A stretch of DNA of 64,000 bases from an uncultured Verrucomicrobiae bacterium (GTDB lineage: Bacteria; Verrucomicrobiota; Verrucomicrobiia; Chthoniobacterales; UBA10450): the NCBI GenBank assembly GCA_963850015.1, contig CAWKJF010000001.1, positions 456,391 to 520,390 on the forward strand, in the 5' to 3' direction. The translations under genes were made by a program, and so were the position numbers. Positions 1 through 64,000 of the stretch are shown here, piece after piece (positions within the stretch are counted from its first letter, which is position 1; each line of letters begins with the position of its first letter). The notes beneath the pieces are model-generated. The model made no database searches, was not told where the DNA came from, and worked only from the letters and a program-made list of their open reading frames with translations.

Positions 1-480
1 GCGAAGCATTTTCATCTGCCGGAAGATCCCGGCACACCGATCATCATGGTCGGACCGGGCACCGGCGTCGCGCCCTTTCGCGCCTTTCTCCAGGAACGGC
101 AGGCGCTCGGCGCAAAAGGAAAAAACTGGCTTTTCTTCGGCGCGCAAAAAGAGGGTTGCGACTATTCCTACAGGGAGGACTTCGATCAATTCAAGCGTGA
201 CGGCATTCTGACCCGGCTCGATTGCGCCTGGTCGCGCGATCAGGCCCATAAGATTTATGTTCAGAACCGCATGCTGGAGAATGCGGCGGAAATCTGGCGG
301 TGGCTCGATTCGGAGGGCGCGCAGTTTTTTGTTTGCGGCGATGCCCGGCGCATGGCCAAGGACGTGGACGCGGCACTGCGAACGATCGTGCAGGAACACG
401 GCGGCAAATCCGTCGGAGAAGCGAACGAGTACGTCGAGAAGCTGAAGAGCGACAAGCGCTACAAACGCGACGTTTACTAA
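1..480 (+). CDS. C-terminal FAD/NAD(P)-binding part of a sulfite reductase flavoprotein (CysJ) / NADPH-P450 reductase-like protein; the 5' end lies outside the window
   Basis: Frame 1 is open from base 1 to the stop at 478-480 (ORF track 46..480). The translation [21 protein letters not shown]...WLFFGAQ...YVQNRM...[14 protein letters not shown]...RYKRDVY carries the GPGTGxAPFR NAD(P)-binding motif and the C-terminal aromatic residue of ferredoxin-NADP-reductase-type modules. Confidence 0.8.
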
Positions 481-493
481 CCGGCCACAACCG

Positions 494-1451
494 TCAAAGG
501 ACCACCGGCGCGCCTTCGGTCATCACGAGAACCTTATCCTCGATGCCATGGCTCCGGGCTGAGGCAAGCAAGCGCGTCGGCGGTTCGTCGAGCGGTTCGT
601 AGCCCAGGCGAAAACTGCCGTAATGCATCGGCACCAGAGTTTTCGCGTCCAAGTTCCAGAAACGCCTGCACCGCTTGCTCCGGATTCATGTGGACTTCGC
701 GCCCCGTCGGCGCGTCGTATCCGCCTATCGGCAACAGGGCAATATCGATGTCGTAGCGCTCGCCGATTTCCTTGAACCCATCGAAATAAGCGCTGTCGCC
801 GCAGTGAAAAATCGTGCGTCCATCCATCTTGAGAACAAATCCACCGAAGCCACGATGCAGATCGGCGAGAAATCGGGCGCCCCAGTGCGCGCAAGGCGTT
901 AAAGAAACCTCAAGCGGGCCGAGCTTCACGGTCTGCCAGTAGTCGAGCTCGTGAACGATATTGAAGCCGAGGTCGTGCACCAGGTTCCCGACACCGATCG
1001 GGACCACGATCGGTTGATCGGCCGCGACCTTGATCAGGGTCCGCCGGTCGAGATGATCGAAATGCGCATGCGTCACCAGAACAAAATCAATCGAGGGCAG
1101 GTGATGAATCTCGAAGCCAGGCTGCTTAAGCCGCTTAATCACCTTCAGCCACTTCGACCAGATCGGGTCGATCAGGACATTGACCTCGTGCGTTTGAATC
1201 AGGAAGGAAGCGTGTCCGATCCAGGTGATGCAGATTTCTCCTTTGCGGATTTTCGGGAAGCGCGGCCGGACATGATCACCCGAACGCTTGGTGAAGAGCG
1301 AGGGGATCAGGACCTCGGTGAGGAAGTTGCGTTTGTGCCAGTCGGAGCGCGGACGCAACTTGATGCGGGTCGAGCGCTTGTTCTCAGCGCCGTTCTCCGA
1401 GGATTGGCGAACGACGTTCCTCCGGCTTTTTTTCGAAAAAGGAATCGGCAC
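494..1451 (-). pseudogene. MBL-fold metallo-hydrolase (NAPE-PLD-like), frame broken once
   Basis: ORF 534..1451 contains WIGHASFLIQT...VLVTHAHFDHLD (HxHxDH zinc motif). Near 640-650 the family-typical tail continues in another frame (KTLVPMHYGSFRLGYEPLDEPPTRLLASARSHGIEDKVLVMTEGAPVVL, stop at 494-496). Confidence 0.75.
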
Positions 1452-1536
1452 TGTTGCGCAAGCATATAAGCTTGGTTCGGTGAATCAAAACCTTTCCCCG
1501 CCGTGAAGGCAGATTAGGCACCTCCCCCCCGGAACA

Positions 1537-3834
1537 GTGAAGCTCCTGAACGCATGGCCGCGACAGCCGTTCATCGGATTGGCGATGGCGGCCAGCGCCG
1601 GCATTCTGGTGGCGGACTTTGCGCCGAGCTGTTGGCCCGCGCTTGGCGTGGCGCTCGCAGTGGCCACGCTCATCGCGATCATTTTGCGGAGGTCGCTGGC
1701 GGTTTACGCGATCGTGGCCGGCGCCTTTTTCTTGCTGCACAGCCTGCGGACAACGGAGTCCGCCGGAATGAGGCTCGCCCGACAACTAGGGAACGAGCCT
1801 CAGGCGTTGACGGTGCTGGGGTCGGTCGCGAGCGAACCGAAAATGTCGGCGAAAGGATTTGCGTCCTTTTTGTTGCGGCTCGAGTCGATCGAGCAGCGAG
1901 GGGCGCATGATCGCCTCAAATGCGACGCTTCTGGTGCGGTGGCGGGGAGTGCCGGCGTTCGGAAATCAATTGCGCCTGTTCGGCGTGGCGGAGCGTATCG
2001 CGCCACCGCGTAATCCGGGAGAGTTCGACCTGCGCTCCTATTTGGCGCGACAGGACGTCTATCACGGCCTGCTCGTTCGCTACGCGGAGAATGGCCTCAT
2101 TCTCAATTCTTCCGGCGGCCACCCGATCTGGCGGGCCGCGCAGCGATCGCGGAATTGGATGCAGGGCGCGCTCTCTCGCGAGGGTTGGAAGATTCTCCGG
2201 AAATCCACGGCCTCATCAGTGGGATGGTGCTGGGCGCGCGCGATGAAACACCGGATGAAATCGAGGAACAGTTTCAGCAAACCGGCACGCTTCATCTCTT
2301 TGCCGTTTCGGGATTGAACGTGGCCATCGTGGCCCAGCTGCTTTGGATCATCGCAAGCGCCGCCCGCGTTCCCAGACGATGGGCTATCGCGCTGATCATC
2401 CCGGCCCTTTTCTTCTACGCCGCGATCACCGGGCTCAATACCTCGAGCGTTCGGGCCGCGCTCATGGGCGCCATTTTGCTCGGCGGCTTTTTTGTGGAGC
2501 GCCAGGTTCTGCCGGTCAACAGCGTGGCGGCCGCCGCGTTTCTGATTCTTTGTTACGATACCAATCAGCTTTTCTCAACGGGATTCCAACTCTCCTTCGC
2601 AGTCGTTCTGGCCATTATCCTCCTGGCCGAGCCGCTCTACCGTTTTCTTATCCGGTGGTGGGAACCCGATCCCTTTCTCCCTCGAGGTTTGCTCGGTGGT
2701 GTTCCGAAACTGGCGGACCGCGCTTGGCATGCAGTCGCGCGCGGAATCTCTGTTTCGCTCGCCGCCTGGATTGGATCGACCCCGCTGATCCTGCCTTATT
2801 TCCATTTGGTCACGCCCGTTTCACTGCTGGCGAATCTGGTGGTGGTGCCGATCGCGTTTTTTGTCCTGGCGGTCGGTCTGTTGTCGCTGCTCGTGGCGCC
2901 GTTCGCTCCGGCGCTCACGATTATCTTCAACAACGCGAACTGGAGCCTGGCCCGGGTCATCCTTGGGTCGGTGCAATTGTTCGCACGCGTTCCGGCCGGC
3001 CACATTTATCTCGAACGGCCGCATTGGCCCGATCGGGTTCAGGCCGAGATCACAGCGCTGGATCTAAATGAAGGCGCGGCCGTGCATATCCGCACCTCGG
3101 GATCGGACTGGCTCTTCGACCCGGGTGGCGAGCGGGATTTCAAGCGCGTCATGCGCGGCTATCTCCGATCGCGGGGAATCAATCGCCTTGATGGTCTATT
3201 GCTGACGCACGGAGATGCCACTCACATCGGAGGTGCGGGCGCAGTCCTGGACGCATTCCAGCCGCGGCAGTTGGTTGATTCTCCTTCGCCAGACCGTTCG
3301 ATCGTTCATCGTCGACTCATCGCTCTCTGCGCGGAACGCTCCATCCCGCGAACGCTCGTTGAGGCCGGAGATGAATTTCGTCTCTCGGCCGACGTAACTG
3401 CCCGCATCCTTTTCCCTCTCCCCGATTCTCGCGCCCGGATGGCTGACGATCAGGCGTTGGTGGTGCAACTAATCTTGCCCGGGAACACACGCGTGCTTCT
3501 CACATCGGATAGCGGCCAGGCGACGGAAAAGAGCCTCCTCGCGCGGCAGGCCGACCTGCGGAGCGATCTGCTCATCAAAGGCCAGCATCACTCCGGCGTA
3601 TCCGGCTCACCGGAGTTTCTCGCCGCCGTCCGGCCGCAAGCGATCATCGCCACGGCGCGCGAATCCACGGAGAATCAGCGCATCAAAGAAGATTGGGCGG
3701 AAATGGTAAAGGGCCGCGGGATAAAACTTCTGCGGCAGGACAAAACTGGAGCGGTGCGCGTCCGCTTCTTCAACGATCACTGGGAGGCGACTTCGTTCCT
3801 CGAGGGCGAAACTTTCCGGAGCACAAGCCGGTGA
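1537..3834 (+). pseudogene. comEC: DNA internalization competence protein ComEC/Rec2, two frame breaks
   Basis: ORFs 1537..2013, 1859..2317 and 2155..3834 lie in three frames and read through as one protein. It has an N-terminal TM region, then LVRWRGVPAFGNQLRLFGVAERIAPPRNPGEFDLRSYLARQDVYHGL. The competence domain follows (GMVLGARDETPDEIEEQFQQTGTLHLFAVSGLNV), then many TM helices and a C-terminal MBL domain (LLLTHGDATHIGGAGAVL). The breaks are near 1900 and 2175. Confidence 0.85.
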
Positions 3835-4417
3835 ATCGCGAGATCGCGTTGCCGGAATCGCTTCTCAAAGGTGCTAATCGCCGGCCCCACTTCCGTATCC
3901 GTGGTCATGGCAAAGCGGGCGGATTGCGCAACCAGGCGCTCGATTTCCTGGAAATAATCCATTTGATCGGTCGCGATCCGGACGCTGCCTTGCGGAACGA
4001 GCGCTCGATGAATTGCCGCGAGAAAATCGTTTGTCACGACACGCCGGCGCCAATGCCGCCGCTTCGGCCAGGGATCGGGAAAGAGGAGATGGAACACATT
4101 CACCGAAGCCGGCGGCAAGAGATGCTGCACGGCATAGAAACTTTCCACTCGCAAAACACGAGCGTTTGTCACCCCGCTGCGCCCGATGCTTGCGGCACGC
4201 CCGACCCACCCTGCCCGCGAGCCGTTCGATCCCGAGAAAGTCGTGCTCCGGATTCGAAATCGGCGCTGGCGACGAGAAATGATCCATCACCGCAGCCAAG
4301 ATCAACCTCCAACGGGGCCTGTCGTCCATAAATCGCCGGAAGATCGAGCGGCGCGAAGTAATCATCGGGAAGGATCTCGTTTTCCCAGGTCGAGACAGCT
4401 TCTGCGGATTTTAGCAT
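3777..4417 (-). pseudogene. trmB: tRNA (guanine-N7)-methyltransferase TrmB, two frame breaks
   Basis: Three pieces join: 4169..4417, a middle frame inside ORF 3874..4365, and 3777..4172. Together they read LEVDLGCGDGSFLVASA / NPEHDFLGIERLAGRV / VFHLLFPDPWPKRRHWRRRVV...TDQMDYF, giving the SAM-binding GxGxG motif and the FPDPWPK(K/R)RH signature. The breaks are near 4260 and 4175. Confidence 0.8.
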
Positions 4418-4497
4418 CTTAATTCGCCGATCGAGCGGATCACTCTTATCTTACCCAATCTTGGTCCGATGCGAACCAGCAGACCAGGGGCAATCTC

Positions 4498-5126
4498 ATG
4501 AATCCGATAACAAGACAATTCTCAACTTTGATTCTCGCGCTTGCCGTCTTTGGGATGGCAACCCCGGGCCGCGCCGCTGAGCCGGCGCCATCCGCGACCA
4601 AGACCGCCATTTTCGCCGGCGGATGTTTTTGGTGCATGCAGCCGCCCTACGATCAAGCGAAAGGCGTCGTCAAAACGGTCGTCGGCTACACCGGCGGAAG
4701 TGAAGCCGACGCGACTTATGAGAAAGTCTCGGCTCATCAAACAAAGCATCGCGAGGCAATTCAAGTGACTTACGACCCGGCGCAAATTTCTTACGATCAA
4801 TTGCTCGATATTTTCTGGCGGCAAATCAATCCGACTCAAGCGGACGGGCAATTTCACGACATTGGTTTGAGCTATCAGGCGGCCGTTTATTACGGCAACG
4901 AAGAGGAGAAAAAGGCGGCGGAAGCTTCCAAGGAGAAGTTGGGCAAATCGGGCAGGTTTCAGAAACCGATCGTCACGGAAATCCTGCCGGCGATGAATTT
5001 TTATCCGGCGGAAGATTACCACCAAAAATACTACCTCAAGAACCGGCGGATTTTGAAGCGTACCACGTCGGCTCGGGACGCGTCAGTTTTCTCGAGAAAA
5101 TATGGGGCGGGACGCCTAAGAAATAG
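4498..5126 (+). pseudogene. msrA: Peptide-methionine (S)-S-oxide reductase MsrA with signal peptide, one frame break near the 3' end
   Basis: The GGCFWCMQPPYD active-site motif, VTYDP and YHQKYYLKN are present. At 5041-5046 (aaccgg, apparently one C short) the conserved tail PADFEAYHVGSGRVSFLEKIWGGTPKK continues in the next frame to the TAG at 5124-5126. The ORF track's 4498..5253 tail is out of frame. Confidence 0.9.
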
Positions 5127-5150
5127 CGCCGCCTCTCCGGAGCCCAGGCC

Positions 5151-5699
5151 CTATAGACCGAAGTCAGCTTCGGGCCTTACGGCTTTGCGACAGGCGCGAA
5201 TTGGGCAACGAGCGGCCAGCGGCGCAGCGGGGCCTTCTGCTCGAGCGAACTGAAGGAATACAGTTCGGCTTCCTTTGAATTGATGAACTCCGCCTGGCTC
5301 ACGGCCAGCGGCTCGTTCAAGATATTTCGAAAGCTCCTGCGCAAGGACAATGGCGATCGAGCGCGGGTCGCGGGTGTAGACTGGGATCGGGAATCCGCCT
5401 GAGTTGCGATCGTAGCCATAGATGGTGCCTTCCGTTTCCCAGACGCAGTAGGCGTGTCCGGCTGGATGGTTATCAAACCGAACAAGAAGGATTTTGGCCC
5501 AGAAATTCCGATCGAGCGTATGTTGCGCCTTTACGACGGCGAGATAGTTGCACGCAGAAACAACGCACCCATTGAGGACGACCAGATCATCTTCTCCGGG
5601 GGTGAGAACGACTCGTTGAGGTTGACACCCGGTGAAAGCGCAAATCATGAAAGCCGCGCAGAAAATGGAAGTGATTTTGCGAAATAAGTGTTTTTTCAT
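5151..5699 (-). CDS. Lipoprotein, function unknown (loosely transglutaminase-fold-like)
   Basis: The N-terminus MKKHLFRKITSIFCAAFMICAFTGC has a lipobox. The core HPAGHAYCVWETEGTIYGYD only loosely recalls Cys/His/Asp peptidase folds. The last ~60 aa may be out of frame, since a more protein-like alternative tail lies in ORF 5177..5485. Confidence 0.45.
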   Translation of the reverse strand: MKKHLFRKITSIFCAAFMICAFTGCQPQRVVLTPGEDDLVVLNGCVVSACNYLAVVKAQHTLDRNFWAKILLVRFDNHPAGHAYCVWETEGTIYGYDRNSGGFPIPVYTRDPRSIAIVLAQELSKYLERAAGREPGGVHQFKGSRTVFLQFARAEGPAAPLAARCPIRACRKAVRPEADFGL

Positions 5700-5933
5700 G
5701 AATGGCCGAGGCGTCAGTGAATCGTTACCAGAAAATATGGCTATTGGTGTTTTTATAGCACCATTCTTGCTTTATAGGGAAGCTTTATCTCGATAATTCC
5801 CACGATTCGCCACTAGCGCGAGCAAATTAACGGACAAGAGAGCATGCATGGCTGTCGCCATCTCTCTTGCACCAGCCGAGCGCCTGGATCCCTCCTCGTT
5901 TACCGGACTCGAAGGTATTTGCGCTTGCTGCCG

Positions 5934-6264
5934 TCAGCCGCTTGGATGATGAAAAAGTCCCGCTGCAACGCTCAGAAGCTTGTCCCGGTCAGTCGCGCCC
6001 GCGGGTATTTTGTCGAGCGTATCGCTGATGTAGTTGTAGAGCAGCGTGTCGCCCTCAACCGACCAACGGCCGGTAAACTTCGATACTGTTTTCCCGTGGT
6101 AAACCACATCGCCGGCGAAAGTGCCGTTTCGATTGAAAATATAATGGCAGCCTTTGATCTCGTCGGCATAACGCCACTCCCCCACGAGGCTGCTCGCAGC
6201 GTGCGACTGCAAACCGGCACATGACGCCAGCGAAACATAGGGTGAGCGCAAGAACGGTTTTCAT
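5934..6264 (-). CDS. Small secreted protein, function unknown
   Basis: ORF 5934..6251 has a TTG start. An out-of-frame ATG at 6264, 13 nt upstream, encodes the signal-like MKTVLALTLCFAG. The mature part GEWRYADEIKGCHYIFNRNGTFAGDVVYHGKTVSKFTGRWSVEGDTLLYNY looks like a small beta-rich domain. I do not recognise a family, and the start is uncertain. Confidence 0.4.
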
Positions 6265-6490
6265 TCGCGAGAAATCGTGAACACGATCAACCGCCGACTC
6301 GGCAAGCGCAATCGCGAGAGCCGTGTGGTCTCTCCGGTCACCAGGATCATGATGTAGCCGGGTTCCCGCAGCCCTAATTTCTGATGGCGGCAAACTGAGA
6401 GCCTCCAGGCGAGGCTCGGAGCCAGAAAAAGTTCGAGAGCGGTCCCGATACGGGAACCGCTCTCGAAAGAAATCGAGCTGCGGGGAGGGG

Positions 6491-7038
6491 TTAGTTTTGA
6501 GCGACGAGCGTTGAAGCGGCGCGGAATTTCTTCGCCCCAGCGTAGGCGTAAAGGGGTTGATAATTTCTCTTACCCACTTTTCCCGACGTGCACGCAGTCC
6601 AGTTGAAAGTCGGATCGAGAACATAACTGCCGCCCTGGGTATCCCACGCCAGCCAGGCATGCGTCTGCCGGCTGCTTGAGGTGCGCTTGCCGATGACGAG
6701 CCGAACGTTCGTCGCGCCATTCGCCTGCATCTTCTCGTAAAGAGCGACTGCCTTGGCTTTGCAATCCGCCGGCGCGCCCGACTGGGCCTCGGCGGGGGTT
6801 TTCCACACCATGGTAAACCCGTAGGGAATCGAGCGCAGGTCACCCATCCACTTGATTCACGAGATTCATGGAGACACCCTCGGCTTGAAGCGCGACCTGC
6901 TGACGCCGTTAAGACCGGCCGGATCCGGGCCATTTGAGCGTCGTAAGGGGTCGTGTTGACGGTGAACAGAAGGGCATCGGCAAAGGATGAGGATGCGGCG
7001 ACTGCGAGGAGAGCGGCTGTTAGGAGAGTTTTTTTCAT
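6491..7038 (-). pseudogene. Secreted bacterial transglutaminase-like cysteine peptidase (BTLCP-like), at least two frame breaks
   Basis: The ATG at 7038 gives the signal peptide MKKTLLTAALLAVAASSSFA. A third-frame piece reads EGVSMNLVNQVDG. ORF 6491..6847 reads DLRSIPYGFTMVWKTPAEAQSGAPADCKAKAVALYEKM...THAWLAWDTQGGSYVLDPTFNW, which has the Cys...His...Asp order and the N-terminal VN..Y..D..W.tP.E pattern of BTLCPs. Confidence 0.6.
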
Positions 7039-7378
7039 GGCGTGTATACTTTCTATACTGACTATAATTACTATAGCAGCAGCCATGCCACGCCGTCACC
7101 GCAAGCACCTATAAACTAAATACCTCTGAACGAACCGTTTAGGATTTAGAATTTACCCGCTTTGGCGAGCTTGAGAGGTTCGACCTGCGATATGCCTGCA
7201 GCCGTGAGGCGGAGATTGATAAACTGACGCTTCGCACGCCTCAATAAGATCCAGACGAGGTGACTCCAAACGAGATGATAAGCGAAGGAGGAGTCCCTAT
7301 GTAAGGTCTTGAATCGGGCTCACGTCATCCCCGTCGCACGTGCCCGAAAGCGCCGATTTCCGCAGGAATCCGCGAAAA

Positions 7379-7736
7379 GGTGGAGGCGAGGGGAGTTGAA
7401 CCCCTGTCCTCGAAGCTGTCCACGCAAGCTTCTACATGTTTATCCGGTGGTAAGTTTTAAGGGGCCAAACGTTGCACCGGCACACTGCCGGCCCCCGAGC
7501 GTCCACGAAATTCCTTCACCGCCCGGCGCGGTCACTCCGCCGGACGATTAGCCTGCTGTCCATGTTTCCGGCCGTAGCAGGCGTCCAACCGGAAACATCG
7601 CGGTCAATTAAGCCGCGAGAGCGAGATCTTGGTGATCTGCGTTTATTTTTTTTGGTCCGGATTTTAACGAGGCCAACGAACCATCCTCGACATGCCGCCT
7701 GCGCTTCAAACTACGAGTCGAAGCCAGTACGCCCCC
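7379..7736 (-). ncRNA. ssrA: tmRNA (SsrA), about 358 nt
   Basis: On the minus strand the 5' end GGGGGCG (7736 downward) pairs with the 3' end CGCCTCC-A-CC (ending at 7379), including the G3:U70 alanine identity pair. The T-arm reads GGGGTTCAACTCCCC. The 5' region (CUGGCUUCGAC...GCAUGUCGAGG...GGUUGGCCUCGUUAAAA...AAAAAAAAUAAAC) is collinear with E. coli tmRNA. The tag reading frame GCA GAU CAC CAA GAU CUC GCU CUC GCG GCU UAA (7640 to 7608) encodes ADHQDLALAA. Confidence 0.95.
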
Positions 7737-7862
7737 GTTTTTCTGGAGAACAAATCATAACGTCACGAGAGCCCGGATGCAACCTCGTCGAGTCGCGCTT
7801 CGCCAAGCCCGCGTGCGAAAAATCGCTTGCGGAGAGCAAGGGCCTGCCGCACGACTTCCTCC

Positions 7863-8695
7863 ATGCCGGAGCTGAAAGATTTCGCCAGCTCTGTCGCGAT
7901 GGTTGTTTCGAGTTGCGACGCGTTCTTCGATGCCTGGCGGCCGTTCGCTTTCTTCTTCCGCAAGCATTGGAGCGATTGTCCCTTCCCGGTATTCCTAATC
8001 GTTAATCGCCTGCGAGTCCGCTCGAAGCTTCCTCCAGCCGATCACGGTGGGACCGGACCGGGACTGGGCGGCAAATATGGAGGTCGCGCTGAAGCAGGTC
8101 ACGCAGCCCTATGTCTTATACCTGCAGGAAGATTACTTCCTGAATGGTCCGGTGAACCGGGAGCAGTTGGCCGCGGATTTCTCGTTCGCCTTCGACCGCG
8201 ACGCCGCTTCTTTTTGCTTCTACGGCCGATCACAACTCGAGCCCGATTTCGTGCCGTTAAACGATCGCTTCGGGATTGTCCCCAGAGAATCCGACGGACG
8301 CACCCGGCTCCAGGCGACGCTGTGGAAAAAGGAGGTCCTCCAATCCGCGCTGCGGCCGGGCGAATCGGCCTGGAACATGGAGGCGCGCGCGAGCGAAAGA
8401 ACACGCGACCTCCTTACCCTCTCTTACATGGGACGCGACAACGTCCCGATTCCCGTACTTAATGTCCGCGATTTCACGCCGGCTCTGGACACCCGAGGCG
8501 ACTTGCGCTTTGCCGGAAAGAGCATGTTCGCATCCGTCCGCATTTTCGACTCGAGCACAGCGATGTCGCCTGGCGCCGGCGGTGGCGGCGGGGTCTGGGT
8601 CGGGTTCGTCTTGCCCTGGCGCTCGCGCGCCAACGCAACCGCGAGATCGATCTCGATGCTCCTTCCGATTGACCCTGGGAAACGGTCGATCCTAA
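7863..8695 (+). pseudogene. Hypothetical protein (possibly glycosyltransferase-like), three or more frame breaks
   Basis: Pieces of ORFs 7827..8462, 8047..8949 and 8276..8695 join into MPELKDFASSVAMVVSSCDAFFDAWRPFAFFFRKHWSDCPFPVFLI / VGPDRDWAANMEVALKQVTQPYVLYLQEDYFLNGPV...ATLWKKEVL...ESAWNMEA... The C-terminus switches frames again after about 8450 (stops at 8672 or 8695). The family assignment is weak. Confidence 0.35.
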
Positions 8696-8744
8696 GTGCG
8701 CAGAACCGGAGACGAGATAAACTGCGATATACTTACGCCTGTCG

Positions 8745-10764
8745 ATGGAACCTGAAACACACGCAAACGTCCCCGGCGGCGACCCCGAAGCGTGGCTGGC
8801 CGGGCTCAATCGCGCGATTCTCGACTCGGCGCTCGACTGCATTATCACGATGGATGCGAGCGGCCAAGTCCTGGAATTCAACCCGGCGGCCGAACGTGTT
8901 TTTGGCTACACTCGCGAGCAAGCAGTCGGGCAGGAACTGGCGAAGCTAATCATTCCAGCCTCGTTGCGGGAGCGCCATCGGCAGGGTCTGAAACATTATC
9001 TGAAAACAGGCGAAGGCCCGGTTCTCGGACGTCGCATCGAGGTCAATGCGCTGCGCGCCGATGGCTCGGAAATTCTCGTCGAGCTGGCGATCACTCCCTT
9101 CCGCATCCGCGATGAATCAATTTTCACAGCCTATCTGCGCGACATCACCGATCGCAAGCGAGGTGAGGAAGCGAGCCGGCGGCTGGCCGCCATCATTGAA
9201 TCTTCCGGGGACGCGATCATCAGCAAAGACCTCGACGGAAAAATCACGAGCTGGAATGCCGGGGCCGAACGTCTCTTCGGCTACAAGCCAGAGGAAATTA
9301 TTGGGAAACCGGTCACGACTCTGATCCCGGCGGGTCGGCGCGACGAAGAGCTGGGCATTATCGAACGCATCCGGCGGGGAGAGCCCATCGAGCACTACGA
9401 AACTGTCCGCCAGCGCAAAGACGGAACGCTCTTCGACATATCGCTCACTGTTTCCCCGATCAAAGACGAAGACGGACGTGTCGTCGGCGCTTCAAAAATT
9501 GCGCGCGATATTAGCGATCGGGTGCAATATGAAAAACGCCGGGCCGCCCAATATTCGGTCGCGAGCATTCTCGCCGGATCCCTTTCGCTCGCCGACGTCG
9601 GGCCACCCATTATCCAAACCATCGCGGCCACTGGGAGCTGGATCGCCGGTTCCATCTGGCTCTGCGAAGATGATTGCACAACTTTGCGCTGCGCTACGAC
9701 ATGGCATGCTGGCGGATCGCGCTTGGAGAAATTTGAGCAAGTCACCCTCACCACTCCCCTGGCAAACGCAGTCGGGTTGCCGGGGCGGGTCATTTCCTCG
9801 GCGAAACCGGTCTGGATCAGCGACGTCACCCGAGACGATAATTTCCCTCGCTCGACGGCCGCAGCGGAAGCGGGCTTGCGCGGCGCCTTCGCCTTCCCCT
9901 TGCCGGCGCAGGGAAAGGTTACAGGTGTTCTCGAGCTTTTCAGCGTGGGGATCGCGCAACCTGACGGTGACTTGATTCAGATGGTGGAAGCCCTCGGCAG
10001 TCAGATCGGCCTTTTCATCCACCGCCAGCAGATCGAGGCGGAATTGCAGCGACAAAAAGAGGCGGCCGAGTCAGCCAATGCGGCGAAAGATCGTTTTCTG
10101 GCGACGCTCAGTCACGAGCTACGCACGCCACTTACGCCGGTCTTGATCTGGGCGGGCGGCATGGCAAAGGAGCCTGGTCTCCCGCCCGAGATCCAGGAGG
10201 GTTTGCAGATGGTTTGCCGCAACGTCGAGCTGGAAGCGCGTTTGATCGACGATCTGCTCGATCTGACCCGGATCACGCGCGGCAAGCTCCAATTGCAACT
10301 GCTCCGGTCCGACGTGCATGATTTGCTCCGGCATGCGATGGACATCGTGCGCGAGGAAATCGCGTCGCGGCAACTCAATCTCACCGTCGAACTCAACGCC
10401 AGCCATCATCATGTCCTGGCGGATTTCTCCCGGTTGCAGCAGGTCTTTTGGAATCTGTTACAGAACGCTTCCAAATTTACCCCCGAGGGCGGAAGCGATC
10501 ACGATCCGGACGTCAAACCCCAGACCTGGGACATTGATGATTGAAATTATCGACACCGGCATCGGGATCGCCCCGGAAAGCCTGAGCACGATTTTTGACG
10601 CCTTCGTGCAGGTTGGAATACGGCGGGAAGGCCTCGGCTTGGGCTTGGCGATCAGCAAGGCGATCGTGGAAATGCATCAAGGGGCCATCCGCGCCTTCAG
10701 CGAAGGTCCGGGCAAAGGCGCCCGGTTCGTAATCGACCTGAAGATGGTGTCAGACGCGGCCTAA
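8745..10764 (+). pseudogene. PAS-PAS-GAF sensor histidine kinase, one frame break in the ATPase domain
   Basis: Two PAS modules are present (ILDSALDCIITMDASGQVLEFNPAAERVFGY; IIESSGDAIISKDLDGKITSWNAGAERLFGY). A GAF-like region follows, then HisKA (RFLATLSHELRTPLTP) and the N-box LLQNASKFTPEGGS. Near 10495 the frame shifts to ITIRTSNPRPGTLMIEIIDTGIGI...GLGLGLAISKAIVEMHQG (ORF 10318..10764). Confidence 0.85.
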
Positions 10765-10784
10765 CGAATTGCAGGCGAAAGAGC

Positions 10785-11673
10785 TCAACGGAGCGGACGC
10801 GCGACCAGGATTCCGGAATGCGAGCCGTATCGATTTAGATAACCCGAGAGAGTCGAGTCGATCACCACGCGTCCATAGTTACGCGGGCGACGAGGCATGC
10901 ATGAAACGCAGCGAGCCATCCGCATGGCGAAGCGCCAGACCCACATGGGAAGTGGAAAATTGGCGCGGACCGTCCCGCGAAACAATGCCAATGATATCGC
11001 CGCTGCGCAGTTTCCCTTCGATGGACGCGACGCGACTTTTTGGGACTTGGTAGAGCGGGCGGCTCGAAACGCGGGCCTCCATTTGCCGCAATGGCCCAAG
11101 CAGGGCGCGATTCGCGGCCAGGTACCGGTAATGCCGCCAGCCGACGGTCATCTCGCGCGCCGTATGCGGCACGCTCACGCCTCCAAGACTGCGCGTTAGA
11201 TCCTGGACGAGGCCGCGTCGGTCATTGTCCGCGAGCCAATCTTCCAGATAATGGAGCCGGGAAAGATATTCGCCCGTGCATTGACCGCCGCGATAACGAT
11301 CCAGCTCGATGTAATGGAGCATCTGTTCGGGCGTCCAGTTCTCCGCGGGTTCATCGAGCATCCGGGCGAAAGCGAGCGAGATCTCGAAAAACGTCCAGCA
11401 ATCCAGGGCATTGAAATTAACCGACGGCGCTTCGATGCGGTTATCGATCTCGAGCGTGTAATTCCGGTAGCGGATACCCACGAGCGAACGCCCCACGGTG
11501 GCCGTTCGTTCGCCGATCGGAAGCGATTTCCAATTTCCTTCCCGGGCGCCGGCGACGAGACGATCGAATTGATCGCGCCCCTTGAAAACCGTGCCGAACG
11601 GAAGCCGCGATTCTGCCCTGGCCGGGTCGAATGAAAGAAAAAGGAGGAGGATAACGGAAAGAGCTTTGCGCAT
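10785..11673 (-). pseudogene. DUF1460-family protein (N-acetylmuramoyl-L-alanine amidase-like), one frame break near the 3' end
   Basis: A signal peptide is followed by GERTATVGRSLVGIRYRNYTLE...VNFNALDCWTFFEISLAFARML...HVGLALRHADGSLRFMHASSP, typical of DUF1460. The tail RNYGRVVIDSTLSGYLNRYGSHSGILVARPLR continues in ORF 10785..11099. The break is near 10885. Confidence 0.65.
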
Positions 11674-11735
11674 GCGCGCGAATATAATGTGCAGTCCGTT
11701 TTGCGCTCCGTATTTTTTGCCGGTGCAGGATTTGT

Positions 11736-12956
11736 TTGAAAGCGACGAGAAAAAGGTGGAGGCAGTCGCTCGCCACCGCGCCGCTCGCTGCCCGCATGCG
11801 GCCGCGCACTCTCGAGGAATTTGTCGGACAGAAACACATCCTGGCGCCCGGGAAACTCCTGCGGCGCGCGATTGAGGCGGACCGCCTTCCGTCCGTCATC
11901 TTGTCCGGGCCACCCGGGACCGGCAAAACCACCCTTGCCCATGTTATCGCCGATATGACCCGGGCGAAATTCGAGCGCCTCAGTGGAGTGGAGAGCAACG
12001 TCGCGGAGATGCGGCGGGTCGTCGCGGGCGCGGCGAATCGGCTGCGAACTTCCGGTCAGAAAACTATCTTGTTCGTCGACGAAATTCATCACTTCAACAA
12101 GGCGCAGCAGGACATTCTGCTGCCCGACGTCGAGAGCGGAAATCTCCGCCTGATCGGGGCGACAACTTACAATCCATTTTTCTATGTGAACAGCGCCCTG
12201 GTTTCGCGTTCGCAGGTTTTTCAACTCGAGCCGCTTCGGGTTGAGGATCTGGAGGAACTGATCGACCGCGCGCTAACTGATTCCGAACGCGGCCTCGGTC
12301 GGTATCGGGTCGAGATGGAGGCCGATGCGCGGCGGCATTTGGCCAAGGTGAGCGATGGCGATGCCCGGAAATGCCTGAACGCGCTCGAAATCGGCGTGCT
12401 CACTACGCCTCCAACTGGAGCTGGGGGCGTCGACTCCGGCCTGCCTTCGTCAACCACCGCGGTCAGCGACCGCGGCTACAAGGATGGCACGATTCATTTC
12501 ACGGTCGCGGTCGCCGAACAAAGCATCCAGCAAAAGGCGGTCGTCTACGACCGCGCGGGCGACGCCCATTACGACACCATCAGCGCTTTTATCAAGAGCA
12601 TGCGCGCCTCTGACGAAAAAGGCGCGATCTACTGGCTCGCGAAAATGCTGCACGCGGGCGAAGATTTTCGCTTCATCGCGCGCCGAATCGTGATTTTCGC
12701 GAGCGAGGATGTCGGGTTGGCCGACGCGCAGGCGTTACCGCTGGCCATCGCCACCCAACAAGCGGTCGAGTTCGTCGGGATGCCGGAAGCACGCATTCCC
12801 CTCGCCCACGCGACGGCCTACATGTGCCGCGCGGCAAAAAATCGGGAAGCCTACGAAGCTCTGGGTGCGGCGGCAGACGAAATCGAATCAGAACGGACCG
12901 AGCGCGTGCCCGAAAATCTCAAGAACAAACACTTCCCGGTAAATCCGAGCCGGTAG
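11736..12956 (+). CDS. rarA: Replication-associated recombination protein A (RarA/MgsA AAA+ ATPase)
   Basis: PLAARMRPRTLEEFVGQKHIL, Walker A (GPPGTGKTTLAHVIA), Walker B (LFVDEIHHFNKAQQD), ATTYNPFF and the C-terminal MgsA domain (AHYDTISAFIKSMRASDEKGAIYWLAKML) are all present. The called start is a TTG. An out-of-frame upstream VQDLFESDEKK suggests the true N-terminus may be slightly longer. Confidence 0.9.
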   Translation: MKATRKRWRQSLATAPLAARMRPRTLEEFVGQKHILAPGKLLRRAIEADRLPSVILSGPPGTGKTTLAHVIADMTRAKFERLSGVESNVAEMRRVVAGAANRLRTSGQKTILFVDEIHHFNKAQQDILLPDVESGNLRLIGATTYNPFFYVNSALVSRSQVFQLEPLRVEDLEELIDRALTDSERGLGRYRVEMEADARRHLAKVSDGDARKCLNALEIGVLTTPPTGAGGVDSGLPSSTTAVSDRGYKDGTIHFTVAVAEQSIQQKAVVYDRAGDAHYDTISAFIKSMRASDEKGAIYWLAKMLHAGEDFRFIARRIVIFASEDVGLADAQALPLAIATQQAVEFVGMPEARIPLAHATAYMCRAAKNREAYEALGAAADEIESERTERVPENLKNKHFPVNPSR

Positions 12957-12981
12957 CTGGCGGGGCCAAGGCTTTCGCGGC

Positions 12982-13407
12982 CTAGTCGAGCGTCTTGACG
13001 TTAATTCCGGCGAGCTTCCAGTCGCCCTTTTCCTCGAGGTACTTCAACTCGAACACGACTCTCTTGGGCGTCGTCGGATAATAACCGGCGATCACCAGCA
13101 TACCGTCGGAGTTGACCTTGGCGTCCTTGTTGAACACCGGCTGCAATTTCTTAATCGGCGCGATGTCGATTTCCTTCTCGATGAAGTCGCTGAATAATTC
13201 CTTCAACTTGGCCGGCGTCGTTTGCTCCTTCCAGAGAGCGGAGAGCTCTTTGTAAAAATCCGAAAAATCCTTGTCCTGGACGCCGTCGTTAAACGACAGA
13301 AGCGAATCGAGCGTCATCGATTTTAGTTCCGATTCGGGTGGCACTTCCGCAGCGAAGGCTCCGAAACTCAGGCAGAGGGAGAAAAGGACAATGGATGCAA
13401 TCTTCAT
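12982..13407 (-). CDS. Secreted hypothetical protein
   Basis: The ORF is intact, with a signal peptide (MKIASIVLFSLCLSFGAFAAE) and normal codon bias. I do not recognise a family. Confidence 0.6.
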   Translation of the reverse strand: MKIASIVLFSLCLSFGAFAAEVPPESELKSMTLDSLLSFNDGVQDKDFSDFYKELSALWKEQTTPAKLKELFSDFIEKEIDIAPIKKLQPVFNKDAKVNSDGMLVIAGYYPTTPKRVVFELKYLEEKGDWKLAGINVKTLD

Positions 13408-13529
13408 AGGATGCCCCGAGCGTCTGGAGAAACGCGATTACTGTCAAATCGAAATAGCCGCTCATGCGCTACGGCGGAAAGAAGAGCGACGAGACATGAC
13501 GAACGGGCCGGGTTCCAGCACATTGTCGA

Positions 13530-16119
13530 GTGAAACGGCAGATTTCCGCTCGACCCGCAAAGCTTTCGCAGCGCTTGCATCCGCGGCTGGCGAAGTGGTT
13601 TCACGGAGCTTTTGGGGACTTCACCCAGGCGCAGTTGCTCTGCGTGCCCGCCATTCTTGATCGGCAATCGATTCTGCTCACATCTCCCACGGGCAGCGGC
13701 AAGACCCTGGCGGGATTTCTCGGCGTCTTCGATTTTCTCCTGCGAAAGCTCGATGACCGGACGCTGTCTTCGTCCGTGCAGTGCATCTACGTGTCGCCGC
13801 TCCGCGCGCTGGCTTACGACATCGGGAAAAATCTGCGCGCGCCCATTGTTGGAATGGGGCTGGAGAAAGAACTGCGTCTCCACCTGCGGACTGGCGATAC
13901 GCCGGCGGCGGAACGCGTCAAGTTCCGGCAGCGCCCGGCGCATTTTCTCGTCACCACTCCGGAAAGTCTCGCGGTGATGCTCGCACAGGAAAGCTATGCC
14001 GCTCATTTGTGCGACTGCCAATTCGTCATCGTGGACGAATTGCATTCTTTTGCCGGGAACAAGCGCGGCGCGGACCTGACTCTTTCGCTCGAACGACTGG
14101 AGCGGTCTGCGGCGCTCGCCAGCGCAGGCGCACGACCCCATTTGCCGCGATCGGGCTTTCCGCGACGGCGGCGCCACTCGATTTGCTCGCGAAGTTTCTG
14201 GTCGGCGAAGGCCGCGAATGCCGGATCGCTGAGGCGCGAGTGGAGAAAAAATCTTTGGTCGAAGTATTTTCTCCCATTCGCCGAAAACCGTATCCGCCTG
14301 CGGGATATACCGGCGTGCGGCTTTATGCGGAACTCGCGGAGCTCATTCGGACGCGCCGCTCGGTCCTCGTCTTTACCAATGTTCGCTCGGCCGCGGAACA
14401 GGTTGGATTGCGGCTGAAGGAATTGCTGCCCGACCTCGCCGCGCAAATTGAAATTCATCACGCCTCGCTCGATCGCAGCGTTCGGCTCGAGGTGGAAGAC
14501 CGGCTAAAAAATGGCGAGCTGCGCGCCGTCGTTTGTTCCACCAGCCTGGAGATGGGGATCGATATTGGCGCGGTCGATCTCGTGGTGATGGTCGCCACGC
14601 CCAAAGGCGTGTCGCGCGCGATCCAGCGCATCGGCCGCTCCGGTCATTCCCTCAATCGCAGCAGCCACGGCATCCTCGTGGCGACGAATATCAACGATCT
14701 GGTCGAGGCGACGGTCACCGCGAAACTCGTGCGCGAACGCGCCCTGGACCCGATTCGGATTCAAGAGAAACCTTATGACGTCGTCGCCCAACACATCGTG
14801 GGACTTGCCGCACTCGCGCCCATCTCAGTCGAGGAGACATTTGCGCTCATTCGCCGCGCTTACCCTTTTCGTGAGCTGAACCGCGAGGAGTTTGACCGCA
14901 TTCTCCAATACCTGGAGGGCGGCGGCGCCTCGCTCGAGAAACAATACGTCGGAGTTTTTGGCAAAATTCGGGTGGAGGACGGCGTCATTTCCCTGGCACA
15001 TCCGAAGATCGCCCGGGAGTTCCTGGTCAACATCGGAACCATTCACTCGGAAGGTTTCATTGACGTGTTGCTGCGCCGCCGCCGGCTCGGTTCGGTGGAG
15101 GAGAATTTCATCAAGCAACTCAAGATCGGCGACTTGTTTGTCCTCGGCGGCCGGATTGTGCGGCTGATCGAGACGGGCGTGCAGGAAGCGTACGTCGAGC
15201 GCGCCGATGGTCAGCTCCCGACGGTTCCGCGCTGGAACGCGGCGAAGATGCCGCTCACGTCCGGGCTGGCGCGCGCGGTTCGGAAGTTGCGGACGGATGT
15301 TGAAAAACGGATGCGCAACGAGCCGGACGATGGCGCGATCGCCGATTGGCTGGTCGAAAATTACCAGATCTCGATCGTAAATGCCCAAGCCATCGTGGAA
15401 CTGTTCCGGGCGCAGCTCACGATCTCCGAAATCCCGGTCGGGCAAAAAATGCTGATCGAGCTCTACCGCGAGGGCGATCGCGCGCATTATTTTTTCCACT
15501 CGCTCATCGGCCGCAGCGCGAATGACGCGTTGTCGCGGATCGTGGCGTTGCGGGTGAAGAACCGAATCGGCGGCAACGCGCTGGCCACGATCGATGACTA
15601 CGGCTTTCTGCTCACGCTCCGCCGGTTTCAGGAAATGCCGCTCGAGGATTTGCGGCGATGTTTCGCCCGCGCGAACGCCGAGGACGATCTGGCCAGCGGC
15701 GCTGCGCGGATCCGAATTGGTGAAGTGGCAGTTTCGCGGCGTGGCGCAGACTGGGCTGATGGTGCCGCGAAATCTCCCGGGCCGTCAGCGAAAGCAGAAG
15801 CAACTGAGCTGGAGCGCGGAGGTCTTGTTTCGTGTTCTCGAACAACACGAGCCAGAGCCACCCGCTCCTGGTCGAAGCCTACCGGCAGGCGACCCACACG
15901 TTCCTCGAGGCGGACGCGGCTTATCAATTCCTGGATGAAGTGCAGACGTTCGACTGGAGCCTGCTGGAATTGCCCGCCGTCTCGCCGTTCTCGTTTGCGA
16001 TCTACGCCAGCGTCATCAAGGAGAACATGATGCTGGAGGACCCGGCGAGCGCGATCGAGCGAATCTACCGTGAAATGTACGCCAAAGTGGAAAGCGTGAC
16101 TTCTCCGATCGCCTCGTAA
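13530..16119 (+). pseudogene. Lhr-like DEAD/DEAH-box ATP-dependent helicase with DEAD/H-associated C-terminal domain, three frame breaks
   Basis: Motif I is LLTSPTGSGKTLAGFL and motif II is VIVDELHSF (ORF 13530..14417). ORF 13781..16030 then supplies GLSATAAP...VLVFTNVRSAAE...HHASLDRSVRLEVEDRLKNGELRAVVCSTSLEMGIDIG...RIGRSGH. The tail runs through frames 15594..15938 and 15832..16119. The breaks are near 14130, 15700 and 15850. Confidence 0.85.
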
Positions 16120-16193
16120 TCGCGCTCGTGCTCTGATCAGGTCTTCGATAGCGCAACGAGCACGAGTACGAGAGGAAAGAGTTTAAAAATAGA

Positions 16194-16223
16194 GAAGGAG
16201 TGGACCTTGCGATCCACTCCTTC
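16194..16223 (-). terminator. Rho-independent-type terminator downstream of the pilC-like gene
   Basis: A perfect 11-bp stem pairs GAAGGAGTGGA (16194-16204) with TCCACTCCTTC (16213-16223) across an 8-nt loop. On the minus strand it is followed by TCTCTATTTTTAAAC. It lies 45 nt past the pilC-like stop, between convergent genes. Confidence 0.6.
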
Positions 16224-16267
16224 TCGTCCGTTGAGCTAGGCTTCTCCTTAGCTTTTGCTCTGCGAAA

Positions 16268-17490
16268 TTATTTACTCTGCGAAACCACTTCGTTCAGCTT
16301 GAAGATCGGCAGGAACATCGCGATCACGATGCCGCCGACGATCACTCCGAGGAACACAATCAAAAGCGGCTCAATCAAGGACGTCAGGGCGTCGAGCATG
16401 GCCTCGATTTCTTCGTCCCAGAAGTCGGCCATCTTTTCGAGCATGGTGTCGATTTTACCAGTCGCTTCGCCCGCCGCGACCATTCGCAGCATCATCGGCG
16501 GGAAGATCGGCTTTTTCGAAAGCGCGACGGAAAGATTGTCGCCCTTCTCCACGTCCTGGCTGACGCCGTTGATGCTCGTTTCCACAACGTGATTCCCGGA
16601 AGCGCCACCGACGATGTCGAGCACTTCGAGGATCGGCACACCGCTGCGGATCAATTGCGCGAAGGTGCGCGAAAAGCGCGACATGCAAATCTTGTGGATG
16701 AGCGGCCCGAAGATCGGGAGCTTCAGCTTCCATTTATCGGCAAATCTGCTTGCCGCGGGTCGAGCGCAGGAAAGCCCGGATGCGCGAAAAATGTTCCGCC
16801 GAAACCGAGGATGAGGAAATACCATTCGCCGCGCATGAACTCACTGACATCGATCAGGAATTGCGTCGGAGCGGGAAGCTTGGCGCCGAAGTCCTTGAAG
16901 ATTTCGCCGAAGATCGGAACGACCTTTACGAGCAGGAAAATGGTGATCGCGAAGGCGATGCAGATGACGATGACCGGGTAGGTCATGGCCGACTTCACCT
17001 TCTTGCGCAGGCGGGCGCTCGCTTCCAGGAAGCCGGCCAGCCGGTCGAGAATTTCCGCGAGCAAACCGCCGTGCTCGCCGGCTTTCACCATGCTCACGAA
17101 GAGCCGATCGAACACGCGCGGATGCTTCGCGATCGATTCGTTGAAAGTTTCGCCGCCCTGGACGCGCGTCGTCACGTCACTGATAATGTGGCGCAAGTTG
17201 CGTTGCCGCTTCGGGTCGCATTGGTCGTAAAGCGCCGTCATGGCCTGGACGAGCGAAATACCGGCTTCGATCATCGTCGAAAGTTGGCGGGTAAAGAGAA
17301 CGAGGTCTGTTTCTTTGACGGTCCAGGTTTTCTTGCGAGAACGGCTGACCGCAGCCTTTTGCTGGAGGGAAAGCACCATGAGCCCGCGGCTCATCAGGCT
17401 GGTTACGGCATTGTCTTCATTGAGGGCGTCTTGGATCCCGGAAACGATCTTTCCGGAGGCGTCACGTGCTTGGTAGGAGAAGGTAGTCAT
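16268..17490 (-). pseudogene. Type II secretion system F family / type IV pilus platform protein (PilC/GspF-like), one frame break
   Basis: Two T2SF repeats are present. ORF 16723..17490 has FTRQLSTMIEAGISLVQAM...VKAGEHGGLLAEIL, and ORF 16268..16825 has FSRTFAQLIRSGVPILEVLD...AAGEATGKIDTMLEKMADFWDEEIE. The break is near 16790. Confidence 0.85.
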
Positions 17491-17600
17491 ATTAGGAGAT
17501 TATATTCTAGTAATTATAATCCGTATAGCATCTATAATGCCACAATCGCCGTCGCCCACCGCGAAAAGCCCGGTCTTGAGGGAGCTTCCCGGGCGGGCCG

Positions 17601-18240
17601 ATGCTAGCCAGTCTAATGCCGCGCGCCCAGGAACTTGACGAGGTCTCACCCGGAATTTTCGTCTGGCAGGCCTACGACAGCAAAGTGAAGGCGGACCTGT
17701 TTTCCACCGCTCTGGAAACCGACTCCGGCGCCTACATCGTGGATCCGATCCCATTGGCACCGGCGGCTCTGCTCGCCCTGCAGGCGCACCATCCCAAGAC
17801 CGTCCGGGATTTTTGTCACGAACGCCAACCACGCGCGAGCGGCCGCGGACTTTTCCAGGACCCTCTCCGCTCCCCTTTACGTTCACGGCGAATTACGCGG
17901 AACCCCTGATTTCTTACAAGGCAACGGGGAGTCCAAGATGGCGAAGTGTTTAGCCCCGGCCTGACTGCCGTGGCGATTGACGGCGGGGCCGCCGGCGAGA
18001 TGGCGCTGCACCACAAGGACAACGGAGGCACGATGGTCGTGGGCGACGCCTTGATTAATTTCGAACCCCACGGGTTTGGATTGCTGCCGGCCAAATATTG
18101 CCTCGACCCAGAACTGATGCGGCAGTCGTTAGGAAAACTTGCTCGACTACGCCTTTGAGCGCATGCTTTTCGCTCACGGGACACCGATTCTCTCCGGCGC
18201 GCGCTCTCGCTTGGAGCACCTTCTCGCCTCGGTCCGCTAG
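17601..18240 (+). pseudogene. MBL-fold hydrolase-like protein, about three frame breaks
   Basis: The pieces join as GIFVWQAYDSKVKADLFSTALETDSGAYIVDPIPL / VRGIFVTNANHARAAADF...LYVHGEL / GLTAVAIDGGAAGEMALHHKDNGGTMVVGDALINFEPHGFGLLPAKY / ERMLFAHGTPIL. The breaks are near 17805 (T5 run), 17945 and 18140. Confidence 0.5.
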
Positions 18241-18242
18241 CC

Positions 18243-19126
18243 TTGGGGAAGCCATGGATGCCGAAGAAAAGAATCTGCCGCGACCGAATGCCATCACGCG
18301 GTTTCTTCGAGCTGATCCGTTTCTCGCACACCATTTTCGCTCTTCCCTTTGCCTTGGGGGCGCTCTTGGTGGCGGCAAATGGCCGCCCAACGCTCGCGGA
18401 CATTACTCCTCGTCCTCGCCTGCATGGTCTTGGCCCGCACCGCCGCCATGCTTTTCAACCGGTTGTGCGACTGGTCTCTGGATCAAAAAAATCCACGGAC
18501 TGCGAATCGCCATCGCCTCCTGGGGCAACCGATCGCCTGGGCGCTTCTGGCGATCAGTGCGGTTGGATTTCTGATCACGAGCGCGGCGATTAACCGCCTG
18601 ACCGGTTTCCTCGCGCCCGGTCGCCCTGGTTATTATTTTCTTCTACTCGCTGACGAAGCGATTCACGAGCGCGACCCACTTTTTCCTCGGCCTCGCCCTC
18701 GCGGTCGCGCCCGCCGGCGCCTGGATCGCACAAACCGGCCGGCTCGATTGGCCGCCCCTGGTGCTGGGAGCCGGAGTAATCTGCTGGGTCGCGGGCTTCG
18801 ATCTGATTTACGCGACGCAGGACGTAGATTTCGATCGCCGGGAAGGGTTGCGCTCGCTGGTCGTCAAACTGGGAGTCGCCCGAAGTTTGCGGCTCGCGCA
18901 GTGGCTCCACGTCGTCATGTTCCTGGCGCTGGTTGCGTTTGGTTTCATGGCGAAACTCGGGGTCGTTTATTACGCGGCGATGCCGCTGGTGGCCGCCGCC
19001 CTTTTCTACGAGCATCGCAGCGCAGCCAAACTGGACCTCGCCGGGATTAACCGCGCCTTCTTTCAGAGCAACGCTTTCGTCGGCGCGATTTTCGTCGCGG
19101 CGGTCGCGCTCGATCGCTGGTGTTAA
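18243..19126 (+). pseudogene. UbiA-family aromatic prenyltransferase (4-hydroxybenzoate polyprenyltransferase-like), two frame breaks
   Basis: The pieces join as FELIRFSHTIFALPFALGALLVAANG / LLLVLACMVLARTAAMLFNRLCDWSLDQKNPRTANR (the NxxxD Asp-rich motif region) / VALVIIFFYSLTKRFTS...GAGVICWVAGFDLIYATQDVDFDRREGLRSL. The breaks are near 18390 and 18615. Confidence 0.8.
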
Positions 19127-19555
19127 CTACGGCTCCAGCTGCGCGATGCGGTTGGCGTGGCGGCCGCCCTCGAAATCCGTCGTCAACCACACCCGCACGA
19201 TAGCGAGGGCGGTCTCTTCCGGGATCACGCGCTGGCCGAGCGAGAGCACGTTCGCGTCATTATGCTGGCGCGAGAGCCGGGCGGTCTCTTCATTCCAGCA
19301 GAGCGCGCAACGAACCCCGCGCACCTTGTTCGCCGCCATCGCTTCCCCGTTTCCGGAGCCGCCGAAGACAATCCCCCGCTCGCATTTCCCGGCCGCCACC
19401 GCTTCTGCGGCGGGCCGAATGAAGAGCGGGTAATCGACCGGTTCCTCGCTCGACGTGCCGAAATCTGTCACCTCGTGACCAAGCTGCCCCAGCAGTTCCT
19501 TCACTTTTTCCTTGTAGCGGAAGCCGGCGTGATCAGTCCCAAGCGAGATTTTCAT
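19127..19555 (-). CDS. rpiB: Ribose-5-phosphate isomerase B
   Basis: The 142-aa ORF is intact: MKISLGTDHAGFRYKEKV...GIVFGGSGNGEAMAANKVRGVRCALC...ARLSRQHNDANVLSLGQRV matches the RpiB/LacAB family end to end. Confidence 0.9.
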   Translation of the reverse strand: MKISLGTDHAGFRYKEKVKELLGQLGHEVTDFGTSSEEPVDYPLFIRPAAEAVAAGKCERGIVFGGSGNGEAMAANKVRGVRCALCWNEETARLSRQHNDANVLSLGQRVIPEETALAIVRVWLTTDFEGGRHANRIAQLEP

Positions 19556-19602
19556 GCAAGGCGTTTCTAATCCCCGGCAACCACGCTGTCGAGCGAAAGC
19601 GC

Positions 19603-20562
19603 CTAGGCGCCGCGAAGTTCAGCCAGTTGCTTCCAGATGTCGCGCTCGCGCTCAGTCAGCTTTTTCGGAATCTGAATCTGGGTCACGACAAACAAATCGC
19701 CGCGCACCCCGGCCGCGGTCGGAAGTCCGTGCCCGCGCAGCCGAAAACGCTGTCCGGCCTGCGTGCCCGCCGGAAGTTTCAAGCGGGCGCTCCCCTCCAG
19801 CGTCGGCACTTGCAGTTCGCCTCCCAGAACAGCCTGCCAGGGCGCGATTTTGACTTCGTGAATCAGGTCGCTTCCTTCGACCGTGAAATCCGGATGCCGC
19901 GCCAATCGCACCCGCAGAAACAGATCGCCGCTCTTGCCGCCGCCCGCTCCGGCTTCGCCCTGACCGGCCAGCCGAATGCGTTGCCCTTCGTGCACGCCTT
20001 TCGGAATTTTTACCTGATAGGTTTCGACCTTGTTCGAATTGCTCCGGCGCAGCGAGACGGTCCGTTTCGATCCGTGCAGCGCTTCCTCGAGCGTGACCAT
20101 GATGTCGGCTTCGACATCGCTTCCTCGTTCCGCCCCCCTTGGCCGCTGTCCAAAACTGCCGCCGCCAAAACCACCCTGGCCGCGTCCGCCGCCGAAAAAC
20201 TGCTCGAAGAAATCGCTGAATCCCGTGCCGCCGAATTCGAATTCCACCCCGCCATCCCCGCCCCCATAACGACGGAATCCGCCGCCCGGCTGCTGCGCGC
20301 CCCATCCCGGTGGCGGCTGAAATCCGCCCGGCTGGTTCCAATTTGCGCCGAGCTCGTCGTACTTCTTCCGTTTCTCCGGATCGCCCAGAACTTCGTAGGC
20401 TTCATTGAGCTGTTTGAATTTCTCCTCCGCCGCCGCCTTGTCCTTGTTGACATCGGGATGGTATTTGCGCGCCAGCTTGCGGAAGGCCTTTTTGATTTCG
20501 TCGTCGGTCGCGGTCTTGGAAACGCCCAGCGTTTCGTAATAATCTCGGAATTGGACAGCCAT
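19603..20562 (-). CDS. cbpA: DnaJ-class co-chaperone without zinc finger (CbpA-like curved-DNA-binding protein)
   Basis: The ORF is intact. It has a J domain ([35 protein letters not shown]), a Gly-rich linker and two DnaJ C-terminal beta domains, with no CxxCxGxG repeats. Confidence 0.75.
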
Positions 20563-20693
20563 TGGTTCTCGCGAAGTTCTGCGCGGGAGAGCAACTGCGC
20601 AACCGCTTCAAGGAAATGGCAACAAGGTTACCGACACTCGCTCTGGCTAGTGCCTGCGCTATCGTGGGGCATGCGCGAGGAATTGTCGTGGCA

Positions 20694-21322
20694 ATGAGTC
20701 GGCCTTCGCGCAGACAGCAACTGCTCGATCGGCACGTCGCCCGCTTCTCTCAATGCCGCCGCTGTCCCCGGATGCTGCCTCCGCCGGTATCAGGCGGACC
20801 GGTCCTGAGCAAGGTGATGCTTGATCGGTCAGGCGCCCGGGGTGAAAGAACCGGTGCTCGGCAAACCATTCGCCTGGACGGCGGGCCGCACGCTCTTCGG
20901 CTGGTTCCAGCAATTCTGCGGGATGAACGAGGAACAGGTTCGCTCGCAAATTTATTTCGCGGCGGTTTGCCGCTGCTTTCCCGGCAAGACCCCCGCGGGC
21001 GGCGACCGCGTGCCAGCTCCGGACGAGATCCGGAATTGCTCGACCTGGATGAATGACGAAATCGATCTCCTGCGACCGCAGCTCATCATCCCGGTCGGCA
21101 AACTCGCGATCGCGCAGTTTCTTCCATTCGAGAAGCTCGACGAAGTCGTCGGCCGCTCGTTCCAATTGCGCCGCAATCGTCGCGCCTTCGACCTGATCCC
21201 ATTGCCCCATCCCTCTGGCGCCTCGCCCTGGCACCGCATGCCGCCCGGGCATCGGGTTGCTGCGCAAGGCGATGCAGCCGATCGCCCGGCATCCCGCCAT
21301 GCAGGCGCTGGCCGAGCGCTAA
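20694..21322 (+). pseudogene. Uracil-DNA glycosylase superfamily protein (family 4/5-like), two frame breaks
   Basis: The pieces join as FSQCRRCPRM...VMLIGQAPGVKEPVLGKPFAWTAGRTLF...YFAAVCRCFPGK...RPQLIIPVGKLAI...LIPLPHPSGASPW. The breaks are near 20820 and 21250, and the stop is at 21320-21322. Confidence 0.7.
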
Positions 21323-21393
21323 TCTGCCTTAATCGCTGTTGGACAGCTTGCCCGCCGTAGCGAAGCGAAGGAGGGTTTCCCTCGCTCCGCGCA

Positions 21394-23205
21394 ATGACCA
21401 CTCAAAAAATCCTCACCCGCGCCGACCTCCCCGACTCCGACAAATGGGATCTGACCCATCTTTTCACCGGCGCGGACAAATGGACCGAGGACTTCGCCTG
21501 GATCCAACAGAACCTATCCGAAAATCACCGAATGGAAGGGTCGTCTCGGCGAATCGGCCGCGACACTCGCCGCTTGTCTGGAATTCGAGAAATCGCTCGA
21601 TCAAAAAATCGAGCGCGTTTCCCACTACGCTTCGCTCCAGCTCGCGGAAGACAGCGCCAATCCGGAATACCTCGCTCGCATGGGGCAGTTGCAGAATCTG
21701 CTCACCAAGATCAGCGAAGCCGCCTCCTTTCTTGGCCCGGAAATCCAGGCGATCCCGGACGAAAAATTCGCCAATTTCTGGAGGACCCGGCGCTGGCCGC
21801 GTGGAAAACAGCCCTGAAGAAAATCCGGCGGATGAAACCGCACGTCTTATCGGAGCGGGAAGAACGCCTGCTCGCGCTCGGGAGTGCGGCGCTCGATGGC
21901 TACGACGACACCTTTTCCCAGCTGACCGACGTCGACATGAAATTCGGCGTGTTAACCGACGAGAAAGGGGAGGAAAAACCGCTCACGCAAAGTTCCTTTG
22001 GCTCGTTCCTGGTGAAACGAGATCACGCCCTGCGCAAGCGGGCGTTTCACCAATTCTATGAGGAATTTCAGGATCACCAATTCACGCTCGCTTCATCCCT
22101 CTCTTATTCGGTCAAGGCCGACGTTTTTCGGGCGCGCGCCCGAAATTATCCATCGGCGCTCGAAGCCTCGCTCTTCCGCGACGACGTGCCCGTAGCGGTT
22201 TATGACGGACTGATCTCCGCGGTTCGGCAGAATCTCGCGCCGCTCTTCCGCTACTACGAATTGCGCCGGCGCGTTCTGGGTTTGGACGAGCTGCATCACT
22301 ACGACACCTATGTCCCGCTCGTTCCCGAGATCGATTCCCGCGTCACCTTCGACGAGGCGATCGAACAGATCCTCGCCGCCTTCGGGCCGCTCGGACCGGA
22401 ATACATCACGACGCTCAGCGAAGGTTTGCGCGGGCGCTGGTGCGATCGCTACGAGACGAAAGGGAAACGGAGCGGCGCTTTTTCCTCCGGCAGCTTCGGC
22501 GCGCCGCCCTATATCCTGATGAATTACAAGAGCGACGTTTTTTCCGACGTCTACACCCTCGCCCACGAAGCCGGGCATTCGATGCACACCTGGTTCGCGC
22601 AGAGGATCGCAAACCTTCCAGGATTACGATTACCCGATTTTTCTGGCCGAGGTCGCCTCCACGTTCAACGAGGAACTGCTCACCCATCATCTTCTCGAGA
22701 CAGACCGACGACAAGAAAATGCGCGCCTACATCATCAACCGCCAAATCGACGACATCCGCGGCACGCTTTTCCGGCAAACGATGTTCGCCGAGTTCGAGA
22801 AAGATCATCCACGCGATCGAGGAACGCGGCGACGCCCTGACGCTCGATGTCTTCAAGGCCGAATATCGCACGCTGCTGGAGGCTTATTTCGGAGCAGCGG
22901 TCGTGCTCGACCCGCAGCTCGATCTGGAATGTCTGCGCATCCCGCACTTTTACAACGCGTTTTACGTCTACAAATACGCCACCGGCATTTCCGCCGCGGT
23001 CGCGCTCTCCGAGCGCGTGCTCGCGGAGGAACCGGGCAGCGTGGAAAACTATCTCGACTTCCTGAAGTCGGGCGGCTCCAAGATTTCCGCTCGAAACTTT
23101 GCAGGCCGCCGGCGTCGACATGACAACGCCCGGCGCCGATTGAGAGCACGCTTCGGCTTTTCGAGCGGCGGCTGGCCGAGCTCGAAGCTCTGCTCGACCC
23201 CATAA
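21394..23205 (+). pseudogene. pepF: Oligoendopeptidase F (M3B, PepF), at least five frame breaks including compensating pairs
   Basis: The HEAGH zinc motif (YTLAHEAGHSMHTWF), WCDRYETKGKRSGAFS and IPHFYNAFYVYKYATG are present. Segments at about 21520-21775 and 22600-22800 are protein-like only in other frames (for example KIERVSHYASLQLAEDSANPEYLARMGQLQNLLTKISEAASF, and DDKKMRAYIINRQIDDIRGTLFRQTMFAEFEK). The exact 3' end is uncertain. Confidence 0.85.
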
Positions 23206-23265
23206 ACGCCCGATTCGCCAGGCTCGGACTGGAGCGCCGGGCGCGGGATTTGCTAAATAAGCACC

Positions 23266-23733
23266 GTGCAGTTTGAATGGCAGTTGCAGGCCGCCTGCGG
23301 CTACGCAGAGCTGGGCATGACGCGCGAATCGCTCGCGGAGCTCGACGCGATTCCGGCTCGCTATCAAAATCGCCCGGAGGTGCTGCAGCTTCGGCTTCAT
23401 CATCTCATGCGAAAAAAGAAGTGGACCCTCGCCCTTCGCGTCAGCCAGAAGCTTTGTCGCGTCGCACCCGATGCCGGCGCCGGTTTTCTCCATGCCGGGT
23501 TTTGCCTGCATCAGCTCGGCAAGACGGCGGAAGCAAGACATCTCTTGATTACCGGCCCGCTCGCCCTGCTGAAGGAGCCCATCTATTATTACAACATGGG
23601 TTGTTACGAAGCGCTTCTGGGCAACGTCCACGACGCTCAGGCGAATCTGCAGATCAGCTTCAAGATGGACAGCTCCTTCCGCGATCTGGCGAAAAAGGAT
23701 CCGGATCTGAAGGCGCTCCACGCGGTGATTTGA
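23266..23733 (+). CDS. TPR-like repeat protein
   Basis: The 155-aa ORF is intact and has helical-repeat character (CGYAELGMTRESLAELD...GFCLHQLGKTAEARHLL...YNMGCYEALLGNVHDAQANL). Confidence 0.6.
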   Translation: MQFEWQLQAACGYAELGMTRESLAELDAIPARYQNRPEVLQLRLHHLMRKKKWTLALRVSQKLCRVAPDAGAGFLHAGFCLHQLGKTAEARHLLITGPLALLKEPIYYYNMGCYEALLGNVHDAQANLQISFKMDSSFRDLAKKDPDLKALHAVI

Positions 23734-23856
23734 GGTCGTTTCCCGCGACGAGATAATCCCCCCTAAACGCGGGCGACGCTTTGGCTGAAGGCCTCAAGGA
23801 GCGGCGGTTTACGATCGCCGTTAGGAAAAGGCGGGCGGTTTGGAAAGCGCCCCTCC

Positions 23857-25005
23857 TTGGTCTACGCTCGGCGGTGGATCGGGACCGCCTTACCTCACTA
23901 TTCGACGAAAATTTTTCGCCGCTTCGGCGAGCTCGGCGCGGCGGTCTCCGTTTGGCACAACGGAAAATCGGTTCTCGAACTGCACGGCGGATTTCGCGAC
24001 GCTAAACGTGAGACGCCGTGGACGCCGACACCATCGTCCTCTTTTGGTCGGCGACGAAAGGGTCTGGGCAGCGCATGTCTGCTTGCATCTCCTGCAAGAG
24101 CGAGAAATCGACACTGACGCGCCGCGTCGCCGAATTCTGGCCGGAGTTTGCCCAGGCGGGCAAAGACGAGATCACCCTCGCGCAACTGCTTTCGCATCAA
24201 GCCGGCTTGTGCGCCTTGGATGAGGCGGCCGACGTGACCGATTATCCGGCCGTCATCACCGCGCTGGAAAAGCAGGAGCCGCTCTGGCCGCCGGGAACGG
24301 CGCACGGCTATCATGCGCGCACTTTCGGATTCCTGCTCGATGAGCTGGTGCGCCGCATCGCAGGAATTACCCTGAGCGAATATTGGCGGGCAACATTCGC
24401 CGATCCGCTCGATCTCGACATCTGGATCGGCTTACCGGATTCGGAGCAAGAGCGCGTCGCGACCGATCTACCCGGCCAGGGCCGGCGGTGTGGCGTCGCC
24501 CGCGGCATTTTATCGAGACCTCGCCACGCCCGGAACGATCGCGCGAAAAGCTTTCACCTCTCCGCGCGGACTCCACGCGGTGAGCGATATGAACAAACCG
24601 GAAAACCGCGCGAGGCCGATTGTTTCATTTGGCGGAATCGGCAGCGCAACATCGCTGGCAAAGTTCTACGCCATGCTGGCCAATGATGGCGAACTCGACG
24701 GCCGCCGATTTTTCGCGCCGGAAACGATCGCGCAAATGACGACGACCCTTGTCTCCGGCTTGGATCGAGTCTTCCAGATCCCCACTGCGTTCTCCGCCGG
24801 GTTCATGAAGGATCCGCCGGAAACAACGCGACGAATTTTCGGTCCTTCTCCACTGGCCTTCGGCCATCCGGGCGCGGGCGGCAGTCATGCCTTTGCCGAT
24901 CCCGAGCATCGCATCTCGTTCGCCTACGTCATGAACCAAATGGAGCAATCGCTCCTGCCTAACGAGAAATCGCTCCGGCTGGTGGATATCATTTACTCAG
25001 AATGA
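23857..25005 (+). pseudogene. Beta-lactamase-family serine hydrolase (class C/esterase-like), about four frame breaks
   Basis: The SxxK nucleophile motif is present (LFWSATKG). Also present are AEFWPEFAQAGKDEITLAQLLSHQAGL, GTAHGYHARTFGFLLDELVRR, GGIGSATSLAKFYAML and FGHPGAGGSHAFADPEHRISFAYVMN. The pieces lie in ORFs 23857..24117, 23840..24223, 24018..24686 and 24490..25005. Confidence 0.75.
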
Positions 25006-25101
25006 CGTGCTTCCTCACGTCTTGCGCGGCCCCACGCCCAAATCGCCCATGATCCCGGACCGCCGCGGCGAGATCCCTCCGAAGATCACAGCGTCTCGCG
25101 G

Positions 25102-25679
25102 TTACTCCGGCGGGAGCGCACCTTCAAAGCCCAGCGTCATAGGGTTCTTCATTTCACCCTTATTGCTCATCCCCGTGGGTTGAAGCACCACGTTGCGGCA
25201 GGTGAAATAAGTGAAGCCATTGACCGAAGACAACTGTGAGGGTGCCGGCGCCCTCCTGCGCCGACCATTCTTTGATTTGATTATCGCTAACGTCGGCGAA
25301 GGAAAAATGGACTATATTCTGTGCTGCGTCGCCTTTGGCGCCCACCTGGTAAACCCCCGCTTTGGGCCTGGCCGCAGTTCCAAATTCCATGTGCAGGACC
25401 AGGAGGTCTTTCACGGCTACGTAATCGCCACTCACTAATCGAAAACTGGCCGTGTATTTATAAGCAGTCCTGGCGGCGTTGCTGACGTTAGCCCGCACCT
25501 CACCCGTGTTGAACCAGCCATCGGGCCCTGCGTAGAGTTTGCTTTTCGGATTGGAAAAGCGGTCGTCGCTAGCCGAGGGAGCATGCCCCCAAACGTCGGC
25601 TTTGGTGGCGGTCGGGTATCTGCGCGAAGGCGGAAAAAATCGCCAGCAATGAGCAAGCGGTCAGAGTCAGAAATTTCAT
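25102..25679 (-). pseudogene. Secreted hypothetical protein, two frame breaks
   Basis: The ATG at 25679 gives the signal peptide MKFLTLTACSLLAIFSAFAQ. The body lies in ORFs 25435..25656 and 25160..25498 (ANVSNAARTAYKYTASFRLVSGDYVAVKDLLVLHMEFGTAARPKAGVYQVGAKGD). The tail NGFTYFTCRNVVLQPTGMSNKGEMKNPMTLGFEGALPPE is in a third frame, with its stop at 25102-25104. Confidence 0.45.
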
Positions 25680-25799
25680 GGATGTAATCGTCGCAGAGTA
25701 TTGTCTGTCATCGTCTTCATCTATTTAACGATCGGCAATGGGACTGGCGTGGGTGGGGGCGTCCTCTTTCGGATGGGCGGCGGCGTAACCGGGGGCGCC

Positions 25800-26135
25800 T
25801 CGCGCAGGATCGGCGGCGCTTTAACAATCGGAGGTGTCCTTCGGCGGAACACGTTGGATTGGCGGATCCTTAATCGGCGGAGTGTATTTCGGCGGAACGC
25901 GCAAGATGGGGCGGCGCTTTAACAGGCCGCAGTATCTTTCGGCGGAACGCGCTGGATTAGCGAATCCTTAATCGGCGGAGTGTATTTCGGTGGAACGCGC
26001 AAGGGGTGGCGGCACTTTCAAAGGCGGAGTATCTTTCGGCGGAACGCGCTGGATTAGTGGATCCTTAATCGGCGGGTTGTATTTCGGCGGAACGCGCAAG
26101 GGGGGCGGCACCTTCAAAGGCGGAGCGTCCTTGGG
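25800..26135 (-). repeat. Coding tandem repeat, about 3.5 copies of a unit of about 98 bp
   Basis: The plus-strand anchor TCGGCGGAAC(G/A)CG(C/T)TGGATT recurs at 25841, 25939 and 26036 (spacings 98 and 97 nt). The half-unit TCGG(C/T)GGAACGCGCAAG recurs at 25889, 25987 and 26085. The unit encodes IQRVPPKDTPPLKVPPPLRVPPKY(N/T)PPIKDP. Confidence 0.85.
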
Positions 26136-26345
26136 AGGCAGCTTCAATGGAGGTCCATCTATCGTGATGCCGCCGCCCGAGTCACCCGGCGGTTTATCGA
26201 CCGGTGGCAACTTCGGTGGGACCTTCAACGGAGGCCTAATCTTGATGATGCCGCCACCCGCGTCGGTTCCCGGCGGCTTGTCGACCGGTGGCACCTTCAA
26301 TGGAGGCCCATCGACCGTGAACCCGCCGCCCGAGGAACCGCCGTC

Positions 26346-26390
26346 GGATTTATCGCCGCCGGATTTATCGCCGCCGGATTTATCGCCGCC
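26346..26390 (-). repeat. Perfect 15-bp x3 tandem repeat (GDKSG x3)
   Basis: The plus-strand unit GGATTTATCGCCGCC occurs at 26346, 26361 and 26376. Confidence 0.9.
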
Positions 26391-26469
26391 CGGTTCCCGG
26401 CGGCCTATGCCAGCGCGGAGGCGGGATCTGTTCAACTGGCGGCGGCATGTCTTTAACAGGTGGCTTGTA

Positions 26470-26574
26470 CCTGTGTTCGATTATCGGCGGCCTGCGTTCG
26501 ATCACCGGCGGCACGTAATCATCTTTCGGCGGCCTGTGTTCGATTATCGGCGGCACGTAATCATCTTTCGGAGG
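26470..26574 (-). repeat. 42-bp x2.5 coding tandem repeat (RPPKDDYVPP(I/V)IE(H/R))
   Basis: CCTG(T/C)GTTCGAT(T/C)A(T/C)CGGCGGCACGTAATCATCTTTCGG(C/A)GG is repeated at 26491 and 26533, with a half copy at 26470. Confidence 0.85.
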
Positions 26575-27500
26575 TGTGCGCCGGATGGGTGGCGTAAAGG
26601 GCGGAGGAGGCCGAGACCCGGGCGGACGCTCGCACTTCGGAGGGCATGGAAGCGGATACCACCAGCAATGCGGCGGCTCGCGGCGGACAGGTCGTTTCTT
26701 CGCCGGGTATCCCATGCCAGCGATAGCAGCCGCAACCGGTCTCCCACCACCAGCCGCCCCCGATTTGAATCCAAACCCAACCCCAGTCGCGCGCCCCAGT
26801 TTCGCAATTCAATCCCCAGACGTAGGACCAATTTCCGCCGTCAACGGCGAGCGGCGTGAGCATAAAGGCATGTTTTTGTCCGTCGCGCGTGTAGCCCTCA
26901 CCTACGATCACCATGGAGTCGTTGATCGCCTTCGCCACGGTGAGCAGCTGGAAGTTGCTTTGTGCGAGATCGCAAGCGGAGTTGAGGTCAACCAACTGGC
27001 CGTCCACATGGAGAAAGGCATGCACCGTCCCGTCGGCTACGGTGGAAAAGCCGACAATCTGGCCCGGCGAGTTCATGCCAAGTGCACTGCTCTGTCCGCC
27101 GCCGAGTGTGCCGATATCACTCACGCCCTGGTCAGATTGCGCAAACGCGTGATACACAGTGGTCTCCACCAGGTCGCCCGCGCCCGCCAGGCCCGCGAGG
27201 TTATTAGTGATGGCCGTGCTGCCCGCGCCGCCCAGAGTGCCGAGATCCTGCATTTTTCCATCGCGGAAGAGAAAGGCGTGACCCGAGCCGTCCGCGGTTT
27301 GAGCAAAGCCGACGACGTGGCCCGCCGCGTTGACGCCGTTCGCGGTGCTCGTCGCTCCGCCCAGAGTGCCGAGATCAGTGAGAGTAAAGCCAAGCTGCGC
27401 TTCGGCCGGCACGGCCGCCAGGCAAAGGCAAAATATTCCGGCGAGACAGACTTTGGATTGGATCTTCATAAAGGGGAGCGAGCGGTTGACCATGACGTGT

Positions 27501-28567
27501 TCATTTTTCGACAATCTTGACTAGCTCGACCCGGCGGTTCTTGGCCCGGCCAGCCTCGGTTTCGTTGCTCGCGATAGGCGCGGCGAAGGAAACGCCGACG
27601 GCGAAAAGTCTATCCGCAGCGATTCCATAACTGCTGACCAAAGCGGCAACGACGGCGTCCGCTCGTCGCTGTGAAAGCGCCAGGTTCATCTCGAATCCGC
27701 CGAAGCGAATCGGTGTGACCCACGATCAGAACCTTCAGCGCCGGATTCGACTGTCATGAGAGTTCCGATTTCCGTGAGCGCCTCTTTCGAGTCCGCTTTG
27801 ACCTCTGCCTTGTTGAAATCGAAGTAGATGCCGTAAAGAGCGATGCGGCCGGACTTCGGAAAGCGAGTCTTTCATCTCGGCGGCGGACACCTTGACCATG
27901 CGATCGGCCATTCCTTTCTTTTCCGTGATTGTGACCAAAGCGAGGACCTGCCCTTTCTCCGTGCCAAAGGCGTATCCGTCGCCATGTGCTCGTATTGGCG
28001 GCGGCGAAGATGGATCACGTATGTACTTCCCCGTCTCGCCCGATTTGCTTAAGCGCGGCGTAGCGAGAATCCTGATTTAACGAGAGCGGCGTGTAGAGCT
28101 CGCTCCGGGAGCCCGTGGTTCGGATAGACTTCTTTAAGAAGCGATCGTAGCCATCGTCGATCGTGCTCTTGTTCGAGCCCCGCCCTCCCCTTCGAAAGAA
28201 CTTCGAACCCATTGGCTTTAAGGTCCGCTTGATACTGGCGCAGCACTTCCAGCGTGGAGGCATTTTTCGGCGCGCGGTAAAGGATTCGCGTTTGCGGCCC
28301 TTCCACCATCTCCTGTTTAAACGGCCGGAATTTTTGCGCGTCGTAATCGAACATGATCTTTTCCAGCGGCATACATTGCTCGTCGAAGGCCTGTTTTTCG
28401 AAGAAGACAATGACGGAACCCTCCATCCGTTTGAGCGCCGGATGATCGGCCGAACTAGGCTTGTCCTTGGTGAAGTCGTCTCCCCCAGAAAGCCGCTGCC
28501 CTAGAAGAAGCAGCGAAGCGACAATTACCGAGACGGTCCGAGAGTGGGAGAGAGGATTATATCTCAT
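27501..28567 (-). pseudogene. OmpA/MotB-family peptidoglycan-binding protein with an uncharacterised N-terminal domain, at least five frame breaks
   Basis: The C-terminal OmpA-like domain reads GRIALYGIYFDFNKAEVKADSKEALTEI...LKVLIVGHTDS...NLALSQRRADAVVAALVSSYGIAADRLFAVGVSFAAPIASNETEAGRAKNRRVELVK. It is spread over several frames (ORFs 27501..27689 and 27735..27938). The N-terminal part is ORF 28049..28567, which begins with a signal-like segment. Confidence 0.75.
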
Positions 28568-28728
28568 GCTACTCTCTGCTAAAGGGAACGGTGGGGAATG
28601 GTTTCAGCTTTTCTTAATAATTATCGTCCAGGCGCAGATGGAGTAGCGCGTGAGCCGATTGAGACCGCGCCCGGGCTTTAGATGCGCCCGCAAGCCGAAG
28701 CCGTCCTGCAGCGCAGGCGATGAACCGG

Positions 28729-31700
28729 CTACAACGCGTCGTCCCAATCGAGGCCGATGGCGCGTAATTCCCGCCGCACGGCTGGCAAATCCCATTCATA
28801 AAAATGGGTGCTGTAACCGACGAACATCTTTTCGCCATTCAGGCGCGAAAGCGACCGCCATGGTCGGATCGCCGGGAAAGACCCGAGGATGGCGCCATCG
28901 CCGATTCGCACGAAAGAAGGCTCGCTGTTGTTCAGGGCCGCAAGGATTTTTTCGTCAGGAGTAAACCAGGCATCGTCACCGACGTTTTCGAGTCTCGGCT
29001 TACGAGCCAGCCGCGGCAGCTCCCAAAACCCGCGCCCGGGCCGAGACCGCAAGCCAACCAGCCACCGACCGCTCGGGCTGATGCGAACGGAATTGTTTGG
29101 GCCGGCTTCCAGACGTCGCACCAGCTGGCCGGTCTTCGCGTCCCAAACGCGGGCGTCCGACTCACGGCTGTCACTCGCTGATCCCAATCGTTCGTCGCGA
29201 CGAATCGCAGATCGGGCGAAAGGAAAGCGCCGGCTGGTTTACTCGCTACCGGCAAATCAACCGGCTGGGCCGGATCGGCCAACGGCACGAGCGTAGAACT
29301 TCCCGATGCTCTCACCGTAAGAGGCGACGACGGGTGGATCGCCCACGATATCCGTGAGCAGGAAGCCCGGACGAGCGTCGACTAATTCCGCAGGTCCGAC
29401 TTCGATTGAATTGGCATCACGCCATCGCAGTGAACATTTCCAAAGCCCCGATTCCTTGCCCACTGTAGACAAGCGCGTCACCTCGCGGCGTAAAGGCAGC
29501 CGTCTTCATTTCTCCGGGAAAAACCGGCAAGTCGGCGAGAATCTTTCCGGACTCCGTCGAAAGAAGATGCAGCCCGTCGGACTGCAATCCGATCACCATC
29601 AGCCGCCCATCTTTGCTCAGACTAATCCCGCTAATCCGGCTGTACCAATCGCTCAACGCGCAGCGATAGAATTCGCGACACGGCGCATCCAACACCACGT
29701 CCGCGGTCGAGAGGCCAGTTCCGGTGCCGCCCATGGCGAGACGATGACCATCCGCGGAAAAACGCAGGCACGGCTCTCCGTAAAGCCCCGCGTTCAACAC
29801 GCAGGCGCCGCTCTCCACATCCCAAAACCGGACCGATGCTATCGCGCGCGGTCGAGGCGAGAATCTTCGCCCGCCGGATGAAAACGCAAGCAGACCCGGA
29901 AACCCTTCGTGGCCTTGCAAGATGCGCAATTGCCGGCCCGTCGCCGTATCCCAGAGGTAAAGGTTGTCGTCGTTACAAGCTGCCGCCAACTGCTGCGACG
30001 AACCCGGCCGCCAGACCACATGATGAAGAAAGCCCGGGTGGTTTAGCGTCTGTTCGCGCTGTCCCGACTGCCCGGTCGTAGAGTCTCGATGTCCGCGCTC
30101 TTCTTGCCCACGAGCGCGACCTTGCGCCCGTCAGGTGAGAACGCGATCACGGCCGGGAATGGTTGCAGTGATCAAGACGGCTCAGTTTCGTGGCCGTCGT
30201 TCGCATCGTGGAAAGAGATCCCGCCACTCGGGCAAACTGACGGCTAACTCTCGTCCATCGGGAGTGAATCCGAAGTCGTAGGCAAACGCCCGGCCGTTTG
30301 CGCAGACCGGCCGGTTCGACAGTTCGAACACCATGTCGCCCTGTCTCCAATTCGTAAACGCGGACCACATCATTCGCATAACGCGCCGCGATCTTTCGAT
30401 CGTCCAAGCTGAGTGGCGCAATATAAAGAACGCGCGGATTTCCTTCCGGCGCGGCAAGACGCGCGATCTCGCTCTTGATCTGCCGTGCGCCGGACGCTCA
30501 GAACACCGGCGGCCACTTCCGCCACATAACGGGTCAGGGTCGAATCGAAAGCTGCCGGCGAATTCGGCGCGTGCCGGTCGTTCCAGTCGCGATCAACGCG
30601 CAGATCAGGAAGCATCAAAGCCGCGAGCGCCTCCGTGCGGAGATCGGCACCGGGCCGCACTCCGGCCGCGCGTTGCAAGGCCGACAGCGTTTCAAAGCGT
30701 TGCCCCATGCGGCCGCCGAGGCGCGTGGCTCGCGCCTGGGCCAAGGAAGCGGATCGCAATTCTTCGCGCGCCGCATGCTCGGCAGCGAGCGCCCGGCGAT
30801 TTGAAACGCTCAAACGCGCGGCCGCGATCGTAGATCCCACCGCCAGCGCAACAACCGCAACGAGCAGCGCGCCGGAAAGAGTAGCCAACGCCGGATTGCG
30901 CTTCGTCCAACGCCAGGTCCGCTCGGCGCGCGTCGCCGGGCGGGCCAGGATGGTTCGCCCCGACAACCACCGCTCCAGATCCTCCGCAAGCGACGCGGCC
31001 GAGCGATAACGCGCCGTGGGTTCTTTCGCCAGACACTTCAGACAAATCAATTCAAGATCGCGCGGCACATCTGGCACGAGATCGCGTAACGGAGCCGGCG
31101 CGGTGTCGCGCGAGAGCCGTAACGTTTCCAATGGAGTTTCCGCGTCAAAAGGCGGCCGGCCCGCGAGCAATTCATAGAGGATCGCGCCAAGACTGTAGAT
31201 ATCCGCCGCCGTTGTAAGTGAAGCCGAGGCGCCCGCCGCCTGTTCAGGCGCGACGTAATGCGGAGTGCCGAGCGCCGTCGGAAAGAGCGTGAGCCCACGA
31301 TCGCGCCCTATCCATTTCGCGATTCCGAAATCCGTGACGTACGGCGTCTGTTCCGCACCGTCGAGCAGGATATTTCCGGGTTTCAGATCGCGATGAAGAA
31401 TGCCGCGTTCATGGGCATGATGGACGGCGTGCGCGACCGTGGCGATTAATTGCGCGGCACCTCGAAAGTCCCCGGCGAACTGCGCTTTATGATCCCGCAG
31501 CGTGCCGCCACTCGCGAATTTCATGCTGTAAAACGGCCGGCCCTCGCTCTCACCGATCTCGTAAATCGGCAGAATGTGCGGGTGATCCAGGCTCGCGACG
31601 GCTTCCGCTTCGGCGCGGAAGCGCTCCATCATGCCAGGTGTCGCAATTTCCTCCGCCAGGATCATTTTGACCGCGACCTGCCGCTGCGATCCGTGTTGGA

Positions 31701-31875
31701 TTGCGCGATAGACGACCCCCATTCCTCCGCGCGCGATCTCTTCAAAAAGATCGTAGCGCAACCCGCCTGCCTCTGGAACAGCTTCATCCGGCAGCAGCCC
31801 GTCCAGCAAGCAGACGGGGCAATGACCTCCGAGTGTCTTCGCCGCAATCTCCGCGTCGCATTTCCCGCAGCGCAT
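28729..31875 (-). pseudogene. Ser/Thr protein kinase with a TM segment and C-terminal WD40 beta-propeller; kinase half intact, WD40 half has at least six frame breaks
   Basis: ORF 30370..31875 starts with an N-terminal CxxC...CxxC, then a Hanks kinase (GGMGVVYRA, VAVKM, HRDLKPGNILL, DFGIAK, GTPHYVAPE), then the TM helix LATLSGALLVAVVALAVGSTIAA. Downstream fragments (30147..30457, 29417..30019, 28729..29481) carry WD40-like strands (LYLWDTATGRQLRILQGHEG, VRFWDVESG, ARVWDAKTGQLVRRLE). Confidence 0.85.
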
Positions 31876-31882
31876 GGAATCG

Positions 31883-32633
31883 TTAGGCCGCGGAGGACAG
31901 AACCTTGCGCAAATGCCGAAATTCCTCGTCGATTTCTTCAGGGCAGGAGACGGTGCGGGCGATCTCCTGGCGCAAACGCGCCCGATAATCGAGACGCATC
32001 CGGTGCACCGCGGTTTTCACCAGGCTCAACGACACCCCGAGATTATCCGCCGCCGTCTGATAGGAAGTGTCGCGTTGAATCCGCGGAGAGGAAGCTCTGC
32101 AAACCATCAAAGAGCCGCTGCTTTCCCAGGGCGATAAAGTCGGCGCGCAAGCCCAGGAGAGTTTGCTCGAGTAAAGTATGGGCCCAGCGCTTTTCGAAAA
32201 CCGCTTCCGGAGTGAGGGTGTGCGTCAGTTCGAGAAGTACCGCGCCCTGGCGTCGTCGGCGTCCAAGAAAAACGAATTCATGGCCGCCGCCTCGCTTCTT
32301 GGCGCTGGCGCGTTCGTGTTCGTTCGCGAGAAAGTTTTGGAGCGAAGTGAGGAGAAAGGAGCGGAATTTTCCGCGGAGGGGATCGGCTTTGGCGATCGCG
32401 CGTTTTCCCTGGAGATGCACGTAGAAACCCTGGACGAGATCCTCCGCGTCGTGTTCGCCGTAACCCCGCCGGCGGACGTAGGCATAAAGGGGATACCAAT
32501 AGGTTTGGTATAGGTTCGCCAGAGCTTTTTCGGCGGCGGGCAAATCATCTTCATCGCGGCAGGCCAGAACGAGGGTCCAGTGAGTAGTGTTGAAATTGGC
32601 GGCGCCGCCGCCTCGCTGGTCTGCCGTTTTCAC
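31883..32633 (-). pseudogene. ECF-type RNA polymerase sigma factor (Ser/Thr-kinase-associated type), one frame break
   Basis: Region 2 lies in ORF 32043..32741 (FNTTHWTLVL...ALANLYQTYWYPLYAYVRRRGYGEHDAEDLVQGFYVHL). Region 4 lies in ORF 31883..32110 (SYQTAADNLGVSLSLVKTAVHRMRLDYRARLRQEI). The likely start is the GTG at 32633, and the break is near 32075. The stop is 8 nt upstream of the kinase start. Confidence 0.8.
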
Positions 32634-32712
32634 AATCGCAACGTAGGAAGCCTGAATCGTAAAGACAAGGAGAGGGATGCCAGCCTCCACCCCGATAGGC
32701 AAGTCAACTTCC

Positions 32713-33186
32713 TCAAGGGCCCGCACCGATAATCGTGACAACGATCTTTCGATGATGGGGTGCCGTGCGGTGTTCGAACAGGAAAACTCCCTGCCAGGTT
32801 CCCAGCTGCATCCGCGAATCCGCGACCGGGATCACTTCGCTCGATCGCGTCAGGACCATCCGGATGTGCGAAGGCATGTCGTCCGGCCCTTCGGAGTCGT
32901 GCTCGAAGTAAGACGCGTTTTCGGGCACGAGCCGGTCGAAGAATTCTTCGAGATCGCGGCGCGCGGTCGGATCCGCGTTTTCCATGATGATGAGGCTGCA
33001 ACTGGTGTGCTGAATGAACACCGTCAGCGTGCCCGTGACGATACCACTGCGGCTCAGGACTTCGGAAATCTGATCGGTGATTTCATAGGTCCCTTTGCCG
33101 CGAGTGCGGACGGTGAGCGGCTCGGTAGTGGACGCGCAGGGAGGCCATTTGATTCGCACGCTAACGGCCTCCATTCCGCTTCGCAA
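32713..33186 (-). CDS. YjbQ/UPF0047 family protein (secondary thiamine-phosphate synthase-like)
   Basis: The ORF is intact: EITDQISEVLSRSGIVTGTLTVFIQHTSCSLIIMENADPTARRDLEEFFDRLVPE...HIRMVLTRSSEVIPVADSRMQLGTWQGVFLFEH matches the YjbQ family throughout. The start could instead be the ATG at 33174. Confidence 0.8.
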   Translation of the reverse strand: MRSGMEAVSVRIKWPPCASTTEPLTVRTRGKGTYEITDQISEVLSRSGIVTGTLTVFIQHTSCSLIIMENADPTARRDLEEFFDRLVPENASYFEHDSEGPDDMPSHIRMVLTRSSEVIPVADSRMQLGTWQGVFLFEHRTAPHHRKIVVTIIGAGP

Positions 33187-33220
33187 TCGGCGGAATGATC
33201 GCTGGATATTCGAGCCATCG

Positions 33221-33768
33221 ATGCAGGCCGATCTCGAGCGAATTCTCTTTGACGAAGCGACGATCCACCGGCGCCTGGACGAGCTGGCCGCGAAAATCTC
33301 ACAGGATTACCGCGACCGCGAGTTGACCGTGATCGCGATCCTAAACGGCAGCCTCATCCTGGCTGGCCGATCTTCTCCGGCGCATTCCTCTGCCGCTCAA
33401 ATTGGATTGCCTGAGCGTCGCCAGTTATCACGGCGGCGTTAAGCCCAGCGGCGAACTGATTTTCCGCCAGGTGCCGCTGCCCGATGTGGCCGGCCGCCAC
33501 GTCCTGATCCTGGACGACATTCTCGATAGCGGCGTCACCCTGGCGAGCATTCGCGAAAAGCTCGAGACGGCCGGGCCGTTGAGTGTGCGTATTTGTGTGT
33601 TGCTGGAAAAGAAGAAGACCCGCGTCACGGGCGGTCGAACCCGATTATGTCGGCTTCGAAATTGCGGATGAATTCGTGGTCGGATATGGACTCGATTACA
33701 TGGAACGATATCGAAATCTCCCGTGCATCGGCGTTCTGCGGAAGGATTTGATCGCGCAAACGGCGTGA
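33221..33768 (+). pseudogene. hpt: Hypoxanthine phosphoribosyltransferase, two frame breaks
   Basis: The pieces join as ERILFDEATIHRRLDELAAKISQDYRDRELTVIAILNGS / LDCLSVASYHGGVKPSGELIF...GRHVLILDDILDSGVTL (PRPP loop) / [34 protein letters not shown]. The breaks are near 33360 and 33625. Confidence 0.85.
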
Positions 33769-33775
33769 GGGGCAG

Positions 33776-34021
33776 ATGAAAATCCACGTGCAGTTTTTCT
33801 CGCGCCTCCGGGAGCTCGCGGGAGTTTCGGAAATGGAGATGGAGGTTCCGGCAGGATCGAGGTCGGCCGATTTGCTCGAGCTGCTTTATTTGCGCGCGCC
33901 CGCGTTGCGCGATTGGGACAAGAGCATTCTCGTGGCGGCCGGAGTCGAGTTTGTCGCCCGCGAGTTACGTCCTGCAGCCGGGCGACCAAATCTCGATCAT
34001 GCCGCCGGTCCAGGGCGGATA
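33776..34021 (+). pseudogene. MoaD/ThiS-family small sulfur-carrier protein, one frame break
   Basis: The N-terminus reads MKIHVQFFSRLRELAGVSEMEMEVPAGSRSADLLELLYLRAPALRDW...AAGVEFVAR. At 33961-33968 (gagttacg) the frame shifts to YVLQPGDQISIMPPVQGG-stop (TAG at 34019-34021), giving the diagnostic C-terminal Gly-Gly. Confidence 0.7.
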
Positions 34022-34040
34022 GGTAGCTGTAGCGTCATAA

Positions 34041-34526
34041 TCAGTCCCGGAAATTCTTGAAGTTGGTGGCCACGCCGAAATCGCGGCCGCGCACAAAGGC
34101 AATCACTTCCTGCAAATCATCCCGCTTCTTTCCGGTAACGCGAATCTGCCGTTCCTGGAGCTGGCTTTGGACTTTGAAGCCCTGCCCTTTGATGGCGAGA
34201 ATGATTTCCTTCGCCTTGTCGCCCTCGAGGCCCTGCTGGATTTTCAACTCCTGGCGGGCGTGGCCCAGAGGCGAGATGGCGGGATCGACCTGCTCGACGT
34301 TTCGCAGGTCCACGCCCCGCTTGCCCAACTTGCCGATCACGATCTCGCGCAAACCCCGCAAGCGGGAGGCGTCTTCGGCCGTGAGAGTGATCTTGTCTTT
34401 CTCCGCCACAATTTCGGCGGTGGTCCCCTTGAAATCAAACCGCGTCGCCAGTTCCTTACGCGCCTGATTGATCGCATTATCAATTTCCTGGGCGTCCACT
34501 TCCGAGACGATATCGAACGAAGGCAT
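34041..34526 (-). CDS. yajQ: YajQ family nucleotide / cyclic-di-GMP-binding protein (UPF0234)
   Basis: The 161-aa ORF is intact: MPSFDIVSEVDAQEIDNAINQARKELATRFDFKG...VQSQLQERQIRVTGKKRDDLQEVIAF is collinear with YajQ. Confidence 0.9.
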   Translation of the reverse strand: MPSFDIVSEVDAQEIDNAINQARKELATRFDFKGTTAEIVAEKDKITLTAEDASRLRGLREIVIGKLGKRGVDLRNVEQVDPAISPLGHARQELKIQQGLEGDKAKEIILAIKGQGFKVQSQLQERQIRVTGKKRDDLQEVIAFVRGRDFGVATNFKNFRD

Positions 34527-34581
34527 CTTTGATTTTGAATTTTAGATTTTAGACTTGCGATTGCTGATGGACTTTTAGCCA

Positions 34582-35976
34582 ATGCCGTTTCGATTCCTGC
34601 GTCAAGCTCGCACAACGGCTGGAGCGCTCGTTCTCACAACCCTTTTCGTCTTCCTCGGGGTGTGATCGCTCCTCCTCCAAGGAACAAAAAGCCTTCGGAC
34701 CGAACTGAACGAGGCGCTCCGCCAGCATTCCTACGTCAAGGCCACCGAACTCGCCCGGCGCCTCGTGAAATTGAATCCGCAGGATAACGGGACGCTGGGA
34801 TCGTCTCGTTCAGGCGCAATTCGGCCTGCGCGATCTCGCCGGCGCGAGCCAGGCCTTGGACGACTGGCGACGTACGGTGAGCAAGCCCTCACCAAAACTT
34901 GAGGAATACGCGGGCGATCTCGCCGTCGAGCAACAAGATCCGGCTGGTGCGCTCCAGGCCTGGACAAAAGTGCTTGCCGTGGAACCGAAAAATACCCGCG
35001 TGCTCGAAAAAGTCGCTCGGCTTGCAAAAACTCAACACCATTGGACTGAAGAAAACGCGGCCTGGACCGCCTACCTCGAAGTGCAGGACAATGCAGTGGC
35101 GCGGATGAACCGCGCCCTCTGCCGGCGGCGGCTCCATCGCTGGCAGGAAGCTTTCGAAGATCTGAAGCGGGCCCAGGAACTGGCGCCGAATGATCCCGAG
35201 GTCCGGCGCGGCGCGCAAGCTTTTCGAACAGATGGGCAAGTTCCTGGCTGAAATTCGAGAGCTCGACGCGAGTCTGGCCATCTCGCCCGAACGATGCGGG
35301 ATTGCTGGCAGACCGGACGCTGATGTTCTTGCGCAGCGAAGATTACGAGCTGGCGCTCGCGGACAGCGGGGAAGCCGCCAAATTGGGTCCGTGGGCCATG
35401 CGACCGAAACTATTTCAAGCCCTCGCGCTGATCGGTCTCGGACGATCGGATGAATGCGAAGGACTGTCGGTCCAGAAATTCATCCGGCTCGACGCGCTGA
35501 CGCCGGAGTTTCTCGAAACGATCAGCCGGCTCGATTCGGAGATATCAGTAGAACGCAGCAACGCGGAGCTCTACGTCTCGCGCGCCTGGCAGCTCAACGA
35601 AATCAACCAGCCGGCCTTGGCGGTGCAGGATGCGGAAAACGCGGTGCGCCTCAATCCAAAATCCGCCGGCGCCTATGCCGAGTGCAGCTACGCCCTTAAG
35701 AAACTGGGCCGCGCCGAAGAGGCCTTGGCACAGATCAAGCGCGCGACCGAACTGGAGCCGAATTTCTCCACGGCCTGGCAATATCGTGGCGAACTGGAAA
35801 TGGAGCGGGGCGAAACCTTGTCGGCCATCGAGTCGCTCAGCCAGGCGATCGAAGCGAGCCCCACCCCGGCGGCGCTGCAAAAGCGCGAGCAATGCTACCG
35901 GCGCCTCGGCCTGCTCGTGAAAGCTGAGCAGGACCGGCGCGCGCTGGAAGAATTAAACACGCGAACGGCAAAGTGA
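34582..35976 (+). pseudogene. TPR repeat protein with N-terminal membrane/signal segment, about four frame breaks
   Basis: The ATG at 34582 gives MPFRFLRQARTTAGALVLTTLFVFLG. TPR-like units lie in several frames (ORFs 34856..35251 and 35302..35976, for example AVQDAENAVRLNPKSAGAYAECSYALKKLGRAEEALAQIKRATELEPNFSTAWQYRG). Confidence 0.65.
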
Positions 35977-36016
35977 TCGCCTTGGTTCGCGGTCGAGCGA
36001 CGACTTAGGAAAAGCA

Positions 36017-38464
36017 TCACTCGTGACGGAGAGCGACCATCGGGTCGACCTTCATGGCACGTCGCGCTGGCAGATAGCTGGCGATCAACGCGGCCAGCAC
36101 AAGCAAGGAGACGACGGCAAGATAAGTCGCGGCATCAGCGCCGCCGATTCCGTAAAGAAGCGTCGATAGAACACGCGTCGCTCCGAGCGCGGCCACGATC
36201 CCCGTGCCGATTCCGATCGCGACCAGCATGAGACTTTGGCGCAAGACCATTTGGAGCATGTCACCGCGCTGCGCACCAAGCGCCATGCGAATGCCAATCT
36301 CCTTTGTCCGCTCCGAGGTGATGTAAGACATGATCCCGTAAAGCCCCACCATCGCGAGCGCGAGGGCCGCTCCGGAAAAGAGGCCGAGCATCGTCATGGT
36401 GAAGCGCCGGTTATCGAGCGACGTGGAGACCAGCTCTTCCAGCGTCCGGAAGTTCGTCGGCATTTCCGGATTCAACGCCCGCGCTTCGCGCCGCATGGCC
36501 GCGATCAAGGTCGCGGGATCGCCGCGGCCGCGAAGAACAATCTCGAACCGCGCAGCGTGGCGCGGTCGCTGAAAGTAATTCACGTAAACCATCGGCCGTG
36601 GCTCCGCGTCCAAACTTTCATCCCGCACATCGGCCACCACGCCGATGATATGCAGCAATCGGAGATCGCCATCCATCCCGCCAAATTGTAATTGCCGGCC
36701 GACCGGATCTTCGCCGGGCCAGGTCGAACGGGCGAGCGTCTGGTTGATCAGCGCCACGTGCGGCGAGTCGGCGCCGTCAGATTCCTGAAACAGCCGTCCG
36801 CGAATCAGCGGAATCTCCATGCTGGCGAAATAGCCGGCGCTCGCGACGCGGAATTCCGCATTCGCCAGTCTCTTGGTTCCCCTCAGCGCGGCATATTGTT
36901 CGTTTAACGCGTCGAACGTCTCCACCGATTTCCCGCTTTGTTCGAGAATGAAAGTGCCGTTTTCGCTGTCGCCGCTCATTGGCAATACGTTAATTCCGCC
37001 GACCGCGATCACGCCTGGGAGGCCGCTCAAACGCTCGAGCAGTCGCTGATACATCTGCGCGAGCCGACGCCGATCGGCTGGCGCGTCCGGGTCCGGCTGC
37101 GAGATGCTCATCGCGACCGCGCTCTCCGGTTGAAATCCGGGATTCACCTCCAACAAGCGCAGAAAACTGCGGCCGAGCAGGCCTGCGCCCACGAGCAGGA
37201 TCAGGGTTAGCGCGACTTGCGCGACGATGAAAAAATTGCGCACCCGCGAAGTTGGACGACCACTGGACGTCCCGCGCCCCGCGTCCTGGAGCGCATCTTG
37301 CAATTGTCGCTGCGAGACGTTCAACGCAGGGACCAGACCGAGGACGACCCCAACGCCTAACGAGACAACCAGCGAGAAGATAAGCACGGATAAATTGACT
37401 CCTATCTCGCCGACGCGCGGAAGGTTGCCGCGATAAAACCCGACGACCAGATCGACGCCCCAAAACGCCAGGAGCACTCCGAGCGTTCCCGCGCAAAGCG
37501 TGAGCAGGACGGTCTCGACCAGGAATTGCCGGGCCAATCTCCAGCGCGAAGCCCCCAGCGCCGCGCGCAAGGCCACCTCTTTGCGCCGGGCCGTTGCCCT
37601 CACCAGCAGCAGGTTGGTGACATTCGAACAAGCGATCACGAGCAGCAGCCCGACGGCGCCGCAGAGCACCCAGAGGACTCCGCGAATATCCTTCACCATC
37701 CGTTCGCGCAGCGGCGTCATTCCAAAACTCTCGGCATCGGTGTTCGGCCCGTGTTCGCGTTTCAACTGCTGCCCGATGGCTGCAATCTCCGCGCGCGCCT
37801 GTTCGGGCGAGACGCCATCACGCAGCCGTCCCATGGCCCGCCAGTTGTGTCCGGTCCGCGATGGATTGGGCGGATAAATTGTCGAGGGAAACCAGACGTC
37901 GATGTCTGGTGGAAATCCCATGTCAGGCGGCAGGACGCCGACGACGGCAAAACTGCCGCTCGCAAAACGAAGGGTCGCACCTTCCAGGTTGGTTCGGCCC
38001 GCCAGCAAGCGTTTCCAGAACCCGTAGCTGACGACGGCAACTTGGTTGCCTTCGGTTCCCGAGGGCGTGGAAAAGAACCGCCCGGCAAACGGCGTTACGC
38101 CCAGGACTCGGAAGAAATCCTCAGAGACCGCAGACACATTTGTGCGCACCGGCTCGCTCCCGCCGGCTATCGCTTCAGTTCCCTCGCTGTACTTGGCAAG
38201 CGCGGCAAAGCTGCGGCTGCGCGTGTGCAGATCGTCGAAGTTCGGTTCGGCGAAAGCCATGCCACGGCCTTTCTCGTCCAGCTCGCGGAGCGCGACGATT
38301 CGCTCCTGTTGCGGATACGGGAGCGGTCGCAAAAGAACCGCGTCGAGCACACTAAAGATCGCCGTCGAAGCGCCAATCCCGAGGGCCAGGGTGACGAGAG
38401 CAATCGCAGTAAAGGAGGGAGTCTTGCCTAACGAACGCAGCGCGTATTTGAGATCGTTGATCAT
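36017..38464 (-). CDS. Double-FtsX (MacB/ADOP-type) ABC transporter permease, copy 1 of 7
   Basis: The ORF is intact. The likely start is the ATG at 38464 (MINDLKYALRSLGKTPSFTAIALVTLALGIGASTAIFSVLDAVLLRPLPY); the ORF track's start at 38524 adds 20 unlikely residues. It has two MacB-like periplasmic domains and two 4-TM FtsX modules (LLVIACSNVTNLLLVRATARRKEVALRAALGASRWRL; [24 protein letters not shown]). Confidence 0.9.
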   Translation of the reverse strand: MINDLKYALRSLGKTPSFTAIALVTLALGIGASTAIFSVLDAVLLRPLPYPQQERIVALRELDEKGRGMAFAEPNFDDLHTRSRSFAALAKYSEGTEAIAGGSEPVRTNVSAVSEDFFRVLGVTPFAGRFFSTPSGTEGNQVAVVSYGFWKRLLAGRTNLEGATLRFASGSFAVVGVLPPDMGFPPDIDVWFPSTIYPPNPSRTGHNWRAMGRLRDGVSPEQARAEIAAIGQQLKREHGPNTDAESFGMTPLRERMVKDIRGVLWVLCGAVGLLLVIACSNVTNLLLVRATARRKEVALRAALGASRWRLARQFLVETVLLTLCAGTLGVLLAFWGVDLVVGFYRGNLPRVGEIGVNLSVLIFSLVVSLGVGVVLGLVPALNVSQRQLQDALQDAGRGTSSGRPTSRVRNFFIVAQVALTLILLVGAGLLGRSFLRLLEVNPGFQPESAVAMSISQPDPDAPADRRRLAQMYQRLLERLSGLPGVIAVGGINVLPMSGDSENGTFILEQSGKSVETFDALNEQYAALRGTKRLANAEFRVASAGYFASMEIPLIRGRLFQESDGADSPHVALINQTLARSTWPGEDPVGRQLQFGGMDGDLRLLHIIGVVADVRDESLDAEPRPMVYVNYFQRPRHAARFEIVLRGRGDPATLIAAMRREARALNPEMPTNFRTLEELVSTSLDNRRFTMTMLGLFSGAALALAMVGLYGIMSYITSERTKEIGIRMALGAQRGDMLQMVLRQSLMLVAIGIGTGIVAALGATRVLSTLLYGIGGADAATYLAVVSLLVLAALIASYLPARRAMKVDPMVALRHE

Positions 38465-38487
38465 ATTGTTTGGAGCGACGCTGGAGC

Positions 38488-38540
38488 CGCCCCGCTCAGT
38501 CGGGGCGTTGGGGAAACACGGCACGGCGACAGAGCGCCGT
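38488..38540. repeat. REP-like intergenic hairpin pair
   Basis: One hairpin is CGCCCCG-CTCAGT-CGGGGCG (38488-38507) and the other is ACGGCG-ACAGAG-CGCCGT (38523-38540). The first is an inverted near-copy of the hairpin at 41086-41105. Confidence 0.7.
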
Positions 38541-38568
38541 AGTTACAGCGGTTTGTCTCGACACAACC

Positions 38569-41001
38569 TTACTCATAGCGGAGTGCGACCATGGGATCGA
38601 CCTTCATGGCCCGCCGGGCCGGGATGTAACTGGCCAGCAACGCAGCCGCAGCCAGGAGGAAAATCACGATCGCATATGTCGACAGATCGTTCGCTCCGAC
38701 ACCGTAGAGCAGTGTCGCCATCACGCGCGTGGCGCCGAGCGCGACGAGGAATCCGATCGTAATTCCGATCGCGACAAGCGTGAGACTTTGGCGGAGCACC
38801 ATGCCCAGCATCTGGGTTTTCTGCGCACCAAGCGCCATTCGAATCCCGATTTCTCTCGTGCGCTGGGTCACGCTGTAGGCGATGACGCCGTAAATGCCGA
38901 TGGCCGCGAGGACCATGGCCACGCCAGCGAAAACCGCGAGCAGCATCATGTTAAAACGCGGCTGCGCCAGATGGGTCGCGAGAAATTTCGTCATCGGCTC
39001 GAGCGTGGGGACGTACAGGTCCTTGTCGATCTCGCGCACCGCGCGTTTTACGTCCGCGCTCAGGCCGACGAGATTCGCCGAGCTGACCCTCAGCACAATA
39101 TCGAGGCTGCGACCCGGGTCCTGCGCGAACGGCACGTACACCTCGGGGCCTTGCAGCTCGGCGAGTGAATCATGCCGGGTGTTGCCGACCACGCCCACGA
39201 CTTCGCGCGCTAATGTCTTATTCTCCGGCTGGTCCATGATTACCTGCTGGCCAATCGGATTCCGGTCGGAGAAATGTTTTTTGACGAACGCTTCGTTGAT
39301 CAGGATGACCGGCGGCGAATCCTTCGTGTCCGAGCGGTTCAGGTCGCGTCCTTGCAGGATCGGAATCTTCATCGCCTTGAAATAATCCGGCTTTACCAGG
39401 AGGTAGCTTCCGCCCGGATGATTGCCTCGCGGCAGCGGCGCGGCGCCGCTCGGCATGAACGACAAGGAGCGTTGGTTATCGCCCAGAGGGAGCGGATTGA
39501 CGCCGCCCGCCGCTTCCACTCCAGGAATAGCCGCCAGTTTTTCCATGATCAGATCGTAGGTGCGGATTTGCTGGTCTATCTCCGGGTAACGAATTCGGGG
39601 CAGAGTGATCGACATTGTCATCACCCGGACCGGGTCGAAGCCTGGATTGGTCGCGCGAAGGTTGAAGAAGCTCTTGATCAACAGACCGGCGCCGGCGAGC
39701 AGGAGCAAGGAGAGGGAGACCTGCGACACGACGAGAAACGCGCGAAGACGATTGGTGTGGAGTCCGCCGGTCGATCCTTTCGCTCCCTGTTGGAGCGATT
39801 CATTCACCGCGGGCCTCGAAACCTGGAGGGCGGGAATAAGACCGAAAAGCAGCGTGCTCCCAATCGCGAGGACAAAGGTAAACGCGCAAACGGTCGTGTT
39901 CACTTTGATCTGGCCCAGATGCGGTAATCCTTGCGGACCGGCCGCGCTGAGGAGGTCCACGCCCCACCAGGCCAGAAGCAAACCGGCGCACCCGCCGAGC
40001 ACCGCGAGCAGCAAGCTTTCGCAAAGTAATTGGCGAACAACGAGCGCACGACTCGCGCCGAGCGCCGTTCGAATGGCCATCTCGCGACTGCGGGAGGCCG
40101 CCCGCGCCAAAAGAAGGTTCGCCACATTCGCGCACGCGATGAGCAGGACAAGGGCAACCGCGCCGACAAGGACCATCAACGCCGGGCGAACATCGCCCAC
40201 GACATCCGAATGCAGCGTCACTACCGCGGCGCCGGTAAAGTTCAGGTTCGTATCCGGGTATTGCTTCGATAGCCGGCTCGCGATCGCACTCAGCTCCGCT
40301 TCCGACGTCTGGATCGCAACTCCCGGCTTGAGCCGGCCCACCACAGTCAAAAAGTGAGACCCGCGGTTACCCAGGAATTGCTGGCCGAGATACTCAAGGG
40401 GCAGCGCATAATCGATGTGTTCGTCCTCGACCGGAAATTTCCAGCTCGGCGGCATCACCCCGACCACAGTATGCGGACGCGCCGAAATGGTGATCTTCTG
40501 GCCGATAATGTTCGGATCGCTGCCAAACGCGCTTTTCCAGAGCGGATAAGTCAGGACAACGACGCGGTCCGCTTCGTTTTTCGCGTCTTCCTTGGTGAAT
40601 CCGCGTCCAAGCAGCGGTGGGACTCCCAGAACATCGAACACCTCCGGTGTGATCGCGAGTCCTTCGAGCGCCTTGGCATCTTCGGCGAGCGACAGCGTCC
40701 CCCCGGTCCGGGTGTAGGCGGCCATCCCGACGAAGCTCTGGCTTTGATCGCGCAGGTCCACAAAGTCTGGGAATGAGTGGACACTTCCTCGCACCCGCCC
40801 GTTGTCGTTCGCGTAGCGCCCCCAGACGTGGACAATTTCGTCCGGGTTCTTGAAGGGCAACGGCCGGAGCAAAAGGGTATCGATCACGCTGAAGATGGCG
40901 CTGTTGGCGCCGATACCGAGAGCGAGGGTGAGGATGGCGATTACGGCGAAGACCGGAGCTTTAATCAGCATTCGCAAGGCGTATTTGAGGTCGTTTAACA
41001 T
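38569..41001 (-). CDS. Double-FtsX (MacB/ADOP-type) ABC transporter permease, copy 2 of 7
   Basis: The 810-aa ORF is intact: [50 protein letters not shown]...[33 protein letters not shown]...[24 protein letters not shown]. Confidence 0.9.
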   Translation of the reverse strand: MLNDLKYALRMLIKAPVFAVIAILTLALGIGANSAIFSVIDTLLLRPLPFKNPDEIVHVWGRYANDNGRVRGSVHSFPDFVDLRDQSQSFVGMAAYTRTGGTLSLAEDAKALEGLAITPEVFDVLGVPPLLGRGFTKEDAKNEADRVVVLTYPLWKSAFGSDPNIIGQKITISARPHTVVGVMPPSWKFPVEDEHIDYALPLEYLGQQFLGNRGSHFLTVVGRLKPGVAIQTSEAELSAIASRLSKQYPDTNLNFTGAAVVTLHSDVVGDVRPALMVLVGAVALVLLIACANVANLLLARAASRSREMAIRTALGASRALVVRQLLCESLLLAVLGGCAGLLLAWWGVDLLSAAGPQGLPHLGQIKVNTTVCAFTFVLAIGSTLLFGLIPALQVSRPAVNESLQQGAKGSTGGLHTNRLRAFLVVSQVSLSLLLLAGAGLLIKSFFNLRATNPGFDPVRVMTMSITLPRIRYPEIDQQIRTYDLIMEKLAAIPGVEAAGGVNPLPLGDNQRSLSFMPSGAAPLPRGNHPGGSYLLVKPDYFKAMKIPILQGRDLNRSDTKDSPPVILINEAFVKKHFSDRNPIGQQVIMDQPENKTLAREVVGVVGNTRHDSLAELQGPEVYVPFAQDPGRSLDIVLRVSSANLVGLSADVKRAVREIDKDLYVPTLEPMTKFLATHLAQPRFNMMLLAVFAGVAMVLAAIGIYGVIAYSVTQRTREIGIRMALGAQKTQMLGMVLRQSLTLVAIGITIGFLVALGATRVMATLLYGVGANDLSTYAIVIFLLAAAALLASYIPARRAMKVDPMVALRYE

Positions 41002-41035
41002 GGGATGGGTTCTGTTAGTCGCGGTTCATTTCAAG

Positions 41036-41114
41036 CGCTGTAGCAACGGTCCCGCGGCTGCGGGATCGCCCGCTCGCTCCGAAGGCGCCCCGACAGAGCG
41101 GGGCGGCTACAGCG
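41036..41114. repeat. REP-like structured intergenic element (nested hairpins)
   Basis: An outer stem pairs CGCTGTAGC (41036-41044) with GCTACAGCG (41106-41114). It encloses TCCCGC-GGCT-GCGGGA (41050-41065) and CGCCCCG-ACAGAG-CGGGGCG (41086-41105). Confidence 0.7.
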
Positions 41115-41132
41115 TGGGATGCTGTGATACTC

Positions 41133-41801
41133 TTAGACGACAAATCCATCGCGGAGCTGGATGATGCGGTTACCGTAGGTCGCGTTTATATCGGAGTGTG
41201 TGACCTGGATGATCGTGGTGCCGCCGGCATTCAAGGTCTTGAACATCTCCATGATCTCCTTGCCCTGGTCGGAGTGAAGATTGCCGGTCGGTTCGTCGGC
41301 CAGGATCAGTTTCGGATTCGCGATCATCGCCCGGGCGATGCTGACCAGTTGCTGTTGCCCGCCGGAGAGCTGGCGCGGATACAAATCTTTTTTTCCGACG
41401 ATGTGAAATCGATCCAGCGCGTCACAGACAATCGAATCGCGCCCGGCTTTGTTCACGTGGCGGTAGGAAAGCGGGATATCCAGATTCTCATAGACCGTCA
41501 GGTCATCGAGCAGGTGATAGTTCTGGAAGACGAAACCGATCTTTTCATTCCGGAGGGTGGCGCGTTCCTTTGGCTTGAGGGTGTGAATCGGATCCTCTTC
41601 GAAAAAGTATTCGCCGCTCCAAGCATGATCGTGCATCCCGAGCACGTGCAGCAGCGACGACTTGCCGGCGCCGGAAGGGCCCATGATGGAAACGAAATCG
41701 CCTTCGTTGACCTCCAGGTTGATATCGCGCAGGACGTAAAAGAATTTGCCCTTCGCGAGAGGGTAAAAACGTTCGAGGTGTTTGAGATGGATCATGGACA
41801 T
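41133..41801 (-). CDS. ABC transporter ATP-binding protein (MacB/LolD-type), copy 2
   Basis: The ORF is intact, with Walker A ([11 protein letters not shown]), Q-loop, signature ([14 protein letters not shown]), Walker B (LILADEPTG) and H-loop (VTHS). Confidence 0.92.
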
Positions 41802-41806
41802 AATAA

Positions 41807-44221
41807 TTAATTCTGGGCTAGCGCGACGGTGGGGTCCAGCCGGGCGGCGCGGCGCGCCGGCAAGTAACAGGCAATAAGAGCAACGAAAATCAGGAGGAAC
41901 GGAATTCCGAGGAAGGTCGCGGGATCGGTCGCGGGAACGTCAAACAACAAGCTGGCGATGACTTTTGCCAGACCAAGCGAGCCCGCTAGGCCGACCGCCA
42001 CGCCGATGAGCGTGAGCACCATCCCCTGTCTGATCACGAGACGAAGCACGTCGCCGGTCTGCGCGCCCAACGCCATGCGAATGCCGATCTCTTGAGTGCG
42101 TTGCGTGACCGAATAAGCCATTACGCCGTAAATCCCAACGGCGGCCAGAATCAGCGCGGCGCCGGCGAAAACAGTAAAGAGCAACGTCGAAGCACGGCGC
42201 GTCCCCATCGACTGCGCGACCACGTCTTCCATGGTGCGGACGTTGTAGATCGGCTGGTCCTTGTCGATGCTTAGCACTTCACGGCGCACGGCCGGAGCCA
42301 TCGCGGCCGGATCGCCGGCGGTGCGAATGACCAGCGCCATGAAACCCCAGCCCGCGTCCTGAGCATGCGGCACGTACATCTGCGCGCCCGCATCAATATC
42401 CAAAGAATTTGGCTTGCTGTCGCCGACCACCCCCACGATTTCGCGCGGGAACTTTTCGTCGCGCCAGATTGTCATGCGCTTGCCGAGGGCCGCTTCAGGC
42501 GAACCGAATGATTGCGCCGCCATCGACCTGTTGATCAGAGCAACTTTGGGCGCGTCTTCTGTATCGCGATCGGTGAAGCCCCGGCCGGCGATCAACGGAA
42601 TCTGGAGGGCCTGGAAATATTCCGGGGTGATGGCGGAGAAACTGGCATTCCGTGATTCCTCCGTCGTCATCGGACGGCCCTCCGGAATATAGGCCCGGCC
42701 GATCTGATAGCCGCTGGCCCCGAGCGGAAGATTGACGCCTGCGCCCACAGATTGGACTCCAGGCAATGCTCTTAGCCGTTCGATCAAATCACGGAAAAAT
42801 TGCGCCCGCTGTGGATTCTCCTTGTACTTCGCACCGGGAAGGGAGATGGAAACGGTCAGCACATTCTGCGGATTGAAGCCGGGTTTCACTTCCTGAAGAC
42901 GGAGGAAGCTTTTGATGAGCAAGCCGGCGCCAACCAAAAGCATGAGCGACAGCGCCACTTCGCCGATCAGCAAAACGCTGCGCGCGCTCGTGCGGCGATT
43001 TCCTTCGCCCGTGCGGCCCCCTTGTTTCAACGAACCGCTCACGTCCAACTTGGAAGCTTGCAACGCCGGCACGAGACCAAAGACGAGCCCGGTCAGGCCT
43101 GAGAGGGCGATGGTGAAGGCCAGCACACGGTAGTCCAGATTCACTTCGCCGAAGCGCGGGCTATCCGGTGGGCTCAGCGAGACGAGGAGTTCGGTCAGCC
43201 AGGCGCTCAAGAACAATCCGAGCGCACCACCAATGATCGAAAGCAGCAGACTCTCCGTGAGCATCTGCCGGACGATGCGCGTCCGGCGCGCACCGAGCGC
43301 GGTGCGGATCGCGACTTCTTTTTCGCGTGACGCAGCCCGGGCGAGAAGAAGGTTCGCCACATTGGCGCAGGCAATGAGAAGGACAAGTGCGACTGCGCCC
43401 AGAAGGACGAGCAACGATGGCCGGACATCTCTGACGAGACGCTCCTGAAACAGCGACAGGTTCGCGTCCCAACCGGTATTCGTTTCTGGATACGCTTTTG
43501 CGAGTTGCGCGTTGATTGTGCTGACTTGGGTTTGCGCCTGTTGAAGTGGCACGCCGGGTTTGAGGCGGCCAATCACTGAGAAGGAGCGATTGTCGCGCGG
43601 CTCTTCCTGCGGATCGATCGGCACACTCCACCAGACCTGCGTGCCCTCGGGGAAATCGAAGCCCGGCGGCATCACTCCGACCACGGTTCGCGGAAGGCTG
43701 TTGATCACGACCTGCGTGCCAACAATCTTCGGATCGCCGCCAAAGCGCCGTTTCCACAAGCCATCGCTCAGAATAGCGACGTTCTCCTTTTTGGGCTGGT
43801 CTTCCTCGGGAAGGAACGCTCGGCCAATCGCCGGCTGGACTCCAAGCACGGGAAAAAAACTGCTGCTCACCCCGGCCCGCGGCACCCGCTCCGGTTCGCT
43901 GTTCGGCGCGGAAAAGGTGGCGCTGGCGGTGTAAAAGTGCGCCAGGTGCGAAAAAGCCTCGAGTTTCGACCAGTCGAGGTAATCGGGGAACGAGACATTG
44001 CTGTCGGTAATGCCGCTCGTTGGGTTTCGCCCATCGAAGTAGACGATTTGCTCCGGATTCGGATAGGTGAGCGGCCGGAGGAGAACGCCATTCACCAGGC
44101 TGAAGATGGCGGTGTTCGCGCCGATACCTAGCGCGAGGGCGATGATGGCGACCGCGGTGAAACCTTTGTGCTTTAAAAGCATGCGAAGGCCGTAGCGAAT
44201 GTCCTGAAAGAGAGTGTTCAT
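41807..44221 (-). CDS. Double-FtsX (MacB/ADOP-type) ABC transporter permease, copy 3 of 7
   Basis: The 804-aa ORF is intact ([51 protein letters not shown]...). The stop is 5 nt before the ATPase start. Its start overlaps the amidohydrolase stop by 4 nt. Confidence 0.9.
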   Translation of the reverse strand: MNTLFQDIRYGLRMLLKHKGFTAVAIIALALGIGANTAIFSLVNGVLLRPLTYPNPEQIVYFDGRNPTSGITDSNVSFPDYLDWSKLEAFSHLAHFYTASATFSAPNSEPERVPRAGVSSSFFPVLGVQPAIGRAFLPEEDQPKKENVAILSDGLWKRRFGGDPKIVGTQVVINSLPRTVVGVMPPGFDFPEGTQVWWSVPIDPQEEPRDNRSFSVIGRLKPGVPLQQAQTQVSTINAQLAKAYPETNTGWDANLSLFQERLVRDVRPSLLVLLGAVALVLLIACANVANLLLARAASREKEVAIRTALGARRTRIVRQMLTESLLLSIIGGALGLFLSAWLTELLVSLSPPDSPRFGEVNLDYRVLAFTIALSGLTGLVFGLVPALQASKLDVSGSLKQGGRTGEGNRRTSARSVLLIGEVALSLMLLVGAGLLIKSFLRLQEVKPGFNPQNVLTVSISLPGAKYKENPQRAQFFRDLIERLRALPGVQSVGAGVNLPLGASGYQIGRAYIPEGRPMTTEESRNASFSAITPEYFQALQIPLIAGRGFTDRDTEDAPKVALINRSMAAQSFGSPEAALGKRMTIWRDEKFPREIVGVVGDSKPNSLDIDAGAQMYVPHAQDAGWGFMALVIRTAGDPAAMAPAVRREVLSIDKDQPIYNVRTMEDVVAQSMGTRRASTLLFTVFAGAALILAAVGIYGVMAYSVTQRTQEIGIRMALGAQTGDVLRLVIRQGMVLTLIGVAVGLAGSLGLAKVIASLLFDVPATDPATFLGIPFLLIFVALIACYLPARRAARLDPTVALAQN

Positions 44222-45369
44222 AACGTGCTCCGATCGATTGGTTGGCCGGCCTTCATCACGAAGGTCACTTTTTCCAAGGCTGTCAGGTCGTCTAAAGGGT
44301 TGCCTTCGACGGCTATGATGTCGGCGCGAGTGCCGCTCCTGAGGACACCGATCTCATTGGCGAGGCCAACCGCGGCCGCGGCTTGCGTGGTCGCGGTGCG
44401 AATCGCGTCGATCGGCTTCAATCCAAGCGGCGCGAGCTCCGCGAACTCTTTGGCGTTGTTGCCGTGCCGGATCACTCCGGCGTCTGTTCCAAAAGCGAGC
44501 GGCAGTCCGTCGCGAACGGAGGCAGCCAGATGGGCGCGGAGTTTTTCATACAAACCAGCGTCCACATTCTTCTTCAACGAAAATAGCGTCGGAAGCTGGA
44601 AGACACGCCGCTTCGCCATCTCGGCAACCGTTGCCTTCGAAGTGAAACCGCCGTGCACGATCAGATCGGCCCCGTGCGTGACCGACTCCGCGATCGCGCG
44701 TTCACTGATCGCGTGCACGGCCACGCGGCGTTTGAGCTTGTGCGCTTCATCGATCGCAGCCCGCAATTCCTCCTCCGAAATTTCGCAGGTGTCGGATTTT
44801 TCTGCAGCCTGGGCGAGCCAGCCTGAGGCGCAAACCTTGATGAGATCGGCGCCTTCATCGACGTCTTTCCTGACCCGAGCCCTAAACGCATCCGCGCCTT
44901 TGACGCCGATACCCTGGAAGTCACAGGTGCCACCGCTCACGCCGAGCCAAAGGCCGGAAGCGACCACGTACGGCCCAGGAAATTTTCCGTCCCGAATGGT
45001 GTTTCGGATTTTGATGTTGTCGTACGTGACCGCGCCAAGATCCTGTACGGTCGTGAAACCGGCCTTCAACGTAGCGCGCGCATTTGCTTCACCGGTGCCC
45101 GCGAGCGTCAGATGAACATGGGCGTCAATCATGCCGGGCATAAGAGTCACGTCTCCCAAATCCAACTGCTCGCCCTCGGGCTTTACCTCTCCCTCGCGAC
45201 CGACCGCGGTAATCCTGTCGCCTTTCACAATGACAACGCCGTTCTCGATGATTGCGCCACGGTCCACATCCAGGACGCGGCGAGCGGACAGAGTGCGCGT
45301 TTCATCGGCATAAGCTGACGCGACTGACAGAACGAGAGCGGCGAGCAGAAGATGCCAATGGGTCTTCAT
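44218..45369 (-). CDS. Secreted amidohydrolase-superfamily metallo-hydrolase (imidazolonepropionase / Xaa-Pro dipeptidase-related)
   Basis: The ORF is intact. It has a signal peptide (MKTHWHLLLAALVLSVASAYADE), the metal-binding MIDAHVHL motif, later VAVHA and HG, and a C-terminal GTDAG...IAVEGNPLDDL typical of COG1228-type amidohydrolases. Confidence 0.8.
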   Translation of the reverse strand: MKTHWHLLLAALVLSVASAYADETRTLSARRVLDVDRGAIIENGVVIVKGDRITAVGREGEVKPEGEQLDLGDVTLMPGMIDAHVHLTLAGTGEANARATLKAGFTTVQDLGAVTYDNIKIRNTIRDGKFPGPYVVASGLWLGVSGGTCDFQGIGVKGADAFRARVRKDVDEGADLIKVCASGWLAQAAEKSDTCEISEEELRAAIDEAHKLKRRVAVHAISERAIAESVTHGADLIVHGGFTSKATVAEMAKRRVFQLPTLFSLKKNVDAGLYEKLRAHLAASVRDGLPLAFGTDAGVIRHGNNAKEFAELAPLGLKPIDAIRTATTQAAAAVGLANEIGVLRSGTRADIIAVEGNPLDDLTALEKVTFVMKAGQPIDRSTL

Positions 45370-45376
45370 TGGGAGT

Positions 45377-47812
45377 TCAAGTGCGCGCGAGGGCTTTGAT
45401 GGGATCGAGCCGGGCGGCGCGGCGCGCGGGCAGGTAGCAGGCGAAAAAAGAAACAGCGACGAGCAATAATGGAATTGCGAGGAAGGTCAGCGGATCGGTC
45501 GCTGCTACTCCGAAAAGAAGGTTGGCCAGCAAGCGAGTCAGGGCGAACGCGCCCGCCACGCCGACAACGACGCCGATCACCGTCAGTCTCATTCCTTGCC
45601 GGATCACGAGCGCGAGGACGTCCGACCTCTGGGCGCCGAGCGCCATGCGAATGCCGATTTCCTGGGTGCGTTGCGTGACCGAGTAAGCCATAACTCCGTA
45701 AATCCCGATGGCGGCGAGGAGCAACGCCGCGATGGCGAAGACCGCGAAGAGCTGCATCGAGACGCGCCGCGTGCCTAACGAGTTCGCGACGACATCGTCC
45801 ATCGTCCGGACGTTGTAGATTGGCTGGTCTTTGTCGAGCGCCTGAACTTCCCGCCGCAAAGTGGTTGCGAAGGCGGCCGGATCGCCGGCCGTCCGAATCA
45901 CCAGCCCCATAAAATTCCACTGGGAGTCCTGAGCGTGCGGAACGTAGATTTGCATACCGCCGTCTCCGGTCAGAGAACCGGTCTTCGTGTCCCCGACCAC
46001 CCCGATAATTTCGCGCATGAATTCTTCATCGCTGCGATGTCCTCGAAATGCGGACCAGATACTGAGGCGTTTACCGATCGCGGCTGTGGGCGAACCGAAA
46101 TGACGCTTCGCGGTGGTTTCGTTGATGATTACCACCTTCGGTCCGTCAGCATTGTCGCGAGGTTCGAACGAGCGTCCGGAAAGCAGCGGAATTTGGAGCG
46201 CGCGAAAATAATCGCCCGTGATGGTTGAGAACAGCGCGTCTTTCGCTTCGTCCACCGTGAGCGGCCGGCCTTCCGGAATAAACCCGCGTCCGATCGCATA
46301 ACCACTCGCGTTGAGTGGAAGATTGACGCTGCCTCCCGCCGCTTGCACGCCCGGCACCACTTCCAGCCGTTCTTTCAATTGCCGGAAAAATTCCACGAAC
46401 TGCTGATCTTTGTATTTCGCACCCGGCAACGCCAGGTTGGCGATGAGGACGTTGTGCGCATTGAAGCCGGGCCGAACCTCCTGAAGACGGAGGAAGCTCT
46501 TGATGAGCAATCCAGCGCCCACCAACAGCACGAGCGAGAGGGCGACCTCACCAATCAACAGGAGGCTGCGCACACTGGTGTGACGATGACCTTCGCCGCT
46601 GCGCCCGCCTTCGTTCAAGGCGCTGGTGAGATCGAGCTTAGAAGCCTGGAGCGCCGGGACGATGCCGAAGAGAATGCCGGTAAGCGCTGAGACGCCGAGA
46701 GCGAACGCCAGGACGCGATAATCAATCCCGATCTGTTCGAGCCAAGGTGCGCCTTCGGGCAACATCGACATCAGCAGATCGATTAACCAAATGCTGAGGA
46801 CGAGTCCCGCAATTCCGCCGATCGCCGAGAGTAGAACGCTCTCGGTCAGCATCTGCCGCAGAACACGCGTGCGGCTCGCGCCCATCGCGGCCCGGATCGC
46901 GATTTCCTTTTGCCGCGCGGCGCTGCGGGCGAGGAGGAGATTGGCCACGTTTGCGCAGGCAATCAGGAGCACGAATCCGACGGCGCCAAGGAGCGCAAGG
47001 AGGGACGGTTTTACCTCGCGAACGAGCCGTTCGTGAAGCGTCGAAAGAGACACGTCCCAGCCTTTGTTCGTCTCGCGAAACTGCTGGGCGAGCTGCGCAT
47101 CGATGGCGCTGAGACGATTTTGCGCCTGCTTTAGATCGACACCATTATTCAGACGCGCGATCGCCCACCACACGCGGTTATCGCGTGGTTCGTCCGAGAG
47201 ATTGACCGCGCTCGGCACCCAAACCTGGGTTTGCTCCGGGTATTCAAACCCCGGCGGCATCACGCCGATGATCGTGAGGGGGAGTGAGCTCATCTGGACC
47301 TGTTTCCCGACGATGGCCGGATCCGATCCGAAGCGGCGCTTCCATAAGCCGTAGCTGATGATCGCGACGGTTTGCGGCCACCCTTTGTCGTCTTCGGCAA
47401 CGAACGTTCGCCCGAGAACCGGCTGGATCCCGAGCACGGAGAAGAACCCGGTCGTCACACCGGCGCGCGGCACGCGCTCCGGCTCCGCCCCATCCGCACC
47501 AAAGTTGGCGGTACCGGACCAGTAGGCGGCGGTGCTCGCGAAGAGATCGGTTTGTTGCGACCAATCAGTAAAGTCGAGAAATGAAATGTTGCTCTCGGTA
47601 ATACCCGCCGCAGGATTCTTGCCTTCGATGAAGATGACGCGTTCGGCGTCCGGAAAAGGGAGCGGCCGGAGGAGAGCGCCGTTCACCAAGCTAAAGATCG
47701 CGGTGTTCGCGCCGATTCCGAGAGCGAGCGCGAGCACGGCGATAGCGGTAAAGCTCTTGTTCTTGCGAAGCATGCGCACTCCGTAACGAATATCCTGCAG
47801 GAGCGTATTCAT
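45377..47812 (-). CDS. Double-FtsX (MacB/ADOP-type) ABC transporter permease, copy 4 of 7
   Basis: The 811-aa ORF is intact ([51 protein letters not shown]...). By eye it is the closest paralog of copy 3. Its start overlaps the stop of copy 5 (ATGA at 47809-47812). Confidence 0.9.
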
Positions 47813-50244
47813 TGGGACGCGAGGGCTTTGATCGGATCGAGCCGGGCCGCGCGGCGCGCCGGGATGTAACAGGCAAGAAACGCAACGGAGATGAGGAGAA
47901 GCGGAATCCAGACGAAGGTACCTGCGTCGGTCGCGCCAACGCCGAAGAGCAGACTGGCGAGGAGACGCGTGAGAGCGAAGGCGCCCAACAAGCCAACCGC
48001 GATTCCCACCGCGGTGAGGGACAGGCCTTGCCTAACAATCAATTTGAGAACGTCGCGCGCTTGCGCGCCCAGGGCCATACGAATGCCGATCTCGTGGGTG
48101 CGCTGCGAAACAGATTGCGCAATCACGCCGTAAATCCCGATCGCAGCGAGGAGAAGAGCGAGAGCCGCGAAGACGCCGAGGAGGAGCATAGAGAAGCGGC
48201 GGAGCGCGATGGAATCGGAAACCAGCTGCTCCATCGTCTCGATGTTGAAAACGGCCTGGTCCTTATCGAGGGAGAGAATCTCGCGGCGGATCGACGCGAT
48301 CATGCTCGATGGCTCGAGCGCGCTCCGCACCACCAGGGTTAGCGCGGAAGTGGGAAATTGCGCGAGTGTTTCATACATCGCCATGGGGCCGGCGGTATCG
48401 AGCCCGTATTGCTTTACGTCGCGAACGACGCCGACCACCGTCCGCCAGGGCCGTCGTTCCGTGGGATCGGAGTTGTAAAACCGAACACGCTTTCCGATCG
48501 GATCGGTGCCCGGCCAGAGTTTGCGCGCCATGGTTTCGCTCACCAGCACCGCAAGCGGCGCGTTCTCGTTGTCCTGCGCGATCAGCGCCCGTCCCTGAAG
48601 CAACGGGATCGACATCGCGCGGAGGTAATCCGGCGACACCATGTAGTTATCGATGTCGGGGTTTTCGCCCGGGCCTTTCGACTGGCCTTCCACTTCGATG
48701 GTGCGCTTATCGAAATTTGCGCTGACCGGAAGAACGCTCGTCAGGCCGGCAGCTTCGACGCCGGGGATCGTTTTAATTCGCTCCAGCATGCGGTCGTAGA
48801 AGGAATTCCAATCCGGCGCCTTCGGGTATTTCGCACCCGGCAGCCAGACGTTCATCGTGACGATGCGATCGGGCTTGAAACCGGGGTCGACGTCGCGCAG
48901 ACGCATTACACTCTTAATCAAAAGGCCCGCGCAAATCAGTAGCACGAGCGCCAGCGCGACTTCGGTAATGACGAGCGCGCTTCGCAGCGGACTCCGCGTC
49001 GAAGCCGCGCCGGATTGGCGACCGCCGTCGGACAACGTTTCGTTCAGATTGGGCCGCGACGCCCGCCAGGCGGGAATGATCCCGAAGATCACCCCGGACA
49101 ACACGGACATCGCCGCCGTGAACGCGAGCACGGTCGTGTCGATTTCAATGTGGCCCAGCATCGGCAACAGCTTCGCCGTCGATGCCTCGATGAGAGTGGT
49201 GCCCCAAAGGGCTGCGAGAATGCCGAGGGCGCCGCCGGCCAGTGAGAGCAGCAAACTTTCGGTCAGGAATTGCCGGACGAGCCGGTCCCGTCCTGCGCCG
49301 AGCGCCGCGCGAATCGCGATCTCCTTGTGGCGGGCGGTGGAACGCGAAAGGAGAAGATTGCCGACGTTGGCGCAGGCGATAAAGAGAACGAAAGCAACCG
49401 CGCCGAAAAGCATGAGCAGCGCTGGCCGCAACCGGCCAACCAAATCTTCCCGCAACGTCACAAGATGAACGCCGCTGCTCGAGTTGTCGTTTGGATGTTC
49501 CTGGGCAAGTTGCCCGGCGATCAGATTCATCTCGGTCTGCGCCTGCTCGAGAGCAACGCCCGGCTTGAGTCTCGCGATCGCGCGAAGGTGCCGGCTGCTG
49601 CGATCTTTCTCGTTAGGCGGTTCTGCGACCGGCCGGTAAAATTCGGCGGGCGCGCCCAGCAAACCCGTAGGCAAAGATTGAAAGGTCGCCGGCATCACGC
49701 CAATGACGGCGTAAGCGCGCCCACTCAGCTGGATAGTTTTGCCGACAATGTTGGGATCCCCAGCGAAACGCCGCTGCCATAAACCGTATCCGAGAACCAC
49801 GACGAGATCCTTGCCTTCCATCTGTTCGTCTGCAGTAAAAACACGACCAAGCAACGGCTGCGCGTGCATGACGGTGAAAAAGCCGTCGCCTACCTGCGCC
49901 CCTGGAACGCGCTCCGGTTCGCCATTGCCGGAGAAGATCGGGCGGAAATCTGCGTAGGTGCTAATCTCTTCGAAGGCGTGATTACGCGCGCGATAGTCAG
50001 CGACATCGGTGGCGGACATCTGGCCGCGGGTCCCGCCGGCAGCTTTGTCCTCCCCCCAGACCAGGACGATCGATTGCGGCTCGTGGTAAGGCAGCGCCTT
50101 GAGCAACACCGCGTTGATCACACTGAACACCGCCGTGTTCGCGCCGATCCCGAGCGCGAGAGAAATGATCGCGACCGCCGTAAAGCCCGGGCTTTTGAAG
50201 AGCATTCGGACGCCGAACCGGAGATCTTGGAGCAAGGTGTCCAT
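47809..50244 (-). CDS. Double-FtsX (MacB/ADOP-type) ABC transporter permease, copy 5 of 7
   Basis: The 811-aa ORF is intact: [53 protein letters not shown]...[32 protein letters not shown]...[24 protein letters not shown]. Confidence 0.9.
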
Positions 50245-50301
50245 GGCGAAGGTCAGGCCGGCTCGGAGGGAGAGAAAAGCTGCGGCAGGCTCGCTATCGT
50301 C

Positions 50302-52769
50302 TTATCCATGCCCGAGCGCGATCATAGGGTCGGCCCGCGTCGCGCGAACGGCGGGGATATAACTGGCCAGCAACGAGACAACGATGAGTGCGACCGTGAC
50401 GCTGAGGAATGTCATCAAGTCGAACGCGCCGACGTTGAAGAGAAGGGCTCGAAGGGCGCGACTGCTCACGACCCCCAGGATGCAGACCAATGGCGGTGCC
50501 CATGAGAACAAGCTTCGCGGCGCGGCCGATAACGAGCCGCAGGACATCCGCGCGTTGCGCGCCCAGCGCCATGCGGACGCCGATCTCGTGCGTCCGTTGC
50601 ACGACCAGGAACGACATCACGCCGTAGATCCCGACTGAAGCGAGCACGAGCGCGACCGCGGCAAAGACGCCGATCAACACGACCGAAAGCCTGCGCGGCG
50701 CGATCGAGTCGGCGGCGACTTGTTCGAGCGTCCGCACATTCGCCGCGGGGAGATCGGGATCGAGCCGGCTGATTTCGCGGCGGATCGCGGAGGTCAGCGA
50801 GCGCGGGTCTTGCGCGCTCCGCACCGCCAGGATCATGCCGCGATAGGGACTCTGGTTGTGCGGCCAGGTAATACTCGGGTTTCGGATCGAGATCGAGCCC
50901 GCGATGCCGCATGTCGCCGACCAGGCCGACGATCGTGATGCCATTTCACATCCGGTTTGCGCGGATCGCCGAAGGTGATGCGCTTGCCGACCACCTCCTG
51001 ATTCGGAAACCATTTCTTCGCGAAGGAATTGTTGACGATGATGACGCCCGGGCCGTCGAACTGATCGCCATCATTAAAGAACCGGCCTTGCTGAAGCGGC
51101 ACCTTGAGGACCGAGAAATACTCGGGCGTGACGTCGCGGATTTCTTCGTCGGGATAAATTTTCTCCACCGTTGGATCGCGGCCTTCGATGGCGAAAGAGC
51201 TGTCGCTGTTAGTCCCGCTCAACGGCAGGATGGTGGTGAACGCAGCCGTTTCGACTCCCGGCAGCGCCTTCACGCGGCGGGTGGCTTCCGCGTAAAAATC
51301 GGCCACCGGTTTGCCGCGGGGATATTTCAGCACCGGCAAGGCAACTTCCATCGTTAGAACGTTCTTCGGTTCGAAACCGGGATGGACATTTTGCAGCCGG
51401 ACAAAGCTTTTCATCAACAGGCTCGCGCCGACCAGCAGGACCAGCGCGAGCGCCACTTCGGCAATGACCAGCGCGTTGCGAAGCCGATTACGGCGGAGGC
51501 CGGTGGTGGAACCGCGTCCACCTTCCTTGAGCGCCTCGGTCAGTTCCGGCTTGCCCGTCGCGAGCGCAGGAATGAGGCCAATAACGATTCCTGTCACGAC
51601 CGCCGTGCCCAGCGTGACGAGCAGGACGCGCAGATCGAGATTAACTTCCGCGAGGCGCGGCACGGTTTGCGCGCCGATCGATCTCAGCAAGTCCAGACCC
51701 CAAATCGCGAGCAATCACGCCCGCCGACCCGCCGATCAGCGCCAGCAAAATACTTTCCGCCAGCATCTGCCGCACGAGCTGCATGCGGCCGGCGCCGAGG
51801 GCGAGGCGAATGGCGAACTCGCGTTCCCGTGCTCCGGCGCGCGCGAGCAACATGGTGGTGAGATTCGCGCAGGCGATCAGGAGCACCATCGCCACCGCGC
51901 CGAGCAGGATCATCAAAGCCGGCCGCATCCCGCCAATGACCAGATCGTGCATTGGATAGAGGGTGGCGCCGAATTTCGTCGGCAGGCTCGTAGTTATCCG
52001 GAAAGAGCGGGTGCCAGTTGGCGACGATCGTGTCCGCCTCGGCCTGCGCTTGCGCGATCGTGACGCCGGGCTTCAACCGGCCAATGATGCCGTAGCTGCG
52101 CGATCCGCGCGATTCCAGCTCCTGACTTGGTGAAGGCGATCGGTTTCCAGATGTCGGCCCGTTCCGCGAAAGTGCCGCCTTGCACGCCGAAAAGCGGGAG
52201 CGGGAATTCGAAATTCGCCGGCATGATTCCGACGACGGTGAAGTTGCGTACCGTTGACCGAGAGCTGCGTGCCGACGAGTCCGCGGATCGGAATTGAACC
52301 GCCGCCGCCAGAGCCGCTCGCTGATAACGACCACGCCGTCATTGCCTTCGCCAAATTCGCTCTCGTTAAAAACGCGGCCCTTGATTGGCTGCACGCCGAG
52401 GAGCGGGAACAAACTCGGCGTGACGACCGCGCCCTGGATCCGCTCGGGCATATCGCCGCCGGTCAGGTTGAAATTGGCGAAATTGAACGCCGCGATGACG
52501 CTCGTAGCTGCGCGTCTGTTTTTCCCAATCGAGATATTCCGGCGCGGAAACAGGAATCTGGTCGAGACCCTGTCGCGGAGAATTTTTCGAACAGGAGGAC
52601 CAGGCTCTGCGGGCGCCTTGAACGGCAACGGGCGGATCAAGAGCGCATTGACCAGGCTGAAAACGGACGTGTTCGCGGCGATCGCCAGCGCGACGGTGAT
52701 GGCGGCGACAATGGTGAAGCCGGGCGTCTTTACCAGGTTACGAAAAGCTAAACGGAATTCTCGGATCAT
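50302..52769 (-). pseudogene. Double-FtsX (MacB/ADOP-type) ABC transporter permease, copy 6 of 7, about seven frame breaks
   Basis: The fragments are 51684..52769 (MIREFRLAFRNLVKTPGFTIVAAITVALAIAANTSVFSLVNALLIRPLPF), 51994..52224, 51641..51952 ([33 protein letters not shown]), 50833..51714, 50294..51013 ([21 protein letters not shown]) and 50302..50547 ([21 protein letters not shown]). Joined, they give a full-length paralog. Confidence 0.85.
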
Positions 52770-52875
52770 AGGGTGGGTGAATGGCGACGCGCGAATGATG
52801 AATGGGATGGGTCGTTGCGAATTTCGGACTTCGTCATTCCTTCGGCATTCGTCATTCGTGCTCCGTCATTTTGCC

Positions 52876-55296
52876 TTATTCATACCGAAGCGCTTCCATC
52901 GGATCTAAACGCATGGCCGCGCGCGCGGGCAAATAACAGGCCGCCAAGCCCACGACGAACAGAATCAACGGCACCAGCGCAAAGCTTGGAGGGTCGTGCG
53001 CGGAAATTCCATGCAGACTTCCAGCCAGTAACTTGGCCAGGAAATAAGCGCTGACGAATCCGATCACGAGGCCGAGCAAGATGAGCCGGAAACCCTGCCC
53101 GGTTACTAGCCGTAAGACATCGCCCGTTTGCGCGCCCAGAGCCATTCGCACTCCAATTTCCTGGGTGCGCTGGCGGACCGAATAAGCCATCACGCCATAG
53201 AGTCCGAGCGAGGCGAGGAAAAGCGCCAGGCCGGCGAAGATGGTGAAGAGCGTCCCGAAAAATTTTCGGTCCCAGAACGATTGCGCCAGCACTTCCTCCA
53301 TGGTGAAAATGCGATAGATCGGCAGGTCTTTGTTCACCGACAAGACCGTCGTGCGCGCGAGGTTGGCAAACTTGGCGGGATCGGTCTTGGTGCGAACCAT
53401 GACGGAAAGGAAACGGTCCGAGATTTGATCCTGCGCGAAATAAACCACCGGCATCGGACGCCGCTTGGTCAATCGCTCGTAAACAACCGGCCGGACGATT
53501 CCCACAATCGTCACCCACCTGGGTGGTTCGCCGGGTCTGTCGAGCGTGCGCAACTGCCGACCAATCGGATCTTCATTCGGAAACCAGGCGCGGGCGCCGT
53601 CTTCATCGATCAAGGCGACCCGAGGCGCGTCCTTGTTGTCGGCCGGCGTGAAATCCCGGCCTCGCAACAGGGGAATGCGCGCCGTCTGGAGATACCCTGG
53701 GGTGATAGTCATCTGGCGCAACTTGCGGGCATCCTGGAGCTGTTTCGGCTCCGGTTCGCCTTCGAGCATGAAAGCGGTGCTGCCGATGTTCCCCGACGCC
53801 GGCAAAGAAGTGGTCGCGCCGGCTGATTCCACGCCAGGGAGACTGGCCAGCTTCGGAATGAGCTGCTCAAAGAATTGCGCGGCCGACTCCTTGGCCGGAA
53901 ATTGCGCCTCAGGCAATCCCACCCGGAAGGTCAAAGTTTGAGACGGATCAATCCCGATGTCCGTCTTTTGCAAATTCATGAAGCTGCGCATCATGAGTCC
54001 CGCGCCGATCAACAAAACCAGACGCAAGCGCCACTTCCGCGACGACGAGCGAGTTGCGCACGCGCTGGCCTTTCGCGCCGCCGCCGCCGGTGCGTCCGCC
54101 TTCCTTAAGCACGTCGACCAGATGAGGATGCGAGGCCTGAAGCGCCGGCAACAAGCCAAAGAGAACACTCGAAACTGCTCCTATGCCGAGCGCAAAGGAG
54201 AAAACCCTCCAGTCGAAATCGAAGTGAATCCAGTAGGGCACGTCATTCGGCAGCGCCGCTACCATGAGGTCCACGCCCCAGACGGCAAAGAGCAACCCAA
54301 GCGCGCTGCCCACCATGCCGAGCACCAGGCTTTCGGCCAGAAGTTGCCGGATGATCTGCCGCCGGCTCGCGCCCTAACGCGAGGCGAATCCCGATTTCCT
54401 TGGCTCGGGTGGCACCGCGCGCCAAAAGGAGATTCGCGACGTTGGCGCAGGCGATCAGATGCACAAAAAGCACCGCGCCCATGACTAGCAGCGTGAGCGT
54501 CTTAACGTTCCGGACCATCTCCTCCCGAAACGGCGTTCACGTGCACGCTTACGCCGGTGTTTGTCTCCGGATGTTGCACCGCAATCCGTGCTGTGATCGC
54601 CTCGAGTTCGGCGCGGGCCTGCTCGATCGAAACGCCCTTCTTCATCTTGCCGATGCAATCGAGGAAGAAATTGCCGCGCGGATTATCTTTCTCATTCATC
54701 TGGAGCGGCATCCAGATGTCGCAAGTTTCGGGGAAGCGCCAGCCCTTGGGCATTACCCCCACGATCGTCACCTGTTTGCCGTTGATCGGAATCGTCTTCC
54801 CGACAACGGCGCGATCAGCGCCGAAATGATTTTGCCAGATGTCGTAGCCGATCAGAGCGACCGGCGCTGCGTTGAGCTGGTCTTCTTCTGGGCGAAAAAG
54901 CCGGCCGAGGATCGGTTGCACGCCGAGAAAGGAAAACGCATCGGCTGAGATTTGACCGCCGAGATAACGCTCCGGCTTGTCCCCACCCGAGATGATGAAG
55001 GTCGCTTCCTGGATCGTCGCGATCCCTTCCAGCGTGGTTACGCTCTTCTTCCATTCGAGATAATCCGGGAAGGCGGTGCCGGCATTCTGGTCGGCGTTCT
55101 TCAGAAAGTATTCCGAGACGGCGACGAGACGATCCTGGTCCTGGATCAGGGGCATCGGCCGCAGGAGGAGCGCGTTGATGCACGAGAACATCGTCGTCGA
55201 CGCGCCGATCCCGAGCGCAACGGCCAGGACGGAAATGATAGTAAACCCAGGGGTCTTTACGAGCATCCGACAGGCATATCTAAGATCTCGTAACAT
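52876..55296 (-). pseudogene. Double-FtsX (MacB/ADOP-type) ABC transporter permease, copy 7 of 7, three frame breaks
   Basis: The fragments are 54502..55296 (MLRDLRYACRMLVKTPGFTIISVLAVALGIGASTTMFSCINALLLRPMP), 54243..54518 ([30 protein letters not shown]), 53948..54325 and 52876..54168 ([24 protein letters not shown]...PARAAMRLDPMEALRYE). The breaks are near 54510, 54330 and 54040. Confidence 0.88.
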
Positions 55297-55349
55297 AGGA
55301 CCCCTGGCTTGCGTTTACATGTCTAGAAAATGGCTGACCGTTTTAATCG

Positions 55350-56093
55350 TTAGGCGGCCATCCGGTCTTCGACTACGCGGCCGTCGAAGAGATGGATGGT
55401 GCGATCGGCATGTTCGGCAAAACGGGTGTCGTGCGTCACCATGCAAATCGTCGCGCCGCCGGCGTGCAACTCCTTCAACAGAGCCATGACGGCGTCGCCA
55501 TTGCGTGAGTCAAGGTTGCCCGTCGGTTCGTCCGCCAGGAGGATGGCCGGTTTGCCGGCGAGAGCGCGCGCCACGGCGACACGCTGTTGCTGGCCGCCCG
55601 AGAGCTGGCTGGGTAAATGCTTGGCGCGATGGCCCATGCCGACGCGCTCGAGCGCCTCGAGCACGAAAACTTTCCGCTCGCTCGCGCCCATGCCGCGATA
55701 GGTCAGAGGCAGCTCCACATTTTCAAACACGGTCAGATCGCCGATGAGATTGAAGCTCTGGAAAATGAACCCGATTTCCCGATTGCGAATGCGCGCCCGA
55801 TCTGGAAACGAGAGGTTCGCCACCTCGGTGCCCTTCAGCGAATAACTGCCGCCCGACGGGGTGTCGAGCAGACCGAGAATCGAGAGCAGGGTGGATTTGC
55901 CGCAACCCGATGGTCCAGCGATCGAGACGTATTCGCCCGTGCGGATATCCAGATGAATGCCGGAGAGTGCATGCGTTTCCACCTCGTCGGTCAGGAACAC
56001 TTTCGTGACGCCGTCGAGATGAATGAGTGTGTTAGCTCCGTTCGCGCCGGGAGCGCGAGCAGGTTGTTCGTTGATGGTTTCGGTTGAGGCCAT
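55350..56093 (-). CDS. ABC transporter ATP-binding protein (MacB/LolD-type), copy 1
   Basis: The ORF is intact, with Walker A (GPSGCGKSTLL), signature (LSGGQQQRVAVARA), Walker B (ILLADEPTG) and VTHD. An N-terminal extension of about 25 aa precedes the ABC domain. Confidence 0.92.
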   Translation of the reverse strand: MASTETINEQPARAPGANGANTLIHLDGVTKVFLTDEVETHALSGIHLDIRTGEYVSIAGPSGCGKSTLLSILGLLDTPSGGSYSLKGTEVANLSFPDRARIRNREIGFIFQSFNLIGDLTVFENVELPLTYRGMGASERKVFVLEALERVGMGHRAKHLPSQLSGGQQQRVAVARALAGKPAILLADEPTGNLDSRNGDAVMALLKELHAGGATICMVTHDTRFAEHADRTIHLFDGRVVEDRMAA

Positions 56094-56128
56094 GATGGTT
56101 GGATTAGGGTCTTGTTTTTAGTTATCTG

Positions 56129-57459
56129 CTAGTTAAGGCGGATGCGTTCGTGAGCGTCCATTGAACTGGTATCGGAAAGGATGACTTGGTCGCCGGGTTC
56201 GAGACCGCTCAGGATCTCGATCGTGTTGACCGAGCTGCGGCCGAGCTTCACCGGCGTCCGGACCGCTTCCGAACTGCCTGCGACCAATTTGAAAATGCCG
56301 ACGGTGTTGTTCTCCTGGCCAAAGGCCGGGCGGCCGACGTAGATCACATTATCTAAACGTTCCAGCTCGATGGTTCCGTCTACGCTTAAGATCGGGCCGG
56401 GCGCCTTTCGGCAGGTCGCCGTCGATGGCCACGTCCACCGTCACGGTCCCCTGCTCCACCGCGGGATCGACGCGAATGACATGACCGGCCACAATGCCGT
56501 TCCGCGTGTCGATCGAGGCGACCTGGGCGTTCATAATATCTTTCGCCTGCGTTTCCGCGATCTTGACCTGCGCCTTGAGCTTGGTCGGATCGGCCACGCG
56601 CGCCAGGTTATCTCCGGGTTTGACGCGTTGCCCGATTTGCACCGGCAACTGCTGCAGGACCCCGTCCATGCCGGCTTTCACATGCAGCTGCTCGACTTGA
56701 TCCACTTTTAGTTTCGCGAATTCCTTCGCTTGATCGACCGCGGCTTGCTTCGAGGCGATCTGCGGCTCAATCGAGTCGCGGGAAAATGCGAGGCGCTTGT
56801 TTTCGATCTCGTCCCGGTTGGCGAGCTCCGCCTCTTTTACCTTCGATGTCTTGTAAACCAATTCGGAAACCAGGCCGTTCTTGGCCAATTGATCGTTGGT
56901 CTGCCGCTCCATCTTGGCCTGTTCGTACTCGGAATGAACCCGCGCCGTAATCGATTCCTGGTCGAGCAACTCGCGCTGAAGCGTCGCGCGCAAGGTGGTC
57001 AGCTCCGCTTCCGCCGCCTTCGCTTTCGATTCCGCGTCGCCAGCCGTTTGTTCGAGCTCCGGGCTGGTCAACTCCAGAATAACCGTGTCGGGTCTGCACC
57101 GGTGTGCCGGGCCAAACCACGATTTTTTCGACGCGTCCTTCGGTGTTCGCAGCAATCCAGCGGATATCCACCGGAACCAGCGTCCCCAGGCCGCGGACCT
57201 GGCGCACCATCGGGCCGCGCTTGACCGTATCGATCCAAACCGTCGAGCGATCCACGCTCGGCACGGCCGGTTTGAGCCGCGAAAGCAGGAACGTCACGAG
57301 AATCAGTCCGAGGATCGAGCCGGCGATGATGATGATCCGGCGCTTGCGTTTTTGTTTGGCGACGTGTGGGCGCGGGACATCCATGGCAGAGGCAGTTGAG
57401 GTGAAGCCGCTCGGCCGCACAATAGTAGTATCCATTTTTGCTTCCGAGCTTTTTGACAT
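56129..57459 (-). pseudogene. HlyD/MacA-type periplasmic adaptor (membrane fusion protein), two frame breaks
   Basis: The N-terminal TM anchor is RRIIIIAGSILGLILVTFLL. Then come the lipoyl/barrel segments (GLGTLVPVDIRWIAANTEGRVEKIVVWPGTPVQ), a long coiled coil (ELEQTAGDAESKAKAAEAELTTLRATLQREL...) and the C-terminal beta domains (GIVAGHVIRVDPAVEQGTVTVDVAIDG...VIYVGRPAFGQENNTVGIFKL). The pieces are ORFs 56767..57459, 56349..57155 and 56129..56347. The start may instead be the ATG at 57435. Confidence 0.85.
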
Positions 57460-57573
57460 TGGGGTGAGATGGTTAGAGCGACTCCGAACGATCGGACCAG
57501 ATGGAGGATCGCGCCGACACTGGCCATGATCGGCACAGCGGCTGTCATCACGATCACGGTGAACAAGGCGACT

Positions 57574-57789
57574 TCACGCGCAAAAGTGGTGAGGCGCTTC
57601 GTACTTGAAGTAATCCTGGCTGATCGAACGAAATGAAGGCTGGCGGGAACCGAAGCAGCGACCGCCGCCATTCGCGAGCGACGAAGCCTGAAAGCTGTAA
57701 TCGGTCTTGGGAAGGGCGGAGCCTTCGCGAAAGTCGCGATCGCAAAGATCGCGGCGGCTCTTTTCGTTGAACTGGATGGTTGGTTTCAT
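57574..57789 (-). CDS. Small ORF (71 aa as sequenced) directly behind the sigma-54 promoter; possibly the N-terminal part of a ~100-aa tail-anchored membrane protein
   Basis: The ATG at 57789 is preceded by AGGAAAG with an 8-nt spacer. The product is MKPTIQFNEKSRRDLCDRDFREGSALPKTDYSFQASSLANGGGRCFGSRQPSFRSISQDYFKYEAPHHFCA. Just after the TTTT run at the stop, another frame encodes a GC3-rich hydrophobic helix (EVALFTVIVMTAAVPIMASVGAILHLV). I do not recognise a family. Confidence 0.4.
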   Translation of the reverse strand: MKPTIQFNEKSRRDLCDRDFREGSALPKTDYSFQASSLANGGGRCFGSRQPSFRSISQDYFKYEAPHHFCA

Positions 57790-57863
57790 ATTCTTATCTT
57801 TCCTGTGAGATGCACTTCGCAGTCTCAATCGGATTCAAAATCTTTGTTGGCGGGCGAAGCTAT

Positions 57864-57879
57864 TGCAATGGCCGTGCCA
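57864..57879 (-). promoter_or_regulatory. Sigma-54 (RpoN) -24/-12 promoter
   Basis: The minus strand reads TGGCAC-GGCCA-TTGCA, a full match to the consensus TGGCAC-N5-TTGC(A/T). It lies 75 nt upstream of the ATG at 57789 and immediately downstream of a sigma-54-dependent activator and kinase pair. Confidence 0.8.
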
Positions 57880-57910
57880 CGGGTCTAAACAAAGTTATAA
57901 AACTCTGTTA

Positions 57911-57926
57911 ATGTAATGCCTTACAT
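57911..57926. promoter_or_regulatory. Candidate enhancer-binding-protein site (perfect palindrome)
   Basis: ATGTAA-TGCC-TTACAT is a perfect 6-4-6 inverted repeat, 32 nt upstream of the -24 element. The assignment rests on position only. Confidence 0.3.
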
Positions 57927-58020
57927 CGTTGCCTCAAAATCCGATGCGCTGGAAAAGCTTCGGTAGTGGGATTCCACTCGTCCCGATTGTGGGACGACCG
58001 CTGCGCCGAAATTCCAAGTC

Positions 58021-58120
58021 CCAAATCCCAGGCTCCAAAAGAAGCGCCAAGCGTCAAAACTCAACCAAGCATTATCGCAAACCGGTGATATTCGGGGCCT
58101 GGGAGTTCCCTGGGATTTGG
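58021..58120. repeat. 12-bp perfect inverted repeat pair flanking 76 nt, just downstream of the kinase stop
   Basis: CCAAATCCCAGG (58021-58032) pairs with CCTGGGATTTGG (58109-58120). The flanks carry further TCCCAAA/TTTGGGA-type motifs. Confidence 0.7.
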
Positions 58121-58140
58121 CAACTTCGGGCTTTGGGATT

Positions 58141-59478
58141 CTACTTCGGCAGCCGCAAGAGCGCTTCGCAGCCCGGCCCGCTCGCGATTCGCCAGAGTCA
58201 ACGATCCGCCATGCGCTTCCGCGATCTGCCGGCTGAGCGCCAGGCCAATCCCCGACCCACCCGGCTTGGTCGTGAAAAACGGCACGAACAAATTCGTCGG
58301 GTTCATGATGCCGGGTCCGGTGTCGCGCACAAACACCTCGACGCACTCGGCCAAATCGCGCCAGCCCGTCGTCACAGTTCCCGCCGTTTCGAGGGAGGCT
58401 TCCGCCGCGTTGTGCAGAATGTTGATGAGCAATTGTTCCAGTTGCGCGGCGTCCGCCTGAGTGATCATTTCCGGTCCCGGAACGACGCGCACTGGAATCC
58501 GCGTCTCCAAACTCGCCACCCGCCTAACGAGTTCACCGAGATCGACCGCTTCCTTTTGCGGAGGAGGCAGGCGCGCCAGCCGTGCGTAGGCCTGCATGAA
58601 ACGGCTGAGCGATTCCGCGCGCGTCGCGATGATGTTCAATCCGCTGCGGGCATCATCGCGCCAATCCGCCGGCGGCGGATCGCGCCGGATCAATGTTTCC
58701 AAACTGCCGGCAATCGATTTGATCGGCGCGAGCGAGTTATTCATCTCATGGCCGATCACACGCACGAGGCGCTGCCAGGCGTTGCGCTCTTCCTCGCGGA
58801 GCGTGCGGCTCAGGTCCGTCAGCACCAGCAACTCGTGCGGCAGACCGCGTTCGCGGAAATGAACTTCGGCGCACGCCCCATCTTCCGGAGCCGCCCGGGA
58901 ACGTGAGCGTCAGCGGCGCGTCCTCGTTCGCGTCCAGGCAGACGTCCAGCCCAATATCTCGCGCGCGTCGGCCGAGCAGTTTGTCCATCGGTTGCCCGAG
59001 CAGGTCTTCGCCCGCGCGGTTGACCAGGCGCAAGCGGCGGTCCGGATCGAAGGTGAAAACCGCCACATCGATTTCCGCCATGATCGTCCGGAGGAGCGCC
59101 GTGGCCTCGAACGCGCCGAGCCGTTGCAAACCGGAGCGTTTCGCCCAGCGCATTGATTTCCAGCATCGCTTCGCCGAGGGCGTCGTCCGGCACGGGCGCC
59201 GCGGGCGCGAATCGAATAATCGCCTTCGCGCAACGCGGCGAGCAGGTTCGTCATCGTTTGCAGCGGGCGGATAACGTGTTCGCGCGCGCTCAGGATGAAG
59301 CCGAGCGCAGCAGCCGGCAATCACAAGCGTCAAAGTCCACTGAACTTTTGCGGTGTGATCGCCAAACCAAAGCAGGGCCAGCGCGATCGACGAACGCCGG
59401 CGCCGCGGCGCAAAGCGTCAGCCAGGTCAGACGGCCTTCGTGCGTAATCCGCTGCCGCAGCTTCTTGATCGCCTTCAT
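58141..59478 (-). pseudogene. HAMP/PAS sensor histidine kinase (NtrB/AtoS-like), at least four frame breaks
   Basis: The N-terminal TM region and HAMP (LLAALREGDYSIRARGA...LGEAMLEINALGETLR), a PAS domain (IMAEIDVAVFTFDPDRRLRLVNRAGEDLLGQ), HisKA (VIGHEMNNSLAPIKS) and HATPase (ILHNAAEA...VRDTGPGI...FVPFFTTKPGGSGIGLALSRQIAEAHGG) are present. The true tail SGPGCEALLRLPK ends at 58141-58143, after a break near 58190. Confidence 0.85.
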
Positions 59479-59565
59479 GGTGGACCGAGCGCTGCGCTCG
59501 ATCTAGTGGCGCGGCGTATCGCCGGCATCATCACCAGACCGCGGCCGGCGCGGCCGCCTCTACAC

Positions 59566-60912
59566 CTATAGCCCATACTGCTGGAGCCGGCGATAAAACG
59601 CGCTCCGGCTCAGCCCCAATGCTTCCGCCGCTTTGCGCGCGTTTCCATCGAAGCGCGACAGCGCCTTCTTGATCAGGAAAGATTCCACTTCCTCCAGGCT
59701 CATGTCTTCCAGCCGCGGCGAATCCTGTGTTCCACTCGTTAGGCCAAGATCGTTCGCCTTGACCTGCTGGCCTTGCGTCATCAGGACCGCCCGCTCCACC
59801 ACGTGATCCAGCTCGCGAACATTCCCGGGATACGGTGCTGCATCAGAATGTCGCGCGCCGCTTCCTCGAATCCGGTCAATGTCTTGCGATATCGTTTCGC
59901 ATGCTGGCGAAGAAAACTATTCGCCAGGAGCATGATGTCCTCGCGCCGTTCGCGCAGAGGCGGCAACGCGATCTCGATCGTGTTCAGCCGGAAAAGAAGG
60001 TCCTGCCGGAAACGGCCCGCGGCCACTTCCTCATGCGGGTTGGCGTTCGTCGCCGAAACGATCCGCACATTCGCGTGCAACGTTTTCGAAGAACCCACGC
60101 GTTCGAACTCGCCCGTCTCGATCATCCGCAGCAATTTCGCCTGCTGATTCATCGGCACGTTCGCGATCTCATCCATGAAGAGCGTGCTCTCGTCCGCCAG
60201 CTCGAACCGTCCCGCCCGGTCCGTCTTCGCATCCGTAAACGCGCCCTTCACATGGCCAAACAACTCACTCTCGAAAATTCCCTCCGAGAGCCCGCCCATG
60301 TTCACCGTGATCATGCTGTGCGACGCCCGCGGTGAGAGCGCGTGCAGAGCCTGCGCCACCAACCCTTTCCCGGTGCCGTTTTCGCCGGTGATCAGAACGT
60401 TCGCGTCCGACGGCGCGACGCGCGAGATCAACTCGAGCACCGGCCGCATCCGCGGCGATTCCGCGATGAGATTCGGCGCGTTGCCGCGCAATAATTGATT
60501 CGCCGCTTCCAGCCGGCGGCCTTTCCGCAACGCGCCCGCCAGCTCGATCTGCGTGCGCACAATCGCGAGAAGCCGGTCATTGTCCCACGGCTTCGGAATA
60601 AAATCGCGCGCGCCCGCGCTTCATCGCTTCCACCGCCAGATCAATCGTCGCCCACGCCGTCATGACCACGATCGGCAGCGTGTTGTCGAGCGCCTGAATC
60701 CGCGGAATCACCTCGAGCCCTTCCTGCCCCGACGTCGTGTCGCGCGTGTAATTCAGATCCATGATCAGCAGCGCGTAATCCTTTTTCTCGAGCGCCTGAA
60801 AAGCTCCCGCGAGCGACGTCACCGCATCCGTCTGATGCCCTTCCCCCTTGAGCAAAATGCGCAGCGCCTCCAGCACATCGTTCTGGTCGTCCGCGATCAG
60901 GATCCTGCTCAT
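59566..60912 (-). pseudogene. Sigma-54-dependent response regulator (NtrC family: REC + AAA+ + Fis-type HTH), two frame breaks
   Basis: The REC domain is ORF 60577..60912 (ILIADDQNDVLEAL...LLIMDLNY...VVMTAW). The AAA+ domain is ORF 59781..60560 (VLITGENGTGKGLVA, ESELFGHVKGAFTDA containing the GAFTGA-type loop, LFMDEI, RVGSSK). The HTH is ORF 59566..59802 (NARKAAEALGLSRSAFYRRLQQYGL). The breaks are near 60590 and 59800. Confidence 0.9.
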
Positions 60913-61051
60913 CAGTTAACTGATGAACCGCGTTTCACCCGCGCTGTCAATAAGCCAGCTTCGAAGCGACGCGGCCTTGCTGCTCAAAATTCGTTAGAAT
61001 ATTGCAGCTAGGCGACACCGAAACTGCGTTCAATTTCTTGATCTACTTTTC

Positions 61052-62590
61052 CTAAACCCAAAGGGTCCGATCGAAGGTGCGATATTGGATCGCTTCGCTC
61101 ACATGCTCCGTGGTGATCTCATCGCTCAATTGCAAGTCGGCGACAGTGCGGGAGACTTTCAGGATGCGGTCGTAGGCGCGGGCGCTGAGATTCAGTTCGG
61201 TCATTGCGACGCGGATTAGTTCCTGGGATTCGTCGGTGAGTTTGCAATGTTGCTTGATCTGGCGCGGACCCATTCGGGCGTTGCAGTTGATCTTCTTGTC
61301 GGATTGAAAACGCGCCTGTTGCCGCTCCCGTGCACGGCCAACGCGATCGCGAATCGGCGGCGGAGCTTTCTTCGGTGCGGGTGCTCGCGATATCGCGGTA
61401 TTCCACGGCGGGAACTTCGACGTGGAGATCGATGCGATCGAGCAGCGGGCCGGAGATTCGCTGGCGATAACGCTGGACCTGGACTGGACCGCAGCGGCAT
61501 TCGCGTTTCAAATCGCCGAAGTAACCGCACGGGACACGGATTCATCGCAGCCACGAGCATGAACTCGGAGGGGAAGGTGACGCTGCCGGCCGCGCGGGAG
61601 ACGGTAACTTTGCCGTCCTCGAGCGGTTGCCGCATGACTTCGAGCGTGGAGCGCTTGAACTCCGGCAGCTCGTCGAGAAAAAGGACGCCGTGATGGGCGA
61701 GACTCACTTCACCCGGCGCTGGAATGGCGGAGCCGCCAAGCAAACCGACGTCGGAAATGGTGTGGTGCGGTGAGCGGAACGGGCGCGTGGAGACGAAAGC
61801 CTGTTCGCCGCTGAGCATCCCGGAAATGCTGTGGATCTTCGTGCTCTCGATCGCTTCCTCGAGCGACATCGGCGGCATGATGGTGGCGATCCGTTTCGAG
61901 AGCATCGACTTCCCGGAGCCGGGCGGGCCGATCATGAGCAGGTTGTGCCCGCCCGCGACGGCGACTTCGATGGCGCGCTTCACGTGGCCCTGCCCTTTCA
62001 CGTCGCTGAAATCGACTTCGTAATCTTTGTGGCTCGCGAAAAAGGATGTGAGATCGCCGTGAGTCGGCGCGATCAGCGATTCGCCGCGGATGAACTCGAA
62101 AGTCTGCCGGAGATTCTGAACGCCATAGACGGTCGATTCCTTCCACCATGGCGGCTTCGTGAGCGTTCGCCGCCGGAACGAAGATCGCTTCTTTCCTTTG
62201 CCGACGCGCTTCGAGCGCCACCGGCAAGACCCCTTTCACCGGCCGCACCGCTCCATTCAAAGCCAGCTCCCCGACAAAGCTGAATTTCTCGAAAGTCGCG
62301 CCGTCCAGCTCTTCGCTGACCGCGATCATGCCGAGCGCGATGGGCAGATCAAAGCTCGGCCCTTCCTTTTTGATGTCGGCCGGCGCGAGATTGATGGTCG
62401 TGCGTCCGCGCGGCCAGAAATAGCCGCTGTTGCTGATGGCCGTGGTGACGCGATCACGGCTCTCTTTTACAGCGGCGTCGGGCAATCCGACAATGATGAT
62501 CTTTGGGTCGCCTCTCGCGCCGTTGACCTCGATTTCCACTTCATAGGCATCGACGCCATAAACCGCCGCGGAATAAATCTTTGCCAGCAT
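61052..62590 (-). pseudogene. comM: YifB/ComM family Mg-chelatase-like AAA+ ATPase, at least four frame breaks
   Basis: The N-terminal Lon-protease-like domain starts at the ATG at 62590 (MLAKIYSAAVYGVDAYEVEIEVN...TINLAPADIKKEGPSFDLPIALG). The AAA+ core is ORF 61216..62001 ([19 protein letters not shown]...[11 protein letters not shown]...VAAMNPCP). Then follow CRCG...[20 protein letters not shown] (61119..61511) and the C-terminal [15 protein letters not shown] (61052..61273). Confidence 0.9.
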
Positions 62591-63120
62591 GGGGGGACGG
62601 GAGAACTCCGAAGCGTGGCAAAGAACCACGGCCGAGAAAAGATCAATCGTGCTTGCTACCGCTGGCTGGCCCCAATAGCTGATCGCGACATCGGGTTGGA
62701 ACGCCGTTAATTTGTGGTGGAAGGCACCGGCGAAGGGCCGGGAGGTGTGGGAATCAACCAATTGGCCAAATTCACCGAGCCTATGCCACCTTGGCAACCC
62801 TGTTTGGTTGTTGGCTTGAGCGTGTTCGCCTTGAGCCAAAGGACCGTCAAGAGCGGCCATGAAGGATAATCGCGATCAAATGTGGGACCGCGAATCAACT
62901 CCGCCGGGAGACGACCCGAAATCATCAAATTCTCTCTAATAAACGGGTTAAGGCCGAGTTTGAGTATTATTGAACGGCACGCATCCAAAGGCTGTCAGTA
63001 ATGCGATAATTAATATTTAACGTTGTTAACTACTTGGGGAAATGTTAAAACGAGAAATCGACGCGCCTTTCCCAAGTGTGGCAACGGGAAAAACCAAGGC
63101 GGGTCCCCCTTACCCTTTCG

Positions 63121-63988
63121 ATGAAAAGTTATATGGCTGCTGAAGATAGCGATACTGGCATAAAAATTTACCTGCGCGAGATCGGGCAAATCCCGCTCCT
63201 GACTCCCGACCAGGAGATCGAACTCGCCGCGAAGATCAAGAAGGGCGACCGCGAGGCGCGCGCCCTCATGATTCGTTCGAATCTGCGACTCGTCGTCAAG
63301 ATCGCGCACGATTACGCCAATCTTGGTCTCCCGCTGCTTGGATCTCATTTCGGAAGGCAACATCGGGTTGATGAAAGCCGTCGAGCGCTTCGATCCCGCG
63401 AAAGGCGGAAAGCTCAGCACCTACGCCGCCTGGTGGATCAAGCAGTCGATCAAGCGCGCCCTGGCCAACCAGAGCAAGACGATTCGTCTGCCGGTCCATT
63501 TGGTCGATAAGATCTCGAAGATGCGCCGCGTTTCGCTCCAGATGAGCGAGGAACTCGGCCGCGAACCGACCGATGACGAGCTCGGCGAAGAGATCGGCAT
63601 CGCCAGCGGAAAAGTTTCGCAGCTCAAGACCGTTTCGATTCGCCCGGCTTCTCTCGATGCGCCTATCAGCGATGACGATTCAACTGAATTCGGCGAAATC
63701 GTTGGCGACGAAGAGGCGCAGACGCCGTTCGAATTGCTGCGGGACAAGAATCTCCGGAACGAAGTCGGCGGGTTGCTCGATGTGCTGGACGATCGCGAGC
63801 GAAAGATCATTTTCTCCCGTTTCGGTCTCGATGGCGGCAAGCCCAAGACCCTCGAGGAAGTCGGGAAGAAATTCGGCGTGACCCGCGAACGGATTCGCCA
63901 GCTCCAAAATATCGCGCTCTCGAAGTTGCGCCGCGCCCTCAGCAAGAAGGAGCGTCCGGTCGACGTAGAGTTGCCGGTCGAGGCCTAA
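63121..63988 (+). pseudogene. Sigma-70 family RNA polymerase sigma factor, RpoD-like (short form without region 1.1), one frame break
   Basis: Region 1.2 and region 2 lie in ORF 63076..63510 (IKIYLREIGQIPLLTPDQEIELAAKIKKGD...[16 protein letters not shown]). After the break near 63340 comes [41 protein letters not shown]. Regions 3 and 4 follow ([28 protein letters not shown]) in ORF 63323..63988. Confidence 0.85.
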
Positions 63989-64000
63989 TTCGGTAGGACG

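Follow-up and report, generated by a model that had tools for sequence, protein, structure and literature searches.

In Escherichia coli, TolC is unlinked from macAB, which is the canonical arrangement. In YbbAP-TesA, a fused-FtsX transporter of Type VII works with a periplasmic hydrolase that is co-located with it (PMC12646458), and Psychroflexus torquis carries a 42-kb cluster in which ten ADOP paralogues are found with ATP-binding transporters (PMC3914696). The locus described here lies in a window (the whole stretch of DNA that was analysed) of 64,000 nucleotides from an uncultured soil Verrucomicrobiae bacterium, and comprises one adaptor, two ATPases, seven diverged double-FtsX ADOP permeases and one periplasmic hydrolase. 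From 60912 down to 36017 every array gene is on the minus strand, as an earlier note on this DNA had claimed. That note also saw a break with MacAB logic in the lack of a TolC-like gene. Indeed, the array holds none, and neither its genes nor those window ORFs that were scanned include an outer-membrane factor, but since TolC is unlinked in E. coli macAB this absence is no departure.

The permease array and its frameshifts

The gene order given in the earlier note is real but the intactness of the genes is only partial. Uninterrupted ORFs are seen for five of the ADOP permeases, for the two ATPases and for the amidohydrolase. By contrast, a full reading of permease copies 6 and 7, of the adaptor, kinase and small ORF and of the NtrC-type activator has to cross 26 single-base frameshifts. 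The note was silent on these, and two of the seven permeases, the adaptor and both regulators are thus broken in the given sequence. All seven copies pass TIGR03434 (cut-off 622 bits), each with two MacB_PCD and two FtsX matches. Copy 1, the last array gene (36017-38464, 815 aa from the ATG at 38464, 883 bits), copy 2 (38569-41001, 810 aa, 976 bits, 90% identical to L001_16713), copy 3 (41807-44221, 804 aa, 1024 bits, 65% identical to copy 4), copy 4 (45377-47812, 811 aa, 990 bits, joined to copy 5 by an ATGA overlap) and copy 5 (47809-50244, 811 aa, 998 bits, 85% identical to L001_5053) are intact. Copy 6 (50302-52769) yields 818 aa after removal of 11 inserted bases and scores 954 bits; it is 89% identical to L002_2552 and 62% to L087_10799, and belongs to a 'core' clade that supplies the sole ADOP of the minimal locus L087. 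Copy 7 (52876-55296) yields 805 aa after removal of three inserted bases (54531, 54374 and 54022), scores 947 bits and shows 65% identity to L002_104. Given the scores of the corrected copies 6 and 7, the count of seven ADOP genes is valid at the homology level, even though these two are not ORFs as given. The N-terminal motif attributed to every copy was found in its strict form in only three of the seven, the other four having a looser variant.

All 26 disruptions are located within 50.3-60.9 kb and none within 36.0-50.25 kb, and they strike the regulators and the core permease, as would suit a locus decaying in this organism, with real frameshifts, a non-functional operon head and persisting remnants. 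We consider such decay improbable. Bacterial pseudogenes display a deletion bias, and 25 of the 26 frameshifts are the opposite, namely +1 insertions, which are typical of long-read consensus error; no in-frame stops are created and larger lesions are absent. Once corrected, the proteins are 65-89% identical over their full length to intact orthologues, which is comparable to the intact neighbours. Furthermore, ComM, a sigma-70 gene, Lhr and a T2SS-F gene are broken likewise in the window, coding-phase switches occur throughout its first 36 kb (1-36 kb), and L081, another long-read contig, exhibits the same fragmentation. Because the neighbouring housekeeping genes are similarly broken, and because of the +1 insertions, the lack of in-frame stops and the orthologue-like corrected proteins, the 26 frameshifts are most likely assembly (probably sequencing) errors.

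The copies are old paralogues, with 37-65% identity among the seven and 65-91% to orthologues, and not the products of a recent amplification, which the earlier note would have counted against specialisation. In the alignment of the seven copies that it proposed, identity is much lower in the periplasmic domains (34-35%), which hold all the indels, than in the TM and coupling regions (52-57%), while both coupling-helix motifs are kept in every copy, yet are distinct between the two halves. This pattern would fit permeases using common ATPase and adaptor partners. However, the periplasmic domain diverges more than the TM region in the superfamily in general, so the pattern alone is no proof of specialisation. 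An AlphaFold model of copy 4, of moderate confidence (pLDDT 70, pTM 0.51), displays eight TM helices and two alpha/beta periplasmic domains, and its fold best matches YbbP (9GE6), with further matches to MacB, Spr0695, LolC/E, BceB and HrtB.

ATPases, adaptor and inserted hydrolases

Both ATPases are of the MacB/LolD/DarD type. ATPase 1 (55350-56093, 247 aa, intact) is a nucleotide-binding domain with 63-64% identity to the single ATPase of cassettes from Rahnella and Gloeobacter. ATPase 2 (41133-41801, 222 aa, intact) belongs to a second nucleotide-binding-domain lineage, and its Walker A, Walker B, signature and H-loop motifs are canonical; it shares 43% identity with ATPase 1 and 75-95% with its orthologues, and none of the eight related Chthoniobacterales loci fetched lacks it, not even the one with a single permease. 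The membrane-fusion (HlyD/MacA-type) adaptor (56129-57459) has an N-terminal TM anchor, a long coiled-coil hairpin and Pfam matches to HlyD_3 and HlyD_D23; it contains two frameshifts and starts at 57459 or 57384. It is 81.5% identical to the L082 adaptor, 54% to that of Gloeobacter pGMOR1 and 33% to that of Rahnella, while its PDB matches, MexJ and MacA, are weak (E about 1e-4 for MacA).

Between copies 3 and 4 lies an intact periplasmic metal-dependent amidohydrolase (44218-45369, 383 aa) with a Sec signal peptide, which overlaps copy 3 by 4 nt. It matches Amidohydro_1 in Pfam and shows an HxH motif along with a Lys, two His and an Asp. Among solved structures it is most closely related to the Cc2672 L-Arg carboxypeptidase (3MTW, 8e-60) and to ochratoxinase-type amidohydrolases. 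In L001 and L002 the amidohydrolase is likewise placed with the 4-nt ADOP overlap kept, and the array of one relative has an inserted class-C beta-lactamase-like serine hydrolase. The hydrolases may partner the permeases, and YbbAP-TesA is a precedent for such a pairing.

Enzymes inserted beside particular ADOP clades, with their overlaps kept, would also suit an arrangement in which only the core set (adaptor, ATPase 1, copy-6-clade ADOP and ATPase 2) forms a tripartite pump, the extra ADOPs being adaptor-free mechanotransducers of the FtsEX, LolCDE or YbbAP-TesA kind that each drive or feed a different periplasmic partner (for instance amidohydrolase or beta-lactamase-like hydrolase). Indeed, the minimal locus L087 is exactly this core set with its one ADOP, the best full-length fold match is YbbP, which does without an adaptor and has a periplasmic hydrolase, TesA, as its partner, and ADOPs are found in Acidobacteria and Gemmatimonadota without adjoining adaptor or ATPase. 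However, just one or two enzymes would serve seven to nine permeases, the array has no other candidate periplasmic partner genes, and all copies follow the adaptor gene in a single, tightly packed unit that is read in one direction. We regard this division of labour as unlikely, and ATPases and an adaptor common to all ADOP copies as the preferred reading.

Promoter, regulators and transcript

The sigma-54 (-24/-12) promoter GTGGCACGGCCATTGCAATAG (57860-57880, minus strand) includes TGGCACGGCCATTGCA at 57864-57879, a perfect consensus, as had been claimed, and the sole exact match in the window. It is found at the same position in L081, L082, L087 and L088, and L089 has a TGGCAT variant. A candidate upstream activator site (57961-57997, minus strand) consists of the palindrome GTCCCACAATCGGGAC, the sole GTCCC-N4-9-GGGAC in the window, and a third half-site, ATCCCAC. 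Promoter and palindrome keep a fixed spacing, the latter being 115-117 nt upstream of TGGCAC, in six of six Chthoniobacterales loci. This conservation supports the dedicated sigma-54/enhancer-binding-protein promoter that had been proposed to head the array; the activator would bind the palindrome and the operon is apparently under its own sigma-54 regulator pair.

The NtrC-type enhancer-binding response regulator (59566-60912) has a REC domain, a sigma-54 AAA+ domain with a GAFTDA loop and a Fis-type HTH (Pfam: Sigma54_activat at 1e-62, Response_reg, AAA_lid_14 and HTH_8). It contains two frameshifts, at about 60615 and 59833, and shows 84% identity to the intact L082 orthologue in a frameshift-aware alignment. 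The histidine kinase (58141-59478), with 6-7 frameshifts and 70% identity to the L082 kinase, has two TM helices, a PAS domain, a phospho-acceptor region and HATPase_c. In Pfam it matches PAS_8, PAS_4 and HATPase_c, so that the PAS part of the earlier HAMP/PAS label stands, but no HAMP domain was found at E<=0.01; its end, formerly set at 57921, is placed at 58141 by the true stop codon. Read from the corrected sequence, the TM helices are linked by an extracytoplasmic loop of ~8 aa, and the kinase is predicted to be of the intramembrane-sensing type. The small ORF (57471-57787), the first gene past the promoter, encodes about 91-105 aa with a C-terminal TM helix and the motif S(L/F)R.IS.DYF..EA, carries at least one frameshift and has an uncertain 3' end. 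It occupies the same place in L082, L087, L088 and L089, and its family, 288 clusters of about 91 aa, all annotated 'hypothetical protein' and all from Verrucomicrobia/Chthoniobacterales, has no Pfam domain.

Most gene junctions in the array are tight or overlapping, and those listed earlier were confirmed, with ATGA overlaps at 47809-47812 and 44218-44221 and gaps of 7 nt (45370-45376) and 5 nt (41802-41806). Terminator-like and sigma-70-like sites in the array interior are no more frequent than expected by chance. The spacer at 41002-41132 (minus strand) holds the repeat element GCTGTAGCCGCCCCGCTCTGTCG (three matches compared to 0.05 expected), two copies of which are found in inverted orientation in the spacer 38465-38568; the former folds at -51.5 kcal/mol (z = -2.1) and, having no T-tract, is not a typical terminator. 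Since four spacers are 53-131 nt long, some of them strongly structured, the whole array is only probably one operon transcript of 21.8 kb; these spacers could be processing sites, attenuators or internal starts. After copy 1, a TPR protein gene (35302-35976) is convergent to the array.

Proposed mechanism and comparison with known systems

The same locus recurs in many Chthoniobacterales contigs from soil genomes, with one (L087) to at least eight (L001) ADOPs at the syntenic site, so within its lineage the array is not unusual, as had been thought. One adaptor, two distinct ATPases, the 91-aa membrane protein and the regulator pair are fixed in these loci, and the head (activator, kinase, small ORF, adaptor, ATPase 1) does not vary among them. 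The earlier note had made its idea depend on such arrays not being common with a function already assigned; they are common, but no assigned function was found in the literature searched.

From the observed gene content, homology, paralogue divergence, promoter and palindrome conservation and variable copy number around a fixed head, we infer, with about an even chance of being right, an inducible Type VII ABC export or extraction system in which swappable fused permeases use common ATPases and a common adaptor. The intramembrane-sensing kinase and the NtrC-type response regulator would sense a membrane or envelope signal, and the latter would bind GTCCC-N6/7-GGGAC ~115 nt upstream of the sigma-54 promoter and activate it. 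The transcript would begin with the 91-aa tail-anchored membrane protein, the MacA/HlyD-type adaptor and ATPase 1, with probable readthrough of the full one-strand array. Each ADOP would be a fused pseudo-dimer of two MacB-like modules (each TM1, periplasmic domain, TM2-4) and would thus need two nucleotide-binding domains. Both conserved ATPases would provide these in trans, perhaps paired as an ATPase 1/ATPase 2 heterodimer whose partners fit the two different coupling helices. However, the Rahnella and Gloeobacter cassettes have one ATPase gene, hence the permease fold does not call for a heterodimer. As the coupling surfaces are kept and both periplasmic domains differ strongly, the paralogues could be interchangeable substrate modules using ATP-driven mechanotransmission, with different compounds of the periplasm or outer leaflet, most plausibly antimicrobials of a peptide-like or amphiphilic nature, being expelled or extracted via the common adaptor and an unlinked outer-membrane channel. 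The inserted periplasmic hydrolases would degrade or process the extracted compound; here this would fall to an amidohydrolase of the Arg-carboxypeptidase/ochratoxinase type, which is translationally coupled to a permease of the copy-3/4 clade.

The array could instead be devoted to secreting a product of the cell's own making (for example a peptide/RiPP, glycolipid or siderophore), like DarBCD, DevBCA and PvdRT, and not serve defence or detoxification. Indeed, the darobactin exporter ATPase DarD is the NCBIfam model that both ATPases match best, though they score below its cut-off, and the closest non-verrucomicrobial adaptor (54% identity) and ATPase (67%) belong to a Gloeobacter RiPP cluster in which an ADOP exporter accompanies an 83-aa ORF and a cyclophane-forming radical-SAM/SPASM maturase. 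However, neither the window array nor any of the eight related Chthoniobacterales loci contains a maturase or other biosynthetic gene, the conserved small ORF encodes a C-terminal TM helix and is not organised as leader plus core, and variable permease numbers with inserted hydrolases better match varying external substrates than one product. A self-product exporter is consequently judged very improbable, and the inducible system with swappable permeases is retained.

The linkage of ADOPs to ATPases and an adaptor, presented in the earlier note as an unusual handle on the family, has a precedent in the P. torquis cluster and exists on Rahnella and Gloeobacter plasmids, where TIGR03434-passing proteins adjoin an ATPase and an adaptor. 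All five core genes have homologues in the Rahnella cassette, which is preceded by a TGGCAC-N5-GTGC of its own. Together with the Gloeobacter ADOP exporter, this cassette indicates that ADOPs are not intrinsically 'orphan'. On sequence comparison, the present locus is no one-off: it is a variant of the MacB-type (Type VII) ABC envelope machines that is conserved and can be expanded.

Layout of the array and state of its sequence

From 60912 down to 36017 the array forms, as had been claimed for it, a single co-directional block on the minus strand, in which eight genes are intact ORFs: five permeases, two ABC ATPases and one amidohydrolase. The five intact permeases, of 804-815 aa, lie at 36017-38464, 38569-41001, 41807-44221, 45377-47812 and 47809-50244 (copies 1 to 5, in that order), ABC ATPase 1 (247 aa) at 55350-56093, ABC ATPase 2 (222 aa) at 41133-41801 and the amidohydrolase (383 aa), which carries a Sec-type signal peptide, at 44218-45369. 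The tight junctions quoted by the earlier note are exact, with ATGA overlaps at 47809-47812 and 44218-44221 and gaps of 7 nt at 45370-45376 and of 5 nt at 41802-41806. Its count of seven permeases of about 810 aa stands in terms of homology to TIGR03434, but only five of them are open, copies 6 and 7 being frameshifted.

Apart from ATPase 1, every array gene above 50.3 kb is broken in the sequence as given. Copies 6 (50302-52769) and 7 (52876-55296) appear in tblastn, with an intact paralogue as query, as full-length homologues scattered across several frames. The broken genes were read by frameshift-aware protein-to-DNA alignment with intact orthologues from related genomes as references, and the single-base corrections numbered 3 in permease copy 7, 11 in permease copy 6, 2 in the adaptor (56129-57459), 6-7 in the kinase (58141-59478), 2 in the NtrC-type activator (59566-60912) and at least 1 in the small ORF (57471-57787). 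One extra base (+1) accounts for 25 of the 26 corrections, none of them is accompanied by an in-frame stop, and after correction the proteins align with their orthologues from end to end at 65-89% identity. Unless these probable sequencing errors are corrected, two of the seven permeases cannot be read, and neither can the entire regulatory and adaptor head.

The damage extends to other genes of the window. Indeed, a ComM/YifB-like gene (61052-62860) lies in four frames that match the Mg_chelatase model piece after piece, a split also affects a sigma-70 gene (63076-63988), and the Lhr helicase and T2SS-F genes are truncated. On a codon-phase plot the phase changes every few hundred bases over 1-36 kb and not over 36-50 kb; +1 frameshifts are found throughout 1-36000 and 50250-64000, the spared stretch being 36.0-50.25 kb. 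The window looks like an unpolished long-read assembly holding one clean stretch, and a related long-read contig (locus L081) is fragmented by frameshifts in the same way. Since the lesions are dominated by insertions and free of stops, and since unrelated neighbours and L081 are equally damaged, the frameshifts are very probably assembly errors, and the genes are described here as read after correction. The same breaks could be taken as true decay of the locus in this strain, a matter separate from that of its function, but real bacterial pseudogenes show a deletion bias, the opposite of an insertion-only spectrum, and we consider such decay quite unlikely.

Permeases, partner genes and related loci

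The permeases belong to the ADOP family of duplicated permeases. Against the curated cut-off of TIGR03434 (622.3 bits, whole protein), copies 1 to 5 score 883, 976, 1024, 990 and 998 bits, and copies 6 and 7, once corrected, reach 954 and 947 bits. Every copy contains two MacB_PCD and two FtsX domains (Pfam), that is an internal duplication, with eight TM helices according to hydropathy and an AlphaFold model and no nucleotide-binding domain. A PDB sequence search gave matches to MacB, Spr0695 and YtrF only. The model of copy 4 (pLDDT 70, pTM 0.51) runs in the order TM1, alpha/beta domain, TM2-4, linker, TM5, alpha/beta domain, TM6-8. Compared over its full length, this fold is closest to that of E. 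coli YbbP (9GE6/9GE7; TM about 0.5, E = 1e-19), and the next matches are MacB, Spr0695, LolE/LolC, BceB, HrtB and YtrF. The features of a Type VII module, namely four TM helices, with TM1 and TM2 separated by a large periplasmic domain and TM2 and TM3 by a coupling helix, are present according to Pfam, PDB matches and model, and the coupling motif R..E(I/V)(A/G)IR.ALGA is conserved in both permease halves. Given the 8-TM, two-domain order of the model and the fold matches of YbbP/MacB type, the ADOP corresponds, as modelled, to a MacB-like dimer whose two protomers are joined into one Type VII ABC permease.

The seven copies are mutually 37-48% identical, save copies 3 and 4 (65%), which flank the amidohydrolase, and each copy has orthologues of 65-91% identity in related genomes. 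A neighbour-joining tree separates at least ten ADOP clades among these loci. A recent amplification is ruled out by this combination of 37-65% identity among paralogues and 65-91% orthologues for each copy; the divergence check proposed by the earlier note, once run, hence shows an old maintained family. Mean paralogue identity is 57% for the N-terminus with TM1, 52% for TM2-4, 49% for the linker with TM5 and 54% for TM6-8, but falls to 34% in periplasmic domain 1 and 35% in periplasmic domain 2. The expected contrast between periplasmic (34-35%) and membrane regions (49-57%) was thus found, and the copies are not near-identical. Furthermore, all indels among the seven copies fall within the periplasmic domains, and the two cytoplasmic coupling segments are nearly invariant across the copies yet unlike each other, the one of half 2 reading GIYGV.AY.V.QRT.EIG.RMALGAQ.

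Both ATPases are of the MacB/LolD/FtsE/DarD type (NCBIfam and PDB matches), with readable Walker A, Q-loop, LSGGQ, Walker B with its catalytic Glu, and H-loop. ATPase 2 forms a lineage of its own, whose members share 75-95% identity with one another and 41-47% with ATPase 1; ATPase 1 is 63-64% identical to the sole ATPase of the Rahnella and Gloeobacter plasmid cassettes described below. The corrected adaptor (417 aa) is of the HlyD family (HlyD_3, HlyD_D23), is anchored at its N-terminus and contains a long coiled coil; its similarity to the MacA and MexJ structures is weak (E about 1e-4 for MacA). The small ORF upstream of it belongs to a family of 288 clusters of about 91 aa, all annotated as 'hypothetical', all from Verrucomicrobia/Chthoniobacterales and free of Pfam domains. 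Its product shows the conserved motif S(L/F)R.IS.DYF..EA, has a single invariant Cys and carries a TM helix at the C-terminus; on sequence grounds it is a real gene. A TolC-family gene was found neither in the array nor among the roughly 20 longest flanking ORFs scanned, a full scan of the window being hindered by its frameshifts. The missing channel gene had been regarded as a departure from MacAB-TolC logic, but an unlinked outer-membrane channel is ordinary, as in E. coli, where tolC is unlinked to macAB.

The nearest solved structure to the amidohydrolase is the L-arginine carboxypeptidase Cc2672 (3MTW, 8e-60); other close solved relatives are another Zn Arg-carboxypeptidase and ochratoxin-degrading amidohydrolases, and the ligand positions HxH, Lys, His, His and Asp are readable. 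Among the window and the fetched loci the gene occurs in the window and in two related loci, L001 and L002, only, and in all three its stop overlaps the start of an ADOP of the copy-3/4 clade by 4 nt. Amidohydrolase-ADOP linkage as a general rule is rejected: of 80 amidohydrolase loci in the genome collection, only L001 and L002 hold the array, the others having no ADOP or one or two ADOP-like matches that seem incidental.

The nearest relatives of the window are soil MAGs of Verrucomicrobiota/Chthoniobacterales, and soil metagenomes contain very many orthologues of ATPase 1 and copy 4, at 83-97% identity. Eight related loci were fetched, and gene orders were tabulated for seven of them. L001 and L002, all genes of which are intact, show four ADOPs, the amidohydrolase, an ADOP, ATPase 2 and 2-3 ADOPs, with an extra serine hydrolase in L002 ahead of ATPase 2. 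L081 and L082 both run activator, kinase, small ORF, adaptor, ATPase 1, three ADOPs, ATPase 2 and further ADOPs, L081 having many frameshifted genes and no amidohydrolase. With the same head as L082, L088 continues with two ADOPs, ATPase 2 and two or more ADOPs, L089 with ATPase 1, ATPase 2 and four or more ADOPs, and L087 with a single ADOP, which falls in the clade of copy 6, and ATPase 2. As they are constant across these gene orders, the head of the locus and both ATPases are fixed, while there may be anything from 1 to at least 8 ADOPs and ATPase 2 changes its place.

Some of these loci carry further genes. In L002 a signal-peptide serine hydrolase of the class-C beta-lactamase/AmpH/D-aminopeptidase family (13564-14676), with SxxK present, lies between an ADOP and ATPase 2; this predicted enzyme is a second type of periplasmic hydrolase recruited into such arrays. 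L089 has a 142-aa PF05635 gene (23S rRNA intervening-sequence protein family; 9576-10004) between adaptor and ATPase 1, and L087 a 288-aa membrane-anchored DUF4097 'toastrack' protein (13959-14825) after ATPase 2. Downstream of the array the window holds a Ser/Thr protein kinase (30370-31875, minus strand), YajQ/DUF520 (34041-34526, minus strand) and a TPR protein (35302-35976, plus strand). The TPR and YajQ/DUF520 pair also forms the downstream flank of the one-permease L087; at this syntenic chromosomal site, therefore, the array has expanded without moving. Taken by itself the array had been thought unusual, but it is a common, conserved locus in soil Chthoniobacterales.

Regulatory head and transcript

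The corrected activator combines a REC domain, a sigma-54 AAA+ domain (Sigma54_activat 1e-62, Pfam), whose GAFTDA loop is read directly, and a Fis-type HTH. The kinase had been described as a HAMP/PAS protein: the PAS domain was found, but Pfam gives no HAMP at E<=0.01. As corrected it has two TM helices about 8 residues apart, followed by PAS and HATPase_c. Its true end is at 58141, and the regulatory spacer before the small ORF is therefore about 350 nt long, not 130.

In this spacer, the sigma-54 promoter reported upstream of the first gene is confirmed as TGGCACGGCCATTGCA at 57864-57879, a perfect match to the -24/-12 consensus (TGGCAC-N5-TTGCW) and the sole exact match within 64 kb. The promoter is kept in place in five further loci (L081, L082, L087, L088 and, in the form TGGCAT, L089). 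A GTCCC-N6/7-GGGAC palindrome with a third TCCCA half-site stands 115-117 nt upstream of TGGCAC in all six loci, the window included, where it lies at 57980-57995 and is unique. We infer binding of the activator here, for which the palindrome is a strong candidate site. The rpoN gene is absent from the 64 kb of the window. In the 5' UTR (57788-57860) the short motifs TTGAATCC and GC(A/T)TCTCAC are conserved at the same position in L081, L082, L087, L088 and L089, the latter motif with one mismatch in L087, and the sequence around both has diverged. Rfam places no known RNA family in 35.5-61.5 kb, which includes this 5' UTR.

Within the array, a relaxed TGG-N9-TGC scan of the intergenic gaps gave no consensus-like internal sigma-54 promoter, and intrinsic terminator-like and sigma-70-like sites do not exceed the shuffled expectation. 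With no further consensus sigma-54 sites, and terminators and sigma-70 sites not above chance, a single transcript of 21.8 kb for the array is plausible.

Several spacers carry repeats. A 23-nt element, GCTGTARC-N3-SSCGCTCTGTCG, occurs three times (0.05 expected), within 38480-38549 and at 41091-41113; it is confined to two intergenic spacers of the array, and the two copies in 38465-38568 are inverted. The other spacer, 41002-41132, folds to -51.5 kcal/mol (z = -2.1) and has no T-tract. The element may be REP-like or serve RNA processing. Between copies 7 and 6, the spacer 52770-52875 contains clustered repeats of the GAATGACGAA type, which fold into a long, imperfect hairpin (-30.9 kcal/mol, z = -3.1). 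Over the whole window the GAATGACGAA repeat is not enriched (7 matches, 6.8 expected), being notable only as the local cluster at 52793-52857.

ADOPs beyond the lineage, possible mechanism and known systems

To our knowledge, ADOPs were originally described as 'orphan', without an adjacent ABC ATP-binding gene, and as restricted to Acidobacteria. The array has two ATPase genes, and ATPases likewise accompany the ADOPs of the eight related loci, Rahnella and Gloeobacter; the host group is Verrucomicrobiota, and proteins passing TIGR03434 were also found in Gammaproteobacteria and Cyanobacteriota. On Gemmatimonadota plasmids tblastn finds many ADOP-like copies of 35-44% identity. ADOP-like places number 26 and 29 on the megaplasmids 1 and 2 of Gemmatirosa kalamazoonensis; within the two 40-kb stretches examined the ADOPs are dispersed on both strands with no ATPase or adaptor near, the classic 'orphan' pattern, in contrast to the verrucomicrobial operon.

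The Rahnella aceris plasmid pRAHAQ01 (NC_015062.1, 254682-269105) encodes a HlyD adaptor, an ATPase, an 809-aa permease that passes TIGR03434 with 685 bits, a sigma-54 regulator and a kinase, with full-length identities to the window of 33% (adaptor), 41-64% (ATPase), 30% (permease), 48% (regulator) and 36% (kinase). About 40 nt upstream of the adaptor start codon lies TGGCACGATTTGTGC (TGGCAC-N5-GTGC), and farther upstream a TCCCAATATTGGGA palindrome. The cassette thus shares with the window five homologous core proteins and a sigma-54-like promoter before the adaptor gene; unlike the window it has one permease, one ATPase and downstream regulators, and neither the small ORF nor a hydrolase. 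It adjoins MATE, P450, luciferase-like monooxygenase and PPTase genes. No characterisation of it was found in the literature searched.

Gloeobacter morelensis pGMOR1 (NZ_CP063846.1, 88043-102436) carries an adaptor (54% identical to that of the window), an 83-aa ORF, a YhhB/FxsB-like cyclophane-forming radical-SAM/SPASM maturase, an ATPase (67%), an ADOP-family permease that passes TIGR03434 (788 bits), a Cache kinase and a response regulator, an apparent RiPP cluster. Adaptor and ATPase identities of 54% and 67% between Gloeobacter and Verrucomicrobia suggest horizontal exchange of the exporter module. In addition, a 2014 article on Psychroflexus torquis describes ten ADOP paralogues clustered with ATP-binding transporters over 42 kb, the proteins being abundant and of unassigned function (PMC3914696). 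Since the Rahnella, Gloeobacter and Psychroflexus ADOPs accompany ATPases, 'orphan' does not characterise the family, arrays of ADOPs with ATPases were known before, and the linkage of the two, which the earlier note had held to be unusual, is not peculiar to the window. The literature searched yielded no functional study of ADOPs and nothing on operons of this kind, the main text of the sigma-54 survey of Francke et al. 2011 included.

In outline the array holds up and makes biological sense, as one variant within a known class of machines. The likeliest reading is an inducible Type VII ABC export or extraction system in which an invariant engine serves a changeable set of substrate modules. 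This engine would consist of both ATPases, the adaptor and the small membrane protein, controlled by a sigma-54 two-component switch of its own. Bce-type modules sense their signal through the transporter, and the near loop-less kinase suggests that it may likewise sense within the membrane or through the transporter. Each fused permease would take two nucleotide-binding domains, perhaps an ATPase 1/ATPase 2 heterodimer, which is attractive because both lineages are kept even with one permease and because the two coupling helices are distinct yet conserved. The system would act on peptide-like or amphiphilic compounds from the periplasmic side, hydrolysis being accessory, given the diverged periplasmic domains, the inserted periplasmic hydrolases (carboxypeptidase/ochratoxinase-like and beta-lactamase-like) and the known roles of the relatives MacAB, DarBCD, PvdRT, YknXYZ, BceAB, HrtBA and YbbAP-TesA. 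In its full form, as a combinatorial Type VII machine in which an ATPase 1/2 heterodimer matched to the two coupling helices, the adaptor and the small subunit are shared by 1 to at least 8 interchangeable permeases, some of them paired with hydrolases like YbbAP-TesA, the proposal is a tentative one and less likely than not. If it holds, the 'orphan' ADOPs of Acidobacteria and Gemmatimonadota would be trans-acting substrate modules for a few shared ATPases.

What is new is the anatomy of a fixed engine with variable permeases, the conserved promoter-palindrome pair, the small subunit, the second ATPase lineage and a tractable Rahnella homologue. ADOPs are among the largest paralogous membrane-protein families in soil Acidobacteria, Gemmatimonadota and, here, abundant soil Chthoniobacterales, and the locus gives them a full functional context with an adaptor, two ATPases, a regulator pair, a defined promoter and embedded hydrolases. 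Comparison of the relatives separates fixed from expandable parts, so that shared or dedicated ATPases, the heterodimer and the hydrolase partnerships become addressable. Furthermore, the single-copy cassette on plasmids of culturable Rahnella offers, unlike uncultured verrucomicrobia, a genetically tractable way into ADOP function. Similar arrays being common, this is not a new kind of machine, and its value is that of a lead, not of a surprise.

Compared with known systems, the array agrees with the ADOP family in scores above 622 bits, the MacB_PCD and FtsX duplication and membership of a large paralogous family, and differs from the family's description, Acidobacteria and orphan, in being verrucomicrobial and in forming one unit with two ATPases and an adaptor. 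The genomic island 43 cluster of Psychroflexus torquis (Feng et al. 2014, PMC3914696) resembles it, by description only, in about ten tandem ADOP paralogues with ATP-binding genes and unassigned function; it belongs to Bacteroidota, in an island with transposases, and sigma-54 control and an adaptor are not described in the accessible part of the article.

With MacAB-TolC (E. coli, A. baumannii; 5NIK, 5GKO, 5LIL) it shares the MacB fold with its periplasmic core domain, MacB/LolD-type ATPases, a HlyD/MacA-type adaptor with a long hairpin encoded with the transporter, although its similarity to MacA is weak, and, presumably, an outer-membrane channel encoded elsewhere. MacB itself has an N-terminal NBD fused to one 4-TM module and is a homodimer, whereas the window has separate ATPases and an 8-TM fused pseudo-dimer. 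MacAB-TolC also has no seven alternative permeases, two ATPase types, sigma-54/EBP control or small membrane protein.

DarBCD and other exporters of RiPP clusters resemble the window in combining a double-FtsX permease of about 780-800 aa with an adaptor and a separate ATPase, but come with a precursor peptide and a radical-SAM maturase. The window has neither of these two, and it has multiple permeases. The array could in principle be a dedicated secretion system for a self-made product, as this likeness in parts might suggest, but no maturase was found in the window or related loci and the window scores far below the cut-offs of the DarBCD models (DarD 243-251 against 375; DarB no more than 34 against 700); we regard such a role as very unlikely.

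YbbAP-TesA shares a fused double-FtsX permease, a separate ATPase and a hydrolase encoded beside the transporter, and YbbP is the best fold match; the role of this relative is documented (PMC12646458). It differs in the 10 TM helices of YbbP (8 predicted in ADOPs), in being single-copy, in an identity of about 15% and in its hydrolase, an SGNH esterase where the window has a metallo-amidohydrolase. It also has no adaptor, and on such a model only the core of the array would form a tripartite pump, and the extra ADOPs would act as mechanotransducers that do without the adaptor and work with periplasmic partners. We consider this division rather unlikely.

Finally, BceAB-BceRS matches in an FtsX-domain permease encoded beside a 2-TM kinase nearly without extracytoplasmic loop, BceB being among the fold matches. 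Its regulator is of OmpR type and that of the window of NtrC type; the kinase PAS domain, the diderm host and the adaptor are the window's own, and BceB has 10 TM helices with one periplasmic domain where the ADOP has 8 with two.

What the first reader, a model, noticed from the sequence alone, without database searches (positions are those of the whole stretch)
57460..57789. Small ORF at the head of the sigma-54 operon: cryptic tail-anchored membrane protein, or exported Gly-Gly peptide?
The first ORF after the promoter has an RBS (AGGAAAG, 8-nt spacer) and encodes 71 aa with no recognisable family. It contains ...SSLANGGG followed by a 28-aa Cys-flanked tail (RCFGSRQPSFRSISQDYFKYEAPHHFCA). 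Its TGA lies in CAC CAC TTT TGC GCG TGA. If one T of the TTTT run were removed, the frame would continue into EVALFTVIVMTAAVPIMASVGAILHLV. That stretch is a clean hydrophobic helix whose codons are strongly G/C-ended, like real genes here, whereas the in-frame continuation is T-ended. Because homopolymer frame errors are rampant in this sequence, the real product may be a ~100-aa protein with a soluble N-terminal domain and a C-terminal TM anchor, encoded immediately upstream of the adaptor. Either reading gives an undescribed accessory component, or a substrate, of a MacB-type system.
Basis: partly seen in the sequence, partly recalled or inferred. Interest (0 to 1): 0.6.

Follow-up and report, generated by a model that had tools for sequence, protein, structure and literature searches.

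The report
Frameshift-broken tail-anchored pump-operon protein
The 71-codon ORF is the front part of a real, conserved 104-residue tail-anchored membrane protein gene, split here by two single-base assembly errors, which always leads a sigma-54-controlled MacB-type efflux operon in one family of uncultured soil Verrucomicrobia and whose function is untested.

Summary
On the minus strand, 57789..57574 encodes 71 aa behind AGGAAAG and a consensus sigma-54 promoter, and the TGA follows a T4 run.

Compared with 21 intact orthologues, the window carries two 1-nt insertions, at 57585-57582 and at 57482-57480. Read through, the product is 104 aa and ends 13 nt before the adaptor ATG.

- **Real gene:** dN/dS is about 0.23 in both halves and all length differences are multiples of three. 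Among 245 database relatives, the 71-aa form exists only in this assembly.
- **Sequencing errors:** neighbouring genes switch frame at 81-95% identity, so the breaks look technical rather than decay.
- **Architecture:** about 50 disordered cytosolic residues, then one ~50-residue helix ending in a C-terminal TM segment with one conserved face.
- **Distribution:** no Pfam or NCBIfam family. Found in 39/39 sampled genomes of one Chthoniobacterales family, with no credible match in 15 sister families, and 1-6 paralogues per genome.
- **Position:** the orthologue sits directly upstream of the adaptor in 11/11 genomes checked.

The Gly-Gly exported-peptide reading is not supported. The most likely role, inferred only, is an accessory or modulatory subunit of the pump or its kinase. 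The scan had not noted this family elsewhere. Side finding: a covarying about 175-nt leader RNA precedes one paralogue subgroup, absent from this genus.

The parts
57979..57996 (-). Palindrome CGTCCC-N6-GGGACG, about 110 nt upstream of the -24 box. It is the likely upstream activator site of the adjacent NtrC-type regulator.
   Evidence: Read. The same CGTCCC-N6-GGGAC element lies upstream of the orthologous promoters in another genus. Binding is inferred, not tested.
57864..57879 (-). Sigma-54 promoter TGGCACGGCCATTGCA (-24 GG at 57878-57877, -12 GC at 57866-57865).
   Evidence: The strict motif TGGCA[CT]-N5-T[TG]GC[AT] is present at the same place in 22 of 23 oriented loci, window copy L001 included (21 of 22 relatives; absent only in L016). 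An enhancer-binding regulator gene lies upstream.
57798..57804 (-). Ribosome-binding site AGGAAAG, 8 nt before the ATG.
   Evidence: The region is conserved at DNA level in the closest relatives (79-82% identity over the whole 601-nt query).
57574..57789 (-). The 71-aa ORF as it stands (P0001). Codons 1-69 are the true N-terminal part. Codons 70-71 and the TGA are frameshift artefacts.
   Evidence: 87% identity to intact 104-aa proteins.
57582..57585 (-). T4 run: site of the first extra base relative to relatives.
   Evidence: DNA alignment A1 shows one extra base within CACCACTTTTGCG. Dropping one T restores ...F-A-R-E-V-A-L-F, matching relatives' F-(A/V)-G-E-(A/V)-A-L-F.
57483..57581 (-). 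33 codons in the +1 frame that encode the end of the juxtamembrane helix and the TM helix (AREVALFT...HLVRSFG).
   Evidence: one mismatch to the closest intact homologues over the EVALF...RSFG stretch. GC3 is 0.76. Broad-family HMM hit E=1.4e-10 in this frame.
57480..57482 (-). Site of the second extra base: GTC here, where four relatives have two bases (GC or AT) in GGAxx-xCTCTAA.
   Evidence: alignment A1, column 321. It is not a homopolymer.
57473..57475 (-). TAA stop of the intact gene in the register of the relatives (...F-G-A-L-stop), 13 nt before the adaptor ATG.
   Evidence: The stop-to-start spacer is 16-18 nt in intact loci.
56132..57459 (-). Membrane-fusion (HlyD/MacA-type) adaptor gene, read in three frames here (two frame switches).
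   Evidence: HlyD_3, HlyD_D23. (tblastn of an intact 442-aa homologue gives three pieces at 81-92% identity).
55350..56093 (-). ABC ATPase (stand-alone NBD, 247 aa, intact).
   Evidence: 94% identity, one frame.
58144..59387 (-). Histidine kinase gene (frame-broken here). The intact homologue has two TM helices joined by an 8-residue loop.
59569..60912 (-). NtrC-type sigma-54 activator (response regulator), two frame switches here.

Best explanation
The ORF is the front two-thirds of a 104-codon gene that this long-read assembly breaks with two single-base insertions (T run 57585-57582; GTC 57482-57480).

The intact gene encodes a tail-anchored, single-pass inner-membrane protein. It has about 50 disordered cytosolic residues carrying two short conserved motifs (MKPTxQ at the N-terminus; P-x-T-D-Y-x-[YF]-Q). 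One continuous ~50-residue helix follows. Its cytosolic juxtamembrane half (S-F-R-x-I-S-x-D-Y-F-x-x-E-A) and its TM half share one conserved face, and only about 6 residues lie outside the membrane at the C-terminus.

It is the first cistron of an operon transcribed from a sigma-54 promoter. The adjacent NtrC-type regulator and a kinase without a periplasmic domain control that promoter. The adaptor, the ABC ATPase and an array of duplicated MacB/FtsX-type (ADOP-like) permeases follow.

Proposed mechanism (inferred): the protein is made together with the pump. It inserts N-in/C-out and packs its conserved helix face against a membrane-proximal helix of a partner from the same transcript. The adaptor is the most likely partner: it has a single N-terminal TM plus a conserved 40-residue cytosolic tail, and its gene is always 13-35 nt downstream. 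A permease is the alternative partner. The effect would be to modulate assembly or activity of the pump, as YknW, VraH and AcrZ do for their pumps.

My confidence by step: gene reconstruction about 0.95; tail-anchored topology about 0.8; pump-accessory role about 0.4.
For: - **Intact gene in relatives:** 21/22 same-genus loci have one ORF of 89-104 aa covering both window frames. The closest database proteins (87% identity) are 104 aa. The 71-aa form occurs only in this assembly among 245 hits.
- **Two insertions:** located by DNA alignment.
- **Technical nature:** the regulator, kinase and adaptor each switch frame two or more times while keeping 81-95% identity to intact homologues. The genome is 2 contigs but only 82.5% complete. 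Another few-contig assembly (G007) is broken in the same gene at a different place.
- **Coding selection:** dN/dS is 0.22-0.25 in both halves, third positions vary most, and all indels are multiples of three.
- **Architecture:** AlphaFold gives residues 1-50 at pLDDT below 50 and one helix at 53-103. There is a single hydrophobic segment near the C-terminus, with 6 K/R against 2 D/E in the 25 residues before it.
- **Conserved face:** conservation along the helix peaks at 100-105 degrees per residue, and 14/2000 shuffles reach that value.
- **Synteny:** regulator-kinase-small-adaptor-ATPase-permeases in metagenome contigs. The small gene abuts the adaptor gene in 11/11 genomes of 10 genera (coordinates).
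- **Sister families:** the same promoter-to-adaptor slot holds an unrelated 80-138-aa single-pass protein. In 3 loci (L092, L095, L098) it does so with no kinase or regulator within 3.5 kb.
- **Precedents:** small or accessory membrane partners of MacB-family and RND pumps are reviewed in PMC5985334.
Against: - No experiment and no co-fold; the partner is unknown.
- The family is not pump-specific. It has 1-6 paralogues per genome. Many sit next to unrelated genes: peptidase M2, phosphoesterase/PBP, MutS, and a Toastrack lipoprotein.
- Only 6 of 29 'type B' paralogues have a pump or regulator gene within 1.5 kb.
- The slot proteins of sister families are not detectably homologous (hhalign probability 1.9%), so positional conservation may reflect something other than a shared function.
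Confidence: 0.55

Rival explanations
1. Feedback modulator of the two-component system. The small membrane protein, induced by the regulator, binds the TM region of the kinase and tunes its activity. Known parallels are MgrB on PhoQ, LiaF on LiaS, and the transporter on BceS.
For: The kinase has two TM helices joined by only about 8 residues. That is an intramembrane-sensing architecture, which in known systems depends on accessory membrane proteins. The small gene is the first product of the regulated promoter. In one genus, further paralogues sit directly upstream of the regulator gene.
Against: In 3 of 10 sister-family loci (L092, L095, L098) the (non-homologous) slot protein stays with the adaptor with no kinase or regulator within 3.5 kb. 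The gene is tightly spaced with the adaptor gene, not with the kinase gene, from which about 300 nt and the promoter separate it.
Confidence: 0.25
2. The two frameshifts are real, so the gene is a pseudogene, or a truncated 71-aa soluble protein, in this particular organism.
For: Reads could not be checked. The second insertion is not in a homopolymer.
Against: Both halves keep near-identity to intact homologues. Essential-looking neighbours show the same pattern of frame switches without sequence decay. Genome completeness is low for a 2-contig assembly. No other member of 245 relatives is truncated.
Confidence: 0.07
3. Exported or processed peptide: a Gly-Gly leader is cleaved, and the C-terminal part is a substrate of the ABC system.
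For: G-G-R is nearly invariant among orthologues. MacB-type pumps can export small proteins (PMC5985334).
Against: There is no C39 peptidase domain in the ATPase or permeases and no double-glycine leader consensus. The GG columns carry only 1.2-1.9 bits across 150 cluster representatives and are replaced in paralogues. The putative 'mature' part is a juxtamembrane helix plus a TM anchor with a conserved face. Paralogues lie far from any transporter.
Confidence: 0.03
4. General stress-induced tail-anchored membrane protein family that is not specific to the pump. Its disordered N-terminus would recruit a common cytosolic partner to the membrane. The copy in this operon would be one of several differently regulated isoforms.
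For: There are multiple paralogues per genome in varied contexts. The N-terminal motifs are shared by all paralogues. One paralogue subgroup has its own structured leader RNA. The size and topology resemble the E. coli ElaB/YqjD/YgaM tail-anchored proteins (my own knowledge).
Against: The adjacency of the orthologue to the adaptor gene is strict and universal across 10 genera. There is no sequence relation to DUF883/ElaB.
Confidence: 0.1

Closest known systems
YknW of the B. subtilis YknWXYZ pump (with AS-48E)
   Same: A membrane protein co-transcribed with an adaptor, an ATPase and a MacB-type permease. It is reported to influence the adaptor's oligomeric or conformational state (PMC5985334).
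   Different: YknW is a four-TM protein. Here there is one C-terminal TM, a disordered N-terminus and no sequence similarity (no Pfam hit). The host is a diderm, and control is by sigma-54.
VraH of S. aureus VraDEH
   Same: A small membrane protein that modulates a MacB-superfamily (BceAB-type) transporter, in a system tied to an intramembrane-sensing kinase (PMC5985334).
   Different: VraH has two TM helices with both ends cytoplasmic. It is not homologous, and that system has no adaptor.
AcrZ of E. coli AcrAB-TolC
   Same: A small single-pass protein, co-regulated with an efflux pump, that binds the transporter within the membrane (cited in PMC5985334).
   Different: AcrZ is 49 aa, partners with an RND pump and is encoded away from acrAB. 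There is no homology.
MgrB / LiaF type kinase modulators
   Same: Small membrane proteins that are induced by a two-component system and feed back on a kinase (my own knowledge).
   Different: MgrB acts through a periplasmic part. LiaF carries a Toastrack domain. Here almost nothing is exposed outside the membrane. There is no homology.
ElaB/YqjD/YgaM (DUF883) tail-anchored proteins of E. coli
   Same: About 100 aa, a C-terminal TM anchor, a cytosolic N-terminal part, and several paralogues per genome (my own knowledge).
   Different: There is no Pfam DUF883 match. Those proteins are RpoS-regulated, helical in the N-part and not in pump operons.

Membership tests
Tail-anchored inner-membrane protein (architectural class) | A single TM helix that ends within about 10 residues of the C-terminus. 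| tested here: met
   There is one hydrophobic segment, at 66-84 of 93 aa, with 6 residues after the helix. AlphaFold gives a helix at 53-103 of 104 with pLDDT about 90 in the TM part. This is a prediction only.
Tail-anchored inner-membrane protein (architectural class) | No N-terminal signal or hydrophobic segment, with the N-terminal part cytosolic. | tested here: met
   The N-terminal 50 residues are polar and predicted disordered. The 25 residues before the TM hold 6 K/R against 2 D/E, which fits the positive-inside rule. This is a prediction only.
ElaB/YqjD (DUF883) family | Sequence match to the family profile. | tested here: not met
   None of the 21 orthologues matches any Pfam family at E<=0.01. 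The four hits listed (E 0.07-0.2, one member each) do not include DUF883.
Double-glycine leader peptide / peptidase-ABC exporter substrate | An adjacent ABC exporter with an N-terminal C39 peptidase domain. | tested here: not met
   The ATPase is a stand-alone 247-aa NBD. The permeases contain only MacB_PCD and FtsX domains.
Double-glycine leader peptide / peptidase-ABC exporter substrate | A conserved leader that ends in GG, followed by a variable mature peptide. | tested here: not met
   GG is nearly invariant in orthologues. It carries only 1.2-1.9 bits across 150 representatives and is replaced in paralogues. Conservation is highest after the GG, not before it.
Pump-accessory small membrane protein (AcrZ / VraH / YknW kind) | Co-encoded or co-regulated with the pump. 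| tested here: met
   It is the first cistron behind the sigma-54 promoter. It lies directly upstream of the adaptor gene in 11/11 genomes of 10 genera and in two metagenome contigs.
Pump-accessory small membrane protein (AcrZ / VraH / YknW kind) | Physical association with the transporter or adaptor, and an effect on pump activity. | not testable with these tools
   This needs a co-fold of two chains, a two-hybrid assay or a pull-down.
Pump-accessory small membrane protein (AcrZ / VraH / YknW kind) | Homology to a described accessory protein. | tested here: not met
   There is no Pfam or NCBIfam match above cut-off. The weak SaoP and DinQ-like hits match only some members (9 and 4 of 21), the one shown in detail scores 13.7 bits against a 35-bit cut-off, and that match lies in the TM segment.
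Sigma-54-dependent operon | A -24 GG / -12 GC promoter with correct spacing, conserved in relatives. | tested here: met
   TGGCACGGCCATTGCA lies at 57879-57864. The strict motif is present in 22/23 oriented loci, window copy included.
Sigma-54-dependent operon | A cognate enhancer-binding activator and an upstream activator site. | tested here: inconclusive
   An activator gene with a Sigma54_activat domain lies upstream. A conserved CGTCCC-N6-GGGAC palindrome sits about 110 nt upstream. Binding was not tested.

The most novel reading that the evidence does not exclude
The family is a new class of tail-anchored adaptor proteins that physically couples ADOP/MacB-type pumps to a kinase lacking a sensor domain. 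Pump state would then be reported to a sigma-54 circuit, as a Gram-negative, sigma-54 analogue of Bce-type flux sensing. A sister paralogue would be placed under a previously undescribed riboswitch-like leader RNA.
Probability: 0.1. Interest if true: 0.65.

Novelty: new variant of a known kind. Interest (0 to 1): 0.38.

Why it matters
The MAG record titles place these genomes in Chthoniobacterales / Spartobacteria from soil and peat. Nothing is known experimentally about their large arrays of MacB/ADOP-type permeases.

A universally conserved, co-transcribed small membrane protein is a concrete handle on how such pumps are assembled or sensed. The 2018 MacB review explicitly left open whether small membrane proteins modulate MacB-type pumps (PMC5985334).

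There is also a practical point. In error-rich long-read assemblies, small genes like this one are truncated or lost, and comparison with relatives recovers them.

Tried and rejected
- **Pfam and NCBIfam on 21 orthologues:** nothing above cut-off. The weak SaoP hits (9/21, best E 4.8e-4) and DinQ-like hits were treated as hydrophobic-helix noise.
- **Profile-profile comparison with the sister-family slot proteins:** probability 1.9%, so no homology is claimed.
- **Exhaustive profile search of 1.84 billion representatives:** 434 clusters at E<=0.001. All of the best 150 are 56-187 aa and match to their C-terminus. No fusion to a known domain turned up that could give a functional hint.
- **Toastrack link:** one paralogue abuts (stop-to-start) a DUF4097 protein, but that protein has a lipoprotein signal and so is periplasmic. 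I drew no inference about the cytosolic N-part.
- **Mirror-tree or co-variation with partners:** not attempted, because all candidates share one operon and one phylogeny.
- **Window scan with a broad family HMM:** no further copy in the window.
- **Rfam on the paralogue leader:** no family.

Full report
**Observation.** The feature lies on the minus strand. The ATG is at 57789 and AGGAAAG sits 8 nt upstream. The ORF gives a 71-aa product and stops at TGA 57576-57574, directly after a T4 run (57585-57582). The +1 frame continues into a clean hydrophobic helix. A consensus sigma-54 box lies at 57879-57864. By itself such an ORF is not remarkable, because about 100 ORFs of 30 aa or more overlap 9 kb here.

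**Comparison with relatives.** A 601-nt query covering promoter, ORF and adaptor start matched 22 of 24 genomes of the same genus at 66-82% identity. After orienting these loci, 21 of 22 showed a single uninterrupted ORF of 89-104 aa. That ORF contains the window's first frame followed by its +1 frame and stops a few bases before the adaptor ATG. The one exception, G007, is another few-contig assembly and is frameshifted at a different position.

**Where the window is broken.** DNA alignment with the four closest relatives shows two extra bases in the window. One lies in CACCACTTTTGCG. The other lies in GGAGTCGCTCTAA, where three of the four relatives read GGAGC-(G/C)CTCTAA and the fourth GGAAT-GCTCTAA. 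Discounting both gives 69 + 33 + 2 = 104 codons ending F-G-A-L-stop, with TAA at 57475-57473, 13 nt before the adaptor ATG at 57459.

**Errors, not decay.**
- Intact homologues of the regulator, kinase and adaptor map onto the window in two to three frames each, at 81-95% amino-acid identity. The ATPase is intact.
- The genome is 4.1 Mb in 2 contigs yet only 82.5% complete by marker genes.
- A search with the 71-aa product found 245 relatives. All but the window's own entry, among the 120 listed, are 98-117 aa, and the best is 87% identical and 104 aa.
- The window's +1 frame differs from the closest intact proteins by one residue over the EVALF...RSFG stretch.

**A real gene.** Across 21 orthologues, dN/dS is 0.24 in the N-part and 0.22 in the C-part. 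Third codon positions vary about twice as much as first and second positions. All length differences are multiples of three.

**What the protein looks like.**
- AlphaFold on an orthologue alignment gives residues 1-50 at pLDDT below 50 and a single helix at 53-103, with pLDDT about 90 in its last 30 residues.
- Hydropathy finds one TM segment close to the C-terminus. The 25 residues before it hold 6 K/R against 2 D/E, and about 6 residues follow it. The predicted topology is therefore N-in, tail-anchored.
- Across 150 cluster representatives, the most conserved columns are M-K-P at the N-terminus and P-x-T-D-Y-x-[YF]-Q around residue 30. A stripe then runs through the juxtamembrane helix into the TM: F52, S56, Y59, F60, E63, F68, E71, F75, I78, P85, A92, L96.
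- The conservation profile of the helix peaks at 100-105 degrees per residue, and 14 of 2000 shuffles reach that value. One conserved face over about 50 residues argues for packing against a partner helix.

**Family and distribution.**
- No Pfam or NCBIfam model matches above cut-off.
- The word-indexed search found 905 proteins. All named ones are 'hypothetical protein' from Chthoniobacterales / Verrucomicrobiota MAGs.
- The exhaustive profile search found 434 clusters at 50% identity. All of the best 150 are small and match to their C-terminus, with no fusions.
- Record titles of related loci are all uncultured Chthoniobacterales / Spartobacteria MAGs from soil and peat, except one titled Actinomycetota.
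- In 300 genomes of the order, the profile hit 39 of 39 genomes of the window's family (17 genera). In the 15 other families it gave only marginal hits (E 6.5e-4 to 8.5e-3), most of them inside long ORFs. There are 1-6 matches per genome.

**Context.** Metagenome contigs show the order regulator (Response_reg + Sigma54_activat), kinase, the 93-aa gene, a 442-aa adaptor, a 247-aa ATPase, and four or more permeases of about 800 aa with duplicated MacB_PCD/FtsX. Coordinates from two independent genome searches place the best small-protein hit directly upstream of the adaptor gene in 11 of 11 genomes from 10 genera. The strict sigma-54 motif is present in 22 of 23 oriented loci, window copy included. 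A CGTCCC-N6-GGGAC palindrome lies about 110 nt upstream in the window and in another genus. The kinase has two TM helices joined by 8 residues and therefore no periplasmic sensor domain.

**Sister families.** Orthologous adaptors (51-58% identity) exist in families f6, f7 and one genome of f5. In nine of the ten such loci inspected (not L094), the slot between kinase or promoter and adaptor again holds a single-pass protein of 80-138 aa. There the TM is central and a periplasmic tail follows. In three loci (L092, L095, L098) no kinase or regulator lies within 3.5 kb. Profile-profile comparison gives no evidence of homology with the window's family. The position is conserved; the sequence is not.

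**Paralogues.** Some lie just upstream of the regulator gene in one genus, sometimes in tandem. One type abuts (stop-to-start) a Toastrack (DUF4097) lipoprotein and is followed by DUF520. Others sit beside a peptidase M2, a phosphoesterase/PBP pair or MutS. The family as such is therefore not pump-specific; only the orthologue in this operon is.

**Mechanism.**
- Shown: the gene, its selection, its predicted architecture, its promoter and its strict adjacency to the adaptor gene.
- Inferred: it is co-made with the pump and docks by its conserved helix face onto a membrane-proximal helix of the adaptor or a permease, modulating assembly or activity. I put this at about 0.4. Known precedents are YknW, VraH and AcrZ (PMC5985334).
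- Main rival (about 0.25): feedback on the sensor-less kinase.
- The Gly-Gly peptide reading fails. There is no C39 domain. GG is weakly conserved across the family. The 'mature' part is the membrane anchor.

**Side finding.** One paralogue subgroup ('type B', with W-P in the TM and often ending R-L-V-R-N-Y) is always preceded by a conserved leader of about 175 nt. The leader sits behind a TGGACA-N17-TAAATA promoter-like element. All 29 DNA matches are followed by such a gene.
- The proposed structure has 26 pairs, 95% of cells paired against 32-44% when partners are slid.
- 12 pairs show compensatory changes against 3-7 in the slid controls, and no shuffle of 500 reached the observed values.
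- A covariance model finds it in 63 of 140 genomes of the family (23 of 36 genera), usually once per genome. It finds none in 11 genomes of the window's genus, nor in G000 itself.
- Rfam has no match even at E<=1.
- It is not in the window.

**Verdict.** The gene is real and uncharacterised, from a lineage-restricted small membrane protein family, and sits in a fixed position at the head of a sigma-54 MacB-type operon. Its function is unproven. Interest is moderate.

Noticed in passing
L099:1521-1694 (-), L100:1532-1704 (+) and 24 further loci (alignment A5); not in the window: A conserved leader of about 175 nt lies directly upstream of a 'type B' paralogue subgroup of the small protein. The proposed structure has 26 pairs, 12 of them with compensatory changes, and 95% of cells paired against 32-44% in slid controls. 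The invariant core is CGCCAAGUUGGAGCCCGC-loop-GCGGCACCCCAGUGG. Rfam has no family for it. The covariance model R1 finds it in 63/140 genomes of the family and in none of 11 genomes of the window's genus, nor in G000. It is a candidate new cis-regulatory RNA.
   Followed up: partly
window 57979-57996 (-): A CGTCCC-N6-GGGACG palindrome, followed by a GTGGAATCCCAC near-palindrome, lies about 110 nt upstream of the sigma-54 box. The same CGTCCC-N6-GGGAC element occurs at the orthologous promoters of another genus. It is the likely binding site of the adjacent NtrC-type activator.
   Followed up: partly
L089-L098 (sister families of the order): The slot between the sigma-54 promoter or kinase gene and the orthologous adaptor gene holds a different single-pass protein of 80-138 aa, with a central TM and a periplasmic tail. 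Several end in L-P-S-[LF]-P-[SA]-I. No homology to the window's family is detectable (hhalign probability 1.9%).
   Followed up: partly
L036:8331-9665 (intact homologue of the window's kinase at about 58144-59480): The histidine kinase has two TM helices joined by an 8-residue loop and no periplasmic domain. This is an intramembrane-sensing architecture, next to a MacB-superfamily transporter.
   Followed up: partly
L038:5694-6880 (-), L043:4865-6072 (-): One paralogue type abuts (stop-to-start) the gene for a Toastrack (DUF4097) protein that carries a lipoprotein signal. A DUF520 gene follows, and in L043 a comM-like gene lies next to it.
   Followed up: partly
window 56132-60912: The regulator, kinase and adaptor genes each change frame two or more times while staying 81-95% identical to intact homologues, and the ATPase is intact. 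This is consistent with frequent single-base indel errors in this 2-contig, 82.5%-complete assembly.
   Followed up: partly
L009 / L077 (G007, record CAWKCU010000003.1): A second few-contig MAG of the same genus has the same small gene frameshifted, but at a different position (after ...ASPAANG). This supports a technical origin for such breaks.
   Followed up: no
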